Part shown: positions 1 through 46,667 of the stretch, piece after piece | How the letters are laid out: every line of letters begins with the position of its first letter | Numbering within the stretch: position 1 is the first letter of the stretch | Sequence record: NC_054651.1 | Reading direction: 5' to 3' (one strand) | Length of the DNA: 46,667 nucleotides | Origin: Escherichia phage C1 | The notes under the pieces: model-generated | Seen by the model: only the letters and a program-made list of their open reading frames with translations | What the model was told of the DNA's origin: nothing | Database searches by the model: none | Translations under genes and position numbers: made by a program

Positions 1-181
1 TGTCATTCCACAGATGGGCGGCGTTATGCAGATGCTTGGTGGTAAACGTGATGACTCCGGTCAGCAACAAACACGCCAGCAATCAGGTCAACAACCGCAA
101 CAACAGCAGCCACCAAAACAACAAAGCCCACAAGGATGCAATGAGCCTCCGATGGACTTTGATGATTCAATACCCTTCTAA
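1..181 (+). CDS. ssb: single-stranded DNA-binding protein, C-terminal part (5' part is at 46366..46667; gene spans the window junction)
   Basis: No start codon in window; frame 2 translates to a Q/P-rich linker ending NEPPMDFDDSIPF*, the conserved acidic SSB tail; in frame with the ORF at window end. Confidence 0.85.
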   Translation, partial: VIPQMGGVMQMLGGKRDDSGQQQTRQQSGQQPQQQQPPKQQSPQGCNEPPMDFDDSIPF

Positions 182-194
182 ATGGTGATTTAGT

Positions 195-223
195 TTGACG
201 CGATACCCCTTTCTGAATATAAT
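195..223 (+). promoter_or_regulatory. sigma70-type promoter (TTGACG-17 bp-TATAAT) upstream of HNH endonuclease gene
   Basis: Consensus-like -35 and -10 hexamers with 17 bp spacer about 25 nt upstream of ATG at 250. Confidence 0.55.
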
Positions 224-249
224 TCACAAAAGCAGAAAGGGGTTAATAT

Positions 250-843
250 ATGAAATTATGTAAAAGATGCGGAATTGAAAAGGACGAAGGTTCTTTCTAT
301 AAAGGCGCAGGTATGAAGTGCAAGGATTGCACAAAGAGTGATGTTAGAGAAAATCTAAAGAATGTTGGTGATGCTTATGATAAAACAGAAAAAGGTGTAA
401 TCAGGGTTATATACAAGACGCAGAAAAGACACAATAAACTCAGAGGACATGGTGAAATTCCTTACTCAAAAGCCGAATTGTCATCATGGCTATACACCAA
501 TGGATTCAAGAGGCTTTATGATGAGTGGGTTTCCTCTGGTTATCTTAGTGACTTAAAGCCAAGCGTTGACAGGATTAATGATTTTATTGGTTATAGTTTT
601 GACAACATAAGGCTTGGAACATGGAGGATGAATAGAAATCATCAAAAGCAAGATATATTGTCTGGAGTAAACAAGAGTGGAAGAAGATGCAAGAGAGTCA
701 TAAAACTTGATTCAGATTACAATCTTATTTGTGAATATCCATCATATAATTCAGCGGCGCGCGACTGTGGTTATTCAATTGAGTATCAAATAAAAAATGG
801 CGTTAAATGCAGGAATGGATTTTTTTGGGCTTATAAATCTTAG
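250..843 (+). CDS. HNH homing endonuclease (HNH_3-like)
   Basis: 197 aa ORF; N-terminal Cys cluster (CKRCG...CKDC) and C-terminal block KPSVDRINDFIGYSFDNIRL typical of HNH_3 domain; free-standing between ssb and a terminator. Confidence 0.6.
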   Translation: MKLCKRCGIEKDEGSFYKGAGMKCKDCTKSDVRENLKNVGDAYDKTEKGVIRVIYKTQKRHNKLRGHGEIPYSKAELSSWLYTNGFKRLYDEWVSSGYLSDLKPSVDRINDFIGYSFDNIRLGTWRMNRNHQKQDILSGVNKSGRRCKRVIKLDSDYNLICEYPSYNSAARDCGYSIEYQIKNGVKCRNGFFWAYKS

Positions 844-872
844 TGCATATCTCACTTTCTGATGATAATAAT

Positions 873-897
873 AACCCCGCCGAAGCGGGGTTTATTA
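873..897 (+). terminator. rho-independent terminator
   Basis: GC hairpin CCCCGC-cgaa-GCGGGG followed by TTTATT, directly after stop of 250..843. Confidence 0.7.
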
Positions 898-1155
898 ATA
901 GCAATCAGACATCAGCTCCAGCCGCGTTTTTCCATGTGCTGCTAACCAACGGCCACTTTTAATGGTAATGCCTCCAGCGCACCCCTACGGGGGCACGCGA
1001 GGCTGATTGAGTGGAGGGATGCCCTCGCTTGAGTACATCACTTTTCAGTCTACACAGAAGCACGAACAATACTTGTGTATTGACCAGCACACGAAACTCA
1101 CTCTACTAGCCACTTCAGACCAGATAATTATTGTTTTATTGGCGGGGGATTTCAT

Positions 1156-3186
1156 TTAGTTTTGGAGTTCAACCGTTGATTTATGTACAATACCCCGGGT
1201 CGCATCCCCACCTTGTAAGATGAACTTCATAAGTGTGGCGGATGGAACCTCTAATAATCCAAGTCCCTGTGAAAGACCTCCGCCACCAACTGCATAAGCT
1301 TCACATTTATGTAAGTTAAACCCAGTAGGCGCAGCAACCCATACCACTCCATTAGCATCAAGGGCTGATACTGTCCATGTGCTTTGTTCGTAAAATCCAT
1401 TACCTACGTAGTACCATCCAGGACCAGGCTTAAGGGCATCAGCCAGGCCATTGTTACGACAGTAGTCAATAACTCTTTTGTTTGCGCGGCTTACTTTAAG
1501 ATAGTTAGTACATGCTACATTCCCACCGTTGAAAAACAATCTATTGCCTGACAATGCTGAATACAGATATTTATCTACAGACTCAAGATTGTTAAATGAA
1601 TTGGCAGATGCTGACATATTCATGCCATTTACAGTAATGTCATTACCTGTATTATTGAATGAAAAAATTGCTCTTGTTGCTGCTGGTATTGTAACTTCAG
1701 TTTGAGAATATTTGTTGGCAATTGTGTATCTTGCTGTATGTGCCCCGCTTGAGTTCATGTATGTAATGCTATAAACAAATCCAAAATTTGCAGTTATGTT
1801 TTTGTTGTTTTGGTCAGCAAGGAACAGTAACCCATTATAGAATTCAACCCCTAGTTCAAATGTGAGGTACTCACAATTGCTTCCCAGCTGTACTGCAATT
1901 GGTGTTTCGTTTGCACTATCCCAGATAGCTCCCTCGGTTGAGTTAAGAACTTCTACATAACCACGGAAAAAACCATACTGACATTTGTCAAGATAAATTG
2001 GGAATGGACATCCTCCTATCTCAACTCGCAGATCAAATGAAGTAGTTGGACCTGTAACGCCAACAGGAACTGTGTGTTCTGGTGTTGGTGATACAGGGTC
2101 AAAATAGATCCCTTTATGACAACTCAAAACACGTATAGTACCGACCATCCCCCAACATCCGTACCCATATACACCGAACTCTCCGCCCCACACGCTTACA
2201 TCGACTTTTGCTTTGATCGCATCATTCATATGAAGGCAAATTGACAGGTCACCTTTAACAGCAGACATCCATGCAACATTTGACCACTCAAGAGAAAAAC
2301 CCTGGAATACAACACCATTTACAAACCCATTTGTTGATGCTGTATCAGATGCTTTTTTTACTTTCACAATGCAGATATCGCCAATATTTGTTGATGATGT
2401 TACTGATGGTTTATCTTTAATTATCATTGTCCCATGAAAATGATCAGACTGCGGGCCTGCAATAAAGCAACTATTAATATCCAGCATCAATGTGTCGAGA
2501 GATGAGAATCTGTATTTCTTCAACGTTGGGCATCTTACTGAGCACTTTAAACTACGTGCTACTGTGTCTGCTTTTTGCATTGCGGCCCAGTCAATTGACT
2601 GAGATAAACTTGTTGCAAGCGGATACACCAATTGCGCATCAGTTAGAGTGGTGTATTTTTCTGATAATAGATGAAGAGTTCCATCTCCTATTGCTCCAAA
2701 CTGCTCTGGTGTTACATAATATAATGCCTGAGATAAATTACCAGATTGCTGAACGCCTACTCTAGTTGGGTCTACTAATGGTTCTCCGGGTGAATTTAAT
2801 TCACCCCTTAAAACTGCATCACCGACACTAACCCATGCTCCTAATTTAACACCGCCAGTACTATCTGGAGTTGAACCAGCAGGCACTATTTTAGGTAATT
2901 CACCATCCCATCGGTAATATTCTCCAGTAGCTTCATAACGCAGAGTCTGATTGGGAAGCGTCAGTGCCGCACCATCTTCGAAGCTATCCATTGTGATGTA
3001 GCCATAATTACGGATAGCCTCTTCTGCTGTGTACTGAAATCCAGCAATTGTCCAGCGGCGTACGCCGAAGCGATCAGTATAGTAATGCGCATCAGATGTC
3101 ACTACCTCATCAATCTTCCCGGCGTTAAACTTGAGGTCGCGCGGGTCTTCTGACGGAATTGGTTTATTAGTTGGTGTGGTAGCCAT
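1156..3186 (-). CDS. tailspike / tail fiber with pectate-lyase-like beta-helix domain (putative depolymerase)
   Basis: 676 aa, last gene of tail module; motif YYVTPEQFGAIGDG resembles the N-terminal signature of pectate-lyase superfamily tailspikes. Confidence 0.65.
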   Translation of the reverse strand: MATTPTNKPIPSEDPRDLKFNAGKIDEVVTSDAHYYTDRFGVRRWTIAGFQYTAEEAIRNYGYITMDSFEDGAALTLPNQTLRYEATGEYYRWDGELPKIVPAGSTPDSTGGVKLGAWVSVGDAVLRGELNSPGEPLVDPTRVGVQQSGNLSQALYYVTPEQFGAIGDGTLHLLSEKYTTLTDAQLVYPLATSLSQSIDWAAMQKADTVARSLKCSVRCPTLKKYRFSSLDTLMLDINSCFIAGPQSDHFHGTMIIKDKPSVTSSTNIGDICIVKVKKASDTASTNGFVNGVVFQGFSLEWSNVAWMSAVKGDLSICLHMNDAIKAKVDVSVWGGEFGVYGYGCWGMVGTIRVLSCHKGIYFDPVSPTPEHTVPVGVTGPTTSFDLRVEIGGCPFPIYLDKCQYGFFRGYVEVLNSTEGAIWDSANETPIAVQLGSNCEYLTFELGVEFYNGLLFLADQNNKNITANFGFVYSITYMNSSGAHTARYTIANKYSQTEVTIPAATRAIFSFNNTGNDITVNGMNMSASANSFNNLESVDKYLYSALSGNRLFFNGGNVACTNYLKVSRANKRVIDYCRNNGLADALKPGPGWYYVGNGFYEQSTWTVSALDANGVVWVAAPTGFNLHKCEAYAVGGGGLSQGLGLLEVPSATLMKFILQGGDATRGIVHKSTVELQN

Positions 3187-3225
3187 TATAATAAATGCTC
3201 CTTTGTGAATTTGATGTATATTGTA

Positions 3226-7026
<3,801 letters not shown>

Positions 7027-7027
<1 letters not shown>

Positions 7028-9939
7028 TATTCTGTTGCTCTCCTGTTGGTATTGTAATTTCTAGAAATGGCCTGCCCTATCGGGCCATTTTCCGAAATGT
7101 CACTAACAATAGTCTCAATTGTCACGCTGCCGTCACCATTATCTCTTGCGGTTGATGAGGTTGTTGCCCCGCTGCTGGTATTGATGACGTTATTATAAAT
7201 AACGATACCACTACCACCTCCAGTCAGGTCTTTGTTGCTGATAACGCGACCACTATCCCCCGGGATCATGTACTGATGACCGTTTGATGCCTGGAATATC
7301 TCAGGGAGGTTATTCTCGCCCACCCTGTACATCGAGCCTTCCTGCGCTGGTCCGCCGTTTTTCAGCGCGCCAGCAATGGATAGTGTTTTTGCAAGACCAA
7401 CTGTTGCTGACATCCCGGCCATTGCTGGTGCTGAGTTTGCCCCAGCCGTTGCCAGTGAGGTCATGGCTGCTGCTGGAGCCATTGCTGCTGATATTGCCGC
7501 TGCCTGAGCTATTGTCGCTGCAGAAGCCGCGCTCATTCCTGCAGCACCCATGATAGCTGATTTGGCCCAGTCTATACCCATTTGCACAAACGCATTGATA
7601 ACACTGGACAGGATGTTTGAGCCAATTGATCGCAGAGCATCTGATACAGACATTGAGCCAGTAAGGATGCCAGTAAGCGCATTTCCAGCGGTCTGCCCGA
7701 AAGCATCAAACGCCGCCGCAGCCGCTTGCGTTGCTGCGCTTTGCTGACTCCACTCCTGCCACATTGCTTCAAGTCGCTGTTGGCGGTATTGCGCTTCAAT
7801 TGCTGCGCGAGTCTGCTCAATCTCCGTGATTTTTTGTGGATATGCTGCGGCGTATGCTTCAAGGTCAGCCATATCCTTCTGATAGGATGTTTCTACAGCA
7901 AACATTGGTGAGGTTTGTGATTTTAGTGCGCTGTATCCTTTTACGGCATCTATTCTTTTCTTTTCCGCCGCAACCTGTTCCTTCAGTGCATTCTTCTGGT
8001 CCCAAATCTTCGCCGCGTACTCACCAGCCAGTTTTATTTGTTCCTGAGTTGCCGCCTTGCCAAGAGATTGCTGAGCGTTGAGAATGGCTTGCTCGCGTGA
8101 TAGTTCTTTTGTGGATTCTGCCTGACCAGCAAGTAGAGCCTCCTGCCGCAGTTTATTTAATTTCTGCTGGATGGTTTCCTGTTGATTTAGTTCAGTCTTA
8201 AGCTGGTTATTTGCATTGCGCTCATCCCTTGCCGCTTGTGCATTTTTCTCCTGCTGACGATATGTCTCAAGTCTGACATTGTAATATTCACGAAACGCAG
8301 CGGTATTCTGCTTTAATCCCTGAGCTTCAGCATCACGCCACGCCTGAGCTTTTAGCTTTTCATCGCCAGTTTGTTTCTCAATAAATAATGTCTGGCGAGC
8401 GGTTTGTAGCGCCTTATCCTGACTTGATGTTAAGGAGTCTGTCATCTCCTTGAGAGCTTTCAGGCGCATTGTTGCGTCAGTTGTTGTGGTAGCAATTTCC
8501 AGCAAGCGAGCTGCATATTCTCTTGCCTTTTGCGCGCCAGATGACTGTCCCTCGCCTACCTTTTGCAGAGTAACGATTAACTCATTAAGTTTTTCATTGC
8601 TCGGATTTTTGGCGATTTCAGAGAGTTGCTTGGCAAATTCAAAAGCCTGCTGGTCGGTCAAATCAAAGCGACTTGCCAGAGCGCCTACTGTGGCAATCAT
8701 GTTATTCATCGTGGATTGCCCGGCAAGTCCGGCTGATGCTGCCTGCTTCATCGCTTCACCGAAATCATTGGTGGTGATATTCAGCATGGACAGGTAATCA
8801 TTAAACGATTTAACGCTGACATTAGCTCCTGACAATGAAGCAAAAAGACGATCGCCAAAGGTTACGAACTCACTGGATGCTTTTGATACTTCCTTAGATA
8901 CCTTTGAGAGCGCCGCTGAAAGTTCAAGTTGCGCTTGCTGGCGCATCAGTGTTGCAACGGTTGTGTTTGCCCTTGCTAATGCCGCAAACTTATCTGAGTA
9001 TGCTGCCACGCCATTGCTTGAAACGCTGATAACCTGATCCATTGCAGAAATGGCATCTTTCATGGCATCAATGGCATTTTTGCCGTTACTCAGCGAGGCC
9101 ATCAGTGAACCAGCAATAACTGTCGCAATTGTCAATACTGCGCCAGCTACCGGACTGAATACAGATGCAAGTTGTGAACCTTGCTGACTGAATGCAACAA
9201 GCGCAGACTGACCACTTTGAACCTGAACAATAAAGTCCTGAACCTGATAGCCACCCTGTTGCAGCGCGTTCCTGAAACCGTTTGTGGATTTGCCAGCCGA
9301 CTCTGTACCGTTTTTCATGTCGTACAGGCGACCAGTCAGCTCAGCAATCTTGGCCTTTTGTGCGTCAGTTGCGCCATCTCCAGCTCTGAGTTGTGCTGCA
9401 AGAATGGCTGCGCTTCGTGCGCCGTTTTCCATTTGCTCTTCAAGAATTGCAACCTGATTTCCGAGACTTTCAATTAATCTTTCTGTGCCAGATATGCTTG
9501 CGCCAGCGCCGCCAGTAGATGTACCAAGCTCACGAATAGCAGTCGTAACAGCATTAATTGAGGTTTCCAGTCTGCCAGTAGAAACAGCGGCTTGTTGCTG
9601 TTGCTGCTGCATCATGGCGAGTTGCTGATTTAGAGCGTCGATAACCTGATTCGCTGACTCAGCAGACTGCGATGTCGATTTGACAGCACTTGCCGCGCCA
9701 TCACTGGAGGCCGCCATCTTGCTAAGTGTGGCATCAATGCTTTTAACCACGGAGACAAGGGAAGAGAATGCCTTTCCGGTTGAATCAGCCTGACCATCAA
9801 GTTTATTTAAATTCTTCGTGGAGCCACTTACAGCTGAGTCAAATTTTGATAACTCTGATTCCGCTGAGCTTGCTCCTGCTTTAAGCCCGGATACATCCAT
9901 CCCGACTTCATAGACAATTCCGCCGACTTCTTCAGCCAT
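7027..9939 (-). CDS. tail tape measure protein
   Basis: 970 aa, Ala/Gln/Ser-rich with long predicted coiled-coil stretches and poly-Q run, hydrophobic C-terminal region; located between chaperone-like gene and minor tail genes. Confidence 0.85.
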
Positions 9940-10655
9940 TATGTATTCCTCGCTTTTTTCGCTTTGCGTTCAGTCAGTGCCTTCATGCGCTCGCGGTCTG
10001 CTTTAGCCTGATCGTACTCTGCTGCGCGTTCTTCTTTCGTTAACCCTTTCGGTTCTGGATATTTATTCTTAATCATCATCTGAAACTCTGTCATGGACAG
10101 GTTTTCTGCCTCATCACGCGTCATGTCGAAGTGCGTGCGTGCTGAGATGATGTATTGCGACGCATGAAACTCGTTTGTTGTTTTCTTGCCCTGCTCTTCC
10201 AGACGTTCAGGAACCTTGAGCGGCGACTTGCCAATGATGCCATGCTGCATCAGATTGCGTGCAATAATAATAATATCACTCACTGGCATGATGCCTGGAA
10301 CATACCGCACGCCGCGCGGTGTTAGTTTCCATCCACCAATCAGCACAGAAATATCATCTTCACAGCATGACTGCATGACGATATAGGCCGCGCTCAGCAC
10401 ATGGCGACCATACACGGGCTTACTGATGGTCTTCATGACCTGCATCTGCGCGCCAAATGGCAGGTATTCTACGTGCTGTAATGGAGCAATATAATCAATG
10501 CCATTGAGTCTTGCGTACACCTCGACGATTTCTTTTGGTGTGCCGATTTCATTCATGGCGCGGAATGATGGCTTGAAGAAAAAACTCCTGTCGGAAAGCG
10601 AGATGCGCATCTCTCCGATTTCTGTTAGTGGCGTGCGATTGCTCATGTTTTGCAT
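9939..10655 (-). CDS. putative tail assembly chaperone
   Basis: 238 aa ORF whose stop overlaps TMP start; position only. Confidence 0.4.
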   Translation of the reverse strand: MQNMSNRTPLTEIGEMRISLSDRSFFFKPSFRAMNEIGTPKEIVEVYARLNGIDYIAPLQHVEYLPFGAQMQVMKTISKPVYGRHVLSAAYIVMQSCCEDDISVLIGGWKLTPRGVRYVPGIMPVSDIIIIARNLMQHGIIGKSPLKVPERLEEQGKKTTNEFHASQYIISARTHFDMTRDEAENLSMTEFQMMIKNKYPEPKGLTKEERAAEYDQAKADRERMKALTERKAKKARNT

Positions 10656-10667
10656 CCTGAATTTGAC

Positions 10668-10725
10668 TGATGTTGATTATATCATCTCAGTGGTGTTGAC
10701 ACCTGTGAGGTGGTGATGTAGATTC
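10668..10725. promoter_or_regulatory. divergent promoter module A: minus-strand extended -10 (TGATATAAT) and plus-strand TTGACA-17-TAGATT
   Basis: Plus strand GATTATATCA...GGTGTTGACA-N17-TAGATT; the reverse complement of the first part is TGATATAAT; near-copy of the module at 12774..12821. Confidence 0.5.
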
Positions 10726-10763
10726 AAGTCATCGAAACGAGTGATGAATAAATGAGGTGAGTT

Positions 10764-11057
10764 ATGAAAATTAAAATGTTGATTGCATCAGCGCTATTGG
10801 CTTCTTCCTTTGCTGTCAGTGCGACATCTGAGGTTTGCAAAAACATTGGAGAAATCGCCATGAACACTGCTGATGTTCGCGATAACGGTATCAGCAAGAA
10901 TCTTGCCGAGGTGGTAGTTAAAGGTTCCGCAAAAAACAACGAATCAGCAGAAATAATCGGCCTTGCTATCGTAGAAATGGTTTATGCACGCAAGGATATG
11001 ACCAAAGAGCAGTTGCGTGATGTGGCTATTGCTTTGTGCGAAAAGAATGGAATGTAA
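10764..11057 (+). CDS. secreted small protein (signal peptide), unknown function
   Basis: 97 aa; N-terminus MKIKMLIASALLASSFAVSA is a typical Sec signal peptide; first gene of plus-strand moron cassette. Confidence 0.5.
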   Translation: MKIKMLIASALLASSFAVSATSEVCKNIGEIAMNTADVRDNGISKNLAEVVVKGSAKNNESAEIIGLAIVEMVYARKDMTKEQLRDVAIALCEKNGM

Positions 11058-11089
11058 TATCAGCAAGTTGCTAAAAATTGAGGTGAGTT

Positions 11090-11284
11090 ATGGACGTTGT
11101 TATTTTGCTGTTTTTTGTTGGTTTGGTGATATTTGCGTACCTTCTGCCATCTTTTGTGGCGCTGCAGCGCAAGCACGTAAACACGACTGCAATCTGCGTA
11201 CTGAATATTCTTATTGGATGGAGTTTTATTGGATGGGTAGCAGCGCTTGTTTGGGCATTAGTTAAGAGCGACGATAAAAAATGA
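11090..11284 (+). CDS. superinfection immunity (Imm-like) small membrane protein
   Basis: 64 aa, two hydrophobic helices; block YLLPSFVALQRKHVNTTAICVLNILIGWSFIGWVAALVWAL matches the remembered pattern of the superinfection-immunity family (LPS.IA..R.H.N...N...GW..IGW..AL.WA). Confidence 0.55.
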   Translation: MDVVILLFFVGLVIFAYLLPSFVALQRKHVNTTAICVLNILIGWSFIGWVAALVWALVKSDDKK

Positions 11285-11424
11285 ACGAACAAACAAAAGC
11301 TGACCTGATTTTCTACACTGATCTGTATGTTGATGCAGGTTACGACTACGAAGAAGCGGAGCGAATGGCGAAAGATTTGCTTCGTGTGATTGGTGTGATT
11401 TTTGATGAGGATAAGGTGATATGA
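11281..11424 (+). CDS. hypothetical small protein
   Basis: 47 aa ORF (below track threshold) with ATG overlapping preceding stop; translationally coupled position. Confidence 0.3.
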   Translation: MNEQTKADLIFYTDLYVDAGYDYEEAERMAKDLLRVIGVIFDEDKVI

Positions 11425-11795
11425 AAAATTATGAAGATATGAGTGATTTTGAGATTAACTCAGCAGTGCATAATGCTCTAATGCAGGAGCCGTACAAAAT
11501 TGAATTTCTTGGCAATGACAGAATAAGATGGGTGAGAGGTTCAACTGACGTAACGACAGGAAAAGTAGGGTATGGCAAGCGCTCTCTTAAAGACTATTGC
11601 AATAATCCAGCTGATGCTGAACCTATTATTATTGAAAACAGAATTGGCACCATTCCAGCACCAGATAATGGATTGTGGAAAGCTGCGCATAGAAAGGTTG
11701 GCAATGATGATACGCCATACCATTTTACTCAAGATAAAAACCCGCTCCGCGCCGCTATGATTGTTTTCCTGAAAATGAATGAGGATAAATTATGA
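11421..11795 (+). CDS. hypothetical protein (NinX/DUF2591-like N-terminus)
   Basis: 124 aa; N-terminal MSDFEINSAVHNALMQ resembles DUF2591; start overlaps upstream stop. Confidence 0.45.
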   Translation: MKNYEDMSDFEINSAVHNALMQEPYKIEFLGNDRIRWVRGSTDVTTGKVGYGKRSLKDYCNNPADAEPIIIENRIGTIPAPDNGLWKAAHRKVGNDDTPYHFTQDKNPLRAAMIVFLKMNEDKL

Positions 11796-11992
11796 TACAG
11801 TGGATTAAGTGTGGTGAGCGGATGCCTGAAGAAGGCCAAATGGTTCTCACGTCGTTTCGTGGCGTCGTTAGAACTGCGGCATGTAAAGTTGTCGACAACA
11901 TTGGCAGTAAGATTTTTGTTAGTGAATTAGACCGCTGTCACGGCATTCCAGCTACCCATTGGGTCAATCCACCGCAGCCGCCACAAGAATAA
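11792..11992 (+). CDS. hypothetical protein (DUF551-like)
   Basis: 66 aa; N-terminal WIKCGERMPEEGQMVL resembles the DUF551 signature. Confidence 0.4.
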   Translation: MIQWIKCGERMPEEGQMVLTSFRGVVRTAACKVVDNIGSKIFVSELDRCHGIPATHWVNPPQPPQE

Positions 11993-11994
11993 AA

Positions 11995-12022
11995 CAAAGC
12001 CCCTTTCGGGGCTTTTTTGTTT
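11995..12022. terminator. bidirectional rho-independent terminator
   Basis: AAAGCCCC-tttc-GGGGCTTT hairpin flanked by A-run and T-run; lies between convergent gene ends 11992 (+) and 12024 (-). Confidence 0.7.
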
Positions 12023-12023
12023 A

Positions 12024-12740
12024 TCAGGACACAGTGCAAGCCGTGCTGATGATAATTTCAGGGTCAGTGGACGAGTCAGTCACCGTGACGGTATATACAC
12101 CAGCGGTTGGGCTTGCCAGTGATGCGCCGGACTCACTGCCGACAACCACACCATCTTTGCGCCACACGTAGGTGTAAGGAGAGACGCCACCTTCAACAGC
12201 AACGGTTAACGGGCTGCCAGCCGTTCCAGTTGATTGCAGGTCGGTAGTGAATGCCAGAGGTTCAAGGCTTTCTACGGTAACGCTGTCAGAATCGTAAACC
12301 TTAAACTCAAGGCTGCCAGTAACGATGTCGTTTGTGCCACCTTCGTAGCTGATGCTGGTAATGTTGCAGTACGCGGTCACGATAGTCGCACCGGTCACCT
12401 CGCGCACCCACAAGGAAGGCTGGCGACGCGCTTTCAGTTCAGTGGTGTAAATCTCAACCAGACGATGGAAACCAAACTCATCGCTCGGGTCATTTTTGCG
12501 TATCTCAACCTCTGCGCTGATGGTCATATCAGAGCTGGTAACGAGAGTGGAAACAAAACCGCCAGTGGTGTCAGCTTCAGACGTGGTAGTCTGCGGCGAG
12601 TAGTCCACGCCTTTACTGGTGGTTGAGCCTAAATATTTCCAGTCTTCTGCTGCCGGAACTGCGTCACCGCATCCCTCAGCAAGGAACAGTCGAGTCATGC
12701 GACCGACCAGAACGCCTTTATCATTTGCACAAATAGCCAT
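12024..12740 (-). CDS. major tail protein (lambda V-like, C-terminal Ig-like domain)
   Basis: 238 aa; C-terminal 80 aa has Big_2-like Ig pattern (TVAVEGGVSPYTYVWRKDG...GVYTVTVTD); strong SD (GGAGA) before ATG. Confidence 0.65.
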   Translation of the reverse strand: MAICANDKGVLVGRMTRLFLAEGCGDAVPAAEDWKYLGSTTSKGVDYSPQTTTSEADTTGGFVSTLVTSSDMTISAEVEIRKNDPSDEFGFHRLVEIYTTELKARRQPSLWVREVTGATIVTAYCNITSISYEGGTNDIVTGSLEFKVYDSDSVTVESLEPLAFTTDLQSTGTAGSPLTVAVEGGVSPYTYVWRKDGVVVGSESGASLASPTAGVYTVTVTDSSTDPEIIISTACTVS

Positions 12741-12773
12741 TTCGATCTCCGAATTGTGTTAGCTGCTAACGTG

Positions 12774-12821
12774 GTGATTATATCACAGGTGTTGACAGTG
12801 ATTATTTTGTGGTGTAGATTG
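12774..12821. promoter_or_regulatory. divergent promoter module B: minus-strand extended -10 (TGTGATATAAT) for major tail gene and plus-strand TTGACA-17-TAGATT
   Basis: Plus strand TGATTATATCACAGGTGTTGACA-N17-TAGATT; near-copy of module A. Confidence 0.5.
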
Positions 12822-13262
12822 TATTTCAGATAGTTTTCGTGAGCGACTTTGCGGACTTTTTAGAAACTGACCACAAAGATAAATGCAAACGATGATGTTG
12901 TTCTGATGGCGGCGTAATAGCCTGTAAGTCAGCAAGGTCTTCCGATTCCTTGTAAACAAATTCGGCGCAGTGGCCCGCTGTGATTAATAATGGGCACACA
13001 ACAGGTAAGAGCATTGAGTCGATAATCGTGAAGAGTAGGCGCGCTTGGTTAGCCAGTGATCTTTCCGTTGTGGTAATGCCATCTTGATTATTTGGATAGG
13101 TTTGCATCCATTGTTATGCCAGTTTCAGTTAATCGCGAAACGCCACAACACTTAACATTCAGCATTAATTGAAAACAATTTTCCGTAATTATGTATAGGG
13201 GTATGCAGGGATTACGGAGCTGGATGTTAAGAAAGCACGCTGGCAATGCTTAAACCAGTAAT

Positions 13263-13291
13263 AAAGCCGCTTCATGCGGCTTTATTTATTT
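13263..13291. terminator. rho-independent terminator
   Basis: AAAGCCGC-ttcat-GCGGCTTT hairpin followed by TTTATTTATTT on plus strand; also immediately 3' of minus-strand gene 13286..13660. Confidence 0.6.
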
Positions 13292-13660
13292 CACAACCCG
13301 CAAAAGCAACTCATGTACGGGCCGCTTCTCTTCCGTCAGCATCGGCCTACCGAGCGGAGCCTGCAACTGGATGTAGTTAACGCACGAATCAATCGGATGC
13401 GTCTTGATGTATTCGATAATTTCATTGGCTTTAGCATCAACATCAGCAACGTTGTACTGGCCTTGCTTGCCAACAACATACAGAGAGAAATAGAAGTCAC
13501 CGCCGAGTCCATTCATCACCTGCGTGCCGCCGTTGGATTGCAGGACAATAAATTGCTCACTGCCATCTCCAGTGTCATTCCAGAACTGCAATTGCGAAGT
13601 CCAGCCATCATACAATCCAGCATCCTGAAGATATGTATCAACCAGTTCAAGCATGTTCAC
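13286..13660 (-). CDS. head-tail joining protein (tail terminator/neck position)
   Basis: 124 aa; last of four compact, overlapping small genes between capsid and major tail genes. Confidence 0.4.
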   Translation of the reverse strand: MNMLELVDTYLQDAGLYDGWTSQLQFWNDTGDGSEQFIVLQSNGGTQVMNGLGGDFYFSLYVVGKQGQYNVADVDAKANEIIEYIKTHPIDSCVNYIQLQAPLGRPMLTEEKRPVHELLLRVVK

Positions 13661-14055
13661 AGTTTCATCTCCTTTTTAATCACGCTATCAACAAGGTCTT
13701 TTGTGCGTTGCGCTGCTTTGGTCAGAAATTGCGGTTCACCGCCCGGAGACCAGTACGTGCCATTGCCGTTGCTGCGTGGTTTGCCTGTAAGTTTGCCACT
13801 GGCATTGTGGACGTACAGCGCATATTTTGCAGAGTAGCCAACTTTGCCAGTGATCCGCGTTCCGTTAACTTCCACGGTATCAAACTGGCTGTTAATCAGC
13901 GTCGATGTATCAATTGGCGTCAACGTGGCTGATTCAGTGCGGATGATGTATGTCGCCGACTTCAGGGCGCGCACAGCTTTCGTGGCAATTATCTCATCCA
14001 CAATCTGCGATGTTCTTTCTACGGCCTGCCGGATGCCTCTTAATTTCGCTGGCAT
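13657..14055 (-). CDS. head-tail joining protein (tail completion position)
   Basis: 132 aa; start overlaps upstream stop; synteny. Confidence 0.4.
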   Translation of the reverse strand: MPAKLRGIRQAVERTSQIVDEIIATKAVRALKSATYIIRTESATLTPIDTSTLINSQFDTVEVNGTRITGKVGYSAKYALYVHNASGKLTGKPRSNGNGTYWSPGGEPQFLTKAAQRTKDLVDSVIKKEMKL

Positions 14056-14402
14056 TATGTCACCAGCGCAAAGTCAGGCGGCTCAGCACGATTGAACGTA
14101 TTGCCGTAATTAATCACATTCAGAATCTGGTTTGCACCAGCCGCCAGCGGGTCAGCTTCTGTCGCCGTGCCAATCATGATGTAATCACCTACCTTGGCGT
14201 CAGTGTATTCCGTCCAGAAGGTATTTTTCTGCACAATCTCATTACCTTTCGCATCAGTCGATACATCATCATTAAAGCCATAATCGCACATGATGCTCAC
14301 TGGCGCGCCAAAAGTCGGCTTGCCGTACTTGTCAGTGCCGCTTTTGTGCCAGATTGTGCATGGTTGCGTGTAGGAAAACCGAGCCAGTGAAGTCATTTGC
14401 AT
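14055..14402 (-). CDS. head-tail joining protein (head closure position)
   Basis: 115 aa; synteny. Confidence 0.4.
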   Translation of the reverse strand: MQMTSLARFSYTQPCTIWHKSGTDKYGKPTFGAPVSIMCDYGFNDDVSTDAKGNEIVQKNTFWTEYTDAKVGDYIMIGTATEADPLAAGANQILNVINYGNTFNRAEPPDFALVT

Positions 14403-14821
14403 TTACTCCCACGCACAACCGCAAACCACGGCTTGCCGCCGCCGTCAGGGTCTTCCACCAAATCGCCAGTGCATCCTGCTGTATCCAGTAGTTTCATCTG
14501 ATTGTACAGCGCCACCCACGGCTTACTGCCATACGAGAATGATTGTGATGCACCAGATGGTGCGCTCTGGCTGGTAACGTAGCGCCCGGCGGTATTTGCG
14601 CTAATCAGAATTGAAGCCCACAGCATGATCGCATTTTGTCGGCATTCATCATTTGGGTAGCTCAGCTCAAGGCATTCACTGATTGACGCCACAAGGCACA
14701 GAATGCCAGACGCATCCGTTGTGGTGATAGTCATCCCGCGCGACGCCATCTGACTGACCAGCTCTTCAGGTGTTGGTGCTGTCATTTCTCTTTGACTCCC
14801 GTACTTTCCACCACATCTCAA
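14393..14821 (-). CDS. head-tail connector/adaptor protein (putative)
   Basis: ORF-track ORF; likely true start at MTAPTPEE (about 14785); synteny. Confidence 0.4.
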   Translation of the reverse strand: MRCGGKYGSQREMTAPTPEELVSQMASRGMTITTTDASGILCLVASISECLELSYPNDECRQNAIMLWASILISANTAGRYVTSQSAPSGASQSFSYGSKPWVALYNQMKLLDTAGCTGDLVEDPDGGGKPWFAVVRGSKCK

Positions 14822-15050
14822 ACAGGTTCTTTATTACCAGCGACAGTGCACCGAGGATTGACGCCACTGCCGCCCACTCCGTCAGGCTGTGTGGAATCAT
14901 AGCCTCAAAATAAGACTGCGTGACAGGTGTTTGCTCTGCAACTTTCAGGCCGATGCCAGTACCAATAGAGGCATATCCAGCCTTGTCAATCACCTGTCCC
15001 GTCGTCCCGCTTATAACCTGCTCTGCGGCCTGCCTTAGTGTTTCGTTCAT
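14766..15050 (-). CDS. small protein with C-terminal transmembrane helix
   Basis: 94 aa; hydrophobic stretch WAAVASILGALSLVIKNLF then basic tail. Confidence 0.4.
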   Translation of the reverse strand: MNETLRQAAEQVISGTTGQVIDKAGYASIGTGIGLKVAEQTPVTQSYFEAMIPHSLTEWAAVASILGALSLVIKNLFEMWWKVRESKRNDSTNT

Positions 15051-15082
15051 TGCGAGTCTCGCTGATGATATGTTTCCAGCAC

Positions 15083-15523
15083 TTATAGATTTGAATCAGC
15101 GAAAAAACGATGGCGACCACGCCAAGAACAATGTCCAATTTCGCCGCCCCATTTAAAAGTGATGGAAAGGATGAACAGATGGATGCCGATAATAATAAAT
15201 GCGTACTGCGCATGAAGCGGCGTTTCTACAGGCGTGATAAATTCCCATACGAATGACTCTATCGCTACCAGCCATTCGTAAAGGCTCATCGTCAGCACGC
15301 AGAGCGCCATCTTTGTACTTTTGCGCAGCGCAATAGCTGGAAACAACCAGATCATAGACTGCGCAAGGTAATACAGATATTCGGCGGGAAATGAATCAGC
15401 AAGCACCCATCCAAGATACACAGACATCGCCATTGCCGGAATGAACACCAGAAACGCAACCATGCCCGTGCAGGCAAAACCCAGCACATACATGATCATG
15501 ATGGCAATGTCTGCGCCGAACAT
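15083..15523 (-). CDS. polytopic inner-membrane protein, unknown function
   Basis: 146 aa with about 4 hydrophobic helices. Confidence 0.45.
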   Translation of the reverse strand: MFGADIAIMIMYVLGFACTGMVAFLVFIPAMAMSVYLGWVLADSFPAEYLYYLAQSMIWLFPAIALRKSTKMALCVLTMSLYEWLVAIESFVWEFITPVETPLHAQYAFIIIGIHLFILSITFKWGGEIGHCSWRGRHRFFADSNL

Positions 15524-15525
15524 TA

Positions 15526-15642
15526 TTTCTTACCGCGCGATGGTGAGCGGGTGGAACCGTTTGGCTTCACTGCGCCAGCTTTGCCGCCAGCTTTGGTATT
15601 GCCAGTGGCGCGTGAGCGAGACGGCGAATTGGTTGAACCCAT
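15526..15642 (-). CDS. small basic Ser/Gly-rich protein
   Basis: 39 aa ORF below track threshold; strong SD (AGGAG) before ATG; stop overlaps next ATG. Confidence 0.3.
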
Positions 15643-15689
15643 GTTTAAATCTCCTGTTGTTTGATTAGCATGATTTTAGCATATTCCTG

Positions 15690-15718
15690 TTGACGTAGAT
15701 TAGTGTGGCGTTTATAGT
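15690..15718 (+). promoter_or_regulatory. sigma70-type promoter TTGACG-17-TATAGT for ParB/MTase/clamp cassette
   Basis: Hexamers with 17 bp spacer; contains TGACGTAGATT and a second TGACGTAGAAAC copy just downstream. Confidence 0.55.
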
Positions 15719-15741
15719 TAGTGACGTAGAAACAACAATAA

Positions 15742-15933
15742 ATGTTAGAGGTGATGGAAATGGAAGGTAAAACAGAAGTTGTGGTTGTTGATGTTTTTTA
15801 TCAAGCATCAGACGAAGGCATTCCAGCTCACTGGTGCTGCCAGTTTATTCGCGATGGATGGACTGGTTATGAATATTTTGATAACTCAGAAGATGCATAT
15901 AACTATGCTTACTCACATGGATTTCAAGGATAA
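15742..15933 (+). CDS. hypothetical small acidic protein
   Basis: 63 aa ORF, first gene after promoter; likely start at internal ATG near 15757. Confidence 0.4.
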   Translation: MLEVMEMEGKTEVVVVDVFYQASDEGIPAHWCCQFIRDGWTGYEYFDNSEDAYNYAYSHGFQG

Positions 15934-15936
15934 ACA

Positions 15937-16746
15937 ATGAAAACACTAAGCAAAATCTATTCAGACAAAGAAACGCGCAACGGTATCGCTGTCAATAAAA
16001 CCTATCTCGTGCCAGTTGAGCAAATCTATCTTGAGCCTGGATACAACATCCGCGAAGCCGATGAACAGCATGTGGAATATTTCGCGCAGTGCTGGGAATC
16101 AGGTCAGCCACTGCCAGCATTAACAGTTATTCCTGACGAGAAGGGAATCCGCATTCTTGATGGTCAACATCGCTACCTCGGCGCATTGCGTGCCATTGAG
16201 CGTGGCGCACCAATCGTTCGTATTGAGTGTAAGGATTTCACTGGCGATGAGGCGGACAAAATTGCCTTCATGGTGTCATCCAGTCAGGGGAAGCAACTTG
16301 ACCCGTTTGAGCGCGCAAAGGCTTACACACGACTGAAGGGTTTTGGCTGGACGAATGAAGAAATAGCCAAGAAGGTAGGTCGTTCAGTATCTGACGTGCA
16401 GATGCATCTGTCACTGGGTGATGTGCCTGCGGAAGTAAAAGCGCGAATCAGTGCCGGGCAAATCAGCTATGCAAATGCCGTAGCAGTAACTCGCGAGCAT
16501 GGCGATGATGCGGTAAAAGTTATCGACGAGGCAGTCGAAGAAGCTAAAGCACAAGGCAAAGACAAGGTCACAGCCAAAGTGCTGAAGTCGAAAAAGATTA
16601 AGCCAATAGACCGCCTGATTGAGTTATTGAAGCCAGCAGACCATGTGATTCTTCCTGCTGGTCATGTAGTGGCAGAGGATGAGGAGTTTATCCAGATTCC
16701 TGTTGCTGATATTCACGAGGTTATGGCAATTCTGGAGAAGATGTGA
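15937..16746 (+). CDS. ParB-like nuclease domain protein
   Basis: 269 aa; ParB/Srx N-terminal domain pattern including ILDGQHRYLGALRA; stop overlaps downstream start. Confidence 0.7.
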   Translation: MKTLSKIYSDKETRNGIAVNKTYLVPVEQIYLEPGYNIREADEQHVEYFAQCWESGQPLPALTVIPDEKGIRILDGQHRYLGALRAIERGAPIVRIECKDFTGDEADKIAFMVSSSQGKQLDPFERAKAYTRLKGFGWTNEEIAKKVGRSVSDVQMHLSLGDVPAEVKARISAGQISYANAVAVTREHGDDAVKVIDEAVEEAKAQGKDKVTAKVLKSKKIKPIDRLIELLKPADHVILPAGHVVAEDEEFIQIPVADIHEVMAILEKM

Positions 16747-17626
16747 TGATTATAAATGAAGACGTGAAATTAATTCATGGCGATTGCCTGGAAGTCATGA
16801 AGTCTATTCCTTACAGTAGCGTTGATTTGATTTTGTGCGATTTGCCGTATGGGACGACACGCAACAAGTGGGATAGCGTTATAGAACTGCAGTCGATGTG
16901 GGCCGAGTACAAGCGCATTTCCCGTGGCGCTATCGTGCTCACAGCGCAGGCGCCATTCGACAAGATTCTTGGAGCATCAAATATCGGCATGTTTCGATAT
17001 GAGTGGATCTGGCAAAAAACGAAAGCAACAGGTCACTTGAACGCAAAGATTCAGCCAATGAAAAACCATGAAAACGTCCTTGTTTTTACAAGTCACTACC
17101 AGTGTACAACCCACAGGGACTGGTAAGAAAAGCAGTTCCAACCATAAGAAAGGGTGGAAACAACGGTACGAACTACGGCAAATCAGACAAGGACGCGATT
17201 CAGGAATTTGAGAACTACCCGCGCTCAATCATTGCGATACCAAGCGAAGGCAGAACCATTCACCCAACCCAGAAGCCAGTCGCGCTGATGGAGTACCTTG
17301 TCCGCACCTACACCAACGAAGGCGACGTGGTTATGGATAACTGCATGGGTAGTGGCACGACCGGAGTCGCCTGCGTGAACACTGGTCGTCGTTTCATCGG
17401 AATAGAAAAAGATGATGAGTATTTTGAAATAGCAAAAAAAAAGGATTTTAGGATGAACGCCGAACAATTCATCGAAAAACAACTCCGCGCCAAGCTGCCT
17501 GACATCGACCAGATGGCAGTTGATGCGGCGATTCAGTATTACAAGCGCAATCAGAGCGCAAAGAAGGGTGGCATTTTTGAAGAATGCCTGAAGGTTGCAA
17601 GGCAACACATGATTAAGGTGAAGTGA
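16743..17626 (+). pseudogene. N6-adenine DNA methyltransferase (Dam-like, beta class), split by a frameshift near 17072..17126
   Basis: ORF 16743..17126 carries LILCDLPYG (motif IV-like) and ends ...[19 protein letters not shown]; overlapping ORF in another frame (17102..17626) carries HPTQKP and [12 protein letters not shown] (motif I, AdoMet binding). Confidence 0.7.
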
Positions 17627-18162
17627 TGAAACTAAAAATAAGCAAACTATTACTTGAATCAGCATTAATCTTTCAGGCTCGCAACGATGTGCGTTACTAC
17701 CTGAATGGAATCTGCTTTATGACTAATGGTCGCATTGCGTCAACTGACGGTCATCGCGCATTCATTGGTGGAAGCCATGACAATAAGCTGACAGAAAATG
17801 TGATCATCAAGATTGGCAAATCTCCAACAAAACGCTATGAGTACGCCATTATTGATACCAAGTCGAAAATTGCGACGTATCATGATGAAGCTGGCGCGAT
17901 GGTTGGTGCTGGTATCTGCGAAGAGATTGATGGCCGATTTCCTGATATTGATCGCGTAATACCAAATGAAACGAAAGCAGCAGAGGAAATCGGCTTTAAT
18001 GCTGGTTATCTCGTGGATATCGAGAAAGTGGCGAAGCTGTTTAATCCTAAATTCTGTGGCGTTAAGTTTGAATTGAATGGGAATACAAATGCCGCCGCTT
18101 GCTGCCTTAATGCGCCATCTGGCGAGACTGCGAAGATTGTTGTTATGCCTATGCGACTATAG
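17623..18162 (+). CDS. truncated DnaN-like sliding-clamp protein (beta-clamp homolog fragment)
   Basis: 179 aa; blocks [37 protein letters not shown] and C-terminal VVMPMRL match remembered E. coli DnaN blocks; about half the length of DnaN. Confidence 0.7.
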
Positions 18163-18166
18163 CAAT

Positions 18167-18196
18167 AAAAAGCCCCGGAAGGGGCTTTTCTTTTAT
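18167..18196. terminator. bidirectional rho-independent terminator
   Basis: AGCCCC-ggaa-GGGGCT hairpin with A-run upstream and T-run downstream between convergent genes. Confidence 0.7.
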
Positions 18197-19056
18197 CACG
18201 CCAGATAAGTATCATCCTCAAACCACGAGACATACGCATTGATATTCTGCGCCGCAGTATCCAGTGATGTTATGCGAAGCAAATACGTCGTATTTGGTGT
18301 CATGATAATCTGCTCGCCGAGTTTCGCCTGCGAGTTACCCTGCCCCTGATTAGATGCATTCCCTTCGCTATACGTTGCTGCAACCGTTAGCTGTCCAATG
18401 TTTGTCACGGTAGCGCCAGTAAGTAACTGCGCAGTAGCTGCCTGCGGCGTTATGTCGTTTGGGTTGTTAATCTCTGCCGCCGTACCGCCAGTGGCAACCG
18501 CGCCGCGATAGATTGATGCAACAACACCTTTCCCTGTATAACCAATAATGCGCTGGTTGAATATCACCTGCTTTGTTCCGGTGATAAAGATGCTGTCAAG
18601 GTTTGAGCCGCCAGCAACATCAGTTACTCTACGCGACGCAGTGAACAGCTTGCCTTGCTTATTGGCGCGTTCAATATATGACTGCGTGGTAATATCGCTT
18701 AACGCCACATCCGGCTGAAGGTTTACTATCGATTGCGGAGACACACCAGCTCGCCAGACCGAAACGCGCAGCGAACTTACCGCTGCTGGCAATTCAGTTT
18801 TGATTATCTTCAGGCGCAATGCCACACCGTAATAATTATTATTGTTGACGTCAATCCAGTAATTTCCAGACTCAAAAGGTGACACCTTCACGGACACGGT
18901 GCCGCTAACCAGTGGCGTGTATGCACCAGATGAATCAAGTGGCATCACGTTAACCTGTAGCGCAGTCCAGTCAGCGGACATCAGCTCATCAAGCATCACC
19001 TCGCCATTATCACGCGTGGTGAATATGTCGTATCTTACAGCCATAGAAACCCCCAA
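18196..19056 (-). CDS. putative virion structural protein (unknown role)
   Basis: 286 aa, Thr/Ala/Gly-rich; bracketed by strong terminators just downstream of capsid gene. Confidence 0.4.
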   Translation of the reverse strand: MGVSMAVRYDIFTTRDNGEVMLDELMSADWTALQVNVMPLDSSGAYTPLVSGTVSVKVSPFESGNYWIDVNNNNYYGVALRLKIIKTELPAAVSSLRVSVWRAGVSPQSIVNLQPDVALSDITTQSYIERANKQGKLFTASRRVTDVAGGSNLDSIFITGTKQVIFNQRIIGYTGKGVVASIYRGAVATGGTAAEINNPNDITPQAATAQLLTGATVTNIGQLTVAATYSEGNASNQGQGNSQAKLGEQIIMTPNTTYLLRITSLDTAAQNINAYVSWFEDDTYLA

Positions 19057-19082
19057 TAAAAAACCCGCATGATGCGGGTTTA
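19047..19082 (-). terminator. rho-independent terminator
   Basis: AACCCGCATGATGCGGGTT hairpin with T-run on minus strand. Confidence 0.65.
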
Positions 19083-19084
19083 GT

Positions 19085-19282
19085 TTACTCTGCTTTCTTT
19101 TTCTTTGTCGTCTTTTCTTGTGGGGTTGCGACTTCGAAAGATTTTTCCAGTTCTGGCATGACGCGCAGCTTTGACATCAGATGATCAGCTGGTTCGGTAA
19201 TCACCTCGCCAAGCTGCAATTCACGAATCTTGCCTTTCTCCTTAACAAAGATTCCGCGTGCGATGACTTCGTATTTAGCCAT
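19085..19282 (-). CDS. hypothetical small protein, Lys-rich C-terminus
   Basis: 65 aa ORF between two terminators. Confidence 0.4.
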   Translation of the reverse strand: MAKYEVIARGIFVKEKGKIRELQLGEVITEPADHLMSKLRVMPELEKSFEVATPQEKTTKKKKAE

Positions 19283-19297
19283 TATTCACCTCAATTC

Positions 19298-19326
19298 ATA
19301 AAGGGGCTTTCGCCCCTTTTTTTTAT
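19298..19326. terminator. rho-independent terminator after capsid gene
   Basis: AAAGGGGC-tttc-GCCCCTTT hairpin followed by T8. Confidence 0.7.
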
Positions 19327-20396
19327 TACACCGGAGTTTGCGTGCCGTAGCCGTTGAATACTCTGGATTTGCCAGTGGCATCCTTGCGAATTTGTAGACC
19401 AAAAGCCGACCACACGAGGAAGTTAAAGTTATCGTGCGGGTTAGCACGGGCAGCCGCATAGGTGGAAACAGGCTGAGCAACACGCGGACGGATGTACATG
19501 TCGTTGCGAACATAGCCAACAAAATGGTTGCCGGTCAGCAGGAAGTTGGTGCCAATCTTGCCGATGCGACCGTTACCGAACTGCGTGATGTACTGCTCAA
19601 CCGTGCCGCCTTTGAAGCCTGCTGCATCAGAATACGGACGCATGAAGCTGCGACGCACTGCCGGGGAAACCCACAGAGTCACCTGCTCAAATACGTTCTG
19701 CGCATCCAGAATAGCCTGGAAATCCTGATTGAAGAAGGTCACGATTTCATCTGGCGTTGCAGTTTGCAGGTCGATATTCAGACCGCCGGAAGCATTCAGG
19801 TTAACCTGAATGGTGTTCGGGTGGTTGGTGATACCGTAACCAGTGTAAACGCCGTTCACGTTCAGAGTCTGGTCGCCAGTCAGCAGATACTGTGCCATAT
19901 CGGAACGCAGGTTAAAGGTAACGTTAGCCTGATCGTCCAGTAGAGGGTCGAAACCTTCAGACTGCATACCCAGCAGTTCGCGCCATTCGCGGCTGTAGCC
20001 AGTCTTGAAGATTGGAATCACATCGCCAGTGTAATCGTAGCGAGTTTTATCCAAATCTTCCGGCTCCTGACCAGACAGAGTGCGGACGACCTTGCCAGCA
20101 TCGGAAGCAATGCGGCTGATTGCCACGGTCTTACCAATGTTGATGTTTGCCGCGATACCCATCAGGTCAGCCATCATGTCCTGACCAGCTTCGTTGCGGA
20201 AAACGCGGGTGGTAACGTTATCCACGTCGCGCCAGTAATCTTTCGTTACCAGTGCGGTGGCGTTAACGCCGTATGTTTTCGCCAGCTCAGCTTCTGCGTT
20301 GCAGAATACCTTGCGGTCGATGGTCAGATGTTTCCACTGGTCAGCCACCACTGCGGAGTTGGCTACCAGGTCTTTGGTAAAAATAATCTTTTCCAT
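19326..20396 (-). CDS. major capsid protein (putative)
   Basis: 356 aa; position downstream of scaffold and decoration-like genes and followed by a strong terminator. Confidence 0.55.
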   Translation of the reverse strand: MEKIIFTKDLVANSAVVADQWKHLTIDRKVFCNAEAELAKTYGVNATALVTKDYWRDVDNVTTRVFRNEAGQDMMADLMGIAANINIGKTVAISRIASDAGKVVRTLSGQEPEDLDKTRYDYTGDVIPIFKTGYSREWRELLGMQSEGFDPLLDDQANVTFNLRSDMAQYLLTGDQTLNVNGVYTGYGITNHPNTIQVNLNASGGLNIDLQTATPDEIVTFFNQDFQAILDAQNVFEQVTLWVSPAVRRSFMRPYSDAAGFKGGTVEQYITQFGNGRIGKIGTNFLLTGNHFVGYVRNDMYIRPRVAQPVSTYAAARANPHDNFNFLVWSAFGLQIRKDATGKSRVFNGYGTQTPV

Positions 20397-20398
20397 TA

Positions 20399-22278
<1,880 letters not shown>

Positions 22279-22615
22279 GGTTAACTCTCCACGGTTAGTT
22301 TGTGGTCGAATTATAACACAGTGAGATATAGCACCATGAGGCGGTAGCCAGTGCAAATAATGGCGAATTGGTGAGTGCGTACAGCGTGAGAAAGTAAGTG
22401 ATAGGGATTATATTCATGGGCTACCTCCTTATTAAATGATAGCAGCCCATGCTGAACAAAAGATATACGGTGTTAGTCTGAAATCACATCATCCATAAAT
22501 GCGAGCGCGGCACCTGAAAGACAGAACAGAGCGCCATAGCAAATCATCTGGTACAGCGTATCAGCCTCAAATACCCTTGCGAATGCGTAGGCTGATAGTA
22601 TCCAAAGCAATGGAA

Positions 22616-22942
22616 TCATAATCCTGCCTCCTGCTTCGCCCGGTGAACGTATGACATGAACTTGCCAATCGGCATTTCCTTACGGATTTGCGCCAGAATT
22701 GCCCCGTGAATCATTCTTTCTTCGCCAAAATACAGCTTATCCAGTCGCGTTTTGATAAGTGCTCGCGTGCGCTTCATATGGTTGCGAGCCTTAAGTGCTT
22801 TCTCATGCCAGACGCGATCATTCTTCTTATCAGCATATTGCAGTTGACGCTCAACGGTTTCGATTTCGAAAGCCAGTTGCACGTCGTAATCTTCAAGCTG
22901 AATAATGTCTGCCTTCATGATGTCGTTTAATGGGATAATCAT
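22616..22942 (-). CDS. hypothetical protein
   Basis: 108 aa ORF; start overlaps upstream stop. Confidence 0.4.
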   Translation of the reverse strand: MIIPLNDIMKADIIQLEDYDVQLAFEIETVERQLQYADKKNDRVWHEKALKARNHMKRTRALIKTRLDKLYFGEERMIHGAILAQIRKEMPIGKFMSYVHRAKQEAGL

Positions 22943-23343
22943 TTTTTCACCTTTAAGCCTGCTTGCTGAATTGCCAGTTCATATGCATCCATTGCGTCGT
23001 TATAACCAAATGCGACCCCATCCTCGAAATCGGTAGAAAATGCCTCACGCTCTCTTTTTCCCGGACACTCAATCTCAATAGCTGCGCGCGATGCTTGCCA
23101 TGCCAACCATGCAAGGTTTGTTTGATGGCATTTGTACTGCTGGTTATCCCATTCTGTCATTGGGTATTCCGTGCGCCATAAATCAAAGCCCGTCTCTTCC
23201 TTAACCCATTTTTCAAACTGCTCTCTACTCGTCATCTTTACCTCCTCCACTATCCAGCCCATCTTTCTACGGTTACTGGCAATAAACTCATCAGATGTTA
23301 CAAACAGAGTTCTGCCAGATTTATGCTTAATAGCCCATCTCAT
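22939..23343 (-). CDS. hypothetical protein
   Basis: 134 aa ORF. Confidence 0.4.
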   Translation of the reverse strand: MRWAIKHKSGRTLFVTSDEFIASNRRKMGWIVEEVKMTSREQFEKWVKEETGFDLWRTEYPMTEWDNQQYKCHQTNLAWLAWQASRAAIEIECPGKREREAFSTDFEDGVAFGYNDAMDAYELAIQQAGLKVKK

Positions 23344-23468
23344 TTAGTACATCCTCGGCAAGTTTGCGGAACATGATTTGCACTCTTGCCACCTTGCGCC
23401 ACTCAGCCTCGGTGAGAATCACATCCTCCTGCTGCGGCATACCTGACATTTCGCATGGCGGTAATGGC

Positions 23469-23957
23469 TCATACTCTTGCTTCTTGCGTTTTGCTTTCCC
23501 CATGCTGACCTCTTACGTTGCGAAGCAGTGAATTGAACAGGTTGCTGACATTAACCTCCTGCTCACGCCATGAGTAACGCCATAGCTTCTTGTGGTGGTC
23601 ATAGCTTCGCGTCACGTCACCGTTATGAAACATAATGCGGATGCGGCTTTTCACGATGCGATAGTCAATGCCAGTGGCGGAGCTAATATCTTTCACTTCT
23701 GCGCCAGCGTTATCAAGCAGGTGACACTTAATCGCATCATCAATACCAGCGGAATCATCATGGATGAAATATTTATACTGCCACTTTCCACCGCGAATCA
23801 CCGACTTCTCCCGTCGAATGAAACCCAGCGCAAGCATCTCATGCAAACGATGCGTTGTGGTGCTTGAATGCTTGCCGCCGCAATGCTTCTCAATGTATGC
23901 GCGCGTTGCACCGGGGTGATTGATAATCACGCGCATGATTTGTGATTTATAGTCCAT
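23469..23957 (-). CDS. hypothetical protein, possible winged-helix DNA-binding
   Basis: ORF 23469..23990; likely start at MDYKSQIMRV. Confidence 0.35.
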   Translation of the reverse strand: MDYKSQIMRVIINHPGATRAYIEKHCGGKHSSTTTHRLHEMLALGFIRREKSVIRGGKWQYKYFIHDDSAGIDDAIKCHLLDNAGAEVKDISSATGIDYRIVKSRIRIMFHNGDVTRSYDHHKKLWRYSWREQEVNVSNLFNSLLRNVRGQHGESKTQEARV

Positions 23958-24195
23958 GATCGCGTTCCTCTGCTGCCTGATTGAAGTCATCGGCGGTGTA
24001 GAGGTGTCCGTTGCGAGTATTCCACTTCTTCATTGCCGTGGATGCGCAACAATACGAGTCAGTACGGCAAAAACAATTACCACACTCAACGTGCAACCCT
24101 TCACCGTCATCAATAACACTCACGTCATCACAGCAACAAAACGGACATCGTAATAGCTTCTCATTATTCATCATCGGCATATGTGGTGCGCTCAT
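23947..24195 (-). CDS. small Cys-rich (zinc-ribbon-like) protein
   Basis: 82 aa with CPFCCC...CGNCFC pattern. Confidence 0.4.
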   Translation of the reverse strand: MSAPHMPMMNNEKLLRCPFCCCDDVSVIDDGEGLHVECGNCFCRTDSYCCASTAMKKWNTRNGHLYTADDFNQAAEERDHGL

Positions 24196-24422
24196 TTTGT
24201 CATATCCTTAAGTATCTTATTCATGTTTAACTTGCACAGTCTTATCAAAACTCGGTCGCGCCTGTATCTCCACTCCTTTTTATTGCGCATCGGTTGCTTA
24301 AGTAGTGTGCGAAACGTAATATCTTGCCGCTGATTTCTTGACTTCTTGCTTCTGGCGTTTGACTCTCTGATGTCAGCGAGAATCAAGTCAACTAACGTGC
24401 TGAACTTTCTCATTTTAACCAT
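24192..24422 (-). CDS. hypothetical basic protein
   Basis: 76 aa ORF, overlapping start/stop with neighbours. Confidence 0.35.
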   Translation of the reverse strand: MVKMRKFSTLVDLILADIRESNARSKKSRNQRQDITFRTLLKQPMRNKKEWRYRRDRVLIRLCKLNMNKILKDMTK

Positions 24423-24604
24423 TCCCCTAAGTTGTTAAATTTAGGTGCATCGCCAGACCAGTCGATAACGTCTTTCTGTTGACTGCGTTTGCGTTGCAGG
24501 CGGTTGCGCACTTCTCGTAACTCGCGCTCCAGCCATTCGCGAGTGTGCTCAACTTCATTCAGTCGCTGGATTAACGATTCTTCGTACAGTTCGTCATGCG
24601 CCAT
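24410..24604 (-). CDS. hypothetical protein
   Basis: 64 aa ORF. Confidence 0.35.
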   Translation of the reverse strand: MAHDELYEESLIQRLNEVEHTREWLERELREVRNRLQRKRSQQKDVIDWSGDAPKFNNLGEWLK

Positions 24605-24664
24605 TTATAATTTCTCCCGTAGAATTTGATAACAACGTGCTCAATGCACAGATAACCTTCATCC

Positions 24665-24892
24665 TCAACCGTTACTGGTTGAACTATAAACCAACGCAGA
24701 TATAAGTTCGTCAGCCTTTTCACGACCTGCAACCTCAGCTTCAAGCGCCAGTGAGCACATGGCAGTTTCCACAAACTTAATGGTATCCTCGCGAACGTTA
24801 AGGATTTCCATAACCTCGCGAACTTCCTTCTGGTATCTCGCTGCTATTTCTTTGTATCGCATTTCCACATCACCTTTTTCGTTGTGGTACAA
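24665..24892 (-). CDS. hypothetical protein
   Basis: 75 aa ORF (non-ATG first codon in track); likely ATG start about 24862 after AAGGTG. Confidence 0.35.
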   Translation of the reverse strand: MYHNEKGDVEMRYKEIAARYQKEVREVMEILNVREDTIKFVETAMCSLALEAEVAGREKADELISALVYSSTSNG

Positions 24893-24962
24893 TCTACGTC
24901 AATAAGTATTGACTAAATGATGTAGATTGGTCAACAATAATTTTCGAAAAGGAGTAGTAAAT

Positions 24963-25157
24963 ATGCCAAGACCACGACGAGAGCCGATGGACATTATCAC
25001 CAGCATTGTGGAGAAGCGGCAGCCGCTGACACTCCGTGATGTTCGCTACTTTGCCCGTTGCTATGTGGCGCTGGCTGATATGCCAAAGGATGAGATGTAT
25101 GATTTGATTCGGGCCAATTTTAATGTTGATGAAAATAATCGGGTGACGATGAAATGA
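24963..25157 (+). CDS. hypothetical protein
   Basis: ATG after AAGGAG SD inside track ORF 24927..25157. Confidence 0.4.
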   Translation: MPRPRREPMDIITSIVEKRQPLTLRDVRYFARCYVALADMPKDEMYDLIRANFNVDENNRVTMK

Positions 25158-25585
25158 AAAAATGGAAATATCTGAAAGGTTATGAGGATGATTTTGCTGG
25201 CCATGACACGGCTTATCTTGTAGTTAAGTCAGGAAGTACTGGTGAGATTTTCTATCTAAGCATGGATTATGCTGGTCGCATTGAAGTGATTGAGGGTTGT
25301 GGGGATGTTGTTATTGCATACCGCGAGCCAATTACCGACGAACAAGACCTCAATGATTGCATTGGCGCCCCTGAGGCTGATAACAAATACCTGCACGAGA
25401 TTAAGCCTGGTATTTTTATTGACGTGTACGATGTACTCATGGCGTGGAATGTCACCAACCCAGCATTGCAGCACTTAATCAAGAAGGCGTTGCAAGCTGG
25501 CGATCGCGGACACAAATCGCGCGAACAGGATTTACAGGACATCATTGACAGCGCAATTCGCGCAAAAGAACTGGAGATTAAATAA
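25154..25585 (+). CDS. hypothetical protein
   Basis: 143 aa; start overlaps upstream stop. Confidence 0.45.
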   Translation: MKKWKYLKGYEDDFAGHDTAYLVVKSGSTGEIFYLSMDYAGRIEVIEGCGDVVIAYREPITDEQDLNDCIGAPEADNKYLHEIKPGIFIDVYDVLMAWNVTNPALQHLIKKALQAGDRGHKSREQDLQDIIDSAIRAKELEIK

Positions 25586-25893
25586 TGGCATTTTGCGATA
25601 TCACCATCGCGCAACGAAACGCGAACTTTACCAACATTACCGACACTTCCGCGCAACTGGTATCACTCAATAGTGACGGCAGTGCAGTGCTGAAAATCGG
25701 CACAGAAACAGCGCAATTCATCGTGCAGAATCTGTCACAGGCGAACGCAAAGCAGGTGCTGATTAGCACTGGTAGCGTGCTGTTTCTGGCTGGTAATTAC
25801 AATGCACCTAATCTTGAGTGTTCACTGGTGCGCATTGTTGAAACTGCGACTGAGGAATCTGTTGATGAACCAGCAACATTGCCAGCAGAGTGA
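25585..25893 (+). CDS. hypothetical protein
   Basis: 102 aa; start overlaps upstream stop. Confidence 0.4.
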   Translation: MAFCDITIAQRNANFTNITDTSAQLVSLNSDGSAVLKIGTETAQFIVQNLSQANAKQVLISTGSVLFLAGNYNAPNLECSLVRIVETATEESVDEPATLPAE

Positions 25894-26024
25894 GCCGCCA
25901 AAGCCATCAGCATGGTGTGAGAAAATGGAGCGCAATGCGAAAGATGGCGATGAGGCGTATATTTATTTCCAGCTGAAGCAGATGTGGAAGCAGCGAGAAG
26001 AGTCTGAGCAAACCAGTTAAACGC

Positions 26025-26052
26025 AAGCCCCATTATGGGGCTTTTTTATTGC
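26025..26052. terminator. rho-independent terminator
   Basis: AAGCCCC-atta-TGGGGCTT hairpin followed by T6; overlaps stop of Rz-like gene. Confidence 0.65.
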
Positions 26053-26515
26053 GCAGTGAATTATATTGCGCCTCGCACATCAATCCTGCTTCTCTTGCCC
26101 TGTCAGCGTAATCTGCCAGCTGTCGATTTCTTTCGACAGATTTGCTGAGCACGTCTCCAAGCAAAACTCCGGTTTCTGCGGCTGGGTTGCCAATGGACTC
26201 AGAGGTGGAATATCCGACGAGCTGCTTGCGGATGTTTGCAAGTTGTTGCTGCAACCTGCCAGACTTAGCGGCAGCATTAACAGCATCATTGCGCGCAGCA
26301 TCAATCCTTTGCTGTGCGTTAGCCTGAATCTTTTGCAGTTCTGCATTGCGTCGTTGCTCCTCTTGTTCATCTGCGTCCTTCTGTTCTGCAACTGCCTTCG
26401 CGTATCCAGCGGCGTATTGCTGCTCGCCATAGCTGGATACTTTATTTGTTGTCCACAACGCGCCAGCGGCAACAATTATAATAATTGCCAGCGGTCGCCA
26501 GTATTTAGCGAGCAT
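26033..26515 (-). CDS. Rz-like i-spanin
   Basis: Track ORF 26033..26599; probable start MLAKYW preceded by GGAGG; N-terminal TM helix (LAIIIIVAAGALW) then coiled-coil periplasmic domain. Confidence 0.65.
   Translation of the reverse strand: MLAKYWRPLAIIIIVAAGALWTTNKVSSYGEQQYAAGYAKAVAEQKDADEQEEQRRNAELQKIQANAQQRIDAARNDAVNAAAKSGRLQQQLANIRKQLVGYSTSESIGNPAAETGVLLGDVLSKSVERNRQLADYADRAREAGLMCEAQYNSLRNKKAP
26080..26301 (-). CDS. Rz1-like o-spanin (lipoprotein) embedded in Rz in another frame
   Basis: Track ORF 26080..26475; signal MLRAMMLLMLPLSLAGC with lipobox LAGC, Pro-rich mature part; entirely within Rz-like gene. Confidence 0.6.
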   Translation of the reverse strand: MLRAMMLLMLPLSLAGCSNNLQTSASSSSDIPPLSPLATQPQKPEFCLETCSANLSKEIDSWQITLTGQEKQD

Positions 26516-26655
26516 TACGCAGCCTCCATATAAAACACCGGCGAGTTGCAAACTGCACCAATTGCGAGCGATTTTTAAGTGCGCGCCACGCCGACTCAAT
26601 ATTGTCTTCCCTGCTGGTTATGTGCACCCATTCCAGCACCAATGCTTCTCTTTGC

Positions 26656-26886
26656 TCACTTACCATCGCGCAGTCTCCGGTTTTCCTTCCTCATGCCGTG
26701 CATCTTGCCGAGGATGCCAACCAGCATGATGGAGTAGCTCACACCTTTAACCACGATTGGCGGTAGCGCTGCTTTCAGGTCATCAGGCATCATTACCCAT
26801 ACATGCATCATTGCATCAGGCCATAGCTGCAACAGCGAGCAGAATGAAATCCACGCGCCGAGCAGCCAGTTGCTTAGCTTTTTCAT
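26656..26886 (-). CDS. holin candidate (two-TM small membrane protein)
   Basis: 76 aa, two hydrophobic helices, highly basic C-terminus; directly 3' of endolysin gene. Confidence 0.5.
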   Translation of the reverse strand: MKKLSNWLLGAWISFCSLLQLWPDAMMHVWVMMPDDLKAALPPIVVKGVSYSIMLVGILGKMHGMRKENRRLRDGK

Positions 26887-27347
26887 GCCACAGCTCCACC
26901 AGCCTCTTTGTATACCTGAATCAGCTTATCCAGTTTCTGCTCGTGCTGACCATAACCCGCGCCCGGCAATGAAGCCCAGCGGGAGCGGCATTTGTGGATG
27001 GCATCAGCAATGCGTCCAGCCTCAATATCAGCTGTGGCCTTGCATTCGCGGATTAGTTGCATTGCGATAGCGTCCTGTGACGCGGGGGAGAAGTCCGGTA
27101 AACGCAGTTGCTTTTTGTACGCATCATAAAATTTAGCCAACACCTGATAGCGCCCGGCGGCGGTGGATTTGATGCCCAGCTTAGGCAGGCTAATCAGCTT
27201 GCGCGGGTGATCGGAATAGTCAGTAAACAGTGAGCCGCCAACGATCACATCATAACCATGATTATTGGTTTTCTGCCGCCCGTTATCAGTGCCTTCGCTG
27301 TACGCCAGCATATCCAGAAAAGCCTTCATGTTTTTGCTAATAGCCAT
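26883..27347 (-). CDS. endolysin, lambda R-like lytic transglycosylase
   Basis: Track ORF 26883..27428; from MAISKNMKAFLDMLAYSEGTDNGRQKTNNHGYDVIVGGSLFTDYSDHPRK the sequence matches remembered phage lambda R almost residue for residue. Confidence 0.9.
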   Translation of the reverse strand: MAISKNMKAFLDMLAYSEGTDNGRQKTNNHGYDVIVGGSLFTDYSDHPRKLISLPKLGIKSTAAGRYQVLAKFYDAYKKQLRLPDFSPASQDAIAMQLIRECKATADIEAGRIADAIHKCRSRWASLPGAGYGQHEQKLDKLIQVYKEAGGAVA

Positions 27348-27615
27348 ACCAGTAAACCTCTTTTTCAGCTTTACGTTTTGCTTTGTTGTCGGTCTTCTCG
27401 CCCCACACAATAAAGTGCGCAACGGCACATGAGAAGCAGCGGAGATTGTGCTTCTTCAGAAGCGTTGATTTGCGGAACGCGTCAATGCCAATGTCGGTGG
27501 CGATGCTTGTCAGCGCATCAAACTGATTCTGCATTGTCTCGGTGGTGATGTAAGGCGATATATCCACGGCATCGGTGATTCCTAGCGCCTCCGCGCCGCG
27601 TTGCGATACTTTCAT
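27337..27615 (-). CDS. hypothetical protein upstream of endolysin
   Basis: 92 aa; ATG preceded by AGGAGG; no obvious TM segment. Confidence 0.45.
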   Translation of the reverse strand: MKVSQRGAEALGITDAVDISPYITTETMQNQFDALTSIATDIGIDAFRKSTLLKKHNLRCFSCAVAHFIVWGEKTDNKAKRKAEKEVYWYGY

Positions 27616-27639
27616 TCTGCCTCCTGTTCAAATAATGAT

Positions 27640-27700
27640 TAATTCTATCACAATGACTATTGACGTAGATTGAGTGGTGGTGCATAGTATCTACATCAAA
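27640..27700. promoter_or_regulatory. divergent promoter region: minus-strand extended -10 (TGTGATAGAAT) for lysis operon; plus-strand TTGACG-17-CATAGT; inverted GTAGAT repeats
   Basis: Read from sequence; TTGACGTAGAT and ATCTACATCAA form an 11 bp inverted repeat about 18 bp apart. Confidence 0.5.
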
Positions 27701-27716
27701 TAGAGAGGTGGTGAAC

Positions 27717-27908
27717 ATGAGTACGCTTGAATTGGTTGGTCGCTCGATAATTACGCTGTGGGTTCTTTCTTTAGCTTTCGGCCTGTGCACCTTCTATACG
27801 CCATGTGCATGGCAAAGAAAGAACTACTTCGCCATAATTTACGGCCCATTCTGTGTTACGAGCATAATCGCGGCGCTATTCTTCGTTATTGTTGGGGTGT
27901 GGTCATGA
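27717..27908 (+). CDS. small two-TM membrane protein
   Basis: ATG after GAGGTGG inside track ORF 27708..27908; two hydrophobic helices. Confidence 0.45.
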   Translation: MSTLELVGRSIITLWVLSLAFGLCTFYTPCAWQRKNYFAIIYGPFCVTSIIAALFFVIVGVWS

Positions 27909-28051
27909 TGGTAATGGTCAAATTCAAAGAAAACGGACGCTACGGAGTGTTCAGCCTTGAGCGAATCAAAATCCGTCCGTGCGGTAAAGTTGTTGCACCA
28001 TTTGGTCTGGTGCAGATGCGTGAATGCGAAATCATTGAATATGTTAAGTGA
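27903..28051 (+). CDS. hypothetical small protein
   Basis: Met cluster overlapping previous stop in track ORF 27758..28051. Confidence 0.3.
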
Positions 28052-28059
28052 GGTTGGTG

Positions 28060-28350
28060 ATGGGAGAGTTTAAAGGTACGCATGGCCCGTGGTTTTTTGA
28101 TGAGACATTTAATGTTTATGAAGGTGACAGAGATGGACACATTTGCACTGTCACGTCATGGCTTGATGAGTCAACTGCGGATGCTAATGGCTTTTTGCTT
28201 GCAGCATCTCCTGATCTGTTATCCGCACTCCAGCGATTGCTGGAAATCTACGACGACAACTCCGGAAAAGTCTGGACAACATCAAGCAAGCGTCGCGCTC
28301 TGGATAACGCACGCGCAGCGGTTAATAAGGCATTGGGAGAAGCAAAATGA
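28060..28350 (+). CDS. hypothetical protein
   Basis: Track ORF 28048..28350, ATG at MGEFKG. Confidence 0.4.
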   Translation: MGEFKGTHGPWFFDETFNVYEGDRDGHICTVTSWLDESTADANGFLLAASPDLLSALQRLLEIYDDNSGKVWTTSSKRRALDNARAAVNKALGEAK

Positions 28351-28925
28351 AACTTATCGACCTGTTAGTTCAAGAATTGCCTAAGCGTGGTGGGTGGCCT
28401 GAGGGGGCCGTTGAGTGCTGCCGCCATTATGGGACAAACAGCATAGATTTCTATGACGAAACAGGCAATTGGGATGATGATTGCTATCTAAAGTACGGAA
28501 AAGACTTCGCCAAGGATTGCGTTTACGAGGAGACGCTTGAAAGCCATCGTCTTCAGTCAATATCTCGCAATCAATACGAATCCGCACTCACCGCATCGCA
28601 AAAGCTAGCATGGAACGGTGAAGGACTACCGCCAGTTGGGTATGAATGTGAGTGTCAGTTTCTTGATGCATGGCATACATGCAAGGTGCTATTTGTGGGC
28701 GCAGAAGTTATAGTTGGTGTAATCGACGGCTCTGAGAGAGCGTTTAGCGTTAGTCACACAAAATTCCGACCATTCCAATCTGAAGCAGAAAGGAAGCGAG
28801 ATGCAGCAATAGAGGCAATGCAGAGGGAAGCTGATGAGGGTGATAACTGGATTTATAGTGAATACGAGATTATTTACGACGCCATCGCAGCAGGTAAAAT
28901 TCCCGGAGTGAAATTGGAGGATTGA
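28347..28925 (+). CDS. hypothetical Cys-rich protein
   Basis: 192 aa ORF; start overlaps upstream stop. Confidence 0.45.
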   Translation: MKLIDLLVQELPKRGGWPEGAVECCRHYGTNSIDFYDETGNWDDDCYLKYGKDFAKDCVYEETLESHRLQSISRNQYESALTASQKLAWNGEGLPPVGYECECQFLDAWHTCKVLFVGAEVIVGVIDGSERAFSVSHTKFRPFQSEAERKRDAAIEAMQREADEGDNWIYSEYEIIYDAIAAGKIPGVKLED

Positions 28926-28926
28926 T

Positions 28927-29004
28927 ATGTGGCCTATATGTAAGCATTGCGGGCGTATGTGCCTTAATAGTTGGTGCAGGAAATGCGATAAGCCATCGAA
29001 ATAA
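28927..29004 (+). CDS. tiny zinc-ribbon-like peptide (CxxC...CxxC)
   Basis: 25 aa ORF MWPICKHCGRMCLNSWCRKCDKPSK immediately before terminator. Confidence 0.25.
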   Translation: MWPICKHCGRMCLNSWCRKCDKPSK

Positions 29005-29005
29005 A

Positions 29006-29038
29006 ACCAAGCCCTCACTTAGAGGGCTTTTTGTTTGC
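29006..29038. terminator. bidirectional rho-independent terminator
   Basis: AAGCCCTC-actt-AGAGGGCTT hairpin, T-run; between convergent gene ends. Confidence 0.65.
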
Positions 29039-30046
29039 CGATTGCCACGCTTCACGCTGTTTATCAAGCCTTTCCTGTGATGACTCAAGAATTACTGGCT
29101 TACCATCCATTAGCAATGCTGGAGTTTGTGCGCAATGGCAATTATATCTATTGCCGTTCTCGCTATAAAACGCATCAATCTCTTCTGGCGTGTAAAAGCG
29201 TCCGTGTCTCGCTGCGTGCGTCTGGCGGGTTGTGCGCATTAATGCTGATTGCCACAGCATCACAGTCTCAATGCCTAATTCCTCGCGAGCCTCAATGACT
29301 TCTCGCCTGTTTGCCTGACGCAGCGTTCCGGTGATTTCTGTCTGCGCCAGCTGTTTCGCGTAGCTGTGAGATACATCCACTCGCTTGACGATGTCAGCTT
29401 CAACGTCGCGAGGATTGGCGCCACGAGCAATACCTTCCATAATGACTGACGCCAGTTGCTGTCTGGAATAATCACTCAATCCGCGCCAGTCTGAATATCC
29501 GGATGTGTACGCCAGTTGCAGACGATTAAGATAAGGCTCACTGTAGAGTATCGCGGCAATCGGCCTTTGCCCAGCATAAACCGGAGACAGGCTTGACAGT
29601 TCGGAGTTGGCCTTCTGCGTTCCTGCCTGATACGTATCCCCGATAAACACATTGGCCCACATCCTGCCGTGACCGAAAGCATCACCTTCAAGCAGAATCT
29701 CATCAATCATTGCCTGCAATTCATCCATGAATGTAGCGGCACGCGCACTGCTGAAATCGTAGAAATACAGGCCGCTTGATTCTGCGTTGGCCTGACTGCT
29801 CGGAATAGTGCGAAACAACTCAAGCGCACGAGTCCTGAGTTGCTTGTATTTGCGCGTTATCACCTTGTCCATCTTCGACAGGCGAGTTGCAGCGCCTAAC
29901 GGGTCAGTCAGACTCTGCGATATGCGCGGCTGTGGAAGCCTTGCGTTAAACCGGAATATCTTCATTTTCATCTTCCGGTGGCATGTCTTCGCGATAACTC
30001 TCGTCAAGTTCAATCGGCTCCATGCCAACCATGCCGCGAGCTTCAT
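29015..30046 (-). CDS. head morphogenesis protein (minor head protein, SPP1 gp7 / Mu F-like position)
   Basis: 343 aa directly downstream of portal gene with overlap; synteny; true start probably internal. Confidence 0.5.
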
Positions 30047-31358
30047 CGACGGTCAGCAACGCAGATTGACCAGCATCAAAGAACGACTTGTTCGCAGTGG
30101 CGAGTTTAGCCAGCAATTCAGCTTTATCCAGTTCAGATGGGGAAAGCAGGTCATCCCATTTAACCTTGTAGCCATTTGCCGGGGCTTTATCGACAATACC
30201 GAACTGAATCATGCGCTCAACGAACATTGAGATGACATAATCCACCCACGTTTCGCGGCGCTGCTTGGCGGTCATCGCCTCCTGCATCTTGTCCTCATCG
30301 CTCGCAAGGCGTCCGGTTTGCTGCCCGAAAATGACGGTGAACGGAAGTGCCATTGATGCAGCGAACTGGTTGGCAGCCACTTCCCATGTAGGTTTCGGGT
30401 CAGCTGGTGTCACAGCAAGAACCTTCGCATCCGCACCCATTGTGAACATGGCGGCGTCAATGCCTGAGTTCAGCGCCTCAATGTTCTCATTCATGATGTC
30501 GGTGAGTTCTTCAATATCGACACCCATCGACTGCGCAAGGCTTGCTGGCGTTACGTTATCCTTCGTATAGTTTACCGCCAGCTGACGACTGGCATTCTTC
30601 AGGAAGCCTTCCGCAGAACTACCGGAAACCTTAGCCATGTCGATAAGGCTATTGTAGCCAGCACGTAGCATCGGGATGCCGCTGAACATACTGCCATCGA
30701 AGCTGCCCTCAGCCAGAATGATGATGCGATCAGGATGAATCTGCACGGAACGATCAGGCTTGCCGTCACTGTCGAAATCCTCAACAGCGCTTTCCTGATA
30801 TTCGTACATCTCAGGCATGCCGTAGTCTTCGCTGGTTTCGTCGTTATTCCATTGGCTGACGCGGAGTTGCTCTTCCCACACCGGAATGAAGCGAACGATG
30901 GATTTATCTTTAATGCGGCGGGTTTTAGTGATGTCTACCGGCTCACTCCATTGCTTACCATCACGGATTTGCAGGATAACGGCGGAATAGCGGTTGATGG
31001 CATTGCGCTTATCAGCTTCCTTGATGAACGGATAGGCGCGTTTCATCATGTCGTTGATGGATAGCTCCCACGGCGTTGAGTTCTTATCATCCTCGCCATC
31101 TTCAACCACTTCGGGGTATTTCTGCCAGCATTTATTAATAATGCGGTTAATTCCGGCGGCGGCGGCAGGATGTCGCTCGTAGGCGTAGCGGAACATCTCG
31201 GCGGTTATTTCCTGTGGGTATCCACATTCCGTCCAGAGACGATCGTGCTTCTGGTCAAGATTCTTCCCGCCAGCACAAAGCCGCTGTTGCTGAAGCGCCC
31301 GATTATTGTTCGCCACGCGATCGCGTATATAGGCGTTTAGTGCATCAATTTTTGACAT
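29946..31358 (-). CDS. portal protein (putative)
   Basis: 470 aa, acidic C-terminal tail, located between terminase and head morphogenesis genes. Confidence 0.6.
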
Positions 31359-31373
31359 ATGTCACCAATAAAA

Positions 31374-31400
31374 AATCCCATCACGTTGGATGGGATTATA
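31374..31400 (-). terminator. rho-independent terminator
   Basis: ATCCCATC-cacgt-GATGGGAT hairpin with T-run on minus strand. Confidence 0.5.
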
Positions 31401-31422
31401 GCATGACTGCCTAGCGCAAAAG

Positions 31423-31770
31423 TTAGCCAAAGAACGGCTTGTTTGGTATTGGTGCATCAATCTTAATTATGTATTTCCTGTAATCATCATCACCATTTTC
31501 TTTATGTGACAGATTTCCTTTCGCATTGGTTTCAAACTTCCCAACAGGAAGATATTCACGAGAGAAGACGTTGTGCCATTTGCCATATTTTGTTAATTGA
31601 CCATCCGAGTAGTGCGTTGGCCCGCATGCTGAGCACAACTTCATCCCGCGACGCTCTGGGGCGTAAGACCAGTCGAAGAAATCCTCAAAGATACCAATAA
31701 AACCCTGAGACGACAAAGCGGTGTTCTCTACGCAACCGCAATTATCACATTGAAACAAGCTCATTAACAC
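31423..31770 (-). CDS. hypothetical Cys-rich protein
   Basis: 115 aa with CDNCGC...CSACG pairs. Confidence 0.4.
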   Translation of the reverse strand: MLMSLFQCDNCGCVENTALSSQGFIGIFEDFFDWSYAPERRGMKLCSACGPTHYSDGQLTKYGKWHNVFSREYLPVGKFETNAKGNLSHKENGDDDYRKYIIKIDAPIPNKPFFG

Positions 31771-32354
31771 ACCTCTATTTAAAACACTGATAAAGCAAGC
31801 ATGGCACGACGCCAGTTACCACAGCGAAAAATGAACCAACTATAAAGTGAATCAATCTTGGTTCATTCACTCCGGCAGCCATAGCCCACCAGAACATAAA
31901 GTTCAATGGAATCCAGAACGACCAGAATAGCGCCATCACTCCACCTTTTCGAATTTATCAAAAATAACAGAAAGATTAAAAGCGCCGCTTTCAGTGATCG
32001 CCTGAATTTCTTTCACCTGCGCTCTCATAGCATCCTCATATGCACTAACTGCATCAGGACCAATTGATAATCCACAGAAACTACCGACGCTCGCCACGCT
32101 TCCTTGTCGCTCAACATGTCCACAATAAAAATAAACGCTCATCACTCACCTCAACCAAGCGGAAACCACTTATCAATGACATCATGGAATTTTCGCATAA
32201 CCTTTGCCTGCAAAAATTCAAGATACTCAAATAAATTTCTCGCACCAGAAAATAAAACCCATAACAACCACACAGGCAGGAAGATTGGCAATAAAGCAAT
32301 CCTGCCAACCTTGCTTCTATTGCTCATCCTGCTCATCTTAAGCATCACATCACC

Positions 32355-32762
32355 TCAACAAAGTTCACCATCAGTTACCATTAACAACTTCTGCCATTTA
32401 GCCACCGGCTTGCACAGTTCAGTTTTCAGCCTGCTTAACGAACCTGTAATATCAGGCCACTCGGTAAACGGAACAAATCGCACGAATCGGTAATCAGCAC
32501 CAGCCCAGTGCCAGCCAAGCGTGTAATCAATGTATGTGCCGTCATCCTGCATATTGATGTAATGTGCAGTCACTGACTTGTCATCAATTACCACAACCTC
32601 AACCACTGCGCACGAACTGCCATCCCGCGCACGGTTTACTGCATTCAGGTGACATGCGTGATTGTACATACCAGTGCCATCAATGAATGATATATCAATC
32701 TTTTTGGTGTATTTCTTATCCGCATCGTCGCGGATTATTTTCTTTAACTTATTTCTGAACAT
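32355..32762 (-). CDS. hypothetical protein
   Basis: Track ORF 32355..32813, probable start MFRNKLKK. Confidence 0.4.
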   Translation of the reverse strand: MFRNKLKKIIRDDADKKYTKKIDISFIDGTGMYNHACHLNAVNRARDGSSCAVVEVVVIDDKSVTAHYINMQDDGTYIDYTLGWHWAGADYRFVRFVPFTEWPDITGSLSRLKTELCKPVAKWQKLLMVTDGELC

Positions 32763-32958
32763 GATTAATCCACCATGCGGCAATGGCTGAAATAATCCAC
32801 AATCCGATAACAAGCCTGAAAACCTGCCAGTTTAGAATGTCATCAATACTTGGAGCTTCCCATCTAATCAACCAGATAAACGGGAAAGCAATCGCTAGCG
32901 CAATGGTGTACTTAATACCAATAAACAGAAAATCTCTTACAAAATCTCTCATAATCAC
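32749..32958 (-). CDS. small two-TM membrane protein
   Basis: 69 aa, two hydrophobic helices. Confidence 0.4.
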   Translation of the reverse strand: MIMRDFVRDFLFIGIKYTIALAIAFPFIWLIRWEAPSIDDILNWQVFRLVIGLWIISAIAAWWINHVQK

Positions 32959-33161
32959 CCTCTCAAAAAATCATTCTTGCAGCAGATACCCTTGTACCCG
33001 CGCTTCTCTTGTAGGTTAACGAAGACATCATCCAGAACGCGCAGCAGGAAATCCTCGTCGATGTCATACCGACGACAAATCACCTCATCAGGCACACCAG
33101 CCCGCGCCAGTGAATAAACCTGTTCTTTTTCCTCCTGTGTGAATCCTGCATAGCTGCGCAT
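32955..33161 (-). CDS. hypothetical protein
   Basis: 68 aa; GGAGAT SD before ATG. Confidence 0.4.
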   Translation of the reverse strand: MRSYAGFTQEEKEQVYSLARAGVPDEVICRRYDIDEDFLLRVLDDVFVNLQEKRGYKGICCKNDFLRG

Positions 33162-33236
33162 AGTGATATCTCCGGTAAGCCTGATGTAGATATACTATGC
33201 GCTCGGTGTAGATTGGTCAAGTGTGGTGATGCAGAT

Positions 33237-34691
33237 TTATCGCCTGCGACGGAATAGCATCCCGCTACCGCGCTGGACGATGTGGTCATTGAGCGCATAG
33301 CGAACGGCATCCCAGTAGTGGTTAAATGCATCAACAATATCAGTGAGCACATTCCCTGTCAGCTTATCGACCTTGTAGCTGTACATTGCTGCTTCATTCT
33401 GCATTTCCTTGCATCGTTCGTGAATGACGATGCTGTCACAGCCACGCAGCCACGTAACGCCATCTTCAACGCTTCCCGGCCATTTTGTGCATGCGTGAAT
33501 ATCGAATCCAGAGCGCTTGATGTGGCTGATAGTTTCTGGTCGAGCGCAGTCCGCATACCATCGTGCGCGCTTAGCCATCGGGAATGATTGTTCCATCGCG
33601 GCTGGCGTGTCAGTAATCTCAAGCCCAACCTTGCCGTACTCGCGATTAATATAAATGTTACGCCTGTCGCCGGGTAAATCTTCGATGTAAACCTCAACCA
33701 TTGCGGTAGGGTCAGTGGAGAAACCGAAGTCCATCCCGAAGTATGGGCCATGCCATTCAGGCTTGACCTCAAAGTTATCAATGCGCCATTTGCCACCGAA
33801 GATTTGCTCGTCGCTACGTTTGTTAAATTTCCCTTCCCAAATCCACATGTAGCGATCGAAGTCAACGCGCTTCATTTTATCTTTTGAGCGGATTAATTCT
33901 TCAGTCATCCATGGATTATCGGTCCAGTTACACTCAATGATGAGTATTTCATCATCCTCGTAAATTCCGTTTACCATCTTGTTATGCCACGGGGCAACCC
34001 ATCGCGTCCATGTGGCATCGGTTTCTTTGTTGGGGTTGAATGTCACCCATATTTCAGCGCCTGGATTGCGAACGGTAGGCTCAAGAATATCCCACGATGC
34101 CTGACTGACGTTTTCAGCCTCCTCAATCCATGCCTTCGTGATACCAGCAAAACCCTTAACGCCAGTCACGTTTCGATAAAGGCCACGGAAACGGAACTTT
34201 GATTTAGTCTTCTTGTGGGTAATCTTGCCATCAATGCAACGATACTCTTTTGATTCTCCTTTGCGATCAATCTCATCCACCAGTTCCTGATAGCTGGAGT
34301 CTTCAATTGATTGTTGAATCTCGCGGAAGCACCCGATACGTTCGGATTTGAATCTTGCCGACTCAGTAAGGATTGTCGATACCGTGCGAGTCTTTGCCGA
34401 CCCACGTCCGCCGTATACAACCTTCCACGGCTTGGGGTAAAGCAGGCGCTCCAGCTTTGCTGGAATAAGGTGGTCAGCATGAGTGGTTGAATTGGTCACA
34501 TCATCAACGCCAGTGGCTGTCATTCTTAACCGCTTAATGACGTTCTTCTGCATATCGCAGATGCCAAAAATGGCGGACTCTGCAACATCTGTCATTGCAT
34601 CATCAATCTGCGCCTCCAATTTTTCGATTGCCAGTGCGGAGAGGCGTTTACGAGCCATATCGAGAGCAGCCCCATGAAATGACCCAACCAA
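33237..34691 (-). CDS. terminase large subunit
   Basis: 484 aa; Walker A-like VVYGGRGSAKT near N-terminus, acidic nuclease-type C-terminal half; preceded by small-subunit-like gene. Confidence 0.85.
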   Translation of the reverse strand: MVGSFHGAALDMARKRLSALAIEKLEAQIDDAMTDVAESAIFGICDMQKNVIKRLRMTATGVDDVTNSTTHADHLIPAKLERLLYPKPWKVVYGGRGSAKTRTVSTILTESARFKSERIGCFREIQQSIEDSSYQELVDEIDRKGESKEYRCIDGKITHKKTKSKFRFRGLYRNVTGVKGFAGITKAWIEEAENVSQASWDILEPTVRNPGAEIWVTFNPNKETDATWTRWVAPWHNKMVNGIYEDDEILIIECNWTDNPWMTEELIRSKDKMKRVDFDRYMWIWEGKFNKRSDEQIFGGKWRIDNFEVKPEWHGPYFGMDFGFSTDPTAMVEVYIEDLPGDRRNIYINREYGKVGLEITDTPAAMEQSFPMAKRARWYADCARPETISHIKRSGFDIHACTKWPGSVEDGVTWLRGCDSIVIHERCKEMQNEAAMYSYKVDKLTGNVLTDIVDAFNHYWDAVRYALNDHIVQRGSGMLFRRRR

Positions 34692-34798
34692 TGCACCAGA
34701 ACATCAAGCCAAAGATGCATCCAGTAAAGTCATTATTTGGTTGTGTTACGCTTGTTAAGCTCATAATAATTGATGCTAAAAAGCAAGCCGTAATGCTC

Positions 34799-35218
34799 TT
34801 ATCCATTCTGCTGCTCCAGTAATTTCTCCAGTCGCTCAAGGCGCGCGGCGAGTTCGGTAACTTCGGCAATATCCAACCCCGTCCTGATAACCTCGGCAAA
34901 TGTTTTGCCAATGTCCACAGGTATAACGCCAGCGGCTATGCCACGAATAACGGCGTCAATCTTCTCTACCGGAGTTCCATCATCAGGGAAATCAACTTCA
35001 AAGACAGGCGCTACCGGTTTCGGCAACGGGCTGAATCGAACGATAAGTTCCTTCATCATTGCGGTGTCACGTTCAATCATCGCCATCTCAACAATGGTGT
35101 CATAGAGCTTTTCCTCGCTAAACCCCTTTCTCTCAAGAGCTTCAACGAGCAACTTACGCTTGTCTTTCCCGCGTTTATTTTGCGGTTGATTTTCTTTGCT
35201 GAATAGCTTTTTAGCCAT
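34799..35218 (-). CDS. terminase small subunit (putative)
   Basis: 139 aa, basic N-terminus, immediately upstream of large subunit. Confidence 0.55.
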   Translation of the reverse strand: MAKKLFSKENQPQNKRGKDKRKLLVEALERKGFSEEKLYDTIVEMAMIERDTAMMKELIVRFSPLPKPVAPVFEVDFPDDGTPVEKIDAVIRGIAAGVIPVDIGKTFAEVIRTGLDIAEVTELAARLERLEKLLEQQNG

Positions 35219-35299
35219 AGATAAAACCTATCAATATTCCGCTATTTTTCCGTTATTCGATATTGTAACAGATTCTACACCATGACGTTAATGGCAAAA

Positions 35300-35325
35300 A
35301 AGAACCCGCACAAGGCGGGTTAAAG
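35300..35325 (-). terminator. rho-independent terminator before terminase operon
   Basis: AACCCGCC-ttgt-GCGGGTT hairpin followed by T6 on minus strand. Confidence 0.6.
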
Positions 35326-35867
35326 GTTGGGTGATGATATGAGTGAAGCAAGGTGGTTATTCGCTTATTGTACACCATCACTATCACGCTTGCCAGTGTA
35401 GCACCATGCGTTTTCATTGCGAGTCTGCACATGAACGATTTCAAGCGCATCAGGGAATGTCTTTGCGACCTTCGCGATAAAATCGTCCAATTCGTGTTGC
35501 TTGGCGAGTTGCCAAACCTTCGCTTTAGTTGTTTGCATTCGCAAAAGCCCTCGTAGAACACATGCACTTGATGTCATGCACGCCACTGTCAGGAACAACC
35601 TCAATGCGATTGCCGAGCTGCACCATCATGTAATGACATGTCATCATGCCGTCCCAGTAGCGCTTCCACATGAACTCCATTGCGGCGTTTATATCGTCAA
35701 ACATAATGCACAACTCCTGCAATAGCTGCTACCAGCGCCAGAGCATAAACAGCAAGGAAGATTTTAGCGCCAGCGGTGTAGCTGCGTCGTTTGTGGTTGT
35801 TCATTGGTATGCCTCCACTAAAGCGTGCGCCACATAGAGCGCACTGATAATTAATATGAACGGGCAG

Positions 35868-36179
35868 CTATTCACTTTTAGCCAGGCTTTCGAATTGCTG
35901 GTTGATTGTGTCAAACTGAACCAGACTGACAACATCGTCGAACATGACAAATTCACCATCGTGGTCTTCGCTCATGTCAGCGCCACACTCCTGACCACAT
36001 GAGTCACAACCCCCCATATCAAGCTCGTATCGCTTCATGTTTGCGATATTTGATAAATTCAGCGCCAGTACAGCAAGGTCATAAACCTCGTCAGCGGTAT
36101 ACCCTGCACCATGACCATACATTTCAATTCGCGATATGATTTCTTCTACTCGTTGTTTTGTGATTGTCATTTTTGCCAT
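35868..36179 (-). CDS. small strongly acidic protein
   Basis: 103 aa, about 20 Asp/Glu vs 7 Lys/Arg. Confidence 0.45.
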   Translation of the reverse strand: MAKMTITKQRVEEIISRIEMYGHGAGYTADEVYDLAVLALNLSNIANMKRYELDMGGCDSCGQECGADMSEDHDGEFVMFDDVVSLVQFDTINQQFESLAKSE

Positions 36180-36541
36180 CCTCCTTTGCGAAGCTCTGCG
36201 GCGAACTCGTTAAGTGATATGTAGCAATCTCCAAATGTTAACGAACCGCTCGACTGCATATGCTCCATAGCCATCTCCACACCCTGCGCCCGTACTTCAG
36301 CCAGGAAATCATCGGTGGCTGGGGTTTCCGTGAGGTTGTCCTCCCAACCGTAGTACTCCTGACGACAGAAGTTATTAAATTCCTTTTCCGACTGTTTAAG
36401 CGCCGCATTCTCCGCTGCCAACTCAGCGCATTTAGCTTCGAGTTCCGCGTAGTCCTCGTAATTAACATAAGCACCATCGCCACACTCATCCATAGACATG
36501 CTACCAAAAGCAGAAATGTCATAACGCTTCACTTCACTCAT
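36167..36541 (-). CDS. small acidic protein
   Basis: 124 aa, Asp/Glu-rich. Confidence 0.45.
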   Translation of the reverse strand: MSEVKRYDISAFGSMSMDECGDGAYVNYEDYAELEAKCAELAAENAALKQSEKEFNNFCRQEYYGWEDNLTETPATDDFLAEVRAQGVEMAMEHMQSSGSLTFGDCYISLNEFAAELRKGGWQK

Positions 36542-36738
36542 ACCCTAACCCCCATAATTTCTTCGTAATAACCATCTTCTTCAAACTCAATTTTTGCGAT
36601 TGTGAGCGCATCATCATCGGTGATATCAATCGCTTTGAATTTGCACCTTGCCAGCACTATGCAGCCTGACATGATTAACCACTTGTTCCACCAGCGCACT
36701 AACTTGATTGTCTTGCATGCATACATTTTGTTCTGCAC
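36538..36738 (-). CDS. hypothetical small protein
   Basis: 66 aa ORF, start/stop overlap with neighbour. Confidence 0.35.
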   Translation of the reverse strand: MQNKMYACKTIKLVRWWNKWLIMSGCIVLARCKFKAIDITDDDALTIAKIEFEEDGYYEEIMGVRV

Positions 36739-36775
36739 AAACCAGAACTCATATGTTTTTGCTTTTGCTATATCA

Positions 36776-37426
36776 TCACCCTATTTCACATATCATATAA
36801 ACTTTCCTCATTAGGCCGTCAAGCAGCATTGGGTGTATAGAATCACATAACCCCTTCATTTGCTTTGCTTGCTTTATCTTTTCATTCTTCCATGCCTGAT
36901 GCGCTTCAATCACCGAACTGAAATAGCCTAAAAATACTGTACGACCATTGCCATCACCTATGTGCGCCTGATAAGCGCAAGAACACTTATTAAATGACAC
37001 ACCTATAGGCAAGTCACCTCTCGAGGCATTCCTTGCTGTCACGAAGTTGTTTAGGTGTGGAGGCACGTAAACACATGCTTCAGGTGAGTAAGTCAAATTA
37101 CCAGGAATCAATATATCCTTATCAAGGTGCCACCCTTCAACGTAATGGTTCTTCCACCACAAATTAAAGTTTGAAAACAGCAGCCACTCATTACAACAAG
37201 TAACATGCTCATAGGTTTTGTGTTGTTTTTTGTATTCATCATCAAAACACCTCCTGAGCATTTGATACCATTGGCTATATCCATAATGTTGCACCTTTTT
37301 ACCATCAACTTTCATCGCCACACCGAAGCCACAATCATTAACTCCAACACCAAATATTGGCTTTCTTTTTCCTTTCTTTATATCTCTGTTAAGCTCCATT
37401 TTTATGGAGAGATTTTTCTTTTGCAT
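36776..37426 (-). CDS. homing endonuclease with C-terminal AP2-like DNA-binding domain (putative)
   Basis: 216 aa; C-terminal block GVSFNKCSCAYQAHIGDGNGRTVFLGYFSSVIEAHQAW fits AP2 pattern; free-standing gene. Confidence 0.5.
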   Translation of the reverse strand: MQKKNLSIKMELNRDIKKGKRKPIFGVGVNDCGFGVAMKVDGKKVQHYGYSQWYQMLRRCFDDEYKKQHKTYEHVTCCNEWLLFSNFNLWWKNHYVEGWHLDKDILIPGNLTYSPEACVYVPPHLNNFVTARNASRGDLPIGVSFNKCSCAYQAHIGDGNGRTVFLGYFSSVIEAHQAWKNEKIKQAKQMKGLCDSIHPMLLDGLMRKVYMICEIG

Positions 37427-37628
37427 TTCTTTTCCTCATGGCCTTTAGCCTGCAATATGGACAGCAGTACTTCTTGTCACTTCTGCATCCTGGCAACAGG
37501 TCTTTCCCGCACATCAAGCACTTCATTATTAACCCTCACAATAAAGATAACACATAGCTGTTATCATATCAAGATGTAATGCAAGACATTATCACAATAA
37601 AACATATCAAAAGTGATAGCTTTCCTGT

Positions 37629-37811
37629 TCAGAACACGATAATCAGCTCATCCATTACTCTGCGCTTACCTTCTCCATTAAACACGCGCACAACGCGATT
37701 TACGCGGATGGATTCCATTGCATTACGTGCCTGCTTGCTCATAAAGTTCTGCGCGCCAACGTGACCGAGTTCTTGTTCCAGCTTCTCGCGACGGTAGATA
37801 GTTTTTGCCAT
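37629..37811 (-). CDS. hypothetical small basic protein
   Basis: 60 aa ORF. Confidence 0.3.
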   Translation of the reverse strand: MAKTIYRREKLEQELGHVGAQNFMSKQARNAMESIRVNRVVRVFNGEGKRRVMDELIIVF

Positions 37812-38323
37812 TTATTGCACCTCGTAAGAGTTAGTGATTGCCTTAATGCGGCGACGATACCATTGCATGATGTGTTCGTTATGCCAGTTGCTCATTTTGT
37901 TACCCCTTATAACCTGATTTAGAAACTGCCACTGAGATAATGATGAATGCCACGATAATCAGACTGGCGATAAGTTCGAATGTTGCTCCTGTCATTTACT
38001 TAACCCATACGCTGAGATTAAAGCCTGCATTGCCGCGTTCCAGAATGCTTCCGCAGGAATGCTATTGTTTGCGCGGTTAACTGCAATGCGTGCCATAGCT
38101 TGTGCATCTTCAAATTCTTCACGGTCTTTGATTTTCATTATGCGTACCTGTTATATGAAAGTTTTTTACATGCGTAATATTGTTTTTCTGCATAAGCAAA
38201 GGTCTTTCCAGTCTTCATCATCGCATCAATGAATTTGTGCGCGTCACCCTTTGACTCGCAATACAGAGCTATTGCGTATTTGGTAGGTTTCATCTCTTCA
38301 CCCTCGTTTGTTCCGATGAGTTC

Positions 38324-38352
38324 AATCTACATCAACGACGATTCTACGTCAA
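38324..38352 (-). promoter_or_regulatory. sigma70-type promoter (TTGACG-17-TAGATT) for leftward operon
   Basis: Read on minus strand; two copies of the GTAGAWT motif. Confidence 0.5.
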
Positions 38353-38680
38353 CAGGAATGCGTTAAAAACGTGCTCGTGGGGTAAATTTTTGCTCGTGGG
38401 GTAGGTCGTGGGGAAGGGGGCATGCCCCACTGGAAACCCTTGTGCCATGCGGCTTTTAACATGTTTGGGGAAGTGGGGCAGATTTCATACCCATCCCCTT
38501 ATAAATATATTCAAATAATCCATTTGTTAATATTATGTTAATTACTACCTATAATATGAATAATAATATTACCCATTAACCCAAATAATAATAATTTTAT
38601 TATATTACATATACTTAGAGGAGAGCTTCGTGGGGAAGGTGATGTTCCCCACGGCTGCCCCACGTTACCCACGTTAGTCG
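38350..38680. repeat. origin-like region: CGTGGGG iterons in both orientations flanking a ~120 bp AT-rich core, plus GGGGCATGCCCC palindrome
   Basis: Three direct CTCGTGGGG copies at about 38354, 38383, 38396; palindrome about 38405; AT-rich 38490..38620; further CGTGGGG/CCCCACG copies at about 38628, 38647, 38658. Confidence 0.55.
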
Positions 38681-38749
38681 TATTTGATGTTGCATGATTC
38701 AATAGTTATGATATGATTCAATCATAATTTGTTACTGGTGGAGGATTTT

Positions 38750-38968
38750 GTGAAACTTGACAAATACGGCAAAAAGAATGCAGCTCTTTCTGGATTATCG
38801 GTGGTTTCAGTAGGGGAGACTGTGATGATTGACTCGAAGAGATTTGGGGGCATTGCAAGCCTGAGGAACGCATTAAACTATTTTATGCGCAGGAATGAAG
38901 GCATGAAATTCTCAACAAAGGTTGGATACCCTGACAAAGACATGGTTTACGTAAAAAGGATTTCATGA
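38750..38968 (+). CDS. hypothetical small protein, first gene right of origin-like region
   Basis: GTG after GGAGGA SD inside track ORF 38729..38968. Confidence 0.35.
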   Translation: MKLDKYGKKNAALSGLSVVSVGETVMIDSKRFGGIASLRNALNYFMRRNEGMKFSTKVGYPDKDMVYVKRIS

Positions 38969-40521
38969 TGATCACAGCGCAAGACATCTTCAACGAAGCA
39001 AGGGAATTAAAAGTATCTCCTGCTCGCGTCGCCTTCCATCATGGCATGACGCCAAGCTCAAACATGTGGCTTGACATTAAGGAAGGCAAGGAGCGTGATG
39101 TAACGTACTCAGAAACAGAACTGACCAGTGAGCACCGGACTGATTTACTGTCTCGTTATGCAATCGCTGCAGCTCGTGCTGTTCAGTTCCCAATAAATAC
39201 ATCGTTCATGCATTTACTTGGGTGCGTTGCCAGCGCAATGACGAGAAACTTTAGCGTTGAGTATTACCATTCAGAGCTTCCAGTTTCTCTTTACGTGGTT
39301 ACTTCGCAGCCTCCATCAGCAGGGAAAACCGCTATCAACTCAATGCATATGAATCCGGTGAAGATTGAATACGACAACCTTTCCAAAAAGATGGAAAAGC
39401 AAATCATAAAAATAAATCTTCGCATCGAAGAGTTGATGAAGGCATACAAAGAGGCCAGCAATCAGAATGCAAAGGCACTAATCGGAGATGATATTGCTCG
39501 CGAAAAGGAGAAGCTGGAGGAGCTTTATACGATCACATATCCACTGACGGACGCAACGCCGGAGGCTGTTCAGCATCAGGCAATCCATGAAGGTGGTTTT
39601 TTTAATCTGATAAGTGACGAGGCAAGCGTTCTTAACACATGTCTTGGCCTCTCTTACGGAAAGGAAGGTGGAAAGGCAAACGCCGAAGTCATCCTGAAGG
39701 GCTGGGATGGCGGATTTATTGGTTCTGCTCGTGTTGGTCGTGGCGTTTCATCTGGTTATGTGCTTGGAAACATAAGTGTGATTGCTCAGGATGAAAGTAT
39801 TGATGCCATTCTTGCCGCTGGCGACAGGGGGAACGGGCTTTCTGAACGTTTCCTCATGTTGCGAGAGCAATCAATGCTTGGCTATCGCGAACACTGGGAC
39901 ATGGTTAATGATTGCCCTGTAAGCAAGCCAATGCCAGACAGCTTGAGGTCGGAATATGCAAGATTTATACATAATGTTGTGTCAGCAGAAAAAACAAAAC
40001 TGACGCTTCACAATGACTCAGCAAGAATGATCGGCCTGTTACGAAATCAGTGGGAGAAAAACTTCCTTCCCGGCGGTAAGTGGGACCACGTTCTTCTTCG
40101 TGGCGCGATGGGTAAAGCTGATAAGCAAATAATCCGTCTGGCAGCAATATTTCACGCTGCTGAAAACTGGTGCGATGGAGGAAAGCGTTCAAAGATTATC
40201 GGTGAAAATGAGATTAGTCGCGCCATCAGTGTTTATGACGCACTGACAAAAACATTCACTGATGCTGTTGAATCAAATGGGTATGCTGGTGAGCGTTCTG
40301 AATTTGATGTTGTTGCCGAAAAGCTACGCTCTGCCGCTCAGAAAGGAAAAACAAACGTAACGGTGAAGTGGCTTTATGATTCACTTAAAAACGTGCGACC
40401 ATTCAAAGGGATACCTAAAATTTATGACCGACTCAGATCAAGCGTATTGCCATCACTTGAAGAGGATGGTTACTGCGTTTTTATTGGTAATACTGTCCAC
40501 ATTAATCCGAGGTTGAAATGA
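38965..40521 (+). CDS. large hypothetical protein, putative replication-associated (DUF3987-like?)
   Basis: 518 aa; degenerate P-loop-like SQPPSAGKT; adjacent to origin-like region; function not resolved. Confidence 0.4.
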   Translation: MMITAQDIFNEARELKVSPARVAFHHGMTPSSNMWLDIKEGKERDVTYSETELTSEHRTDLLSRYAIAAARAVQFPINTSFMHLLGCVASAMTRNFSVEYYHSELPVSLYVVTSQPPSAGKTAINSMHMNPVKIEYDNLSKKMEKQIIKINLRIEELMKAYKEASNQNAKALIGDDIAREKEKLEELYTITYPLTDATPEAVQHQAIHEGGFFNLISDEASVLNTCLGLSYGKEGGKANAEVILKGWDGGFIGSARVGRGVSSGYVLGNISVIAQDESIDAILAAGDRGNGLSERFLMLREQSMLGYREHWDMVNDCPVSKPMPDSLRSEYARFIHNVVSAEKTKLTLHNDSARMIGLLRNQWEKNFLPGGKWDHVLLRGAMGKADKQIIRLAAIFHAAENWCDGGKRSKIIGENEISRAISVYDALTKTFTDAVESNGYAGERSEFDVVAEKLRSAAQKGKTNVTVKWLYDSLKNVRPFKGIPKIYDRLRSSVLPSLEEDGYCVFIGNTVHINPRLK

Positions 40522-40709
40522 GAACAATATCAGGCGAACTTTGCCGCTCAGAAGGTTCATGGCATTTCAGACCGTATGGTTATTCGACGTGGTTTTTCTG
40601 GAGTGGTATTAACAAAGTATGGATTCGATCTAATTACCACGTGCTTGATGATTACTGGCACAGATTTTGTATTGGTTATGTTGATATTTCAAAATTGATG
40701 ATTAAATGA
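40518..40709 (+). CDS. hypothetical small Trp-rich protein
   Basis: 63 aa ORF. Confidence 0.3.
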   Translation: MRTISGELCRSEGSWHFRPYGYSTWFFWSGINKVWIRSNYHVLDDYWHRFCIGYVDISKLMIK

Positions 40710-40718
40710 GGTAATTAT

Positions 40719-41024
40719 ATGGCTAACCTGCAACTTGCCGTCAAAGGTGAATACTTCGATGCCATGATTCGCGGAGAGAAAACGGAAGAGTATCGCCTTT
40801 TTAATGACTACTGGAAGAAGCGCCTTATTAACTTTAAAGATAGCGGACAGATTGGAAGGAAGTACGAAAGGTTAATTATCACAAAAGGATATCCAAAGAA
40901 GGACGATAAATCCAGGCGTATTGATATCCCATACGATGGATGGACGGTTAAGACCATCACCCACCCACACTTCGGTCCTGACCCGGTGGAAGTGTTCGCA
41001 ATAAAAGTTAACCTCAAAGCATAA
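40719..41024 (+). CDS. ASCH-like domain protein
   Basis: 101 aa; N-terminal LAVKGEYFDAMIRGEKTEEYR resembles ASCH signature. Confidence 0.45.
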   Translation: MANLQLAVKGEYFDAMIRGEKTEEYRLFNDYWKKRLINFKDSGQIGRKYERLIITKGYPKKDDKSRRIDIPYDGWTVKTITHPHFGPDPVEVFAIKVNLKA

Positions 41025-41026
41025 CA

Positions 41027-41052
41027 AAAACCCTCCATATGGAGGGTTTATT
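41027..41052. terminator. bidirectional rho-independent terminator
   Basis: AAACCCTCC-atat-GGAGGGTTT hairpin, T-run; between convergent gene ends. Confidence 0.7.
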
Positions 41053-42006
41053 TTATCTTCTAACTGACATTTTCTCTATCAACTCGCCAGCGTCATAAAT
41101 TTTTCTCCTGATTCTCTTTGCCATCCTGATAGTGTCAGCATCATCAGGAAGCATCACCGGAAGTCCTGCGTTTTCCGCAGCGCAAAGTTCGTTAAATTTA
41201 TAGTTAACTATGCAACGCAATATCGCCTTCATCTCATCGCTAACAGAACGCACCACTTCCCACATGTTTTCCGGCGACCAGCAGCACCAGACATGAGCTC
41301 CAGTGAAGTAATGGCACTTCCACGCGTCGGCATAATCAGATACCAGGTAAATGAACTTTCCGTTATCTTCTCCGATTGGGCTTATCGCCCCGCGCGTGAG
41401 CTTTCCGTTGATAGCTGAGTCTTTGTTGTATCCAGCACGGAAAAACGTTCTGAATGAATCACCATCCATGCCAATGAACGCCACGTTACACGGCTTCATT
41501 GTGTCAGCGCGTATCATCTCAACCGCAATAAGCTCTCCAGATTTAGCTCTGACGACGTTAACGTCGCAACCAATACCATTTATCAACGTCCACTCATTCA
41601 TCGCGACACGCGTCGTTTTAGCCATGATTGCGGCAACTTCCTGCTCGGTGATGAAGTCGTCATTATGATTTATCTTCGGTAACTCCTTCCTGATTGCTTC
41701 CAGTTTTTCACGCGGGTGCATATTCAGGAATCCACCAAGTGCCTCAAGTGCTTCGGGAAAGCTCATGCCAGAGAGTTTCATCAGCCAGGTGATTCCGCTG
41801 CCGTTTCCACACTGGTTACAGATGGCGCCGCCGTCACCTTTGTAGTCCAGGTTATCATCGAATCGAAATCTGTCGCGACCGCCGCAACTTGGGCATGGCT
41901 GGTGCTTACCATTGAAAACTCTGCTATTCACACTGACGATAGACATGATGGCGGCCTGCCAGTTCCCAAGCATTTTTGGCTCAATGTCTTTCCAGTCGTA
42001 TCTCAT
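41053..42006 (-). CDS. DNA primase (zinc-ribbon + primase core)
   Basis: Track ORF 41053..42117; likely start MRYDWKD; zinc-ribbon CPSCGGRDRFRFDD...CNQCGNGSG typical of phage primases. Confidence 0.65.
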   Translation of the reverse strand: MRYDWKDIEPKMLGNWQAAIMSIVSVNSRVFNGKHQPCPSCGGRDRFRFDDNLDYKGDGGAICNQCGNGSGITWLMKLSGMSFPEALEALGGFLNMHPREKLEAIRKELPKINHNDDFITEQEVAAIMAKTTRVAMNEWTLINGIGCDVNVVRAKSGELIAVEMIRADTMKPCNVAFIGMDGDSFRTFFRAGYNKDSAINGKLTRGAISPIGEDNGKFIYLVSDYADAWKCHYFTGAHVWCCWSPENMWEVVRSVSDEMKAILRCIVNYKFNELCAAENAGLPVMLPDDADTIRMAKRIRRKIYDAGELIEKMSVRR

Positions 42007-42008
42007 AA

Positions 42009-42060
42009 ATTGACCCTTGATTGTTGGTGTAGATTGAGTATAAGCTAACTGACGTAGAAA
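42009..42060 (+). promoter_or_regulatory. promoter region for rightward replication/recombination operon with GTGTAGATTG and TGACGTAGAAAC motifs
   Basis: TTGATT-16-TATAAG candidate; same motif pair as at 15690..15735. Confidence 0.45.
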
Positions 42061-42081
42061 CATCAACAAAAGGATATAGCA

Positions 42082-42345
42082 GTGTTCCTTGATAGCATTT
42101 TTAAGAGGATTTTTCATGGCAAGCCAATCCCTGTTGCCTTCGGATACCCGCCACGAAGCAACACATGGTTAACCATATACAGAAGACAGAGAACTGGAGA
42201 ATGGATTTTTGAGTGGGATGATTTGTTTGCCGATGAGAGGCCAGAAGATTATCTATGGAATCTTAGTTATATGTATTTTTATAACGGAATAGATGATGAA
42301 ACAAAGAAACAAGCAATTGAACACCTTGGCGCGAGGATTTTGTGA
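42082..42345 (+). CDS. hypothetical protein
   Basis: 87 aa ORF, GTG start after AAGGAT. Confidence 0.35.
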   Translation: MFLDSIFKRIFHGKPIPVAFGYPPRSNTWLTIYRRQRTGEWIFEWDDLFADERPEDYLWNLSYMYFYNGIDDETKKQAIEHLGARIL

Positions 42346-44291
42346 TGCATAAAATCGACGCAATGATTGCGGAACTTGACATAGATAAATTGCGGTCAGT
42401 TGTTCATACAGGGGAAATTGAGCCACGACCATATCAGTGGCTGGTTTATGAAAAGACGGCTGAAGTTATCCGCAAGTTTGGCAAAGACCCGAAACCAAGT
42501 TTTGTGACTGCATCGGTAGGTGCGGGAAAGACCATTATGATTGCCATGATTGCGCGACGCTTTCAGGATATGGGGTGGGAAGGTCTTGTTATTGCCAGGC
42601 AGGGGGAAATTATTGAGCAGGATGCGGAAGAGCTGTGGAATCTGAGTGTTAAAAACTCACTTTTCAGCGCGTCTCTTGGCAGAAAATCAACGGCATACCC
42701 GCTTATTGCTGGTACTGAGGGAACAATAATAAATGGCCTTTTCGATAAGAAGGACGAGTCAGGTAATGTTCTTTCTAAAGGTGCGCTTTCCGATTTTTGC
42801 CCTCGCTATATCCTTATTGACGAATGCCACCAGATGAACTGGGAGGACGTGGTAAGCGAAAGTCCTGAAACGCAATATGGCGTAATAATGACTGAGCTTA
42901 ACCGCAGATGTAAAGCTAAATACGGACATGATGTCATTGTTATTGGATACACAGGTAGCCCGTTTCGTGGCACCGACTCGATTAAGGGTGCTTACTGGAA
43001 ACATGAAATAGTAAACATTGACACTAAATATCTTGTTGATATTGGGTTTCTTGTGCCTACGATTTTTGGCCTGCATGACATTGATGATTTGCATTACGAC
43101 CTGTCAGCATTTGAGGCGTCAGGAAGCGATGGAACGCAGGACTTCACTGCCGAGCAACTCAAGCAGATGCAAAAAGAAATCCTTGAGCAAGGGACACTCA
43201 CGCAGAAAATCATGCTCAAGGTTATGGAGCTGACAAAAAACAGAAATGGCGTATTGATCACATGCGCTGGCAAGAAGCACTGTCAGGAGGCGGCAAAATA
43301 TTTACCTGAAGGAAGTTATGCGATCGTAACTGAAGATATGGGTATGAAAGCCAGACGCAAGGCATTAAAGGATGCATACACTGGCAAGATTAAATATGTT
43401 TTCCAGATTGGTTGCTTGACGACAGGCGTCAATATCCCACTCTGGGATACAAGCGTCATATTACGAAAAATAATGTCACTCACTCTTCTTGTGCAGCTGC
43501 TTGGTCGCGGGATGCGCCTGCTGAAGAAAGAGCAAATTGATGCAGGGTATCATAAAGAGGACCATCTGGTTCTTGACTTCTCTGGCACGATGTTTGAGCT
43601 TGGTCAGCTATATGCAGACCCAATTCTGGAAGAAGCCGAAGCGCAACGTTCAAAACGCAGTGGTGAACAGGTTCCGTGTCCTAAGTGCGGAACAATGAAC
43701 AGCCCATATGCGCGTCGCTGCATTGGCAAAGATGCATTGTCGCCAGATGGTAGATGCGAGGAGTTTTTCAGTTATATTCGTTGCGGTTTCGATAAGCACG
43801 GCATCCGTATTTTTGATGATGGTTGCGGTACTAAAAACGACCCAACGGCGCGTTATTGCCGACATTGCGATCACGTTTTGCGCGACCCGAATGCGGCACT
43901 TAATGAGCGTGCGTATACCGATAATGAGTGGGCTGATGTTATGGATTTCAAAGTCCAGTTAACGAAGGATGGAGAAGGTATTTTGTATCGCTACTGGATT
44001 AATCGTTGTGATGGGAAAGAGGGATGGGCTAACGAAGTTTTCTACCCCTATGGCGGCGCAACTCACATGAAAAACATGTTTAAGGCAAAAGCGGTCTTTC
44101 CTCACCTTGATGATAAGTCAATGGCGGGTAAAATCCTGAAGTGCCAGAACGCCAAGCAGTTCATGATGTATGCGGGATTGATTAAAGCGCCAAAACGCAT
44201 CACACATCGTATTAACGATAAAGGTCGTGACATAATCCACAGAAAAGATTTTGCAGGAGAGAATAGTGAAAAAGCGATTCAAGCAGCATGA
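42342..44291 (+). CDS. superfamily-2 DNA helicase (DExH box) with C-terminal zinc-ribbon region
   Basis: 649 aa; Walker A ASVGAGKT, DECH box (LIDECHQ), motif VI-like QLLGRGMR, C-terminal CPKC...C...C cluster. Confidence 0.8.
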   Translation: MMHKIDAMIAELDIDKLRSVVHTGEIEPRPYQWLVYEKTAEVIRKFGKDPKPSFVTASVGAGKTIMIAMIARRFQDMGWEGLVIARQGEIIEQDAEELWNLSVKNSLFSASLGRKSTAYPLIAGTEGTIINGLFDKKDESGNVLSKGALSDFCPRYILIDECHQMNWEDVVSESPETQYGVIMTELNRRCKAKYGHDVIVIGYTGSPFRGTDSIKGAYWKHEIVNIDTKYLVDIGFLVPTIFGLHDIDDLHYDLSAFEASGSDGTQDFTAEQLKQMQKEILEQGTLTQKIMLKVMELTKNRNGVLITCAGKKHCQEAAKYLPEGSYAIVTEDMGMKARRKALKDAYTGKIKYVFQIGCLTTGVNIPLWDTSVILRKIMSLTLLVQLLGRGMRLLKKEQIDAGYHKEDHLVLDFSGTMFELGQLYADPILEEAEAQRSKRSGEQVPCPKCGTMNSPYARRCIGKDALSPDGRCEEFFSYIRCGFDKHGIRIFDDGCGTKNDPTARYCRHCDHVLRDPNAALNERAYTDNEWADVMDFKVQLTKDGEGILYRYWINRCDGKEGWANEVFYPYGGATHMKNMFKAKAVFPHLDDKSMAGKILKCQNAKQFMMYAGLIKAPKRITHRINDKGRDIIHRKDFAGENSEKAIQAA

Positions 44292-44706
44292 ACTAAGTGA
44301 TAATGTTTTTGTGTTTGATGATGGCTACCGTGGCAAGTGCCCGCTTGAGGATTCCGACCTGATAGCGTTCAAGTGGTGGATGGATTACCAGTTTCCTGAT
44401 GTGCTGTGGTTCCATCCGTCTCAGGAGACCAAAAGCAACTCAGTGCAGCATCTGGCATCGCGCGCAAGGAAAGGTGTAAGGTCAGGGGTGTCTGATGTGA
44501 TAATCCTGACGCCTGGTGTGAGGTGGTATAAAGCGACGATAGAGTTGAAGCGGCATGATTCAACGCTTAGCAAATGGCAACCTGGACAGATACCGTTTCT
44601 CAACGATAGCGCCAGCGCTGGTGCATTCTCTGCGGTGGCGTGTGGACTCGACCAGATAAAGATTGCAGTGTTGACGTATTTTGGCTTGCCTTTTGATGTG
44701 GGTTGA
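44266..44706 (+). CDS. VRR-NUC-like PD-(D/E)XK nuclease
   Basis: Track ORF 44251..44706; GTG after AGGAG; blocks GVSDVIILTPG and ATIELKR fit D...E-x-K nuclease core. Confidence 0.5.
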   Translation: MKKRFKQHELSDNVFVFDDGYRGKCPLEDSDLIAFKWWMDYQFPDVLWFHPSQETKSNSVQHLASRARKGVRSGVSDVIILTPGVRWYKATIELKRHDSTLSKWQPGQIPFLNDSASAGAFSAVACGLDQIKIAVLTYFGLPFDVG

Positions 44707-44714
44707 TGTAGATT
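44686..44714 (+). promoter_or_regulatory. sigma70-type promoter TTGCCT-17-TAGATT
   Basis: Contains TGATGTAGATTC motif; upstream of exonuclease gene. Confidence 0.4.
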
Positions 44715-44743
44715 CATTTACGTGATGATGAGTGAGGTTAACA

Positions 44744-45682
44744 ATGAAAGTCTATTTCAATAATGAATTAACTAATAAGCAATACCACACTGACACCGAG
44801 CACATTAACGGATCTGGCCTGTGGAATCTGTATGACAGATGCCCCGCAGCTTGGCGCTACAAAGACGAAGAAGATGAGCAGTCAAAAGCTCTTGTCTTCG
44901 GAACCGGAAGCCATACCGCGTTGCTTGAACCTGAACGTTTCGATGCTGAATATGCTCGTATGCCAACCAAAGAAGATTTTGGTGATGACCTGCTCGTTAC
45001 CGTTAGTGACATGAACTCGTGGGCGAAAGAGCGCGGAATTAAAGGGCTTTCAGGGAAGTCGAAAGCTGAGGTAATCAAAATCATTCAGGCGACTGGCGAA
45101 CCAGTGAAGATTTACGATGTAATCCGTGAAGAAGCTGAAAAAGCTGCGGCGGGAAAGCAAATGCTGGAAGGTGGTGATTATGATGCCATTCAGCAAATGC
45201 GTGCTGTAATCCACGCGAACAGCTATTACAGCAGCCTTCTCGCTGGCGCTTATGCTGAGGTGTCAATTCTTGGTGAGCTTAACGGAGAAAAAGCAAAGGT
45301 TCGCTTCGACTGCCTGACAAAAGGTGGCGACATAATTGACTACAAGACAGCAGTAAGCGCAAAGCCTGATGAATTTTTCCGTCATGCTGCGAGACTTGGC
45401 TACTTCATGAAGATGGCTATGCAGCACGACATGTTTGTTTCGGCATATGGTCATGCGCCGCGTTCTGTAAACCTTTTAGTTCAGGAAAAGAAATCTCCGT
45501 TTATTCCTGCTTTGATTCGTTTGACTGAAGAGCAATTACGAATCGGTCGCATTCAGTTGAATGGTGCAATGGAAATTTACAAGGCGTGCAAAAAAGCCAA
45601 TTCGTGGCCGGGATATTCAATGGGTAATCCTGTCATCGAAATGGAGACGCCTGAATGGTTCAAAAAACAGTTTAATTTATAA
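44744..45682 (+). CDS. recombination exonuclease (PD-(D/E)XK family)
   Basis: Track ORF 44732..45682; ATG at MKVYFNN; motif IIDYKT; partner position upstream of ERF gene. Confidence 0.5.
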   Translation: MKVYFNNELTNKQYHTDTEHINGSGLWNLYDRCPAAWRYKDEEDEQSKALVFGTGSHTALLEPERFDAEYARMPTKEDFGDDLLVTVSDMNSWAKERGIKGLSGKSKAEVIKIIQATGEPVKIYDVIREEAEKAAAGKQMLEGGDYDAIQQMRAVIHANSYYSSLLAGAYAEVSILGELNGEKAKVRFDCLTKGGDIIDYKTAVSAKPDEFFRHAARLGYFMKMAMQHDMFVSAYGHAPRSVNLLVQEKKSPFIPALIRLTEEQLRIGRIQLNGAMEIYKACKKANSWPGYSMGNPVIEMETPEWFKKQFNL

Positions 45683-45693
45683 TCAGTGAGGTG

Positions 45694-46362
45694 ATGAAAG
45701 TGATTTTCTCGGAACAGAAAGCGAATCTGATTAAGGCTCTGGTTGAGGCTCGCAAGGTGATGAGTAGCGGCGCAAAGAAAAACGCCAAAAACCCACACCT
45801 GAAAAGCAATTACGCAAACCTTGAGTCGTTTCTTGATGCAATACGCCCAGCGCTTGAGGCTAACGGTCTTATAATCATCCAGAATGCCATTGATGGTGAC
45901 TCAATGGATGTGTTGAAACTTGAAACGACGATAATGCATGAGTCTGGCGAGTACATGTCATCCGTGATGCCAATGCCTGTTGCTAAAAAAGATGCGCAGG
46001 GGTATGGCTCCGCAATGACGTATGCTCGCAGATATTCCATCGCAGCAATGTTTGGTATTGCCCAGGCTGATGATGACGGTAATGCTGCTCGCAAATCTCC
46101 AAAAGATGCAGTTGCATTGATTCGCAACGCATCCAGCATGGAAGAGTTAGCTTCAATCTATGGCGAGGAATACAAGTCATTTCGTGGTGATGATGCAGCA
46201 ACTCGCGTTATTGTTGGTGCTTATCAGGAGATGAAGGCAAAATTCATGGTATCAGGCGAATCATTCAACCCTGCAAAACTGGCTAAACCGCAACCACAAC
46301 AACCAGAACCGCAGGAAGAAACAAAAGCCGAACATAAACCAACTCCAATTGAAGGATTTTAA
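45694..46362 (+). CDS. ERF-family single-strand annealing protein
   Basis: 222 aa; block GSAMTYARRYSIAAMFGIAQADDDGNAA matches ERF signature; followed by ssb. Confidence 0.6.
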   Translation: MKVIFSEQKANLIKALVEARKVMSSGAKKNAKNPHLKSNYANLESFLDAIRPALEANGLIIIQNAIDGDSMDVLKLETTIMHESGEYMSSVMPMPVAKKDAQGYGSAMTYARRYSIAAMFGIAQADDDGNAARKSPKDAVALIRNASSMEELASIYGEEYKSFRGDDAATRVIVGAYQEMKAKFMVSGESFNPAKLAKPQPQQPEPQEETKAEHKPTPIEGF

Positions 46363-46365
46363 TAA

Positions 46366-46667
46366 ATGGCACGCGGCGTAAACAAAGTGATTATTGTCGG
46401 CACTCTCGGTAACGACCCTGAAGTTAAATATTCAGCATCAGGCTCTGCAATTGCCAACCTTTCCGTTGCAACATCTGAGCAGTGGAAAGACAAGCAAACA
46501 GGAGAAAAGAAAGAGCAGACTGAATGGCATCGCGTTGTTATCTTTGGAAAACTCGCAGAAGTTGCAGGAGAATACCTTCGCAAAGGATCGCAGGTTTATA
46601 TAGAAGGCCAGCTTCGCACTCGTAAGTGGGCTGACAGCAACGGCGTAGACCGATATACCACTGAGAT
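46366..46667 (+). CDS. ssb: single-stranded DNA-binding protein, N-terminal part (continues at 1..181)
   Basis: [20 protein letters not shown]...[39 protein letters not shown]... nearly identical in pattern to E. coli SSB OB-fold; runs off window end. Confidence 0.9.

Follow-up and report, generated by a model that had tools for sequence, protein, structure and literature searches.

The stretch of DNA analyzed here, the 46,667-nt genome record of Escherichia phage C1 (hereafter, the window), begins and ends within a single gene. On the plus strand, an ssb reading frame starts with an ATG at 46366 and continues for 302 nt up to the window end (46366..46667), a length that accounts for 100 codons plus the first two nucleotides (AT) of codon 101. 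At the window start, 181 nt (1..181, plus strand) supply the third base of that codon (AT|T, encoding Ile at residue 101), 59 further codons (codons 102 to 160), and a TAA stop at 179-181. Joining the end to the start and translating across the junction yielded a single open reading frame (ORF) of 160 aa (...DRYTTEIVIPQMGGVMQMLGG...NEPPMDFDDSIPF*), and several stops were present in the remaining two forward frames over the join. The first-pass annotation had claimed that ssb runs off the 3′ end of the window and resumes in its first 181 nt, through to the SSB C-terminal tail; both of its coordinates (46366 and 181 nt) were exact, and the translation that it had proposed as a check returned the one ORF with the tail included.

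The joined product matches the Pfam SSB family (PF00436) with an E value of 9.7e-39 and a score of 132.1 bits, where the gathering threshold is 26, and this match covers aa 5-106 and so includes residue 101 at the join. Among solved structures, PDB 7f2n (E value of 8.5e-61; query aa 2-160 aligned to chain residues 3-174) is matched without interruption over the join, and 1eqq (2.9e-58) aligns end to end through it. Codons 102-160 specify a Gly/Gln/Pro-rich linker and an acidic tip (MDFDDSIPF, containing the motif D-F-D-D-x-I-P-F). Judged from these matches, the joined ORF encodes an ordinary bacterial-type SSB with a predicted OB fold, flexible linker, and acidic C-terminal tip, and chance is ruled out as the source of its continuity over the window ends. 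The enterobacterial SSBs represented by 7f2n and 1eqq are likewise made up of an OB fold, a Gly/Gln/Pro-rich linker, and an acidic tip. However, the linker is shorter in the window protein (160 aa in total, versus 174-178 aa for the enterobacterial proteins), and its tip reads DFDDSIPF, whereas that of 7f2n reads DFDDDIPF.

Directly upstream of ssb lies a gene for an Erf-family single-strand annealing protein (45694..46362, plus strand; Pfam ERF, 1.1e-26; URP83758.1), the exact protein sequence of which was found only in the record ON239132.1. Next to it is a gene encoding a PDDEXK-like protein (44744..45682, plus strand; Pfam DUF3799, 7.9e-25) that is exonuclease VIII-like and is annotated as exonuclease VIII in relatives. 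The PDDEXK exonuclease, the Erf annealase, and SSB make up a recombination module. Immediately downstream of ssb, at the other end of the window as deposited, is a gene for an endonuclease VII/HNH-like protein (250..843, plus strand; phrog_1035 endonuclease VII, 1e-16).

The same join is found intact in other genomes. In ON239132.1, an independent deposit of the genome of phage S192, ssb is an intact internal CDS (URP83757.1; record positions 32757..33239), the 5′ part of the window gene corresponding to 33239..32938 and the 3′ part to 32937..32757, such that window position 46667 equals record position 32938 and window position 1 equals 32937. A 648-nt query over the join matched S192 at 100%, in a single piece and at an internal position, and was at least 80% covered at one place in 26 records in total; the other phage genomes in which the joined ssb sequence is unbroken number at least 25. 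Among the relatives, the opening site differs widely from record to record, and several were deposited as circular. A 32-mer over the ssb junction had no exact match in IMG/VR. As for the window ends themselves, we found neither direct repeats of ≥10 nt at the termini nor internal ones of ≥25 nt linking the two ends; there was no overhang or repeat signature, and nothing in the GC skew was tied to the ends.

After reverse complementation and rotation, the window is collinear with ON239132.1, and the two are of identical length (46,667 bp). A base-by-base comparison revealed 34 substitutions and no indels (99.93% identity). A BLAST identity of 100.0% had raised the possibility that the window is a literal rotation of ON239132.1; given the 34 substitutions, we rejected this and regard the two as sibling isolates. 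One of the differences is in the tailspike (S380P), another is at the last base of the S192 record, and the other 32 are confined to a 403-bp patch (30819-31221) in the portal protein gene (29946..31358, minus strand; phrog_146 portal, 3.9e-108). Our searches returned no donor for this patch, S192 itself being the closest record (93.3%). Under the ICTV criterion (cited in PMC11990801), members of one species exceed 95% nucleotide identity genome-wide; at 99.93%, the window and S192 belong to the same species, in the genus Deseoctovirus. S192 (from piglet intestinal mucosa, China) has the same gene order as the window, and its ssb, erf, terL, and other genes are identical. Phage C1 (MH717097; 46,667 bp) has been described as a Deseoctovirus and a “core phage” of pig guts, and it comes from the same laboratory and the same type of source as S192 (PMC11048100). 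None of the papers searched mentions S192.

The S192 record runs the other way and starts 13.7 kb from the ssb break, at window position 32937|32938. This point is spanned by a 67-aa ORF (32749..32952, minus strand), which is truncated in ON239132.1 (annotated “<1..189”) and intact in the window, where it is equal in length, and 93% and 91% identical, to its homologues in IME207 and Bas77, respectively. IME207 aligns for 1,220 nt over the S192 record ends with no indel, and Bas77 and an IMG/VR contig are also collinear with the window at 32937|32938. ON239132.1 was titled “partial genome” by its submitters, and its first CDS is partial; to judge from these alignments, and despite the title, the S192 record is a complete unit-length genome opened inside the 67-aa ORF. 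The last CDS of that record is a 68-aa ORF (phrog_13301; 32955..33161, minus strand). As a separate observation, the stop of the 68-aa ORF overlaps an in-frame GTG (32958-32956) that lies upstream in the reading frame of the 67-aa ORF.

Each of the two records spans the break point of the other, and they share one length with no indels. These comparisons support the earlier proposal that the window is one complete unit-length genome linearized at an arbitrary point in ssb. The break in ssb is a bookkeeping artefact and introduces no new biological feature. It should be stressed that the contiguity of the ends establishes a circular map only; the break in ssb is uninformative with respect to the physical ends of the virion DNA.

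A bearing on those ends comes from the large terminase. TerL (33237..34658, minus strand), of the Terminase_3/PBSX type, matches Terminase_3 (1.2e-34), Terminase_3C (1.2e-10), and TIGR01547 (143 bits; cut-off, 105). Its only PDB matches at an E value of ≤1 are Sf6 gp2 (2.1e-39) and the SPP1 G2P nuclease (4.9e-9), and none of the solved terminases of cos (lambda/HK97) or direct-terminal-repeat (DTR; T7/T5) phages was matched at that threshold. By tblastn, TerL also matches SPP1 gene 2 (23% identity over aa 80-467). Its first ca. 70 aa fall outside the matched regions, which start at aa 70-80. P22, Sf6, and SPP1 are headful-packaging members of this TerL clade, and the window protein, though distantly related to Sf6 gp2 and SPP1 G2P (both from pac headful systems), shares with them Terminase_3, Terminase_3C, and the PBSX family assignment. 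Among closer relatives, the amino acid identity of TerL is 85% to STGO-35-1, 82.5% to Klebsiella phage DP01, and 61.5% to seszw. For STGO-35-1, PhageTerm analysis indicated headful (pac) packaging with terminal redundancy and partial permutation (PMC8954984). For KlebP_265, a congener of DP01, PhageTerm detected no termini, and the genome was described as redundant and permuted (PMC11769527); the packaging mechanism of seszw was stated to be unknown (PMC9825161). That the seszw TerL is only 61.5% identical indicates that terminase alleles are exchanged within the group; two alleles occur among the Skatevirus-like phages, ca. 85% versus ca. 61% identical to the window TerL.

In respect of headful packaging, then, the window has a TerL of the P22/Sf6/SPP1 clade and a circular assembly with neither terminal repeat nor overhang; in respect of cos or DTR packaging, it has no related solved terminase at an E value of ≤1 and no terminal repeats. 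By analogy, from the homology of TerL and the read-based results for relatives, headful packaging of this phage is plausible. The consistency with headful packaging that the first-pass annotation had pointed to thereby gains indirect support, through the TerL family and the 85% identity to the STGO-35-1 enzyme.

We consider it very probable that the window is the complete genome of an S192 sibling, opened arbitrarily in ssb, and that its circular map most likely arises through a headful, pac-type terminase. A terminase of the Sf6/SPP1 kind would cut virion DNA from concatemers, and such headful cutting would give terminally redundant, circularly permuted molecules, which would then assemble into a circle without a natural start. 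Circular assemblies also come from cos and DTR genomes, and it is conceivable, albeit improbable, that a complete genome with a circular map is packaged by a mechanism other than headful, the virion ends being defined elsewhere (as DTRs or cos ends) and collapsed by the assembler. The published statement on seszw, and the failure of searches to identify a TerS or pac site, speak for this alternative. Against it stand the restriction of TerL matches at an E value of ≤1 to headful enzymes among solved terminases, the close similarity to the TerL of STGO-35-1, which PhageTerm classed as headful, and the absence from the window of any repeat fit to be the remnant of a collapsed DTR.

Far less credible is the notion that the break in ssb coincides with an actual terminus of packaged DNA, with a pac or cos site inside the gene. 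Nothing but the position of the window ends speaks for it, whereas S192 is opened in another gene 13.7 kb away, other relatives are opened elsewhere with ssb internal, and the window ends bear no repeat or overhang signature. In the headful phages P22, SPP1, and Sf6, moreover, pac is normally in or near terS, and the terS position here is ca. 11.5 kb from ssb. We attach just as little weight to the idea that the window is incomplete or misjoined, with sequence missing between its ends. The title and partial first CDS of ON239132.1 might be taken to hint at this, but the joined ssb has its full length and aligns collinearly over the join with solved SSBs as well as with no fewer than 25 homologues from phages. 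The window also holds, at exactly its full length, the ORF that is cut in the S192 record, and the 1,220-nt alignment of IME207 contains no indel. No module is missing, and at 46,667 bp the window lies inside the 44.6-48.5 kb range of its relatives. Finally, the circular map might reflect a circular replicon in cells (a plasmid-prophage) or an integrated temperate phage, and relatives do have a gene annotated as encoding a ParB-like partition protein. However, a megablast search of 5,426 complete E. coli genomes and 72,556 plasmids with the portal-terminase region gave no match, which argues that this phage is neither a prophage nor a plasmid, and phage C1 and its relatives have been described as lytic (PMC11048100, PMC8954984); we therefore regard this explanation as highly unlikely. 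The preferred reading remains that of a complete genome with a circular map and a headful-type terminase.

Profile, sequence, and fold searches identified no TerS or pac site with confidence, and published annotations of this phage group report that TerS could not be found (PMC11769527). A candidate by position, which is the canonical one for terS, is a conserved 139-aa protein (34799..35218, minus strand; phrog_9747, function unknown) encoded just upstream of terL, by the first gene after a terminator (35321-35303) and a promoter-like sequence (35291-35262) on the minus strand. Searches with its single sequence or with a 19-member profile gave no match in Pfam, NCBIfam, or the PDB. AlphaFold2 modeled the protein with a pLDDT of 48 from the single sequence and 68 from a shallow alignment, and Foldseek searches with the model found nothing meaningful in the PDB, while the BFVD matches were all to viral proteins without names. 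From its location, we infer, tentatively, that the 139-aa protein may be the missing TerS of the Skatevirus/Deseoctovirus/Roufvirus-like siphoviruses, perhaps belonging to a family without detectable similarity, in sequence or in fold, to known TerS proteins; the assignment is possible but doubtful. Less likely than this is that an Sf6/SPP1-type TerL is paired in these phages with a nonheadful end structure.

The window belongs to a well-populated group of small enterobacterial siphoviruses, in which an unbroken ssb, a map that closes into a circle, and packaging that is probably headful are to be expected. The value of the present result is chiefly practical; no new biology is revealed. Annotation must treat the window as circular; on a linear map, ssb is split in two or scored as a pseudogene, and the recombination module seems truncated.

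In its overall makeup, the window represents a virulent siphovirus from the Deseoctovirus/Skatevirus group. Shigella phage DS8, Skate, Sf11, seszw, Bas77-81, IME207, STGO-35-1, and LPST10 share ca. 88-91% nucleotide identity with it over 55-75% of the genome. The DS8/Skatevirus-like phages have the same module order, with an intact internal ssb-erf-exonuclease module, but most of them do not share the tailspike region of the window (ca. 1156-2810) or the endonuclease gene that follows ssb. Matches to Stx-converting phages at ≥99% were considered as possible evidence of large-scale exchange; this was rejected, as they proved to be patches of 35-110 bp at 40719-40828. No tRNA or tmRNA genes were detected in the window, and none of the Rfam families reached its gathering score there. 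For most relatives, homology ends just past the ssb stop codon, and at the nucleotide level the endonuclease gene is common only to S192 and PSH-1 among the relatives listed. Because its sharing is so limited among these phages, the endonuclease VII/HNH-like gene likely encodes a free-standing homing endonuclease.

Joining the end of the window to its start restores a complete gene for the single-stranded-DNA-binding protein SSB. An open frame that begins with an ATG at 46366 occupies the last 302 nt (46366-46667), and positions 1-181 carry it on to a TAA (179-181), with the codon for Ile101 divided by the join (AT/T); stops are abundant in both other forward frames over the join. The product is 160 residues long and has the C terminus ...NEPPMDFDDSIPF. 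It matches Pfam SSB with 132 bits (cutoff, 26) over residues 5 to 106, so that the domain match itself spans the join, and it aligns without a break over residues 2 to 160 with the solved SSBs 7f2n (E = 8.5e-61) and 1eqq (E = 2.9e-58), including both the "GG.MQMLGG" segment right behind the join and the acidic tip. In bacterial SSBs, ssDNA is coated by the OB domain and partner proteins are recruited by the acidic tip; the phage tip differs from that of enterobacterial SSB by one residue, S replacing the third D. The gene is the last of a recombination module, following a PDDEXK/DUF3799 exonuclease (44744-45682) and an Erf annealase (45694-46362). The first-pass annotation, which had placed the start at 46366, carried the frame through the first 181 nt, and read the joined translation as a full SSB, was exact on all of these points.

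A megablast search with the window returned Escherichia phage S192 (ON239132.1; Deseoctovirus), whose source was the intestinal mucosa of piglets in China; its record is exactly 46,667 bp. Both flanks match on the minus strand, window 44000-46667 corresponding to 35605-32938 and window 1-3000 to 32937-29938; window positions 46667 and 1 are therefore adjacent bases (32938 and 32937) in ON239132.1, where ssb is one internal CDS (URP83757.1, 32757..33239). Full comparison of the window with the rotated, reverse-complemented record gave 34 substitutions and no indels, which identifies the window as a sibling isolate of equal length and not as a copy of S192. S192 was assembled independently, so the intact ssb in its record counts as genuine evidence of contiguity rather than a circular argument. 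The genome and its annotated ssb were thus already in GenBank, in a phage group (Deseoctovirus, Skatevirus, and relatives) that is well sampled (PMC11990801). Joining the ends of ssb is correct and useful bookkeeping, not a biological discovery; in practice, the window should be handled as circular and ssb should not be called truncated.

The ends of ON239132.1 map to window 32937/32938, within a short ORF on the minus strand, annotated there as partial ("<1..189"). In the window this 67-aa ORF is complete (32749-32952), with homologues of the same length in IME207 (93% identity) and Bas77 (91%), and the IME207 alignment crosses 32937/32938 over 1,220 nt with no indel. Each sibling sequence thus bridges the other's break, ssb being intact in S192 and the 67-aa ORF in the window, and the pair closes into a circular map of 46,667 bp from which no sequence is missing. 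This reciprocal bridging, free of indels, upholds the earlier proposal that the window is a complete genome opened arbitrarily within ssb. Since the joined ends of ON239132.1 give a full-length 67-aa ORF matching those of relatives, that record too is a complete unit-length genome, despite its title ("partial genome") and its partial first CDS. The break in ssb is itself uninformative on physical ends, given that the sibling record was opened 13.7 kb away in a different gene. At 32938, the window, IME207, and an IMG/VR contig (L010) all read T, against a C in reverse-complemented S192, where this position derives from the last base of the record. The change leaves Val unaltered (GTA/GTG), and from its place at the very end of ON239132.1 the S192 base may be an end-of-contig error. 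A 9-nt repeat (AGAGATTTT, encoding RDF-V-RDF) also flanks the S192 break, with one copy on either side.

A 648-nt query over the join matched S192 internally in one piece (100%), and 26 records contain at least 80% of it at one place; matches include KFS-SE2 (93.4%), Bas77-80 (91.6-91.8%), DS8 (88%), Skate, STGO-35-1, and LPST10. Homology to most of the 26 ends right behind the ssb stop codon. Terminase, portal, capsid, tail, tailspike, lysis, replication, and recombination modules are all present, and the genome length lies within the range of relatives (44.6-48.5 kb). The window ends carry no terminal direct repeat of at least 10 nt, and no direct repeats of at least 25 nt connecting distant parts of the genome were found. 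Two observations argue against a prophage or plasmid as the source of circularity: searches of 5,426 complete E. coli genomes and 72,556 plasmids gave no match to the portal-terminase region, and C1 and its relatives are described as lytic, with C1 itself (MH717097, Deseoctovirus, 46,667 bp) presented in PMC11048100 as a lytic "core phage" of the pig gut.

Headful packaging would give rise to such a circular map, and we infer it to be the best explanation. The large terminase subunit, TerL (33237-34658, minus strand), matches Pfam Terminase_3 and Terminase_3C and scores above the cutoff of NCBIfam TIGR01547 ("PBSX family"). Against all solved structures at E ≤ 1, it retrieved only Sf6 gp2 (2.1e-39) and the SPP1 G2P nuclease domain (4.9e-9), both from pac-type headful enzymes; SPP1 gene 2 was also recovered by tblastn. 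Relatives' records open at many different genes, and several carry a circular flag; cos and DTR phages likewise yield circular assemblies. TerL is 85% identical to that of Salmonella phage STGO-35-1, 82.5% to that of Klebsiella phage DP01, and 61.5% to that of seszw. Headful packaging has already been reported for close relatives: PhageTerm gave preferred termini, terminal redundancy, and partial circular permutation for STGO-35-1 (PMC8954984), and KlebP_265, a congener of DP01 for which PhageTerm found no termini, was called redundant and permuted (PMC11769527). The packaging mechanism of seszw is explicitly given as unknown (PMC9825161). Engineered seszw deletion mutants (MZ3752xx-MZ3753xx) are viable down to ~36-37 kb (wild type, 45.9 kb), which is compatible with headful packaging without proving it, as deletions there merely raise terminal redundancy. 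Among phages ~90% identical elsewhere, TerL identity is either ~82-85% (STGO-35-1, DP01) or ~61% (seszw, ZK22), and these two alleles agree with the horizontal terminase-gene exchange reported in this group (PMC11769527).

On the minus strand just upstream of terL, a 139-aa ORF (34799-35218) comes first after a hairpin resembling a terminator (35321-35303) and a site resembling a promoter (35291-35262). It is conserved within this phage group and has a basic N terminus, a three-helix region, and a heptad-rich C-terminal helix. It has no match in Pfam, NCBIfam, or the PDB, structure models of low to moderate confidence recover no known fold, and its PHROG is of unknown function; we therefore label it a candidate small terminase subunit by position only. 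Between this candidate and terL, and overlapping the start of the latter, is a small ORF (34660-34765, minus strand), below the ORF list's minimum of 60 aa, that encodes a hydrophobic peptide of ~38 aa (MSLTSVTQPNNDFTGCIFGLMFWCIGWVISWGCSRYGS).

Nearly all differences from S192 (32/34) fall in a 403-bp patch of the minus-strand portal gene (30819-31221), with ~8% divergence and only 2 amino acid changes; the remaining 46 kb differs only at 2049, in the tailspike gene (S380P), and at 32938. The patch looks like a recombination or gene-conversion tract, and the collection has no phage record nearer to the window's version than S192 (93.3%). Directly behind ssb lies an endonuclease VII/HNH-like gene (250-843, plus strand), which among the relatives listed is common at the nucleotide level only to S192 and Salmonella phage PSH-1 (94.6%); it probably represents the insertion of a free-standing homing endonuclease. 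The tailspike (1156-2810, minus strand; Pfam Tail_spike_N) shows a pattern typical of host-range module swapping, in that alignment with relatives starts only at ~2811, at the N-terminal anchor, and the receptor-binding part is not common to them. Within window 1-3000 there are also matches to some Pectobacterium and Dickeya phage records. At 40719-40828, the start of a 101-aa ORF, patches of 35 to 110 bp are 92-100% identical to more than 100 lambdoid and Stx-converting prophages, where they sit near Eaa/DUF551 genes; a large transfer was rejected here, the matches being small common mosaic boundary segments. Finally, a 25-nt element that includes an inverted repeat (TCGTGGGGAAGG...CCCCAC) occurs twice, 222 bp apart (38406-38430 and 38628-38652), in an AT-rich stretch with several promoter-like sites between divergent transcription units; possible roles for the copies are as operators, as terminators, or as elements of an origin.

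Follow-up and report, generated by a model that had tools for sequence, protein, structure and literature searches.

What is the DNA that separates ssb from the tailspike gene in phage S192, how did it come to lie there, and how could a gene in this position be expressed? S192 (ON239132.1) is a Jersey-like siphovirus, and the window, that is the stretch of DNA analysed here, is its whole 46,667-bp record, reverse-complemented and permuted. The region of interest sits where two units converge, one on the plus strand (helicase / exonuclease / recombinase / ssb) and the other, on the minus strand, bearing the tailspike gene, whose stop lies at position 1156. The initial annotation had placed an endonuclease open reading frame immediately downstream of ssb. 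This frame was indeed recovered, on the plus strand and with the same limits (Table 1), and its adjacency to ssb was borne out by the Pfam SSB match of the preceding coding sequence, which wraps around the ends of the window. The S192 SSB protein ends in ...MDFDDSIPF-stop, and the codons of this C-terminal tip are proposed here as the core of a homing site.

Table 1. Position, strand and basis of the features discussed in the text (window coordinates, except where residues are given).
Feature	Position	Strand	Basis
ssb coding sequence	46366..46667, continuing 1..181 (wraps, permuted window)	+	Pfam SSB, 9.7e-39
SSB C-terminal tip codons ATA CCC TTC TAA (I-P-F-stop), proposed homing-site core	170..181	+	Alignment with insert-less alleles
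Inserted cassette, ~682 bp relative to empty sites of the Akira/Segz_1 type	179..860	+	Alignment; TTCT at both junctions
Left-end motif TAAATGGTGA	179..188	+	Alignment of relatives
Sigma-70-type promoter TTGACG-17-TATAAT, 11/12 matches	195..223	+	Consensus score
11-bp hairpin ACCCCTTTCTG (205-215) / CAGAAAGGGGT (233-243), 17-nt loop with the -10 box	205..243	+	Folding, z -2.7
Endonuclease open reading frame, ATG start, 197 aa	250..843	+	ORF list, translation
Cys4 site C4, C7, C24, C27	N-terminus of endonuclease	+	Alignment
Helical region of endonuclease	After the N-terminal Cys4 site	+	Structural anatomy
Beta-beta-alpha-metal core, D107, R108, Y115, N119, N128	Residues ~104-138, nt 559-663	+	Profile and AF2 model
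Putative C-terminal beta-beta-alpha-alpha-beta DNA-binding domain	Residues ~147-197, nt 688-840	+	Model
Empty-site homology resumes, TTCTGATGATAA	857-868		Alignment
Resident bidirectional terminator hairpin AACCCCGC-CGAA-GCGGGGTT, G+C-rich	873..892		Alignment with empty sites
Second endonuclease-like open reading frame, 216 aa	36776..37426	-	PHROG 953 'HNH endonuclease', 2e-73

Comparison with related phages lacking the insert, which the initial annotation had called for, indicated that empty sites are the rule. Among 136 phage records containing the ssb 3' end, 134 were without the cassette; insert sequence beyond position 188 was present only in S192 and in Salmonella phage PSH-1 (2/136), which were also the only records of this set to encode a close copy of the protein. 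Empty sites were seen in Bas78, Akira, Segz_1, 6947 and Seszw_1. In the last four of these, TGATGATAAAAATAACCCCGCCGAAGCGGGGTTTT directly follows the ssb stop codon, and the same sequence makes up positions 861-895 of S192; the insert-less junction of the Segz_1/Akira type reads ...GATTCAATACCCTTCTGATGATAAAAATAACCCC.... Homology with the insert-less alleles stops inside the ssb stop codon itself, which is TAA in S192 and TGA in the Akira/Segz_1 type, and the presence of TTCT at both junctions leaves the boundaries of the cassette ambiguous by 4 nt. The gene is thus not conserved in all relatives and empty-site alleles exist, which gives good support to the earlier view of a free-standing mobile endonuclease gene inserted beside ssb.

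PSH-1 has a Segz_1-like backbone into which this cassette is inserted at the corresponding position. The cassettes of the two phages are 97-100% identical, against ~89% for the backbone and 67-79% for the body of ssb, and the two copies of the gene differ by 11 synonymous and 4 non-synonymous codons. On the basis of this near-identical cassette in phages with ~70%-identical ssb, of its absence from almost all the records and of the shared junction, we consider it probable that positions 179-860 form a self-contained, free-standing homing-endonuclease cassette, which invaded S192 exactly at the ssb stop codon.

Several details of the junctions deserve mention. Bas78-80 lack the gene, yet the ten leftmost bases of the cassette, TAAATGGTGA, still follow their stop codon; this remnant may be the footprint of a loss, or of recombination inside the left end of the cassette. 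The tip codons are identical in insert-bearing PSH-1 and in insert-less Segz_1. Since they do not change between filled and empty alleles, immunity of the carrier, if the tip is the target, would have to come from the altered downstream half of the site or from something else. On the left side, S192 and PSH-1 pass from ~75% to 95% identity around window position 100; a co-conversion tract was nevertheless discarded as evidence, as the last 80 nt of ssb are ~88-93% conserved in all relatives. A duplicated tip at the right junction was likewise not retained as a general feature, being convincing only in locus L015 and arguable in S192 and PSH-1.

The gene had also been credited with a terminator of its own. 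The hairpin in question is real, but it is the ancestral ssb terminator: together with its left flank TGATGATAAnAATAACCCCGCCGAAGCGGGGTTT, it is found directly 3' of the ssb stop codon in Akira, Segz_1, 6947 and Seszw_1. Its presence, unchanged, in insert-less relatives therefore makes it the resident terminator between ssb and the tailspike gene, displaced by the insertion, and not a component of the cassette.

A second lineage offers an independent view of the same event. Vibrio breoganii phage 1.116.O encodes a homologue 58% identical to the S192 protein, while its relatives 1.133.O and 1.226.O are without it. In the filled allele of 1.116.O, the cassette begins right after ...GAA ATA CCC TTC TAA of the upstream gene and takes the place of a 26-nt terminator spacer, and the stop codon of the endonuclease gene directly adjoins the ribosome-binding site of the gene that follows. 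This homologue is preceded by an ERF recombinase and by a tip-bearing protein. The left junction is thus the same in S192 and in the Vibrio lineage, which are quite different phages. The gene was found in 4 V. breoganii phage records, and insert-less alleles were common among the 34 V. breoganii-host records matching the region. More widely, the endonuclease family occurs in unrelated phages and is common in rV5-like phages. A search of bacterial genomes yielded 4 matches in 185,579 species, all on MAG contigs of ~20-45 kb whose viral origin is not shown. No member of the family was found in 5,426 E. coli genomes and no real match in plasmids, where a single 137-kb E. coli 'plasmid' record resembles the rV5-like phage matches (size, 48% match).

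The first signs of a link with the SSB tip were the homologues of Vibrio phage 1.116.O and of the rV5-like 241Ecol014PP, both located just after ...D-x-x-I-P-F-stop codons. Among relatives of at least 47% identity with assessable upstream sequence, a tip-ending gene was indeed located just upstream in 19/19 viral and 36/37 metagenomic loci. In all 19 viral loci, I/V-P-F codons lie 8-110 nt upstream of the start codon; the tip is directly followed by a stop in 12 of them, by 1-4 extra codons in three and by an extension of ~16 codons in two, while L010 and L013 (2/19) contain only an orphan IPF fragment, without any long open reading frame attached. Of the metagenomic loci, which were scanned independently, 29 display a strict acidic [IV]PF and seven have an acidic tail of this type that ends in LPF, IQF or ILF; the remaining one of the 37 has too little upstream sequence. 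The pattern was found in only 4/30 loci of relatives below 47% identity. Ten upstream proteins were tested: six matched Pfam SSB, one matched DUF736 and three had no match, including the 408-aa rV5-type protein. Several of them are mutually non-homologous, and the acidic tip is the sole feature that they have in common. Such a distribution and the orphan fragments agree with recognition of the tip DNA by the enzyme and with co-transfer of donor flanks, and less well with a functional operon partnership. Beyond the tip, AATGG follows the stop codon in ~19/33 loci (TA(A/G)AATGG, related to the left-end motif), and stop codon plus AATGG forms a weak palindrome with the P-F codons, a slight hint that the enzyme may, like PacI, be a homodimer acting on a short palindrome. 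In the literature, of which coverage was incomplete, we found no link described between any endonuclease family and the bacterial-type SSB tip.

The identity of the protein itself had to be revised. GenBank annotates the product as 'endonuclease VII', and PHROG 1035, which bears the same name, matches the S192 protein at 1e-16; for PHROG 1035, this name is only a label. Identity with T4 endonuclease VII was rejected, neither Endonuclease_7 (PF02945) nor a resolvase structure having been recovered. The designation HNH_3-like, given in the initial annotation, could not be upheld either: the S192 protein matched no Pfam model at E<=10 and no NCBIfam model at E<=1, and an invariant D-R pair replaces the D-H dyad of HNH_3 (PF13392), with Arg at the position of the catalytic His. 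Pfam and NCBIfam provided no model for four homologues scanned as well, while a PF27269 tag is precomputed on a few database homologues. A search of a large protein database yielded 195 relatives, with identities of 53-70%. When 31 of these were aligned, C24, C27, Y17, D107, Y115, N119 and N128 were invariant, and C4, C7 and R108 nearly so; the four Cys, D107, R108, Y115, N119 and N128 were also conserved in 33 proteins from the fetched loci, down to ~28% identity. The motif PSVDRIDDFKGYSFDNIRLGTW..N resembles an HNH motif, yet Arg replaces the general-base His.

The sequence profile points to PacI, and the structural model to I-HmuI and PacI. A profile of 31 homologues had PacI as its only match among PDB sequences (E 1e-3), over an alignment which spans the N-terminal CxxC...CxxC and the 'vDRxDxxxGYSxxNxRL...NR' region (GVDRSDSFEGYSPQNARL...CNR), and in which D107/R108/Y115/N128 face D92/R93/Y100/N113 of PacI (PacI numbering counted from the alignment). 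The AF2 model of the S192 endonuclease reached a pLDDT of 90, and its only significant Foldseek matches were I-HmuI (9e-4, top) and PacI (2e-3). An exhaustive profile search gathered 10,903 clusters (50% identity) at E<=1e-3, of which 522 at E<=1e-30. Long homologues, with N-terminal extensions of ~100 aa, were not SSB fusions. According to alignment and model, the S192 protein is a member of a large and essentially viral family, with a predicted PacI-type catalytic centre and a predicted modular layout like that of I-HmuI, the C-terminal part being a putative I-HmuI/NUMOD1-like DNA-binding domain. PacI is an exception among His-Me finger enzymes: it is without the His, an omega-loop Tyr being positioned for its role, and its single metal ion is bound by Asp and Asn (PMC5714182, PMC4081073). 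In the S192 protein, Asp107 and Asn128 are accordingly the predicted metal ligands, Arg108 would stand at the HNH His position and Tyr115 in the omega-loop. As the catalytic His is absent, we infer nuclease activity by analogy with PacI.

This likeness has limits. R.PacI (PDB 3LDY/3M7K; His-Me finger group 20, Jablonska et al. 2017) is ~20% identical to the S192 protein, which shares with it, as predicted from sequence, the Asp/Asn ligands, the omega-loop Tyr and the N-terminal Cys4 site. R.PacI has, however, a second Cys4 site: S192 T124 and M127 align with PacI C109 and C112, and the family is without conserved Cys there. It is moreover a bacterial restriction enzyme of 142 aa, acting as a homodimer on TTAATTAA and without a C-terminal DNA-binding domain, whereas the S192 protein has a putative extra NUMOD1-like domain of ~50 aa and is encoded by a mobile phage cassette. 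Like I-HmuI (PDB 1U3E) and other free-standing or intron-encoded HNH_3-type homing endonucleases of phages, it is phage-borne and sporadic, and its model suggests a comparable modular layout, in which a putative DNA-binding module lies C-terminal to a small beta-beta-alpha-metal nuclease; it differs from them by the lack of a Pfam HNH_3 match, by Arg and Tyr in place of the catalytic His and by the N-terminal position of its putative zinc ribbon. Another precedent is that of the PacI-like HNH endonucleases of lactococcal Skunavirus, described in the accessible part of the report as rare, variably present, free-standing and presumed homing, a classification based on HHpred only, the one PacI-like enzyme having been included in an exclusion assay (PMC12724721). 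That part of the report describes neither an ssb-tip association nor a regulatory hairpin (PMC12724721).

We then consider how the gene may be expressed. The near-consensus promoter TTGACG-17-TATAAT of the initial annotation was confirmed, at 195..223. Promoter-like sites in positions 1..1400 were not above chance (3, versus 3.1 in shuffles), so that the weight of this one comes from its score and from the recurrence of the TTGACG-17-TATAyT layout in homologous cassettes, with TTGACG-17-TATATT in Vibrio phage 1.116.O and TTTGACG in L074, L076, L097 and L155. The predicted transcription start, near A230, falls within the loop of the hairpin that surrounds the -10 box. The 5' arm of this hairpin (within 203-217, ATACCCCTTTCTGAA) resembles the tip codons, and the Shine-Dalgarno sequence, AAAGGGG (236-242), lies in the 3' arm at a distance of 7 nt from the ATG. 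In the Vibrio homologue the hairpin is arranged in the same way, but its stem differs: TTCCCTTCTAG / CTAGGAGGGAA (z -5.4). The earlier account of the insert was right in its mobile reading and had missed the site at the stop codon, the tie with the SSB tip and the location of the promoter inside a hairpin occluding the ribosome-binding site.

Predicted pairing over the Shine-Dalgarno region was more frequent than expected across the loci. The probability of its pairing with upstream sequence had a median of 0.67, versus 0.42 at 111 control open reading frame starts (p = 4e-5), and uninterrupted stems of at least 11 bp over the Shine-Dalgarno zone were present in 18/39 distinct loci, with 1.25 expected from dinucleotide shuffles. 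Stem sequences vary between loci; the -10 box is at the 5' end of the loop in several, and within the loop in S192, L009, L021, L022, L024 and L025. Roughly half of the loci have only a weak hairpin or none, and in rV5-like phages the gene lies 8 nt behind the tip, without promoter or hairpin. A MAFFT alignment of nine promoter-hairpin regions brought the -35 box, the tip-like motif and the -10 box into register and misaligned the 3' arms, owing to loops of unequal length; stem statistics were therefore computed locus by locus in place of covariation. Rfam had no match at gathering score within positions 1-1400.

From these elements, a cycle of invasion and controlled expression can be proposed. 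During a mixed infection, the enzyme would cut the allele that has no insert, in or close to the codons for the SSB tip and its stop, and recombinational repair from the insert-bearing genome would copy the cassette in; as the insertion parts the tip from its former downstream sequence, the carrier would be protected. The endonuclease gene would be transcribed from its own sigma-70 promoter, with the -10 box in the loop of the 11-bp hairpin. Transcripts starting in the loop would be without the 5' arm and could be translated, while read-through mRNA from the highly expressed ssb would have both arms and keep the Shine-Dalgarno sequence hidden. Transcription of the endonuclease gene would end at the resident ssb terminator. 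A control of this kind has been described for I-TevI, I-TevII, I-TevIII and segB of T4 and for mobE of Aeh1, where the read-through mRNA is silent and starts inside the hairpin are translated (PMC2988022). S192 differs from these T4-type systems by a sigma-70 consensus instead of a T4 late promoter and by a 5' arm resembling the proposed target, and its control is predicted only. T4 also provides a precedent for the location: segG, of the GIY-YIG type, lies beside gene 32 and cuts gene 32 of T2 (PMC2988022), and is thus a free-standing endonuclease gene adjoining the phage SSB gene that it targets, as is proposed here for the S192 gene. By contrast with S192, however, segG has a different nuclease fold, gp32 is without the bacterial-type tip and the segG cassette is without its own promoter.

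The resemblance between hairpin arm and tip is not restricted to S192. In 23/34 loci, with 0.9 expected, the stretch from the tip to the start codon contains a tip-like motif, CCn(n)TTy(y)Tr, and this second motif adjoins either the -10 box or the Shine-Dalgarno sequence. The excess may come in part from the complementarity of P-F codons (CCnTTy) to the Shine-Dalgarno sequence; the motif could otherwise be a relic of donor tips, or an operator mimicking the target. We tentatively suggest, as a possibility that we hold with some doubt, that a PacI-type subfamily has specialised on DNA encoding the near-universal acidic SSB tip (D-D-x-I-P-F-stop), and that the inverted tip-like copies around the -10 box serve both as the arm hiding the ribosome-binding site and as an autorepression operator.

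Other explanations have to be weighed against homing. The gene could encode an accessory protein of the recombination/replication module, a nuclease or DNA-binding factor that has been domesticated and works with SSB, recruited for example by its acidic tip. Many SSB partners do bind the SSB tip, and the position of the gene at the end of the helicase / exonuclease / recombinase / ssb module, that of the Vibrio homologue after a recombinase and a tip-bearing protein, and the frequency of the gene in rV5-like phages are in line with this. Its rarity among Jersey-like relatives, the abundance of insert-less V. breoganii phages, its own promoter, its sharp boundaries at the stop codon and a cassette identity far above that of the backbone nevertheless make it unlikely, all the more so as the orphan IPF-stop fragments of L010 and L013 have no intact upstream frame. 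The protein could also be a nuclease-dead HNH relic, which has become a sequence-specific DNA-binding protein and possibly a repressor acting on the tip-like repeats that bracket the -10 box. The replacement of the canonical His by Arg, the excess of tip-like CCnTTyTr copies in the promoter/5'-UTR spacer and the hairpin arms, which make an inverted repeat around the -10 box, can be read in this sense, and I-TevI reportedly represses its own gene. We find this quite improbable, however: PacI is active with the same Asp-Arg...Tyr...Asn arrangement; 33 divergent proteins all retain the metal ligands and the Tyr, which would not be expected of a dead site; the sporadic and site-specific distribution requires a mechanism of mobility; and G-U pairs in several stems favour an RNA structure over a symmetric DNA operator.

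The tip being the only feature common to the upstream genes, the enzyme could alternatively be mainly a weapon, directed at the ssb 3' ends of rival phages, of plasmids or of the host chromosome so as to exclude competitors or to shut off the host, while its gene would spread as a by-product. Bacterial and plasmid SSBs also bear the acidic tip, the host ssb ending in D-D-D-I-P-F-stop. Marker exclusion by phage endonucleases offers a documented precedent (PMC2988022, PMC12724721). In the genomes and plasmids searched, the family has, however, not entered bacterial ssb loci or plasmids, and such a role would be compatible with homing rather than exclusive of it; as an explanation in its own right, it appears quite unlikely. 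Finally, insertion could have proceeded by a tyrosine-mediated, hairpin-guided process resembling transposition, of the IS200/IS605 type, taking place 3' of the tip and independent of double-strand-break repair. The proposed catalytic residue is indeed a Tyr, the analogy with HUH enzymes was noted by Jablonska et al., the stop codon forms the centre of a partial palindrome at the left junction, and a sub-terminal hairpin is present. The protein nonetheless does not resemble HUH/Y1 transposases, the right ends of the cassettes showed no conserved structure, and the spacer of the Vibrio recipient was replaced and not merely interrupted, which fits gene conversion; we regard such a process as extremely improbable. 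Homing by double-strand-break repair, with the tip DNA at or near the cut, is thus the reading that we prefer.

The S192 genome contains another gene of this kind. The initial annotation had pointed to a second putative endonuclease, and an endonuclease-like open reading frame was confirmed there by its PHROG match (Table 1), its product having no Pfam match. The gene is present in only 10/126 related records, the others showing a clean gap of ~825 bp, so that it also looks like a sporadic insert.

Taken alone, the gene next to ssb is an ordinary kind of selfish element, free-standing homing endonucleases being common in phages; what makes it a variant of modest interest is the link of its whole subfamily with the SSB tip, along with an active site of the PacI type, based on tyrosine. 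The present analysis corrects the 'endonuclease VII' annotation of GenBank and PHROG, and defines a viral family of ~10,900 clusters as PacI-type enzymes in which tyrosine substitutes for histidine. Its position behind the SSB-tip codons offers a concrete and cheap hypothesis for the recognition site. It also illustrates how a selfish element may home in on a short peptide-coding motif that is frozen by its function, instead of on a single gene family. If true, such a specialisation would allow the same selfish element to move among unrelated phages, and even among genes with nothing in common but this tail. In Jersey-like phages, the junction between ssb and the tailspike gene is a place of exchange of the tailspike (host-range) module, and an endonuclease breaking DNA at this junction could promote such exchange.

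The stretch that follows the resident ssb/tailspike terminator was wholly unlike between S192 and PSH-1, the only other one among 136 related phage records carrying the endonuclease cassette inserted at the ssb stop codon, and therefore moves with the tailspike module, not with the cassette. In S192 it was 91.5% identical to the DNA that flanks orf212, the tailspike gene of Cba120, on its 3' side. The post-terminator DNA includes a conserved element (see the table below) matched at 92-94% identity by the terminal-repeat regions of podophages of Pectobacterium and Dickeya; about 70 Salmonella phage records were also matched, a count that applies to the whole search query and not to this element alone. 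The element folded better on the tailspike strand (dG -36.6, z -3.3) than on the other, and Rfam gave zero families at the gathering score.

At the other end of the cassette, its first 10 nt, TAAATGGTGA, were retained 3' of the ssb stop codon in the insert-less phages Bas78, Bas79 and Bas80, with a different terminator after them. These nucleotides may be the footprint of cassette loss, or of a tailspike-module exchange inside the left end of the cassette.

Coordinates of the features in the S192 window and in homologous loci
Feature	Location	Strand or context	Basis
Endonuclease-like gene	window 36776-37426	minus strand	PHROG 953 HNH, 2e-73
Conserved element, ~65 nt	window 974-1040	best fold on tailspike (minus) strand	sequence match and folding
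Tailspike-module flank	window 865-946 and 894-1156	3' of terminator	comparison with Cba120 and PSH-1
46-aa ORF (putative)	window 1019-1159	overlaps mosaic DNA and conserved element 974-1040	annotation
Cassette left-end sequence	L002 (phage Bas78) 3184-3200		sequence comparison
I-P-F extension loci	L011 (rV5) 2446-2502; L023 1932-1988
Orphan tip locus	L013 (Pseudoalteromonas phage PH357) 2103 and 2433-2444

The initial annotation had proposed a second endonuclease with an AP2-like domain. Its endonuclease-like character was borne out by PHROG 953, and its distribution was sporadic (10 of 126 related phage records, the remainder showing a clean gap of ~825 bp). No Pfam or NCBIfam model matched the product, and the AP2-like domain found no support in any model.

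The acidic SSB tip varied upstream of the endonuclease homologues. In rV5 and L023, the I-P-F codons lacked the stop and ran into similar extensions of ~16 residues (A-P-V-G-L-Q-Y-G-K-S-R-I-H-A-L in one, A-Y-I-G-L-S-E-G-K-Q-Y-I-H-V-I in the other), which reached or overlapped the endonuclease start. In PH357, the upstream protein (333 aa) ended in an acidic tail without I-P-F, PPIDFDDDNL-stop; an orphan LLIPF-stop fragment lay 330 nt beyond its end, immediately 5' of the endonuclease gene, consistent with a donor flank brought into a new site.

Three further loci (L021, L024 and L025) shared a small conserved hairpin, GTAGCACCTATnCCnAAGCTAC, ~60-95 nt 5' of the endonuclease start, between the promoter/hairpin region and a tip bearing 1-4 extra codons. 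In locus L119 (~100-184), a consensus promoter, TTGACA-17-TATAAT, overlay a real tip. Its -35 box is formed by tip codons (cTT GAC Ata), which hints that promoter and target sequence are able to share nucleotides in these cassettes.

What the first reader, a model, noticed from the sequence alone, without database searches (positions are those of the whole stretch)
1156..3186. Tailspike with pectate-lyase-type domain: probable polysaccharide depolymerase
The 676 aa distal tail protein carries the YYVTPEQFGAIGDG signature at the start of a beta-helix pectate-lyase-like domain, typical of capsule- or O-antigen-degrading tailspikes. This would define the receptor and host range.
Basis: partly seen in the sequence, partly recalled or inferred. 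Interest (0 to 1): 0.4.

Follow-up and report, generated by a model that had tools for sequence, protein, structure and literature searches.

The report
Ordinary beta-helix tailspike of coliphage S192
This gene encodes the sugar-recognising tailspike of a small E. coli phage: a standard phage part that very probably binds and cuts the host's O-antigen and so sets host range, though this version's enzyme module is uncharacterised and was recently swapped in from a prophage.

Summary
Window 1156..3186 (minus strand) is a 676-aa ORF, and YYVTPEQFGAIGDG sits at residues 156-169. The window is the genome of Escherichia phage S192, where the gene is annotated "tail fibers protein".

The protein is a modular tailspike:
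- Residues 1-155 are an anchor homologous to Shigella phage Sf11 gp13, whose anchor docks on the distal tail protein. It includes a PF18668 domain.
- Residues 155-215 are a conserved cap.
- Residues ~481-676 are a beta-sandwich tail with no specific fold match.

The motif is not a catalytic or pectate-lyase signature. It opens a ~55-aa cap shared by about 800 tailspike clusters, and it marks where modules are exchanged. Pfam's pectate-lyase-like model does not match, even at E≤10.

In six of six prophage contexts examined, O-antigen-modification genes lie directly downstream of the spike. S192 keeps a 34-nt relic of one such acyltransferase, so an O-antigen receptor is likely.

Whether the enzyme is a hydrolase or a lyase, and which glycan it cuts, remain unknown.

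Verdict: an ordinary feature, a new member of a known kind, of low interest.

The parts
1156..3186 (-). Tailspike gene (676 aa plus stop); GenBank URP83754.1, annotated 'tail fibers protein', of Escherichia phage S192
   Evidence: ORF list; 99.9% tblastn match to ON239132.1; record annotation
3198..3204 (-). Shine-Dalgarno-like AAAGGAG, 11 nt upstream of the ATG
   Evidence: Read directly from the sequence
3007..3186 (-). Residues 1-60: N-terminal anchor. By homology it forms the helices that bundle with the adaptor helix of the distal tail protein. R16 and K19, the salt-bridge residues in Sf11, are conserved
   Evidence: phmmer vs PDB 9occ_G (Sf11 gp13), E 1.1e-66 over residues 1-155; Sf11 cryo-EM description. 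Low pLDDT in the monomer model, as expected for a segment that folds only in the assembled trimer
2818..3000 (-). Residues 63-123: Tail_spike_N (TSP1/Gp66 N-terminal) domain
   Evidence: Pfam PF18668, E 6.6e-20, 71.4 bits against a cut-off of 25; pLDDT 82-90
2725..2817 (-). Residues 124-154: flexible hinge or linker between anchor and enzymatic body, and the upstream edge of the exchangeable module
   Evidence: pLDDT <50 for residues 124-153; Sf11 paper places a hinge near residue 162 of gp13
2542..2724 (-). Residues 155-215: conserved cap of the beta-helix, including YYVTPEQFGAIGDG (nt 2680..2721). It is a canonical FGAxGDG...DWAAxQAA cap interrupted by a ~26-aa insertion, and it is the module junction
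1747..2541 (-). Residues 216-480: right-handed parallel beta-helix body, the presumed glycan-binding and cleaving groove. Family-conserved residues: H319, E336, Y342, W345, C356-H357-K358-G359, D363, E370, Y404, E412, D423, E427-T428, E448
1159..1746 (-). Residues 481-676: last irregular turns plus a C-terminal beta-sandwich region of unassigned subtype (trimer stabilisation and/or glycan binding is inferred only)
1104..1137 (+). 34-nt relic of a prophage Acyl_transf_3 (O-antigen acetyltransferase-type) gene. It corresponds to the conserved TIHFRPDNYG region near that gene's 5' end. About 825 bp of the gene are deleted in S192
   Evidence: blastn 31/34, E 2.7e-7, collinear with the Enterobacter prophage cassette L002 12881..12914; same relic in S192-like phage L012; intact gene follows the 95%-identical E. 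coli-type copy
873..892 (-). Terminator-like hairpin (8-bp stem, 6 GC pairs, then an AT-rich tail), ~265 nt downstream of the spike; probable end of the tail operon
   Evidence: Consensus scan only; two hits found against a shuffle mean of 1.7, so this is weak evidence
6554..7027 (-). Distal tail protein (157 aa), the docking partner of the spike. The adaptor helix keeps E129, E136, E147 and D152 (E152 in Sf11)
   Evidence: phmmer vs 9occ_C (Sf11 gp17), E 1.5e-102 over residues 1-155; Sf11 paper
3226..5712 (-). J-like central tail protein / baseplate hub 2 (828 aa), directly upstream. The spike occupies the canonical receptor-binding-protein locus after it
   Evidence: phrog_469 tail protein, E 9e-255; same length as Sf11 gp14; locus rule stated in the BASEL paper

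Best explanation
The gene encodes the single tailspike, the receptor-binding protein, of the virulent siphovirus S192. By homology with Shigella phage Sf11, trimers attach through their N-terminal helices to the adaptor helix of each distal-tail-protein subunit, giving six trimers around the tail tip. A flexible hinge joins this anchor to an exchangeable module (residues 155-676) made of a conserved cap, a right-handed parallel beta-helix and a beta-sandwich end. The helix groove binds the host's surface polysaccharide, most likely the O-antigen of LPS, and cleaves it endolytically. This lets the virion work its way down to the outer membrane, and the module's specificity sets host range. My best guess for the chemistry is acid/base hydrolysis by conserved carboxylates on neighbouring rungs (candidates E412/E427/E448 or E336/E370). 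A lyase mechanism using H319/H357/K358 is the main alternative. The module was acquired by recombination at the cap junction from a temperate-phage 'tailspike + O-antigen acetyltransferase' cassette, and the acetyltransferase was then deleted. Shown here: gene, domain order, fold, homologies, cassette linkage, relic. Inferred: trimer and copy number, O-antigen as substrate, catalysis and catalytic residues, direction of transfer.
For: Identity and locus. The gene follows the J-like tail gene, as in Kagunavirus/Skatevirus-type siphoviruses whose tailspikes process O-antigen.
Anchor: PF18668. Residues 1-155 match Sf11 gp13 at E 1e-66 with R16 and K19 kept. The distal tail protein matches Sf11 gp17 residues 1-155 at E 1.5e-102 with the acidic adaptor helix kept. 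The Sf11 cryo-EM work shows 6 trimers and O-antigen dependence.
Conserved mid-helix residues across homologs 24-40% identical to S192 suggest shared catalytic machinery.
Modularity: the same C-terminal module sits behind PF18668, P22-type PF09008 and T7-type PF03906 N-termini. DNA homology starts at codon ~155 and ends at or just after the stop codon in three independent backbones.
O-antigen: all six prophage contexts have convergent Acyl_transf_3 or GtrA/GtrB/GtrC-like genes immediately downstream. BTP1 is a precedent in which such a gene protects the O-antigen receptor from the prophage's own tailspike.
Transfer: 95.3% nt identity to an E. coli-type prophage copy and the 34-nt acetyltransferase relic.
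Against: No enzymatic or genetic data exist for S192, and no paper on it was found. No sequence model of a glycosidase or lyase matches the helix body. Profile alignment to the nearest solved relative, LKA1 gp49, covers only the cap, so no catalytic residues can be transferred. Only a monomer was modelled, so trimer and inter-subunit sites are untested. Seroconversion genes sit next to tailspike genes in many temperate phages as general genome architecture, so the linkage is supportive rather than decisive. Acyl_transf_3 enzymes can also modify capsules, ECA or other glycans. Near-identical modules occur in prophages of E. coli, Enterobacter, Morganella, Proteus and Jinshanibacter, which is unusual for a serotype-specific O-antigen.
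Confidence: 0.72

Rival explanations
1. Same tailspike architecture, but the enzyme is a polysaccharide lyase (beta-elimination at a uronic-acid residue), as the 'pectate lyase' label implies, rather than a hydrolase.
Confidence: 0.3
2. The spike targets a capsule (K antigen) or another exopolysaccharide (colanic acid, ECA, O-antigen capsule) rather than LPS O-antigen.
For: Some Kagunavirus relatives (K1G, K1H) use the K1 capsule. Many top structural hits are capsule depolymerases of Acinetobacter and Klebsiella phages. Copies 84-95% identical occur in prophages of five genera, which would fit a glycan shared across Enterobacterales. Acyl_transf_3 enzymes are not restricted to O-antigen.
Against: Two of the six prophage contexts have GtrA/GtrB/GtrC-like cassettes, which act on undecaprenyl-linked O-antigen. 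The closest characterised phages of this type (Sf11, Bas77-81) depend on O-antigen. There is no similarity to endosialidases or to the Phi92 colanidase beyond the cap.
Confidence: 0.18
3. The beta-helix is a non-catalytic adhesin that only binds the glycan.
Against: Strong conservation of charged and aromatic residues in mid-helix across homologs 24-40% identical to S192, which presumably have different substrates, is what a retained active site predicts. All characterised spikes at this locus in related siphoviruses are enzymatic. Prophage self-protection by O-antigen modification fits a cleaving spike.
Confidence: 0.07

Closest known systems
Shigella siphophage Sf11 tailspike gp13 (PDB 9occ) and tailspikes of Skatevirus / Deseoctovirus / Kagunavirus-type small siphoviruses (e.g. 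Bas77-81, phage Skate, DS8)
   Same: The N-terminal ~130-155 aa are 75-92% identical. The gene sits at the same locus after the J-like tail gene. The docking partner is the same (distal tail protein ~96% identical over 155 aa). The expected role is the same: an O-antigen-dependent, host-range-determining enzymatic spike.
   Different: From residue ~155 onward the receptor-binding module is unrelated to theirs. Sf11's is Sf6-like, and those of Bas77-81 target O16. S192's distal tail protein is 157 aa, against 457 aa in Sf11.
Pseudomonas phage LKA1 gp49 (PDB 4ru4) and phi297 tailspike (4ru5), O-specific polysaccharide lyases
   Different: The helix bodies do not align at the profile level. The LKA1 H494/D497/H499 site and its beta-barrel insertion domain have no identified counterpart. 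The N-terminal anchor (podovirus type) and the host are different.
CBA120 tailspikes TSP1-TSP4 (PDB 4oj5, 5w6p, 6nw9, 5w6h), O-antigen hydrolases
   Different: Only 11-16% identity in the helix. They belong to a branched four-spike complex on a myovirus. Their catalytic carboxylates cannot be mapped onto S192.
P22 / Sf6 / BTP1-type temperate-phage 'tailspike + O-antigen conversion' cassettes (gtrABC, oac, gtrC-BTP1)
   Same: Prophage members of the S192 module family have the same arrangement, a tailspike followed by convergent acyltransferase or gtr genes. BTP1 shows that such a gene protects the receptor from the cognate spike.
   Different: S192 is a virulent phage that retains only a 34-nt relic of the acetyltransferase. 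The helix module is not alignable by sequence to the P22 or Sf6 endorhamnosidases.
Pectate lyases, polygalacturonases and the Pfam PF12708 'Pect-lyase_RHGA_epim' family
   Different: No HMM match even at E<=10. The cap carries a ~26-aa insertion. There is no evidence for pectate as a substrate or for a Ca2+-dependent lyase site.

Membership tests
Phage tailspike with TSP1/Gp66-type N-terminal domain (Pfam PF18668) | HMM match above the gathering score | tested here: met
   71.4 bits against a cut-off of 25, E 6.6e-20, residues 63-123
Sf11 gp13-type siphovirus tailspike (docks on the distal tail protein) | Homologous N-terminal anchor with the contact residues, and a cognate adaptor helix on the distal tail protein | tested here: met
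   Residues 1-155 vs 9occ_G, E 1.1e-66, R16 and K19 present. The distal tail protein (6554..7027) vs 9occ_C, E 1.5e-102, with E129/E136/E147 kept and D152 in place of E152. Contacts are described
Sf11 gp13-type siphovirus tailspike (docks on the distal tail protein) | Homotrimer, six trimers per virion | not testable with these tools
   Only monomer prediction is available; this is inferred from Sf11 cryo-EM
Right-handed parallel beta-helix (pectin-lyase-like fold) depolymerase tailspikes | Beta-helix fold of the central domain | tested here: met
Right-handed parallel beta-helix (pectin-lyase-like fold) depolymerase tailspikes | Demonstrated cleavage of host polysaccharide | not testable with these tools
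   Needs a halo assay, an LPS ladder assay and product analysis
Pfam PF12708 (Pect-lyase_RHGA_epim, formerly Pectate_lyase_3) and PF13229 (Beta_helix) | HMM match at or above the gathering score | tested here: not met
   No hit for residues 150-676 even at E<=10, none for the full protein at E<=1, and none precomputed for ~100 homologs. One protein that shares only the cap has a sub-threshold PF12708 hit (17.4 bits against 27)
True pectate lyases (PL1/PL3/PL9) | Ca2+-binding acidic cluster plus a catalytic Arg/Lys acting on polygalacturonate | not tested
LKA1 gp49-type O-antigen lyase | Conserved His-x-x-Asp-x-His active site (H494/D497/H499) and a beta-barrel insertion domain | tested here: not met
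   hhalign aligns only cap residues 105-220. No equivalent motif was found among the conserved columns
AlgE/AlgG-type mannuronan C5-epimerase/lyase | YG(F/I)DPH(D/E) catalytic motif alignable in the helix (the motif definition is from my own knowledge; YGFDPHE is visible in the 2pyg sequence) | tested here: not met
   hhalign probability 2%, cap only. S192 has IYFDPV, with Val365 variable and P364 present in only 43 of 77 sequences
Endosialidase ('endo-N-acetylneuraminidase' or '63D sialidase', as some relatives are annotated) | GH58 beta-propeller plus a C-terminal Peptidase_S74 chaperone domain | tested here: not met

The most novel reading that the evidence does not exclude
The S192 receptor-binding module belongs to an uncharacterised beta-helix family of about 18-20 clusters at 50% identity, with no Pfam or NCBIfam model. 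Its conserved set (H319, E336, W345, C356-H357-K358, E412, E427-T428, E448) matches no known tailspike active site. Near-identical copies (84-95%) circulate in phages and prophages of E. coli, Enterobacter, Morganella, Proteus and Jinshanibacter, always next to an acyltransferase where that could be checked. The most novel reading not excluded is that the family has a new catalytic arrangement and targets a glycan epitope shared across these genera, either a shared O-unit or a common antigen such as ECA whose acetylation state gates infection. That would give cross-genus specificity.
Probability: 0.1. Interest if true: 0.5.

Novelty: new member of a known kind. Interest (0 to 1): 0.2.

Why it matters
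The tailspike is the host-range determinant of a candidate therapeutic or biocontrol phage isolated from piglets. Knowing its module boundary (codon ~155) and its anchor tells engineers where a different specificity module can be swapped in. The link to a prophage acetyltransferase predicts a simple resistance route: lysogens carrying that gene should be immune. The receptor-binding module itself is uncharacterised, so defining its substrate would add one more glycan-specific depolymerase to the toolbox. None of this changes current understanding of how such phages work.

Tried and rejected
- Pfam, NCBIfam and PHROGs on the C-terminal body gave no enzymatic family. PHROG hits cover only residues 1-211.
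- The PDB sequence search, with a single sequence and with the family profile, matched only the anchor and the cap.
- Transferring LKA1 gp49's active site by hhalign failed, because only the cap aligns.
- The lead that S192's 'IYFDPV' equals the alginate epimerase/lyase 'YGFDPH' motif was rejected: hhalign probability 2%, and the His position is Val and variable.
- blastn of the module against 5,426 complete E. coli genomes found no real copy. E. coli copies exist only in draft assemblies.
- No paper on phage S192 was found.
- tblastn of the acyltransferase against 50,697 phage records found only two weak hits, in unannotated human faecal phage contigs.
- The host serogroup and glycan could not be inferred.
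- I had no access to model coordinates, so the spatial clustering of conserved residues could not be checked.

Full report
WHAT IS THERE. The window is the complete 46,667-bp genome of Escherichia phage S192 (ON239132.1; host E. coli 192, from piglet intestinal mucosa in China; genus Deseoctovirus). It is presented reverse-complemented and rotated. The ORF named in the finding exists exactly as stated: window 1156..3186, minus strand, 676 aa, ATG start. An AAAGGAG ribosome-binding site lies 11 nt upstream, and the gene starts 39 nt after the stop of the preceding 828-aa tail gene. GenBank annotates it as 'tail fibers protein'. YYVTPEQFGAIGDG is residues 156-169.

GENOMIC SETTING. The gene closes a standard siphovirus tail-tip module, all on the minus strand:
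- tape measure protein, 7027..9939;
- distal tail protein, 6554..7027;
- hub protein, 6084..6554;
- an NlpC/P60 protein, within 5642..6121;
- a J-like central tail protein, 3226..5712 (phrog_469, E 9e-255);
- the spike.
The BASEL-collection paper describes this as the canonical receptor-binding-protein locus of Kagunavirus/Skatevirus-type small siphoviruses. In those phages a single enzymatic tailspike processes O-antigen and dictates a narrow host range.

ANCHOR. Residues 63-123 are a PF18668 Tail_spike_N domain (E 6.6e-20). Residues 1-155 match the tailspike gp13 of Shigella siphophage Sf11 (PDB 9occ, E 1e-66). The Sf11 cryo-EM study shows the three N-terminal helices of each spike trimer bundling with one adaptor helix of the distal tail protein gp17. 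That gives six trimers per virion, and Sf11 infection depends on O-antigen. The tailspike contact residues R16 and K19 are present in S192. The S192 distal tail protein is ~96% identical to gp17 residues 1-155, and it keeps acidic residues at the four contact positions: E129, E136 and E147 are unchanged, and E152 is D152 in S192. Attachment is therefore inferred with good confidence, but it is inferred.

WHAT THE MOTIF REALLY IS. The motif opens a ~55-aa cap with the family consensus VTPEQFGAIGDG-x-HPLSERY-x-TLAAAQAVYP...IDWAACQAA. An exhaustive HMMER search of 1.84 billion cluster representatives with residues 140-676 found only 18 proteins at E<1e-30, and these match along much or all of the body. 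About 780 more match only this cap. hhalign of the family against LKA1 gp49 aligns the cap at 44% identity (probability 99.4%) and nothing else. Against AlgE4 (sequence verified), the FGAxGDG and D-x-AA-x-QAA halves pair up around a ~26-residue insertion in S192, but that alignment is not significant.

The insertion probably explains why Pfam's PF12708 (pectate-lyase-like) and PF13229 models do not hit, even at E<=10. So the motif is a genuine hallmark of the start of a tailspike beta-helix, but it is a structural cap. It says nothing about lyase chemistry or pectate.

It is also the recombination junction. DNA homology between S192 and three unrelated backbones begins at window 2723/2724 (codon 155) and ends at or just after the stop codon:
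- a Proteus mirabilis podovirus-type prophage, 83.7% identity;
- a Kagunavirus-like contig, 71.4%;
- an E. coli-type prophage contig, 95.3%.
This agrees with published conserved junction motifs in Kagunavirus and other tailspike genes.

FAMILY AND RECEPTOR. The C-terminal module occurs in ~100 proteins (90%-identity clusters) of Enterobacterales phages and prophages. It sits behind three anchor types: PF18668, P22-type PF09008 and T7-type PF03906. Every one of the six prophage contexts I examined has O-antigen-modification genes convergent with, and immediately downstream of, the spike:
- a 304-aa Acyl_transf_3 gene in Enterobacter ludwigii, in Proteus mirabilis and in the E. coli-type contig;
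- a 384-aa Acyl_transf_3 gene in another E. coli prophage;
- GtrA/GtrB/GtrC-like cassettes in an E. coli and a Yersinia P22-like prophage.
The BTP1 precedent shows that such a gene protects the O-antigen receptor from the prophage's own spike and blocks superinfection.

S192 itself retains a 34-nt relic of the acyltransferase's conserved TIHFRPDNYG region (31/34 identical, E 2.7e-7) at window 1104..1137, right after the spike's stop. About 825 bp, including half of the intergenic terminator hairpin, have been deleted. An S192-like metagenomic phage shares the relic. The simplest history is that a virulent siphovirus captured a temperate-phage 'spike module + acetyltransferase' cassette and then lost the now-useless conversion gene. 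This history, together with the O-antigen dependence of Sf11 and Bas77-81, makes O-antigen the likely receptor (about 0.7-0.75). Capsule or another exopolysaccharide remains possible.

CHEMISTRY. This is unresolved. Residues conserved in homologs 24-40% identical to S192 cluster in mid-helix: H319, E336, Y342, W345, C356-H357-K358-G359, D363, E370, Y404, E412, D423, E427-T428 and E448. That argues for a retained active site rather than a pure adhesin. The abundance of carboxylates, with pairs spaced 34-36 residues apart (E336/E370, E412/E448), resembles hydrolytic tailspikes. From my own knowledge, the P22, Sf6 and HK620 catalytic pairs are about 33 residues apart. I therefore lean to hydrolase (about 0.5) over lyase (about 0.3). 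This is inference only: I had no coordinates to check spatial clustering, and no template active site could be transferred.

COMPARISON AND NOVELTY. Functionally and architecturally this is a textbook modular tailspike. It passes the membership tests for the PF18668/Sf11-type anchor and for the beta-helix depolymerase fold. It fails those for Pfam PF12708/PF13229, for the LKA1-type and AlgE-type active sites, and for endosialidases. The endosialidase label appears in the annotation of some relatives that share only the anchor. The receptor-binding module is an uncharacterised subtype. Near-identical copies occur in prophages of E. coli, Enterobacter, Morganella, Proteus and Jinshanibacter, which is mildly curious. 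I rate it a new member of a known kind, with interest 0.2.

Noticed in passing
window 1104..1137 (+), just outside the finding's coordinates: A 34-nt relic (31/34 identical, E 2.7e-7) of a prophage Acyl_transf_3 O-antigen acetyltransferase gene lies immediately after the spike's stop codon. The intact gene follows the homologous spike in Enterobacter, Proteus and E. coli-type prophages. The annotated 46-aa 'hypothetical protein' (window 1019..1159 +) overlaps this relic and has no family match, so it may not be a real gene.
   Followed up: yes
window ~180..856, including the ORF at 250..843 (+): The 'endonuclease VII'/HNH-like gene (phrog_1035, E 1e-16) looks like a mobile insertion. An S192-like metagenomic phage (L012) is collinear with window 3300..857 and then jumps directly to window 179..90, so it lacks this segment.
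   Followed up: partly
window 6554..7027 (-): The S192 distal tail protein is 157 aa, whereas its Sf11 homolog gp17 (PDB 9occ_C) is 457 aa. The first 155 residues are nearly identical. S192 lacks the ~300-aa C-terminal appendage described for Sf11.
   Followed up: no
window 5642..6121 (-): An ORF with an NlpC/P60 domain (PF00877, E 6.6e-9; lambda gpK-like tail-tip protein by position) lies in a stretch that the GenBank record leaves unannotated (record 26855-27225). The equivalent 121-aa gene is called in the Enterobacter prophage L002.
   Followed up: partly
homologs P0002-P0007 and P0013; loci L002, L003, L004, L013: The S192-type receptor-binding module (84-95% identical) is found in prophages of E. 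coli (draft genomes only), Enterobacter ludwigii, Morganella morganii, Proteus mirabilis and Jinshanibacter. None of 5,426 complete E. coli genomes carries it. This cross-genus sharing is unusual for a serotype-specific spike.
   Followed up: partly
L003 and L004, 17793..22121 (Proteus mirabilis, ~5.5 kb downstream of the prophage spike): An OLD-like TOPRIM/AAA ATPase gene paired with a UvrD-type helicase gene (a Gabija-like pair by domain content) lies next to the prophage lysis and integrase region. It was not examined.
   Followed up: no

Follow-up and report, generated by a model that had tools for sequence, protein, structure and literature searches.

What is the short motif with a GTAGATT core that recurs at the operon boundaries of Escherichia phage C1, and what kind of factor might read it? 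The window examined here is the entire genome of this member of Deseoctovirus (46,667 nucleotides). A preliminary description had listed copies at about ten operon boundaries, and a copy is present within a few bases of every position listed. We found no published description of this sequence in the literature searched.

Sequence, distribution and conservation of the box

In the whole genome GTAGATT occurs 11 times against 4.28 expected, a number that none of 100 shuffled sequences reached, and GRYGTAGAW occurs 17 times against 1.79 expected, the highest count in a shuffle being 5; the recurrence noted earlier is thus confirmed. Annotated intergenic DNA makes up 10.3% of the genome and contains 12 of the 17 GRYGTAGAW copies under the strict annotation (p=5e-9), or 16 of the 17 (p=2.5e-15) once the primase start is corrected to 42006 and two overlaps of 1-2 nt with the ends of coding sequences are taken into account. 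An unbiased k-mer test of intergenic enrichment ranked TGTAGAT first and GTAGATT third among the 7-mers tested. The earlier remark that the motif was not noticed inside genes therefore holds for these 16 copies, but not for a single full copy within coding DNA (21289-21297), whose conservation we attribute to the coding character of the sequence, nor for one bare GTAGATT at 28245-28251.

The box is longer than the core described initially, because a T precedes the searched pattern at 45 of 47 non-redundant sites from six genomes. Its consensus, TGRYGTAGAWW, is asymmetric, covers about 11-13 bp and merges a -35-like TTGAYG with a -10-like TAGATT. There are 16 strong copies, spread over 10 loci (promoter regions), and 2 degenerate ones:

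10714..10724, plus strand: box TGATGTAGATT, serving as the -10 (TAGATT, 10719-10724) after TTGACA (10696-10701) and a 17-bp spacer; drives the plus-strand cassette beginning at 10764
12810..12820, plus strand: box TGGTGTAGATT, serving as the -10 after TTGACA (12792-12797); drives a non-coding leader of ~430 nt
15690..15701, plus strand: box TTGACGTAGATT, providing the -35 of the ParB-like operon promoter (-10 TATAGT, 15713-15718)
15722..15732, plus strand: box TGACGTAGAAA, at about +1 of the same promoter, without the -7 T; opens a 33-nt leader identical across clades
24891..24901, minus strand: box TGACGTAGATT, 28 nt ahead of the minus-strand early operon (ATG 24862); overlaps the plus-strand extended -10 TGGTACAAT (24885-24893)
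24918..24928, plus strand: box TGATGTAGATT, within the spacers of two conserved crossing promoters, TTGACT-N17/18 (plus) and TTGACC-N18-AATACT (minus)
27660..27671, plus strand: box TTGACGTAGATT, providing the -35 (-10 CATAGT, 27683-27688); read as the reverse complement, it precedes the extended -10 of the lysis operon (27650-27642) by 9 nt
27688..27698, minus strand: box TGATGTAGATA, inverted relative to the plus-strand promoter, overlapping its -10/+1; co-oriented with the lysis operon
33182..33192, plus strand: box TGATGTAGATA, inverted, spanning -7 to +5 in the minus-strand promoter of the gene for a 68-aa protein, TTGACC(33220-33215)-N17-TAGTAT(33197-33192)
33204..33214, plus strand: box CGGTGTAGATT, inverted, adjoining the -35 of that promoter
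35272..35282, minus strand: box TGGTGTAGAAT, directly upstream of the small-terminase operon extended -10 TGTTACAAT (35270-35262)
38324..38334, minus strand: box TGATGTAGATT, serving as the -10 of the leftward early operon (ATG 38293)
38341..38352, minus strand: box TTGACGTAGAAT, providing the -35 of the same promoter, in tandem with the preceding copy at an offset of 17 bp
42025..42035, plus strand: box TGGTGTAGATT, ahead of the helicase/recombination operon; as an inverted copy it falls on +1 of the primase promoter, TTGATG(42066-42061)-N18-TATACT(42042-42037)
42050..42060, plus strand: box TGACGTAGAAA, 21 nt ahead of the GTG at 42082; its inverted form adjoins the -35 of the primase promoter
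44704..44714, plus strand: box TGATGTAGATT, in a 37-bp gap within the replication operon, with a -35 TTGCCT at 44686-44691; either an internal promoter or a stoperator-like site
3211..3223, plus strand: degenerate box TTGATGTATATTG, inverted, overlapping the -10/+1 of the tail-fibre extended -10 promoter (3228-3220)
33226-33238: degenerate box

Except for those at 33182 and 33204, the strong copies are co-oriented with the downstream gene (14 of 16), and nearly all the copies that appear inverted are direct relative to the unit on the opposite strand.

Seven relatives (Sf11, swi2, SB28, Akira, KP591P1, ZC2 and pYD38-A) exhibit a similar enrichment with 13-19 copies each, e.g. 15 against 1.7 expected in ZC2. 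Phages of E. coli, Salmonella, Shigella and Klebsiella share an identical box regardless of the DNA-binding genes they carry, and records labelled as Vibrio and Aeromonas phages retain it as well; no such enrichment was seen in an unrelated coliphage (a Jilinvirus) with a 43%-identical ParB-like protein. In the Klebsiella/Roufvirus clade the box is invariant next to variable spacer bases. Orthologs of the promoters in which it serves as the -10 retain TGAYG and have the remaining spacer replaced, as in the KP591P1 counterpart of the 10714 promoter, where TGAYG and TAGATT persist around a different spacer. At the ParB-like operon promoter TGTTGACGTAGATT is invariant in five aligned genomes, the following ~10 nt are variable, and the adjoining spacer varies across clades in length as well as in sequence. 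The alignment of five genomes at the 24918 locus likewise reveals an invariant TGAYGTAGA between variable flanks, with a TAGAAA variant lacking the -7 T in Sf11 and swi2. At the place equivalent to 27688, the Klebsiella clade has a direct copy where C1 has an inverted one. The inverted boxes flanking the -10 of the 68-aa gene are found in 8 of 8 genomes, the tandem design of 38324/38341 recurs in Sf11 (40738/40755) and KP591P1 (20876/20859), and in Sf11, KP591P1, swi2 and Akira tRNA genes lie downstream of the promoter equivalent to that at 12810.

Two classes of promoters

The box occupies the -10 (TTGACA-N17-TAGATT), the -35 (TTGACGTAGATT-N11-TATAGT), the spacer or the +1 region, and is sometimes inverted. 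Seven promoters combine a TTGACA-like -35, a spacer of 17+/-1 bp, a TAnnnT hexamer and a co-oriented gene downstream (10696-10724, 12792-12820, 15690-15718, 27660-27688, 38352-38324, 33220-33192 and 42066-37), the background chance of a -35 match of 5/6 or better being 1.7%; the copies at 15722, 24891, 24918, 27688, 35272, 42025 and 42050, read as hexamers, do not yield this arrangement. The seven textbook -35/N17/-10 sites are also the top matches of a generic sigma-70 scan. The assignment of TAGATT as a -10 placed 17 bp after TTGACA or TTGACG in several promoters is borne out at 10696-10724 and 12792-12820 on the plus strand (TTGACA) and at 38352-38324 on the minus strand (TTGACG), as are its positions elsewhere at the -35 or within the spacer and the occurrence of paired direct or inverted copies. 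All native TTGAC-N17-TAnnnT promoters bear the box; the sole one without it precedes the gene for endonuclease VII, which is missing from the relatives.

The box contains more than sigma-70 needs, namely T-17, G-16, G-13 and the invariant G and A inside TAGATT, and with TG at -17/-16 and G at -13 it differs from an extended -10 element, which has TG at -15/-14. Moreover, some copies are unable to act as hexamers at all: those with TAGAAA at +1, those within the spacers of conserved promoters, and the inverted ones at the 68-aa gene.

A second class of promoters, with an extended -10 (TGnTAnAAT) and without a -35, precedes all late operons:

10676..10684, minus strand: extended -10 TGATATAAT, without a -35, representative of the late class
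3220-3228, minus strand: late extended -10
5799-5807, minus strand: late extended -10
12777-12785, minus strand: late extended -10
15673-15681, minus strand: late extended -10
22310-22318, minus strand: late extended -10
27642-27650, minus strand: late extended -10
31395-31403, minus strand: late extended -10
35262-35270, minus strand: late extended -10
24885-24893, plus strand: late-class extended -10

Nine such promoters serve late structural operons, and five of the late promoters stand back-to-back with box-bearing early ones. TGnTAnAAT is intergenic in 10 of its 11 copies in the genome (p=1.3e-9) and is enriched in KP591P1 as well (17 versus 7.4), and the best -35 matches ahead of it are at background level. 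The hexamer equivalent to TAGATT is variable in these promoters (TATAAT, TACAAT, TAGAAT, TAAAAT). The preliminary description did not include this class. Its existence as a separate set ahead of all late operons supports the suggestion of temporal control made there. Enrichment, geometry, conservation footprints, the two promoter classes and the phyletic patterns are direct observations.

A putative regulator and the rival explanations

These data favor a factor-binding box embedded in sigma-70 early promoters: TAGATT beside the -35 is invariant across clades next to a variable spacer, the +1 and spacer copies lack the -7 T, one copy is flipped between clades, and both the foreign promoter and the unrelated coliphage are devoid of the box. 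Most likely, it is the docking site of a putative phage regulator in nearly every early-type promoter. We tentatively propose, giving this version slightly less than an even chance, that a phage-encoded factor controls the early promoters as a set and has the box as its operator, an arrangement functionally similar to the L5 repressor/stoperator system. The box would then be a cis-regulatory site common to the sigma-70 "-35/-10" (early/middle) promoters, which would drive the replication genes, small accessory cassettes and the tRNA/leader transcript. Because part of the box would also act as one of the promoter hexamers (TTGAYG being the -35, TAGATT the -10), any bound factor would sit on the core promoter. 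A sequence-specific phage protein made early may occupy the ~16 sites and turn the early promoters down by occlusion; the ParB-like and helicase operons have an additional copy at the start site. The late structural and lysis operons would be read from the separate extended -10 promoters that need no -35, several of which stand back-to-back with early ones. Protein binding, repression and timing are what we infer in this scenario.

Three proteins may be considered as candidates for the binding factor:

32955..33161, minus strand: 68-aa protein with a predicted three-helix HTH of the sigma-region-4/LuxR type
23469..23957, minus strand: winged-helix (MarR-like) protein of 162 aa (annotated start 23990)
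15937..16746, plus strand: ParB/KorB-family protein of 269 aa, 81% identical across clades

The 269-aa protein matches HTH_ParB and KorB in Pfam, and its own operon has two boxes and an invariant leader; SB28, however, retains only a 44-aa remnant of it and yet has 17 boxes. The winged-helix protein is truncated in Akira, which retains the boxes, and is deleted in a viable laboratory mutant. Each of the two annotated DNA-binding proteins is thus dispensable for the retention of the motif, which qualifies our leaning towards a factor-binding box in the choice between an operator and a phage-specific promoter element that had been left open. The 68-aa protein is the only HTH-like candidate found in all relatives and the best one, although weak, either as the binder or as a factor directed at RNA polymerase; it is net acidic, and at the positions where sigma-70 region 4 contacts DNA its residues are presumably acidic or hydrophobic. 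Neither the annotation nor Pfam and PHROG searches of 38 proteins revealed a repressor or an integrase, and the studied phages, without an annotated integrase or immunity repressor, look virulent.

The main rival, which we regard as unlikely, albeit with an appreciable chance, is that the box is a promoter element read by the (modified) RNA polymerase together with a phage factor, be it via sigma appropriation, a small sigma-like or sigma-region-4-like subunit, or a MotA-like adaptor. The copies would be directional initiation signals used after modification of the host enzyme, and the overlapping sigma-70 hexamers would provide immediate-early expression. Indeed, given the predominant co-orientation and the fact that inverted copies are direct for the other strand, a directional promoter element suffices without an operator. 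However, a canonical TTGACA precedes the -10-type sites by exactly 17 bp, which suggests unmodified sigma-70; in KP591P1 at 14711, where the box is the -35 only, the spacing to the gene depends on the TATAGT further downstream and not on the box; the inverted boxes ahead of the 68-aa gene serve no gene, there being none on the plus strand downstream of 33182/33204 in the studied genome or in SB28; and none of the 38 proteins scanned (Pfam, PHROG) matched the sigma, MotA or AsiA families. It is improbable that the box is merely the idiosyncratic sigma-70 consensus of this family, maintained because strong promoters are favoured or spread by duplication of promoters, without any additional factor. 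This would agree with the top ranks of the seven textbook promoters in the generic scan, but TAGATT is invariant despite two differences from TATAAT, and a near-perfect TGnTATAAT is used elsewhere in the genome. Sigma-70 does not contact promoter bases at -17, -16, -13 or -29 to -24, which are conserved here; the flanks of the copies are unrelated, so whole promoters cannot share a common origin; the -7 T, which is essential, is missing from copies with TAGAAA or TAGATA; and the box is missing from the unrelated coliphage and from the foreign promoter in the studied genome.

The two remaining scenarios we consider very improbable. A host (enterobacterial) DNA-binding protein whose site is exploited by the phage would account for the identity of the box in phages of four enterobacterial genera with different DNA-binding genes, but we know of no E. 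coli regulator or alternative-sigma consensus that it resembles (among IHF, FNR, MetJ, NarL, sigma-E, -H, -F and -N), and it persists in the records labelled as Vibrio and Aeromonas phages. No better is the case for a mark of cassette boundaries that aids modular exchange, or a traveller with mobile genes, with regulation as a secondary role: the variable cassettes (Sf11 gp69, HNH and homing endonucleases, anti-repressor) each bring box promoters, but 11-12 bp is too short for homologous recombination, the box keeps a precise, conserved position with respect to the promoter hexamers, and the endonuclease VII insertion came without a box.

Comparison with known systems

In T4 middle promoters (MotA box and AsiA) and phiEco32 gp36 promoters, phage boxes replace or supplement the sigma-70 hexamers. 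The sparing of extended -10 promoters by AsiA has a parallel in the two promoter classes described here. However, the MotA box is centred near -30 and replaces the -35, whereas the C1 box keeps a consensus TTGACG and also occurs at -10 and +1; the gp36 type relies on a -10-like element alone and a full sigma, in contrast to the canonical -35 at 17 bp and the mere 68-aa sigma-domain-4-like protein found here. The ParB/KorB-family protein recalls RK2 KorA/KorB and ParB-parS, but KorB and ParB sites are palindromic and the C1 box is asymmetric, no conserved palindrome was found across clades, and box and ParB-family gene each occur without the other (in SB28 and the Jilinvirus, respectively).

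The switches of phi29 p4 and lambda Cro use few palindromic or bent sites in one or two control regions. The putative early protein acting at divergent early/late regions, with early promoters turned down and -35-less late ones up, would be analogous, except that here there are ~16 asymmetric sites and no homolog was detected. The C1 repressor of the temperate phage P1 has asymmetric 17-bp operators dispersed over many promoters, single or paired and in either orientation. The same scattering of one asymmetric sequence, single or paired and in both orientations, is seen here, although the two sequences are not related and the scanned proteins include no homolog of the P1 repressor.

The L5 site includes a -35-like TGTCAA. 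In Cluster A mycobacteriophages, the sites of the L5 gp71-type repressor are asymmetric 13-mers; more than 20 of them in each genome occupy promoters and short gaps between genes, their orientation tracks transcription, and monomer binding was proposed (PMC9283540). The box described here differs in sequence and host, the phages are apparently virulent, and no gp71-like two-domain repressor was identified in the annotation or among the 38 proteins scanned. On the other hand, it is similarly asymmetric, its 16 copies at 10 loci similarly lie in promoters and short intergenic gaps (one of them in the intra-operon gap at 44704-44714), 14 of the 16 are co-oriented, and they overlap the -35, the -10 or the +1. 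By this analogy, rather than as a member of that class, the box would work like the L5 operator/stoperator.

Form, position and conservation of the box

The 46,667-bp window is a complete genome. The 78 genes considered here were moved to window coordinates from record ON239132 of Escherichia phage S192 (Deseoctovirus), against which the window is reverse-complemented and rotated, with 34 differing positions, and the annotated intergenic DNA amounts to 4,791 bp, or 10.3% of the genome. Over the whole window GTAGATT occurs 11 times against 4.3 expected, and the pattern GRYGTAGAW 17 times against 1.8 expected, with at most 5 copies in any shuffled sequence. By the raw annotation 12 of these 17 copies are non-coding (p=5e-9); after correction of the primase start to 42006 the figure rises to 16 (p=2.5e-15). 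The primase gene (41053-42006, -) probably starts there rather than at the annotated 42063, judging from its relatives, which begin MRYDWKD. A motif-blind k-mer test of intergenic enrichment placed TGTAGAT first and GTAGATT third among the 7-mers tested. The preliminary description, which had seen the motif at about ten operon boundaries and not inside genes, was accurate as a description: all of its positions were confirmed, and the motif is both commoner than in shuffled sequence and almost confined to non-coding DNA. Its interpretation, an operator for a phage regulator or a phage-specific promoter element, is only partly supported.

Among 47 non-redundant non-coding sites from six genomes, T precedes the searched pattern in 45, the final position always holds A or T, and the following base is seldom T; the full box is therefore T-G-R-Y-G-T-A-G-A-W-W(-V). 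Read directly, it puts together a -35-like TTGAYG and a -10-like TAGATT; it can equally be seen as an imperfect tandem of two hexamers, each TWGAYK. Its copies take several positions in promoters.

Positions of the box relative to promoter elements
10696-10724, 12792-12820, 38352-38324: -10 type, TGRYG-TAGATT with TTGACA/G exactly 17 bp upstream
44686-44714: -10 type with the weaker -35 TTGCCT
15690-15718, 27660-27688, 38352: -35 type, TTGACG-TAGAWT followed 17 bp downstream by TATAGT/CATAGT/TAGATT
15722, 42050: +1 type, TGACGTAGAAA directly after the -10
24918, 33182/33204: examples of spacer or inverted copies
42025/42050: spacer or inverted copies relative to the primase promoter TTGATG-N18-TATACT
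24885, 33192-33197, 27685 (and 20861 in KP591P1): inverted copy sharing -10 bases, TAnAAT|CTACRTCA
3220-3228: degenerate form of the preceding

At least one box is present in every native TTGAC-N17-TAnnnT promoter of non-coding DNA, with the single exception of TTGACG-N17-TATAAT at 195, before the endonuclease VII gene. This gene (250-843; promoter 195-223, +) has no counterpart in Sf11, swi2 or KP591P1 by tblastn, and because it carries its own consensus promoter without a box it appears to have been inserted recently, along with a foreign promoter.

The enrichment is similar in every relative examined, and the coat proteins of the E. coli/Salmonella and Klebsiella clades are only 78-79% identical.

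Copies of GRYGTAGAW in relatives
Sf11: 15
swi2: 18
SB28: 17
Akira: 19
Klebsiella phage KP591P1: 14
Klebsiella phage ZC2: 15 (1.7 expected)
pYD38-A (Roufvirus): 13

In the unrelated coliphage Jilinvirus ECO1230-10 the pattern occurs 2 times, as often as expected by chance; the box is specific to this phage group. Three cross-clade alignments (the ParB-operon promoter, ~24.9 kb and ~27.7 kb) served as footprints. At the ParB-operon promoter TGTTGACGTAGATT is invariant, the next ~10 spacer bases differ in both sequence and length, and farther on TATAG is kept and followed by the invariant TGACGTAGAAACAACAATAAATGTTAGAGGTGA. In the divergent region at ~24.9 kb, TGAYGTAGA is invariant within the spacers of two conserved crossing promoters, and the variant TAGAAA of Sf11 and swi2 lacks the -7 T that a -10 element needs. 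The second copy at ~27.7 kb lies at the same place in both clades but in opposite orientations: the E. coli/Salmonella clade has it inverted, the Klebsiella clade direct. Finally, the orthologous -10-type promoters (10714 and KP591P1 42191; 12810 and KP591P1 40568) retain TGAYG/TGGTG and TAGATT, with the remaining spacer replaced. The box is thus a real, conserved cis-element with overwhelming statistical support, and no description of it turned up in the literature searched on the motif, on the genera or on phages related to this one.

Two promoter classes and the transcription units

The pattern TGNTANAAT occurs 11 times in the genome, 10 of them non-coding (p=1.3e-9), and an element of its class, TGnTAnAAT without a -35, immediately precedes each late structural or lysis operon.

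Non-coding extended -10 elements
3220-3228 (-): tail fibre
5799-5807 (-): 828-aa tail protein
10676-10684 (-): tape-measure block
12777-12785 (-): major tail protein
15673-15681 (-): head-tail connector block
22310-22318 (-): head genes
27642-27650 (-): lysis
31395-31403 (-): portal
35262-35270 (-): small terminase
24885-24893 (+): tenth non-coding copy

No -35 above background was found at the nine late promoters, and the class is also enriched in KP591P1 (17 against 7.4 expected). The genome therefore has two promoter classes: box promoters that depend on a -35 serve early, replication and accessory genes, and extended -10 promoters that need no -35 serve late genes, the labels "early" and "late" being assigned from gene content. 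Five late promoters stand back-to-back with a box promoter (10.7, 12.8, 15.7, 24.9 and 27.7 kb), and three have no box nearby (5807, 22318 and 31403). In the resulting map, ~16 box-bearing early and ~10 extended -10 late promoters set the transcription units; it accounts for the placing of accessory cassettes antisense to structural operons, every cassette having a box promoter and a bidirectional terminator of its own.

Several observations on the same units may be recorded here. Almost every cassette ends at one of the GC-rich hairpins set between runs of A and of T (AAAGCCCC...GGGGCTTT type; 873-892, 11996-12015, 18168-18189, 19061-19081, 19300-19319, 26025-26043, 29009-29029, 41028-41049); they are terminator-like on both strands in the region scanned and are the source of the remaining intergenic-enriched k-mers. 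From the strong promoter 12792-12820 to a bidirectional terminator at ~13262-13285 there is a stretch of ~430 nt (12821-13265) without ORF annotation. Neither Rfam (gathering threshold) nor ARAGORN found RNA genes in the whole window, so the promoter at 12792 (+) drives no recognisable RNA gene here. Over its first ~240 nt this leader shows 78-81% identity in both clades. Relatives carry tRNA-Ser, -Arg or -Met genes downstream of it, deleted here, and its role may be that of a conserved non-coding RNA or of a leader for tRNA processing. At the ParB-like operon a 33-nt leader (15733-15765, GACGTAGAAACAACAATAAATGTTAGAGGTGA) does not differ among five genomes of the two clades and is better conserved than the surrounding coding sequence, for which the box and the ribosome-binding site are the only explanations at hand. 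The region 38294-38737, upstream of the DUF3987 primase/helicase-like gene (38965-40521), is likely a replication origin: it holds all six genome copies of CGTGGGG, three direct (38376, 38395, 38407) and an inverted group (38629-38664), flanking a very AT-rich stretch at ~38480-38620. The first gene of the 24.9-kb operon (24665-24862, -) probably starts at ATG 24862 and not at the annotated TTG 24892, and four ORFs are unannotated in S192.

15523-15642 (-): 39-aa basic ORF, annotated in swi2 and Akira
23947-24195 (-): 82-aa Lar-like ORF
27717-27908 (+), 40518-40709 (+): two 63-aa ORFs, conserved in relatives

Operator or directional promoter element

The sigma-70 geometry of the box promoters shows that the host polymerase would use them, as judged from sequence. 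The box has, however, features beyond the needs of sigma-70: the bases at -17, -16 and -13, an invariant G and A within TAGATT, the conserved TAGATT at -29 to -24, copies without the -7 T, copies in spacers and at +1, and a flipped copy. The late promoters of the same genome use a near-consensus TATAAT. We tentatively propose, at slightly less than an even chance, that the box binds a trans-acting factor at a site overlying core promoter elements; control would then be negative, by occlusion. If it is such an operator, changing TGATGTAGATT to TGATGTATAAT would leave basal activity equal or higher and lose the shut-off. The orientation, the inverted copies and the distance to the gene would be explained equally well if the box were a directional promoter element that a modified polymerase recognises, a reading that we consider rather unlikely. 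Fourteen of the 16 copies are oriented towards a gene, which is the strongest argument against an operator; moreover, nearly all inverted copies are direct for the opposite transcription unit, and the gene-proximal copy ends 21-34 nt before the start codon. Copies 33182/33204 are the exceptions to the orientation rule: neither S192 nor SB28 has a gene co-oriented with them, yet in 8 of 8 genomes the pair flanks the -10 of the 68-aa gene. The box is not known to match the consensus of any E. coli regulator or alternative sigma factor, and a host protein as its binder is very unlikely.

Candidate binders and known systems

Pfam and PDB searches identified two possible regulators, and four small non-structural proteins are common to all 10 genomes examined.

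15937-16746 (+): ParB/KorB-family protein
23469-23957 (-): MarR-like winged-helix protein
11281-11424: 47-aa protein
24987-25157: 56-aa protein
32955-33161 (-): 68-aa protein
22616-22942: 108-aa protein

Natural and laboratory knockouts argue against either of the first two as the obligatory binder. SB28 (Macdonaldcampvirus) lacks the ParB-like gene, keeping only a 44-aa remnant (SB28 locus 14400-15420), and yet has 17 boxes; Akira, with 19, has the winged-helix protein cut to a 54-aa remnant (Akira locus 31129-31293). In the viable genome-reduced mutant seszw_290S (PMC9825161) the winged-helix gene is missing, as are those for the 60-aa, 64-aa and 57-aa proteins. All three retain 15-19 boxes and are ready material for experiments on candidate regulators. 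The ParB-like protein was further rejected since Jilinvirus, with a 43%-identical homolog, is without the box, and since the perfect palindromes found in a parS-like search, at 19794 and 21118, are not kept in the Klebsiella clade. These palindromes (18-bp ATTCAGGTTAACCTGAAT, 19794-19811; 16-bp GTTGACAGCTGTCAAC, 21118-21133) lie within coat/head-protein genes and are kept in Sf11 and swi2. As to the winged-helix protein, a cross-clade alignment suggested two tandem winged helices, with marginal matches only (Pfam MarR_2, E=0.003; PDB profile, E=0.04-0.1); BLASTP found no internal repeat, and the AlphaFold model (pLDDT 59) was too poor for use. The Cro/CI-like gp6 of Sf11 was rejected, having no homolog in the window or in other relatives.

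Pfam and PHROG scans of the small early proteins returned just DUFs or unknown families. The 68-aa protein is universal across 204 database genomes and is the best available candidate binder, at most a doubtful one; it is net acidic, which counts against this role, and the residues that we take to align with the DNA contacts of sigma-70 region 4 are acidic or hydrophobic, so that it may bind protein and not DNA. It is tempting, if improbable, to consider an early-to-late switch in this virulent enterobacterial phage group in which this free-standing, sigma-region-4-like protein would act with the hybrid box, the fused -35-like and -10-like hexamers. The protein could act as a rival of sigma-70 at the box, or it could dislodge sigma region 4 from the polymerase; in either case the -35-dependent early promoters would be silenced and the -35-less extended -10 late promoters would stay active.

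The group comprises eleven Salmonella/E. coli/Shigella genera and the Roufvirus-like Klebsiella phages; such phages are isolated in large numbers for biocontrol and therapy, and one has already been genome-minimised by experiment (PMC9825161). The literature searched described no transcriptional programme for them, and the regulator can now be sought among a few small core proteins. Should the box prove to be an operator, it would offer a compact handle to switch the whole early regulon, useful for phage engineering, and the design of many asymmetric operators would reach beyond temperate myco- and P1-type phages.

The box is a fresh variation on an already known type of regulatory design, useful and testable, and unsurprising in principle. 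Individual traits are in common with P1 C1, phi29 p4, lambda Cro, KorA/KorB and T4 MotA/AsiA; in function the nearest is the L5 gp71 repressor, whose operators/stoperators are numerous, asymmetric and biased in orientation (PMC9283540). In function the proposed 68-aa switch would parallel AsiA or the L5 repressor, with a different fold. Because neither the annotation nor the Pfam and PHROG scans of 38 proteins showed a family-defining protein, and the known site sequences are absent, the box system should be regarded as working like these known systems rather than as a member of any of them.

Follow-up and report, generated by a model that had tools for sequence, protein, structure and literature searches.

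Two back-to-back pairs of host-type (sigma-70) promoters, conserved among related phages, probably mark the left boundaries of plus-strand accessory cassettes set into the minus-strand head–tail operon of phage S192, whose whole genome of 46,667 bp is the window analysed here; by the same reading the second cassette (cassette B) is probably a stable-RNA cassette led by a tag RNA that resembles one half of tmRNA. The way in which these pairs tie accessory cassettes into a structural operon is clear but not surprising, and the payload of the second pair matters more (Table 1).

Each unit would run from a leftward extended −10 promoter through a rightward near-consensus promoter and a payload to a terminator hairpin. 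The rightward TTGACA-17-TAGATT would give strong payload expression by RNA polymerase alone, and the cassette terminator would cut the structural operon, so that the leftward TGnTATAAT would be needed to resume transcription in the tail genes that follow. Within a pair the promoters stand 6–11 bp apart, and polymerase footprints must therefore overlap; the paired promoters may compete for polymerase. The promoter and terminator activities and the start sites given below are all predictions.

Table 1. Predicted features of modules A and B and their cassettes (positions in the S192 genome)
Feature	Position	Strand	Basis or remark
Module A leftward promoter, extended −10 TGATATAAT	10676..10684	−	Invariant in 33 relatives
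Module A rightward promoter, TTGACA-17-TAGATT	10696..10724	+	Relatives: hexamers fixed, spacer variable
Cassette A payload, five small genes	10764..11992	+	ORFs, Pfam-type domains
Bidirectional intrinsic terminator, cassette A / major tail gene stop	11996..12015	both	Called on both strands
Module B leftward promoter, TGTGATATAAT	12777..12787	−	Invariant in 33 relatives
Module B rightward promoter, TTGACA-17-TAGATT	12792..12820	+	Element match, cassette homology boundary
tmRNA-like tag module, ~166 nt	12832..12997	+	Tag frame, pseudoknot, covariance matches
Possible PK1 of tag module	12832–12878	+	Pairing possible
Tag ORF, ANDDVVLMAA + TAA	12885–12917	+	Resume codon GCA at 12885; TAA at 12915–12917
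Helix around tag stop	12903–12906 with 12929–12932	+	Pairing
Pseudoknot stem 1	12933–12937 with 12948–12952	+	Compensatory changes
Pseudoknot stem 2	12942–12945 with 12962–12965	+	Compensatory changes
Terminal hairpin of tag module	12973–12976 with 12992–12995	+	Loop is conserved UGUGAUUAAUAA
Long hairpin module, CACAACAGGTAAGAGC...CCGTTGTGG	12997..13073	+	~95% identity to lambda DNA immediately after tR'
Structured module directly before tRNA genes of relatives	13141..13258	+	Stem AACATTCAGC / GCTGGATGTT
Terminator-like hairpin, AAAGCCGC-TTCAT-GCGGCTTT then ATTTATTT	13263..13290		Predicted fold; putative

Predicted promoter pairs in the tail operon

A first-pass annotation had described two regions sharing one architecture (an element, a gap, a second element, 17 bp and TAGATT), and both the coordinates and the counts against shuffled sequence agree with that description. 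GATTATATCA lies at 10675–10684 in module A and 12776–12785 in module B, GGTGTTGACA at 10692–10701 and 12788–12797, and TAGATT at 10719–10724 and 12815–12820; GATTATATCA and GGTGTTGACA are separated by 7 nt at module A and by 2 nt at module B. The plus-strand TTGACA-17-TAGATT proposed for both modules occurs exactly twice in the genome, each time just to the right of a minus-strand TGATATAAT. With spacers of 15–19 nt allowed, TTGACA-N15-19-TAGATT has two matches against 0.07 expected (46,667 bp, both strands), two matches being reached in 0 of 100 shuffles, and no further TTGACA-N16-18-TANNNT exists in the whole S192 genome besides those in modules A and B. Exact matches to TGATTATATCA are likewise confined to the two modules, and TGNTATAAT has four sites genome-wide against 1.5 expected. 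Because of these counts against expectation and shuffles, the joint occurrence of the elements at the two sites is genuine and not due to chance; as evidence, the overall sequence similarity between the two ~55-bp modules counts for much less.

The sequence supports a predicted anatomy of back-to-back sigma-70 promoters. Both rightward sites combine a perfect TTGACA, a 17-bp spacer and TAGATT (10 of 12 matches), with the −10 embedded in TGATGTAGATT at module A and TGGTGTAGATT at module B and predicted starts near 10731 (plus strand) and 12828. The leftward promoters are TGnTATAAT extended −10 elements without a good −35. On the minus strand both modules read TGATATAAT, a perfect extended −10 (at 12777–12785 within the longer form at module B), and these elements stand 14–30 nt upstream of tail genes, which bears out the earlier claim of predicted promoters facing tail genes at both modules. 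The start predicted near 10669 would serve the DUF6246 gene (9939–10655) and the tape-measure gene (7027–9939), and that near 12770 the major tail protein gene (12024–12740). The sole promoter annotated among the relatives is a predicted one in phage ASO78B. In a lytic phage one would not expect a constitutive-looking extended −10 before late tail genes, and its position there suggests hidden regulation.

Module A faces a moron-type cassette, as had been proposed. Its genes encode a 97-aa signal-peptide-like protein, Imm_superinfect (11090–11284), a 47-aa ORF, NinX (11421–11795) and DUF551 (11792–11992), which supports a moron-type cassette of small genes of the superinfection-immunity type. 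Both cassettes lie on the plus strand, interrupt the minus-strand tail operon and end at a hairpin, that of cassette B being a putative terminator.

Module B had been said to drive a region without an ORF, which is literally true but misses what appears to be a tRNA and stable-RNA cassette led by a tmRNA-like tag RNA. In 20 of the 33 relatives cassette B carries one or two tRNA genes (tRNA-Met, Ile, Arg, Ser) on the promoter's strand, and ARAGORN found neither tRNA nor tmRNA in the whole S192 genome; the S192 cassette is therefore a tRNA-less version of the relatives' tRNA cassette and holds non-coding modules only. The stem of the structured module that precedes the relatives' tRNA genes shows a compensatory change in ASO78B, no tRNA follows this module in S192, and the region 12997–13292 folds with z = −5.9. 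The hairpin that ends the cassette adjoins the stop of the tail-terminator gene (13286–13660, minus strand). A simple terminator scan did not call it, hairpin and T-rich tail being visible in the fold only, and the terminator is for this reason listed as putative.

Conservation and cassette exchange

Among 33 relatives (34 genomes in all) no hexamer changes but the spacers do, that of module A at no fewer than six positions. The leftward promoter of module B is kept even in two relatives in which the rightward promoter has been replaced. Both modules are also present, with the same architecture and at both positions, in the distant Klebsiella phage RCIP0103, and the arrangement is therefore old.

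The cassettes are inserted between conserved structural genes and their contents differ among close relatives. The payload of cassette B, a mosaic among these relatives, comes in at least four types, the change falling immediately after TAGATT, and its homology with unrelated phages starts at 12829–12833. The promoter itself is a recombination or exchange junction, cassette contents being swapped right at the modules. One relative (L013) has an extra gene or cassette flanked by a duplicated CTGATGTTGATTATATCA and a third promoter variant, and it carries a truly duplicated module (left half). The earlier suggestion of modular acquisition or duplication accordingly holds for payload exchange at the modules and for this relative; a duplication of module A into module B is not demonstrable.

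A predicted tmRNA-like tag RNA

The tag module begins, with AGUUUUCG, at the predicted start site of module B, which abuts its 5' end. It looks like the tag-coding half of tmRNA, and its features point to a derivative of the tmRNA mRNA-like domain that lacks the tRNA-like domain. The tag frame consists of 10 codons and a stop, with an in-frame TAG eight codons upstream of GCA and no start codon (ATG, GTG, TTG) between that TAG and the resume GCA. It is, by all appearances, under purifying selection as a peptide: among 17 distinct ORFs, every one of 10 codons, the tag frame has 177 synonymous codon differences, and the two alternative frames have 17 and 83. All four GCN codons are used for the last Ala, the stop varies between TAA and TGA, and the 10-codon frame, the AN(D/E) start, the Ala/Val end and the stop are kept through ~50% nucleotide divergence.

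Compensatory changes are found in three of five pairs of pseudoknot stem 1 and in all four of stem 2, and 97–99% of the pseudoknot cells are paired against 34–51% in slid controls. The helix around the tag stop, the counterpart of helix 5 in tmRNA, is split 12/11 between GC and AU pairs. Candidates for PK1 (AGUUUU/GAAACU and CUUUG/CAAAG) have 78–96% of cells paired, show little covariation and are not the same in Felix O1-like members. Shuffled sequences fold as stably as the module (z = 0.03), a value that is uninformative because the RNA is rich in pseudoknots and single-stranded coding sequence.

Rfam tmRNA models match the tag RNA below threshold (E = 7e-5 to 0.01), RF04321 scoring 27.3 bits in S192 and 33.1 bits in phage IME11 against a gathering score of 47, and RF00023 scoring 15.9, also against 47. 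In the other direction, a covariance model of the phage module matches only the mRNA-like domain of E. coli ssrA, with resume codon on resume codon and stop on stop; taken alone, the pairwise similarity between the module and E. coli ssrA falls short of significance. The tag RNA lacks the attributes of a tRNA-like domain (acceptor stem with G3-U70, T-arm, 3' CCA). No tRNA-clan Rfam model matched at E ≤ 1 in 10000–14500, nothing reached its gathering score genome-wide, and regular-expression and pairing searches at 20 loci gave no consistent acceptor strands around the module.

Several candidate partners and sources were rejected. A T-arm with CGGCUCCA in Ackermannviridae belongs to a separate tRNA-like module of ~125 nt, at variable distance and with C3-G70, and an ARAGORN tmRNA call in relative L017 leaves the tag module outside and rests on the 3' end of a tRNA-Met. 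In a P2-like closing helix, the 5' GUUUUCGU of the module would pair with ACGGAG near 13212, a segment that forms a local hairpin and a partner that is not conserved in ASO78B. An ssrA fragment of the attP type was discarded as well (the module matches the middle of ssrA and not its 3' end, and S192 has no integrase), as was a small ORF from the AUG in AAAUGC, whose frame is unconserved, with lengths of 5 to 9 codons.

In all, 768 phage records, spread over several unrelated families and equal to ~1.5% of sequenced phages, contain the module, which is almost never annotated. Its carriers, from at least five lineages, include S192-like siphoviruses, N4-like, Vi1-like and Felix O1-like phages, P1 and lambdoid prophages. 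In Felix O1-like phages it lies inside a tRNA array with a promoter exactly at its 5' end, and promoters at this position are independent in two phage families. By blastn there was no similarity to host ssrA, and only 795 of 5426 E. coli genomes matched, on prophages and P1-like plasmids. A bacterial origin of the module was rejected on a GTDB scan in which only 4 species representatives carry it.

The tag RNA is apparently undescribed. A literature search for phage tmRNA, tmRNA-like, ssrA-like and permuted tmRNA returned only full-length or TLD-only phage tmRNAs, none of six tag peptides occurs in the literature searched, and the detailed annotation of P1 marks only a neighbouring 'dicF-like region'. 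Search tools of the tmRNA database require a tRNA-like domain. If functional, the tag RNA would add a family that neither Rfam nor the tmRNA database contains, one that seems to keep a tmRNA-style degradation tag under selection without the domain thought indispensable for its use. No mechanism is known by which a tag template without a tRNA-like domain could be translated. We tentatively suggest, as a possibility rather than an expectation, that enterobacterial phages of at least five lineages make a free-standing tag RNA of this kind, derived from tmRNA and expressed with phage tRNAs from strong promoters, that acts in or on host ribosome rescue (trans-translation), where it would serve as another template for tagging or compete with the tmRNA of the host. 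If so, this would be a new viral way to reprogram or exploit trans-translation, and a tag template could work without a covalently attached tRNA-like domain. A functional tag RNA would pose testable questions about ribosome rescue during infection and about the reason for its travel with phage tRNAs.

Alternative explanations

The resemblance of modules A and B could mean that one ~50-bp module was recently copied with or ahead of a cassette, which we consider unlikely. The modules share GGTG before the −35 and CA and A around the leftward −10, outside the consensus, module B is the best non-self match of module A in the genome, and the duplicated left half flanks an inserted gene in L013. However, the pairwise alignment leaves similarity beyond the promoter elements marginal (p about 0.05): its score was reached in 161 of 3000 shuffles with the three consensus elements held fixed, and stands at 35 against 31 for a chance match in a coding region. 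Without the genome-wide TGrTG motif the spacers are at chance identity, and A and B already differ from each other in RCIP0103. The resemblance thus reads as a shared promoter vocabulary of the phage group, possibly an ancient duplication, and not as a recent copy. The TGrTG flank of the −10 is part of TGAYGTAGATT, an 11-mer found genome-wide, and is not special to A and B; it is conceivable, if rather less than even, that the 11-mer serves chiefly as operator for a DNA-binding protein of the phage and that the modules are regulated switches, in which binding at the rightward −10 would, late in infection, shut off the cassette promoter and release the leftward tail promoter that overlaps it. 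Sixteen of its 17 copies (at ≤1 mismatch) lie in intergenic DNA (10% of the genome), inverted pairs at 24891/24918 and 27661/27688 share a start-to-start spacing of 27 bp, and three tandem copies at 33182–33237 have no gene to drive. The flank TGAYG before the −10 is fixed in 33 relatives, as conserved as the hexamers, and S192 encodes a winged-helix protein. Yet 11 of the 17 copies precede a gene on the same strand by 30–140 nt, the placement expected of a plain −10, no regulator is linked to the motif, and TTGACGTAGATT holds both −35-like and −10-like hexamers, so tandem copies 17 bp apart simply form a promoter. Such an operator is compatible with the promoter pairs that we favor and does not exclude them.

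For the tag module itself, a functionless relic, in which a fragment of bacterial ssrA was captured once and carried passively in phage tRNA regions, would account for the missing tRNA-like domain and for Rfam matches that all remain below threshold, and phage tRNA regions are mosaics of odd fragments. We regard it as quite improbable in view of the spread over unrelated phage families, the frame, ends and stop kept with an excess of synonymous change, the pseudoknot maintained by compensatory changes and the independent promoters at the 5' end in two families. The conservation of the tag frame might also be the shadow of a protein ORF on the minus strand (12826–13107, 93 aa), as an open frame spans the region in many family members and some automatic annotations call small ORFs there. 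That ORF has no Pfam match and is unannotated in S192, in a region that is mosaic among close relatives, and stops break the minus frame in several members. The minus frame is in register with the tag, and the synonymous GCN changes therefore become Arg/Ser/Cys/Gly replacements on the other strand. The stops and replacements led us to reject an antisense protein as the explanation of the tag frame, and we give it almost no credence.

Relation to known systems

Morons, reportedly defined by Hendrix and colleagues as autonomous promoter–gene–terminator units between structural genes of tailed phages, are the closest parallel to the cassettes, which likewise have their own predicted promoter and terminator, a site between conserved tail genes, content that varies among close relatives and, in cassette A, a payload of the superinfection type. 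The S192 cassettes differ in lying on the opposite strand, so each comes with another extended −10, facing outward, that would restart the interrupted operon; in addition, the promoter is the recombination junction, and one cassette holds RNA genes in place of a protein gene. Phage tRNA clusters have companion stable RNAs, such as the species 1 and 2 RNAs of T4, and cassette B resembles them in its small structured RNAs, predicted to share transcripts with phage tRNAs under strong promoters of the host type. The difference is that S192 has lost the tRNAs and kept only the companion modules.

The tag RNA shares with tmRNA (SsrA; RF00023, permuted RF01849, RF01850, RF04321) an Ala resume codon (GCA) that follows the A/U-rich AUAAAU with no start codon, a 10-residue tag with an AND/ANE start and an Ala/Val-Ala end (ANDENYALAA in E. 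coli), a stop codon inside a helix and an H-type pseudoknot right after the tag, with covariance-model matches that are reciprocal and in register. Unlike tmRNA, it has no tRNA-like domain (acceptor stem, T-arm, G3-U70), measures ~166 nt against ~360 nt, has one hairpin with a conserved loop in place of pseudoknots 3 and 4, and is phage-borne, within tRNA cassettes and below every Rfam gathering score. A complementary reduction is known from mycobacteriophage DS6A and some plastids, which have a TLD-only ('CDS-less') tmRNA, DS6A keeping the tRNA-like domain without a tag (PMC4131195, PMC11915505). Both would be phage-borne, shortened tmRNA derivatives with one of the two functional halves, and the halves are opposite: DS6A keeps the tRNA-like domain, and the tag RNA keeps the tag.

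Predicted divergent promoters at the left edges of opposite-strand inserts

The window corresponds to the entire 46,667-bp record of Escherichia phage S192 (ON239132.1, genus Deseoctovirus), in rotated, reverse-complement form. The minus-strand tail operon of S192 is broken by two plus-strand inserts, A and B, each with a module at its left edge whose rightward promoter points into the insert and whose leftward extended -10 precedes the next tail gene by 14–30 nt. The elements proposed in the first-pass annotation (GATTATATCA, GGTGTTGACA and TAGATT) were recovered in both modules, as were the plus-strand TTGACA-17-TAGATT pair and the minus-strand extended -10 facing the tail genes, which reads TGATATAAT in A and B alike, with TGTGATATAAT as the minus-strand reading of module B. 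Across the whole genome TTGACA-N15-19-TAGATT occurs twice against 0.07 expected, modules A and B are the sole sites of TTGACA-N16-18-TANNNT, and they account for two of the four sites of TGNTATAAT. The suggestion that module A drives a moron cassette agrees with the gene content of insert A. The hairpin that closes insert B drew no terminator call from a simple scan.

If the modules are divergent host-type promoters, as predicted, the rightward member would express an accessory payload strongly and early, with immunity-type proteins as the payload of A and stable RNAs as that of B, and the leftward member would restart transcription of the tail genes that lie beyond the terminator of the cassette. 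Competition between the paired promoters is likely because they overlap.

A third opposite-strand block (plus strand, from about 15524 or, by a narrower count, about 15790 to about 18160), which includes a DNA methylase and an annotated 'DNA polymerase' fragment among others, sits between the head genes and the head–tail connector genes. It follows the same logic as inserts A and B with a weaker promoter, and the 267-bp intergenic region ahead of it carries TGACGTAGATT and, 30 bp downstream of that, another half-site.

Table. Coordinates of promoter elements, tail genes, inserts and motif copies.
Feature	Position	Strand	Remark
GATTATATCA	10675-10684; 12776-12785		modules A; B
GGTGTTGACA	10692-10701; 12788-12797		modules A; B
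TAGATT	10719-10724; 12815-12820		modules A; B
Tape-measure gene	7027-9939	minus	
DUF6246 gene	9939-10655	minus	
Major tail protein gene	12024-12740	minus	
Tail terminator gene	13286-13660	minus	
Insert A	10764-11992	plus	five small genes including Imm_superinfect, NinX, DUF551
Hairpin closing insert A	11996-12015		terminator call on both strands
Insert B	12821 to about 13290	plus	zero annotated genes
Hairpin closing insert B	13263-13290		AAAGCCGC...GCGGCTTT then ATTTATTT
Extra cassette, relative L013 (L033 likewise)	2860-3290 (window orientation)		TTGACA-18-TAGATT promoter; 93-aa product hydrophobic at C-terminus
TGAYGTAGATT	3212, 10668, 10714, 12810, 15691, 24891(-), 24918, 27661, 27688(-), 33182, 33204, 33227, 35272(-), 38324(-), 38341(-), 42025, 44704		

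Shared vocabulary or duplication

Both modules had been read as copies of one duplicated unit. Apart from itself, module A matches module B best (local score 35); a chance match of module A inside a coding region scores 31, and 161 of 3000 shuffles that fixed the three consensus elements of B and shuffled the remainder reached the observed score. Beyond the consensus, the two have in common only GGTG 5' of the -35, TGnTG 5' of the rightward -10 and three bases around the leftward -10. Duplication is real within the family (L013, described below), whereas a recent copy from A to B is unsupported, and the resemblance is better described as shared promoter vocabulary.

The TGnTG flank is not special to A and B. 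TGAYGTAGATT recurs throughout the genome in 17 copies with at most one mismatch, 16 of them within the intergenic 10.3 per cent and 11 located 30–140 nt upstream of a same-strand gene. The copies at 38341 and 38324 are in tandem, 17 bp apart, and jointly form a -35/-10 pair; the inverted pairs 24891/24918 and 27661/27688 have an identical spacing of 27 bp. Three tandem copies 22–23 bp apart (33182–33237, plus strand) are flanked by the terminase large-subunit gene and a small gene, both encoded on the other strand, and no gene on the strand of the copies lies within 5 kb; they bear a closer resemblance to an array of protein-binding sites than to a promoter. The motif may serve as a -10 element, as an operator or as both, an additional operator role being conceivable in view of the 27-bp inverted pairs and a triple array without a transcribable gene.

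Cassette exchange at conserved junctions

Of 33 related genomes, retrieved via the major tail protein, almost every one retains modules A and B. Six or more positions of the module A spacer vary, TTGACA and TAGATT are invariant, and the five bases 5' of TAGATT are TGATG (once TGACG); fixed hexamers with a free spacer are the signature that would be expected of a working promoter. Module B is constant through TAGATT and then switches abruptly to at least four unrelated payload types, and two relatives (L037, L038) have lost its rightward promoter to a replacement yet retain GATTATATCACAG. Relatives L013 and L033 have a third variant, GATTATATCA|TTGACAGGGAGTGCAGGACTGATGTAGATT, predicted to drive a gene whose product is a membrane-anchored protein of 93 aa. 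In L013 the unit and a complete module A form a tandem arrangement, and both junctions carry the duplicated CTGATGTTGATTATATCA. The promoter-pair design recurs at each of the two positions in the distant Klebsiella phage RCIP0103 (TGGTATAAT with TTGACA-18-TAGATT; TGATATAAT with TTGACA-17-TAGATT). Given this distribution and the switching of payloads at the modules, the promoter-pair architecture is, as far as sequence comparison indicates, an old and conserved junction for cassette exchange.

Predicted stable-RNA modules in insert B

The description of module B as driving a region without an ORF holds insofar as no gene is annotated there, but the insert contains predicted stable-RNA modules and, in relatives, tRNAs. 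One or two tRNA genes occupy insert B in 20 of the 33 relatives, and in ASO78B tRNA-Ser and tRNA-Arg lie on the promoter's strand. The S192 insert, in which zero tRNA genes were found, is a mosaic of RNA modules, and its 3' two-thirds (12997–13292), which includes the module directly 5' of the tRNAs in relatives, folds far better than shuffles (z = -5.9). A hairpin module at 12997–13073 (CACAACAGGTAAGAGC...CCGTTGTGG), about 95 per cent identical to lambda DNA immediately downstream of tR' (L006, 1501–1576), may be an RNA-processing punctuation element. The same hairpin, with a variable insert at its tip, recurs in lambdoid prophages and other phages, where it borders the tag module on both sides.

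The tag module itself (12832–12997, the first 166 nt) matches tmRNA families weakly, as do its counterparts in unrelated phages, and the matches centre on AUAAAU GCA AAC GAU GAU GUU GUU CUG AUG GCG GCG UAA. By blastn it is present in 768 phage records, 295 nearly full length, among them N4-like, Vi1-like (Ackermannviridae) and Felix O1-like phages, Klebsiella siphoviruses and Erwinia phages. Lambdoid prophages have it too, between Q and S, as do P1-like plasmids, between dmt and tRNA-Asn, and annotations hardly ever record it. In P1 (AF234172; L175, 901–1083) the module encodes the tag ANDDLMMVAA and forms part of the leader of the C1-controlled ban operon, placed between a 'dicF-like region', which is all that the 535-feature annotation marks there, and tRNA-Asn/tRNA-Thr; about 550 E. 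coli plasmid records carry the module.

Each of the 17 distinct versions opens at GCA, lacks a start codon and reaches its stop after 10 codons; among the tags are ANDDVVLMAA, ANDNTFLAVA, ANDNVFLAVA, ANEEMYLAVA, ANDEQFLAVA, ANDDLMMVAA, ANDDLMLMAA and ANDDLMLAAA. In the tag frame 177 codon differences are synonymous, compared with 17 and 83 in the two alternative frames; every one of the four GCN codons is found for the last Ala, and the stop is TAA or TGA. A minus-strand ORF was rejected as the source, since it cannot produce this pattern. The stop codon lies inside a helix followed by an H-type pseudoknot with compensatory changes at 3 of 5 pairs in one stem and 4 of 4 in the other (97–99 per cent of cells paired, against 34–51 per cent in slid controls), and the terminal hairpin keeps its loop UGUGAUUAAUAA as the stem changes. 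A covariance model derived from the modules of the phages, whose short calibration makes its E-values rough, detects one copy in S192 (135 bits) and, in a 701-nt stretch that contains E. coli ssrA, the mRNA-like domain only (16 bits, rough E = 0.002), aligning resume on resume and stop on stop. The IMG/VR tmRNA loci scanned with it had been chosen by a 16-mer common to the model and are not independent evidence.

Relation to tmRNA

No tRNA-like domain was found for the tag module in S192, and a search for a partner domain at 20 tag-module loci gave nothing consistent. An upstream acceptor strand is excluded because the 5' end is the predicted transcription start site in S192 and has its own TTGACA-17-TATAGT promoter in Felix O1-like phages. 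We know of no means of decoding such a template without a tRNA-like domain. Selection on the peptide nonetheless argues that the RNA would be decoded, and tells against a passive relic, which we consider improbable; that the RNA acts in or against host trans-translation is a tentative proposal, itself somewhat doubtful. The module is best described, from its sequence, as a putative derivative of the mRNA-like half, outside the tmRNA family as defined.

Phage tmRNAs in the open-access literature searched are those of mycobacteriophages and Bacillus phage G only, plus TLD-only forms (PMC4131195; PMC11915505), and the tag peptides are absent from the open-access papers searched. The 'tmRNA' that ARAGORN places in phage swi2 (L017, 3376–3750, minus strand, tag AKAVRLRKCSFRCGECAG) borrows its 3' end from tRNA-Met, leaves the real tag module outside and is probably a false call. 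In IME11 a 68-nt tRNA-like minihelix (L003, 1957–2024), for which ARAGORN gave no call, combines an acceptor-type stem of 9 bp, UUCCGGUGU/ACGCCGGAA, T-arm CUGGUUCGAGUCCAG and encoded CCA; several fragments of this kind occur in phage tRNA regions. Downstream of the tag module in L004 (about 1688–1797), and also in L165 and L168 (Ackermannviridae), there is a conserved tRNA-like RNA of about 125 nt, likewise with no ARAGORN call. Its acceptor stem is GCCGUU/AACGGC and its T-arm GGGUUCGACUCCC; it also has a long helix inside it, AUCUGACU/AGUCAGAU, and an encoded UCCA at the end, and it carries C3-G70 in contrast to the G3-U70 of the tmRNA type.

What the first reader, a model, noticed from the sequence alone, without database searches (positions are those of the whole stretch)
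10764..11992. Moron cassette with Imm-like superinfection-immunity gene inside the tail module
Five plus-strand genes with their own promoter and a bidirectional terminator are inserted between the major tail gene and the chaperone-TMP genes. They encode a signal-peptide-bearing secreted protein, a 64 aa two-TM protein matching the superinfection-immunity family pattern, and DUF2591-like and DUF551-like small proteins. Such cassettes typically act in superinfection exclusion or host modification.
Basis: partly seen in the sequence, partly recalled or inferred. Interest (0 to 1): 0.6.

Follow-up and report, generated by a model that had tools for sequence, protein, structure and literature searches.

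The report
Accessory early-gene cassette with Imm homologue
A five-gene cassette read against the tail genes of a virulent E. coli phage carries a true relative of the phage T4 Imm protein, which blocks DNA entry by later-arriving phages; near-identical phages already carry this annotation, so the finding is correct but ordinary.

Summary
The window is the whole genome of Escherichia phage S192 (ON239132.1), a virulent siphovirus of the Skatevirus cluster. Five translationally packed + strand genes (10764-11992) lie between the major tail gene and the DUF6246/tape-measure genes. A sigma-70-like promoter (10696-10724) precedes them and a bidirectional hairpin terminator (11996-12015) ends them.

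All four family calls are confirmed: a signal-peptide protein, a 64-aa two-TM protein in PF14373 (63.5 bits; 36% identical to T4 Imm), NinX/DUF2591 and DUF551.

The promoter hexamers and terminator stem are conserved in every close relative examined, while the gene content is a mosaic. Distant relatives have the two tail genes adjacent, so the cassette is an insertion hot spot.

The secreted 97-aa protein belongs to a narrow, uncharacterised phage family. It resembles T4 Spackle in size and build but shows no detectable sequence or fold similarity. It and Imm occur independently, yet every close relative has at least one.

Exclusion function is inferred from homology only. Relatives (Skate, Bas77, KFSST1) already annotate the gene as superinfection immunity, so novelty is low.

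The parts
10676..10684 (-). Extended -10 promoter element TGATATAAT facing the DUF6246/tape-measure genes. It lies back-to-back with the cassette promoter.
   Evidence: Only two copies exist in the genome, here and at 12777-12785 upstream of the major tail gene. It is conserved as TGnTATAAT in all 34 related loci. Function is inferred.
10696..10724 (+). Sigma-70-like promoter of the cassette: TTGACA, 17-nt spacer, TAGATT.
   Evidence: 3 genomic copies against 0.19 expected. The hexamers are invariant in 34 of 34 relatives while the spacer varies. No transcript data.
10753..10766 (+). Ribosome-binding junction TGAGGTGAGTTATG ahead of the 97-aa gene. The identical 14-mer recurs at 11079-11092 ahead of the Imm gene.
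   Evidence: Read directly. Relatives that lack the 97-aa gene join the promoter leader to the Imm ATG through this same junction.
10764..11057 (+). 97-aa exported protein ('SP97'): signal peptide, then a four-helix mature domain with two invariant cysteines (C25, C92) and a conserved R39-D40-x-G42 motif. Function unknown.
   Evidence: phrog_2315 (unknown function), no Pfam match. AlphaFold2 gives pLDDT of about 90 for the mature part. Only 24 cluster representatives in 1.84 billion proteins match. Alignment A3. dN/dS 0.10.
11090..11284 (+). 64-aa two-TM inner-membrane protein, a homologue of T4 Imm (superinfection immunity).
   Evidence: PF14373 63.5 bits, E 1.7e-17. phrog_1039 'immunity to superinfection', E 5.8e-23. 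36% identical to T4 Imm over 53 residues, E 8e-12. T4 Imm itself scores 58.2 bits on the same model. Two hydrophobic segments, about residues 3-24 and 33-58. dN/dS 0.05.
11281..11424 (+). 47-aa acidic protein ('p47'), the constant core gene of the cassette. Function unknown.
   Evidence: phrog_17424, E 1.8e-36. Detected in every close relative and, at 52-55% identity, in L035 and L036. Found in 203 phage records. dN/dS 0.05.
11421..11795 (+). 124-aa NinX / DUF2591-family protein. A variable module.
   Evidence: PF10765 55.8 bits. Present in 12 of the relatives as alleles 32-70% identical to S192's.
11792..11992 (+). 66-aa DUF551-family protein. A variable-allele module.
   Evidence: PF04448 42.6 bits. 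Alleles are 30-87% identical across relatives. The homologous gene is deleted in some viable genome-reduced seszw mutants.
11996..12015 (.). Bidirectional intrinsic terminator, AAAGCCCC-TTTC-GGGGCTTT, shared by the cassette and the convergent major tail gene.
   Evidence: Found on both strands. Folding energy -16.1 kcal/mol. The stem is invariant in 33 of 33 relatives and the loop varies.
12024..12740 (-). Major tail protein with a C-terminal Ig-like domain (flank).
   Evidence: phrog_853, E 3.5e-86.
9939..10655 (-). DUF6246 protein in the position of the tail-assembly chaperone, directly upstream of the tape-measure gene (flank).
   Evidence: PF19759 244 bits. The chaperone role is inferred from position only.
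12777..12820 (.). Second copy of the back-to-back promoter module: TGATATAAT on the - strand facing the major tail gene, and TTGACA-17-TAGATT on the + strand facing a second variable slot.

Best explanation
The region is an accessory transcription unit sitting in a recombination hot spot of the tail module of a virulent Skatevirus-cluster siphovirus.

Transcription (inferred). Host RNA polymerase starts at a conserved sigma-70-type promoter. This promoter lies back-to-back with the extended -10 promoter that serves the DUF6246/tape-measure genes. RNA polymerase then reads five tightly coupled small genes antisense to the tail genes and stops at a hairpin that also terminates the convergent major tail gene. 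Expression is probably early.

Products. The 64-aa product is a bona fide member of the T4 Imm family. It most likely inserts into the inner membrane of the infected cell and prevents DNA of later-arriving phages from crossing it, as T4 Imm does (inferred from homology). The promoter-proximal 97-aa product is exported to the periplasm, where it folds into a disulfide-stapled four-helix domain. Its target is unknown; my best guess is a second, independent envelope-level exclusion or envelope-protection factor. The 47-aa, NinX and DUF551 proteins are cytoplasmic accessory proteins of unknown role.

Evolution. Modules are swapped in and out between the fixed promoter and terminator. Part of this exchange goes through the repeated ribosome-binding junction TGAGGTGAGTTATG.
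For: Shown:
- Gene, promoter and terminator anatomy.
- Promoter motif enrichment and phylogenetic conservation of the hexamers and hairpin against variable surroundings.
- Membership of PF14373 and direct similarity to T4 Imm.
- Purifying selection on the genes.
- Mosaic content in 33 close relatives: Imm in 25, SP97 in 20, NinX in 12 of the related loci, p47 in all.
- Absence of the cassette where the tail genes are only 28-51% identical.
- The same junction sequence in Imm-first variants.
- Virulent lifestyle indicators (PMC11990801).
- The same layout in an unrelated genus: in Jerseyvirus 'wast', Imm is the first gene of an opposite-strand cassette between the major tail and chaperone/tape-measure genes.

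Suggestive: SP97 and Imm never both go missing in close relatives (12 both, 8 SP97 only, 13 Imm only, 0 neither; one-sided Fisher p = 0.009, not corrected for phylogeny).

Background on T4 Imm and Spackle comes from PMC7677548.
Against: - There are no expression or phenotype data for this lineage. I found no test of any Imm homologue from this phage group, and T4 Imm's own mechanism is unresolved.
- T4 Imm acts against T-even phages, whose DNA entry route differs from that of siphoviruses.
- The promoter is only a consensus match, and its -10 hexamer is 4 of 6.
- The G+C deviation is modest.
- 8 of 33 close relatives do without Imm, so it is dispensable.
- SP97 has no informative sequence or fold match.
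Confidence: 0.55

Rival explanations
1. The 97-aa exported protein and the Imm homologue form a T4-like Spackle plus Imm pair. Imm blocks DNA transfer at the inner membrane. The periplasmic protein inhibits a cell-wall-degrading activity of incoming tails, for example the NlpC/P60 minor tail protein.
For: Both genes are adjacent and promoter-proximal. SP97 shares gross features with T4 Spackle: a 97-aa precursor, a signal peptide, a mature helical bundle of about 75 aa and one disulfide linking the first and last helices (PMC7677548). The tail encodes an NlpC/P60-domain protein at 5642-6121.
Confidence: 0.15
2. The 64-aa protein shares the Imm fold and family but does something other than exclusion in this phage. 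Examples are tuning lysis timing or holin function, or protecting the infected envelope against lysis from without. The 'superinfection immunity' label would then be an over-transferred annotation.
For: The family is defined by a 42-residue two-TM core. It is spread over very different phages, including T4-like phages, podoviruses and mycobacteriophages (1,551 records). Function rests on T4 alone. There is a weak match to a two-TM module of a candidate defence effector (PADLOC 2TM-TIR, E 0.002). The SP97 homologue in a Klebsiella relative lies next to the lysis cassette.
Against: The direct pairwise similarity to T4 Imm covers both TM segments and the loop. It recurs at the promoter-proximal position of early, antisense cassettes in two siphovirus groups, which fits a function needed immediately after infection. 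The lysis genes lie elsewhere in the genome (Bas77 map).
Confidence: 0.2
3. The cassette is not a foreign 'moron'. It is an old, lineage-typical early operon that happens to lie within the tail module, and its main role could be regulatory, for example a promoter/terminator module organising tail gene transcription.
For: The promoter, p47 and the terminator are present in all relatives, down to 54% major-tail-protein identity. G+C is only about 1.5 sd below the genome mean. The same back-to-back promoter module also precedes the major tail gene. Genome-reduced seszw mutants down to 36.5 kb keep the SP97 and p47 homologues in all records sampled (PMC9825161).
Against: More distant relatives have the tail genes adjacent with no cassette. 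The protein genes are under purifying selection, so they are not mere spacers. Gene content is mosaic, as expected for accessory cargo. Retention in seszw may only mean these genes or their regulatory surroundings were not targeted, and the per-gene table was not available.
Confidence: 0.15

Closest known systems
Bacteriophage T4 Imm (immunity to superinfection; Pfam PF14373, phrog_1039)
   Same: A small two-TM inner-membrane protein. The S192 protein scores 63.5 bits on PF14373 against 58.2 for T4 Imm itself, and is 36% identical over 53 residues. Shared motifs include LP-x-F[VI]AL and W-S-[FI]-IGW. Both come from virulent phages.
   Different: 64 aa against 83 aa, lacking T4 Imm's C-terminal tail. 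It is carried by a siphovirus that recognises O-antigen (PMC11990801) rather than a contractile-tailed T-even phage. It lies in an antisense cassette inside the tail module rather than among replication genes. No phenotype is known.
Annotated homologues in the Skatevirus cluster (Skate CPT_Skate_059, Bas77_0061, KFSST1, KFS-SE2, Sf11)
   Same: The same locus, promoter and terminator, with 83-96% protein identity. These genes are already labelled 'superinfection immunity protein', and Bas77's carries the PHROG category that includes 'moron'.
   Different: The S192 record calls all five genes hypothetical. S192 carries one of the fullest versions, with all five modules and a 1,368-nt slot against 666-1,370 nt in close relatives.
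Bacteriophage T4 Spackle (gp61.3; PF25676)
   Same: For the 97-aa protein only: identical precursor length, an exported product, a small helical bundle with one disulfide, and encoded by a virulent phage.
   Different: No sequence similarity, family match or detectable fold match. No lysozyme domain was identified in the S192 tail proteins; only an NlpC/P60 protein was found.
Morons of lambdoid prophages (extra gene units with their own promoter and terminator between conserved genes)
   Same: Own promoter and terminator, inserted between genes that are adjacent in relatives, lower G+C, located in the tail region, and encoding envelope proteins.
   Different: The carrier phage appears virulent, so there is no expression from a repressed prophage and no lysogenic conversion. 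The slot is an old, multi-gene, modular hot spot rather than a single recent insertion.
Jerseyvirus (Guernseyvirinae) opposite-strand cassette between the major tail and chaperone/tape-measure genes
   Same: In Salmonella phage wast, an Imm homologue is the first gene of an opposite-strand unit at the equivalent position. An Imm-like gene has been noted in silico for Jerseyvirus SeF1 (PMC9409062).
   Different: The other cargo differs: phosphoesterase, endonuclease and a DNA-binding protein. The Imm is only about 42% identical.

Membership tests
T4 Imm / PF14373 Imm_superinfect | Match to the family HMM above the curated cut-off | tested here: met
   63.5 bits against a cut-off of 27.9, E 1.7e-17, covering profile positions 2-42 of 42. 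phrog_1039, E 5.8e-23.
T4 Imm / PF14373 Imm_superinfect | Direct similarity to the founding member, T4 Imm | tested here: met
   BLASTP: 36% identity over 53 residues, E 8e-12. tblastn finds the imm genes of Tequatrovirus genomes. T4 Imm itself scores 58.2 bits on PF14373.
T4 Imm / PF14373 Imm_superinfect | Small protein with two hydrophobic membrane-spanning segments | tested here: met
   64 aa. The Kyte-Doolittle profile shows two hydrophobic blocks, about residues 3-24 and 33-58, separated by QRKHVNTT. No dedicated topology predictor was available.
T4 Imm / PF14373 Imm_superinfect | Early expression after infection | not testable with these tools
   Only a conserved sigma-70-like promoter is available. 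No transcript data were found.
T4 Imm / PF14373 Imm_superinfect | Blocks DNA entry of superinfecting phage (exclusion phenotype) | not testable with these tools
   I found no experimental report for this phage group in the searched literature.
Moron (Hendrix/Juhala sense) | Own promoter and own terminator flanking the extra genes | tested here: met
   Predicted and phylogenetically conserved promoter and bidirectional terminator. In silico only.
Moron (Hendrix/Juhala sense) | Lies between genes that are adjacent in related phages | tested here: met
   The major tail and DUF6246 genes are 63-70 nt apart in L039, L040, L045-L047, L049 and L056.
Moron (Hendrix/Juhala sense) | Nucleotide composition distinct from the surrounding genome | tested here: inconclusive
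   42.1% G+C against a genome value of 46.6%. 9% of equal-sized windows are as low or lower.
Moron (Hendrix/Juhala sense) | Carried by a temperate phage and expressed from the prophage | tested here: not met
   No integrase or repressor is annotated in Bas77 or detected in S192-specific ORFs. No copy exists in 5,426 complete E. coli genomes. The group is described as lytic.
T4 Spackle (PF25676) | Match to the family HMM or pairwise similarity | tested here: not met
   No Pfam match at E <= 1 for the 97-aa protein. BLASTP against T4 Spackle gives E 9.1. T4 Spackle scores 150.9 bits on PF25676.
T4 Spackle (PF25676) | Same fold as the solved Spackle structure | tested here: not met
T4 Spackle (PF25676) | Exported small helical protein with an intramolecular disulfide | tested here: met
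   Signal-peptide-like N-terminus, four helices at pLDDT of about 90, and invariant C25 and C92. The disulfide is inferred, not shown.
P22 NinX (PF10765, formerly DUF2591) | Match above the curated cut-off | tested here: met
   55.8 bits against a cut-off of 22.6, covering profile positions 1-113 of 114.
DUF551 (PF04448) | Match above the curated cut-off | tested here: met
   42.6 bits against a cut-off of 22, covering the full profile.

The most novel reading that the evidence does not exclude
The 97-aa exported protein (phrog_2315 family) is a previously unrecognised periplasmic superinfection-exclusion or envelope-protection factor of siphoviruses. It would be functionally interchangeable with Imm: a Spackle analogue with an unrelated fold. 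Every close relative keeps at least one of the two at the promoter-proximal position. The same back-to-back promoter module has also seeded two antisense cargo slots, one on each side of the major tail gene.
Probability: 0.2. Interest if true: 0.5.

Novelty: already known. Interest (0 to 1): 0.27.

Why it matters
If the Imm homologue and the exported protein do exclude secondary infections, they would limit co-infection and recombination among the many Skatevirus-type phages now proposed for Salmonella and E. coli biocontrol. They would also affect how such phages behave in cocktails. The locus is a compact natural 'landing pad' (fixed promoter, fixed terminator, swappable small genes) that could be used for phage engineering. 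For basic biology it offers a tractable second system, besides T4, for working out how Imm-family proteins block DNA entry. As a discovery it adds little, because the gene is already annotated in near-identical genomes.

Tried and rejected
1. Spackle hypothesis for the 97-aa protein. It was prompted by identical length, a signal peptide and a disulfide. No sequence, HMM or fold similarity was found, and the gene is distributed independently of Imm.
2. A solved-structure relative for the 97-aa protein by sequence. Only chance-level hits were found.
3. Naming the 97-aa family through an exhaustive profile search. There were only 24 representatives, all unnamed. One distant member lies in the replication region of an unrelated phage contig. 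PHROG places them all in phrog_2315, of unknown function.
4. tRNA or structured RNA in the window. None was found.
5. Known defence-system or NCBIfam matches for the five proteins. There were none except a weak 2TM-TIR hit.
6. A per-gene essentiality table from the seszw genome-reduction paper. The supplements are not held, so I inferred retention or deletion from the deposited mutant genomes instead.
7. One literature search failed on a too-short term, and one promoter pattern was mis-spaced and uninformative.
8. The 82-aa + strand ORF 11017-11265 is an out-of-frame overlap of the Imm gene that recurs only because Imm is conserved (cluster X3). It was rejected as a gene.
Full report
**Identity of the window.** The 46,667-base window is the complete record of Escherichia phage S192 (ON239132.1, reverse complement). 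It was isolated on E. coli from piglet intestine and is filed under genus Deseoctovirus. Its close relatives are the siphoviruses that the BASEL collection paper groups as the Skatevirus cluster. These have 46-48 kb genomes and depend on O-antigen (PMC11990801).

The group appears virulent:
- The well-annotated relative Bas77 has its own primase, SSB, exonuclease and terminase genes but no integrase or repressor.
- The parts of S192 that do not align to Bas77 encode no recombinase.
- The tail region has no match in 5,426 complete E. coli genomes.

Five + strand ORFs occupy 10764-11992, of 97, 64, 47, 124 and 66 aa. The last four are linked by ATGA stop/start overlaps, which indicates translational coupling. 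They lie between the - strand major tail gene (12024-12740, phrog_853) and the - strand DUF6246 gene (9939-10655). The DUF6246 gene abuts the 970-aa tape-measure gene.

- Promoter. A sigma-70-like promoter, TTGACA-17-TAGATT, sits at 10696-10724. Allowing one mismatch, the motif occurs three times in the genome against 0.19 expected.
- Terminator. The hairpin 11996-12015 has T-runs on both sides and scores as a terminator on both strands.
- Conservation. In 34 related loci fetched with the DUF6246 protein, both promoter hexamers are invariant while the spacer and flanks vary. This holds even in two loci whose major tail protein is only 54% identical. The terminator stem is invariant in 33 of 33 close relatives, with changes only in the loop.
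- Coding status. The genes evolve under purifying selection, with dN/dS of 0.05-0.26.

**The family calls are correct.**
- The 64-aa protein matches PF14373 (Imm_superinfect) at 63.5 bits against a cut-off of 27.9, and phrog_1039 'immunity to superinfection'. I fetched T4 imm. T4 Imm scores 58.2 bits on the same model and aligns to the S192 protein at 36% identity over 53 residues, E 8e-12. A tblastn search also reaches the imm genes of T4-like phages directly. Hydropathy shows two membrane-spanning segments.
- The 124-aa protein is NinX (PF10765, formerly DUF2591) and the 66-aa protein is DUF551.
- The 47-aa protein belongs to phrog_17424, of unknown function.
- The 97-aa protein has a typical signal peptide (MKIK, a hydrophobic core, VSA|TS). 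It has no Pfam match, only phrog_2315 of unknown function.

**The cassette is an insertion hot spot with fixed ends and swappable cargo.** In 33 close relatives (major tail protein at least 90% identical) the slot is 666-1,370 nt long; S192's is 1,368 nt, one of the fullest.
- The 47-aa gene is detectable in all of them.
- DUF551 is present in most, as alleles 30-87% identical.
- Imm is in 25, the 97-aa gene is in 20, and NinX is in 12 of the related loci.
- Occasional other genes appear: a 93-aa protein with a C-terminal TM segment, and a methyltransferase-like gene in the more distant L035.

In more distant relatives (major tail protein 28-51% identical) the major tail and DUF6246 genes are separated by as little as 63-70 nt.

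In S192 the same 14-nt ribosome-binding junction, TGAGGTGAGTTATG, precedes both the 97-aa gene (10753-10766) and the Imm gene (11079-11092). Relatives that lack the 97-aa gene join the promoter leader to the Imm start through exactly this junction. I infer that modules are gained and lost by recombination at such junctions.

G+C of the cassette is 42.1% against 46.6% for the genome. That is a modest deviation, at the 9th percentile.

**The promoter is one half of a repeated, back-to-back module.** Immediately upstream on the other strand lies TGATATAAT (10676-10684). This is a perfect extended -10 element facing the DUF6246/tape-measure genes. The only other copy in the genome (12777-12785) faces the major tail gene and is again paired with TTGACA-17-TAGATT on the + strand (12792-12820).

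That second + strand promoter opens a second variable slot, at 12741-13285. In 21 of the 36 related loci that carry this slot it holds one to four tRNA genes on the cassette strand. In S192 it holds no recognisable gene, and in distant relatives it is usually only 51-98 nt. The major tail gene is thus bracketed by two antisense cargo slots that were seeded by the same promoter module.

The third copy of the promoter motif (38324-38352, - strand) lies in a promoter-rich intergenic region ahead of a block of small genes. This fits, but does not prove, early expression by host RNA polymerase.

**The 97-aa exported protein.** I tested whether it is a Spackle-like partner of Imm, because T4 uses Imm together with Spackle for exclusion. 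Spackle is a 97-aa precursor that matures to a 75-aa helical bundle with a C29-C81 disulfide (PMC7677548).
- An AlphaFold2 model gives four helices with pLDDT of about 90 for the mature part.
- An alignment with distant homologues shows invariant C25, R39 and C92, and near-invariant D40, G42 and Y74.
- The family is narrow: 24 representatives among 1.84 billion proteins. Members sit in different contexts. One is in a replication region of an unrelated phage contig. Another lies divergent from the lysis cassette in Klebsiella phage KP591P1.

Across the 33 close relatives the 97-aa gene and Imm occur independently: 12 have both, 8 have only the 97-aa gene and 13 have only Imm. None lacks both (one-sided Fisher p = 0.009, not corrected for phylogeny or duplicate isolates). 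This argues against an obligate pair. It hints at overlapping roles, and that is inference only.

**Experimental hints from the literature.** Phage seszw, which equals locus L006, carries the 97-aa, 47-aa and DUF551 genes but no Imm. It was subjected to iterative CRISPR genome reduction (PMC9825161). Among the deposited mutant genomes I sampled, 25 of 27 keep the whole cassette. Two lack only the DUF551 gene. All sampled mutants keep the 97-aa gene, including the 36.7-kb seszw_300L. DUF551 is therefore dispensable in the laboratory. Retention of the other two genes is uninformative without the per-gene table, which is not held. I found no test of an Imm homologue from this phage group. A Jerseyvirus paper makes the same in-silico inference (PMC9409062).

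**Mechanism.**
- Shown: the anatomy, the family membership, the conservation and the mosaicism.
- Inferred: host RNA polymerase transcribes the unit soon after infection. The 64-aa protein inserts in the inner membrane and prevents DNA of later-arriving phages from entering, as T4 Imm does. The 97-aa protein acts in the periplasm on an unknown target. The remaining three proteins act in the cytoplasm.
- Rivals: (a) a Spackle/Imm-like two-component system; (b) an Imm-fold protein with a non-exclusion membrane role; (c) an old lineage-typical operon whose main value is regulatory.

I put about 0.55 on the homology-based exclusion mechanism. The structural description is much more secure.

**Comparison and novelty.** The 64-aa protein is a member of the T4 Imm family, since every sequence-level criterion is met. 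The unit has the anatomy of a moron but not its classical prophage context. The same layout, with Imm as the first gene of an opposite-strand unit between the major tail and chaperone/tape-measure genes, exists in Jerseyvirus.

Near-identical genes are already annotated as 'superinfection immunity protein' in Skate, KFSST1, KFS-SE2 and Bas77, where the gene is tagged with the PHROG category that includes morons. The S192 record simply leaves them hypothetical. The finding is therefore right but already known. The uncharacterised points are the exported 97-aa family, its complementary distribution with Imm, and the duplicated promoter module with two cargo slots.

Noticed in passing
window 12741-13285: A second variable slot lies upstream of the major tail gene. 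It is opened by a second copy of the back-to-back promoter module (12777-12820) and closed by a hairpin near 13257-13277. In 21 of 36 related loci that carry this slot it holds 1-4 tRNA genes (Met, Ile, Arg, Ser, Thr) on the strand opposite the tail genes. S192 has no tRNA, Rfam or PHROG match there, and distant relatives have only 51-98 nt.
   Followed up: partly
window 38324-38352 (- strand): A third copy of the cassette-type promoter (TTGACG-17-TAGATT) lies in a promoter-rich intergenic region, about 30 nt upstream of a small - strand gene starting at 38292. It may mark the class of early promoters.
   Followed up: no
window 16743-17626: The DNA methyltransferase appears split into two overlapping ORFs (16743-17126 and 17102-17626). 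Only the second matches the C-terminal part of PF01555. Bas77 has a single 265-aa gene. This could be a frameshift, a pseudogene or a sequencing error.
   Followed up: no
window 14766-15523 (- strand): [quoted passage not shown] They are further candidates for envelope modification or exclusion.
   Followed up: no
L006 / MH791410.1 and MZ3752xx-MZ3753xx seszw mutant genomes: In the CRISPR genome-reduction series of phage seszw, only the DUF551 gene of the cassette is deleted, in a few isolates. The homologues of the 97-aa and 47-aa genes persist in every sampled mutant down to about 36.5 kb.
   Followed up: partly
L063 (Salmonella phage wast, NC_073174.1) 3468-6450: Jerseyvirus has the same architecture: an opposite-strand unit between the major tail and chaperone/tape-measure genes, with an Imm homologue as its first gene, followed by phosphoesterase, endonuclease and DNA-binding genes.
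   Followed up: partly
L062 (Klebsiella phage KP591P1) 2941-3231: A 30%-identical homologue of the 97-aa exported protein is the first gene of a unit that diverges from the endolysin-holin-spanin cassette. This location differs from the one in S192.
   Followed up: no
window 5642-6121 (- strand): A minor tail protein carries an NlpC/P60 domain (36 bits). It is the only cell-wall-hydrolase-like domain found among the tail proteins scanned.
   Followed up: no
window 11090-11284: The Imm homologue gives a weak match (E 0.002, 16.5 bits) to the two-TM part of the PADLOC candidate defence protein '2TM-TIR'. This may reflect hydrophobic bias or a shared membrane module.
   Followed up: no
L030 4085-4396 region (Escherichia phage vB_EcoS_swi2 type): In this relative the Imm domain is the C-terminal part of a longer 104-aa ORF with a different N-terminus, in the promoter-proximal position.
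   Followed up: no
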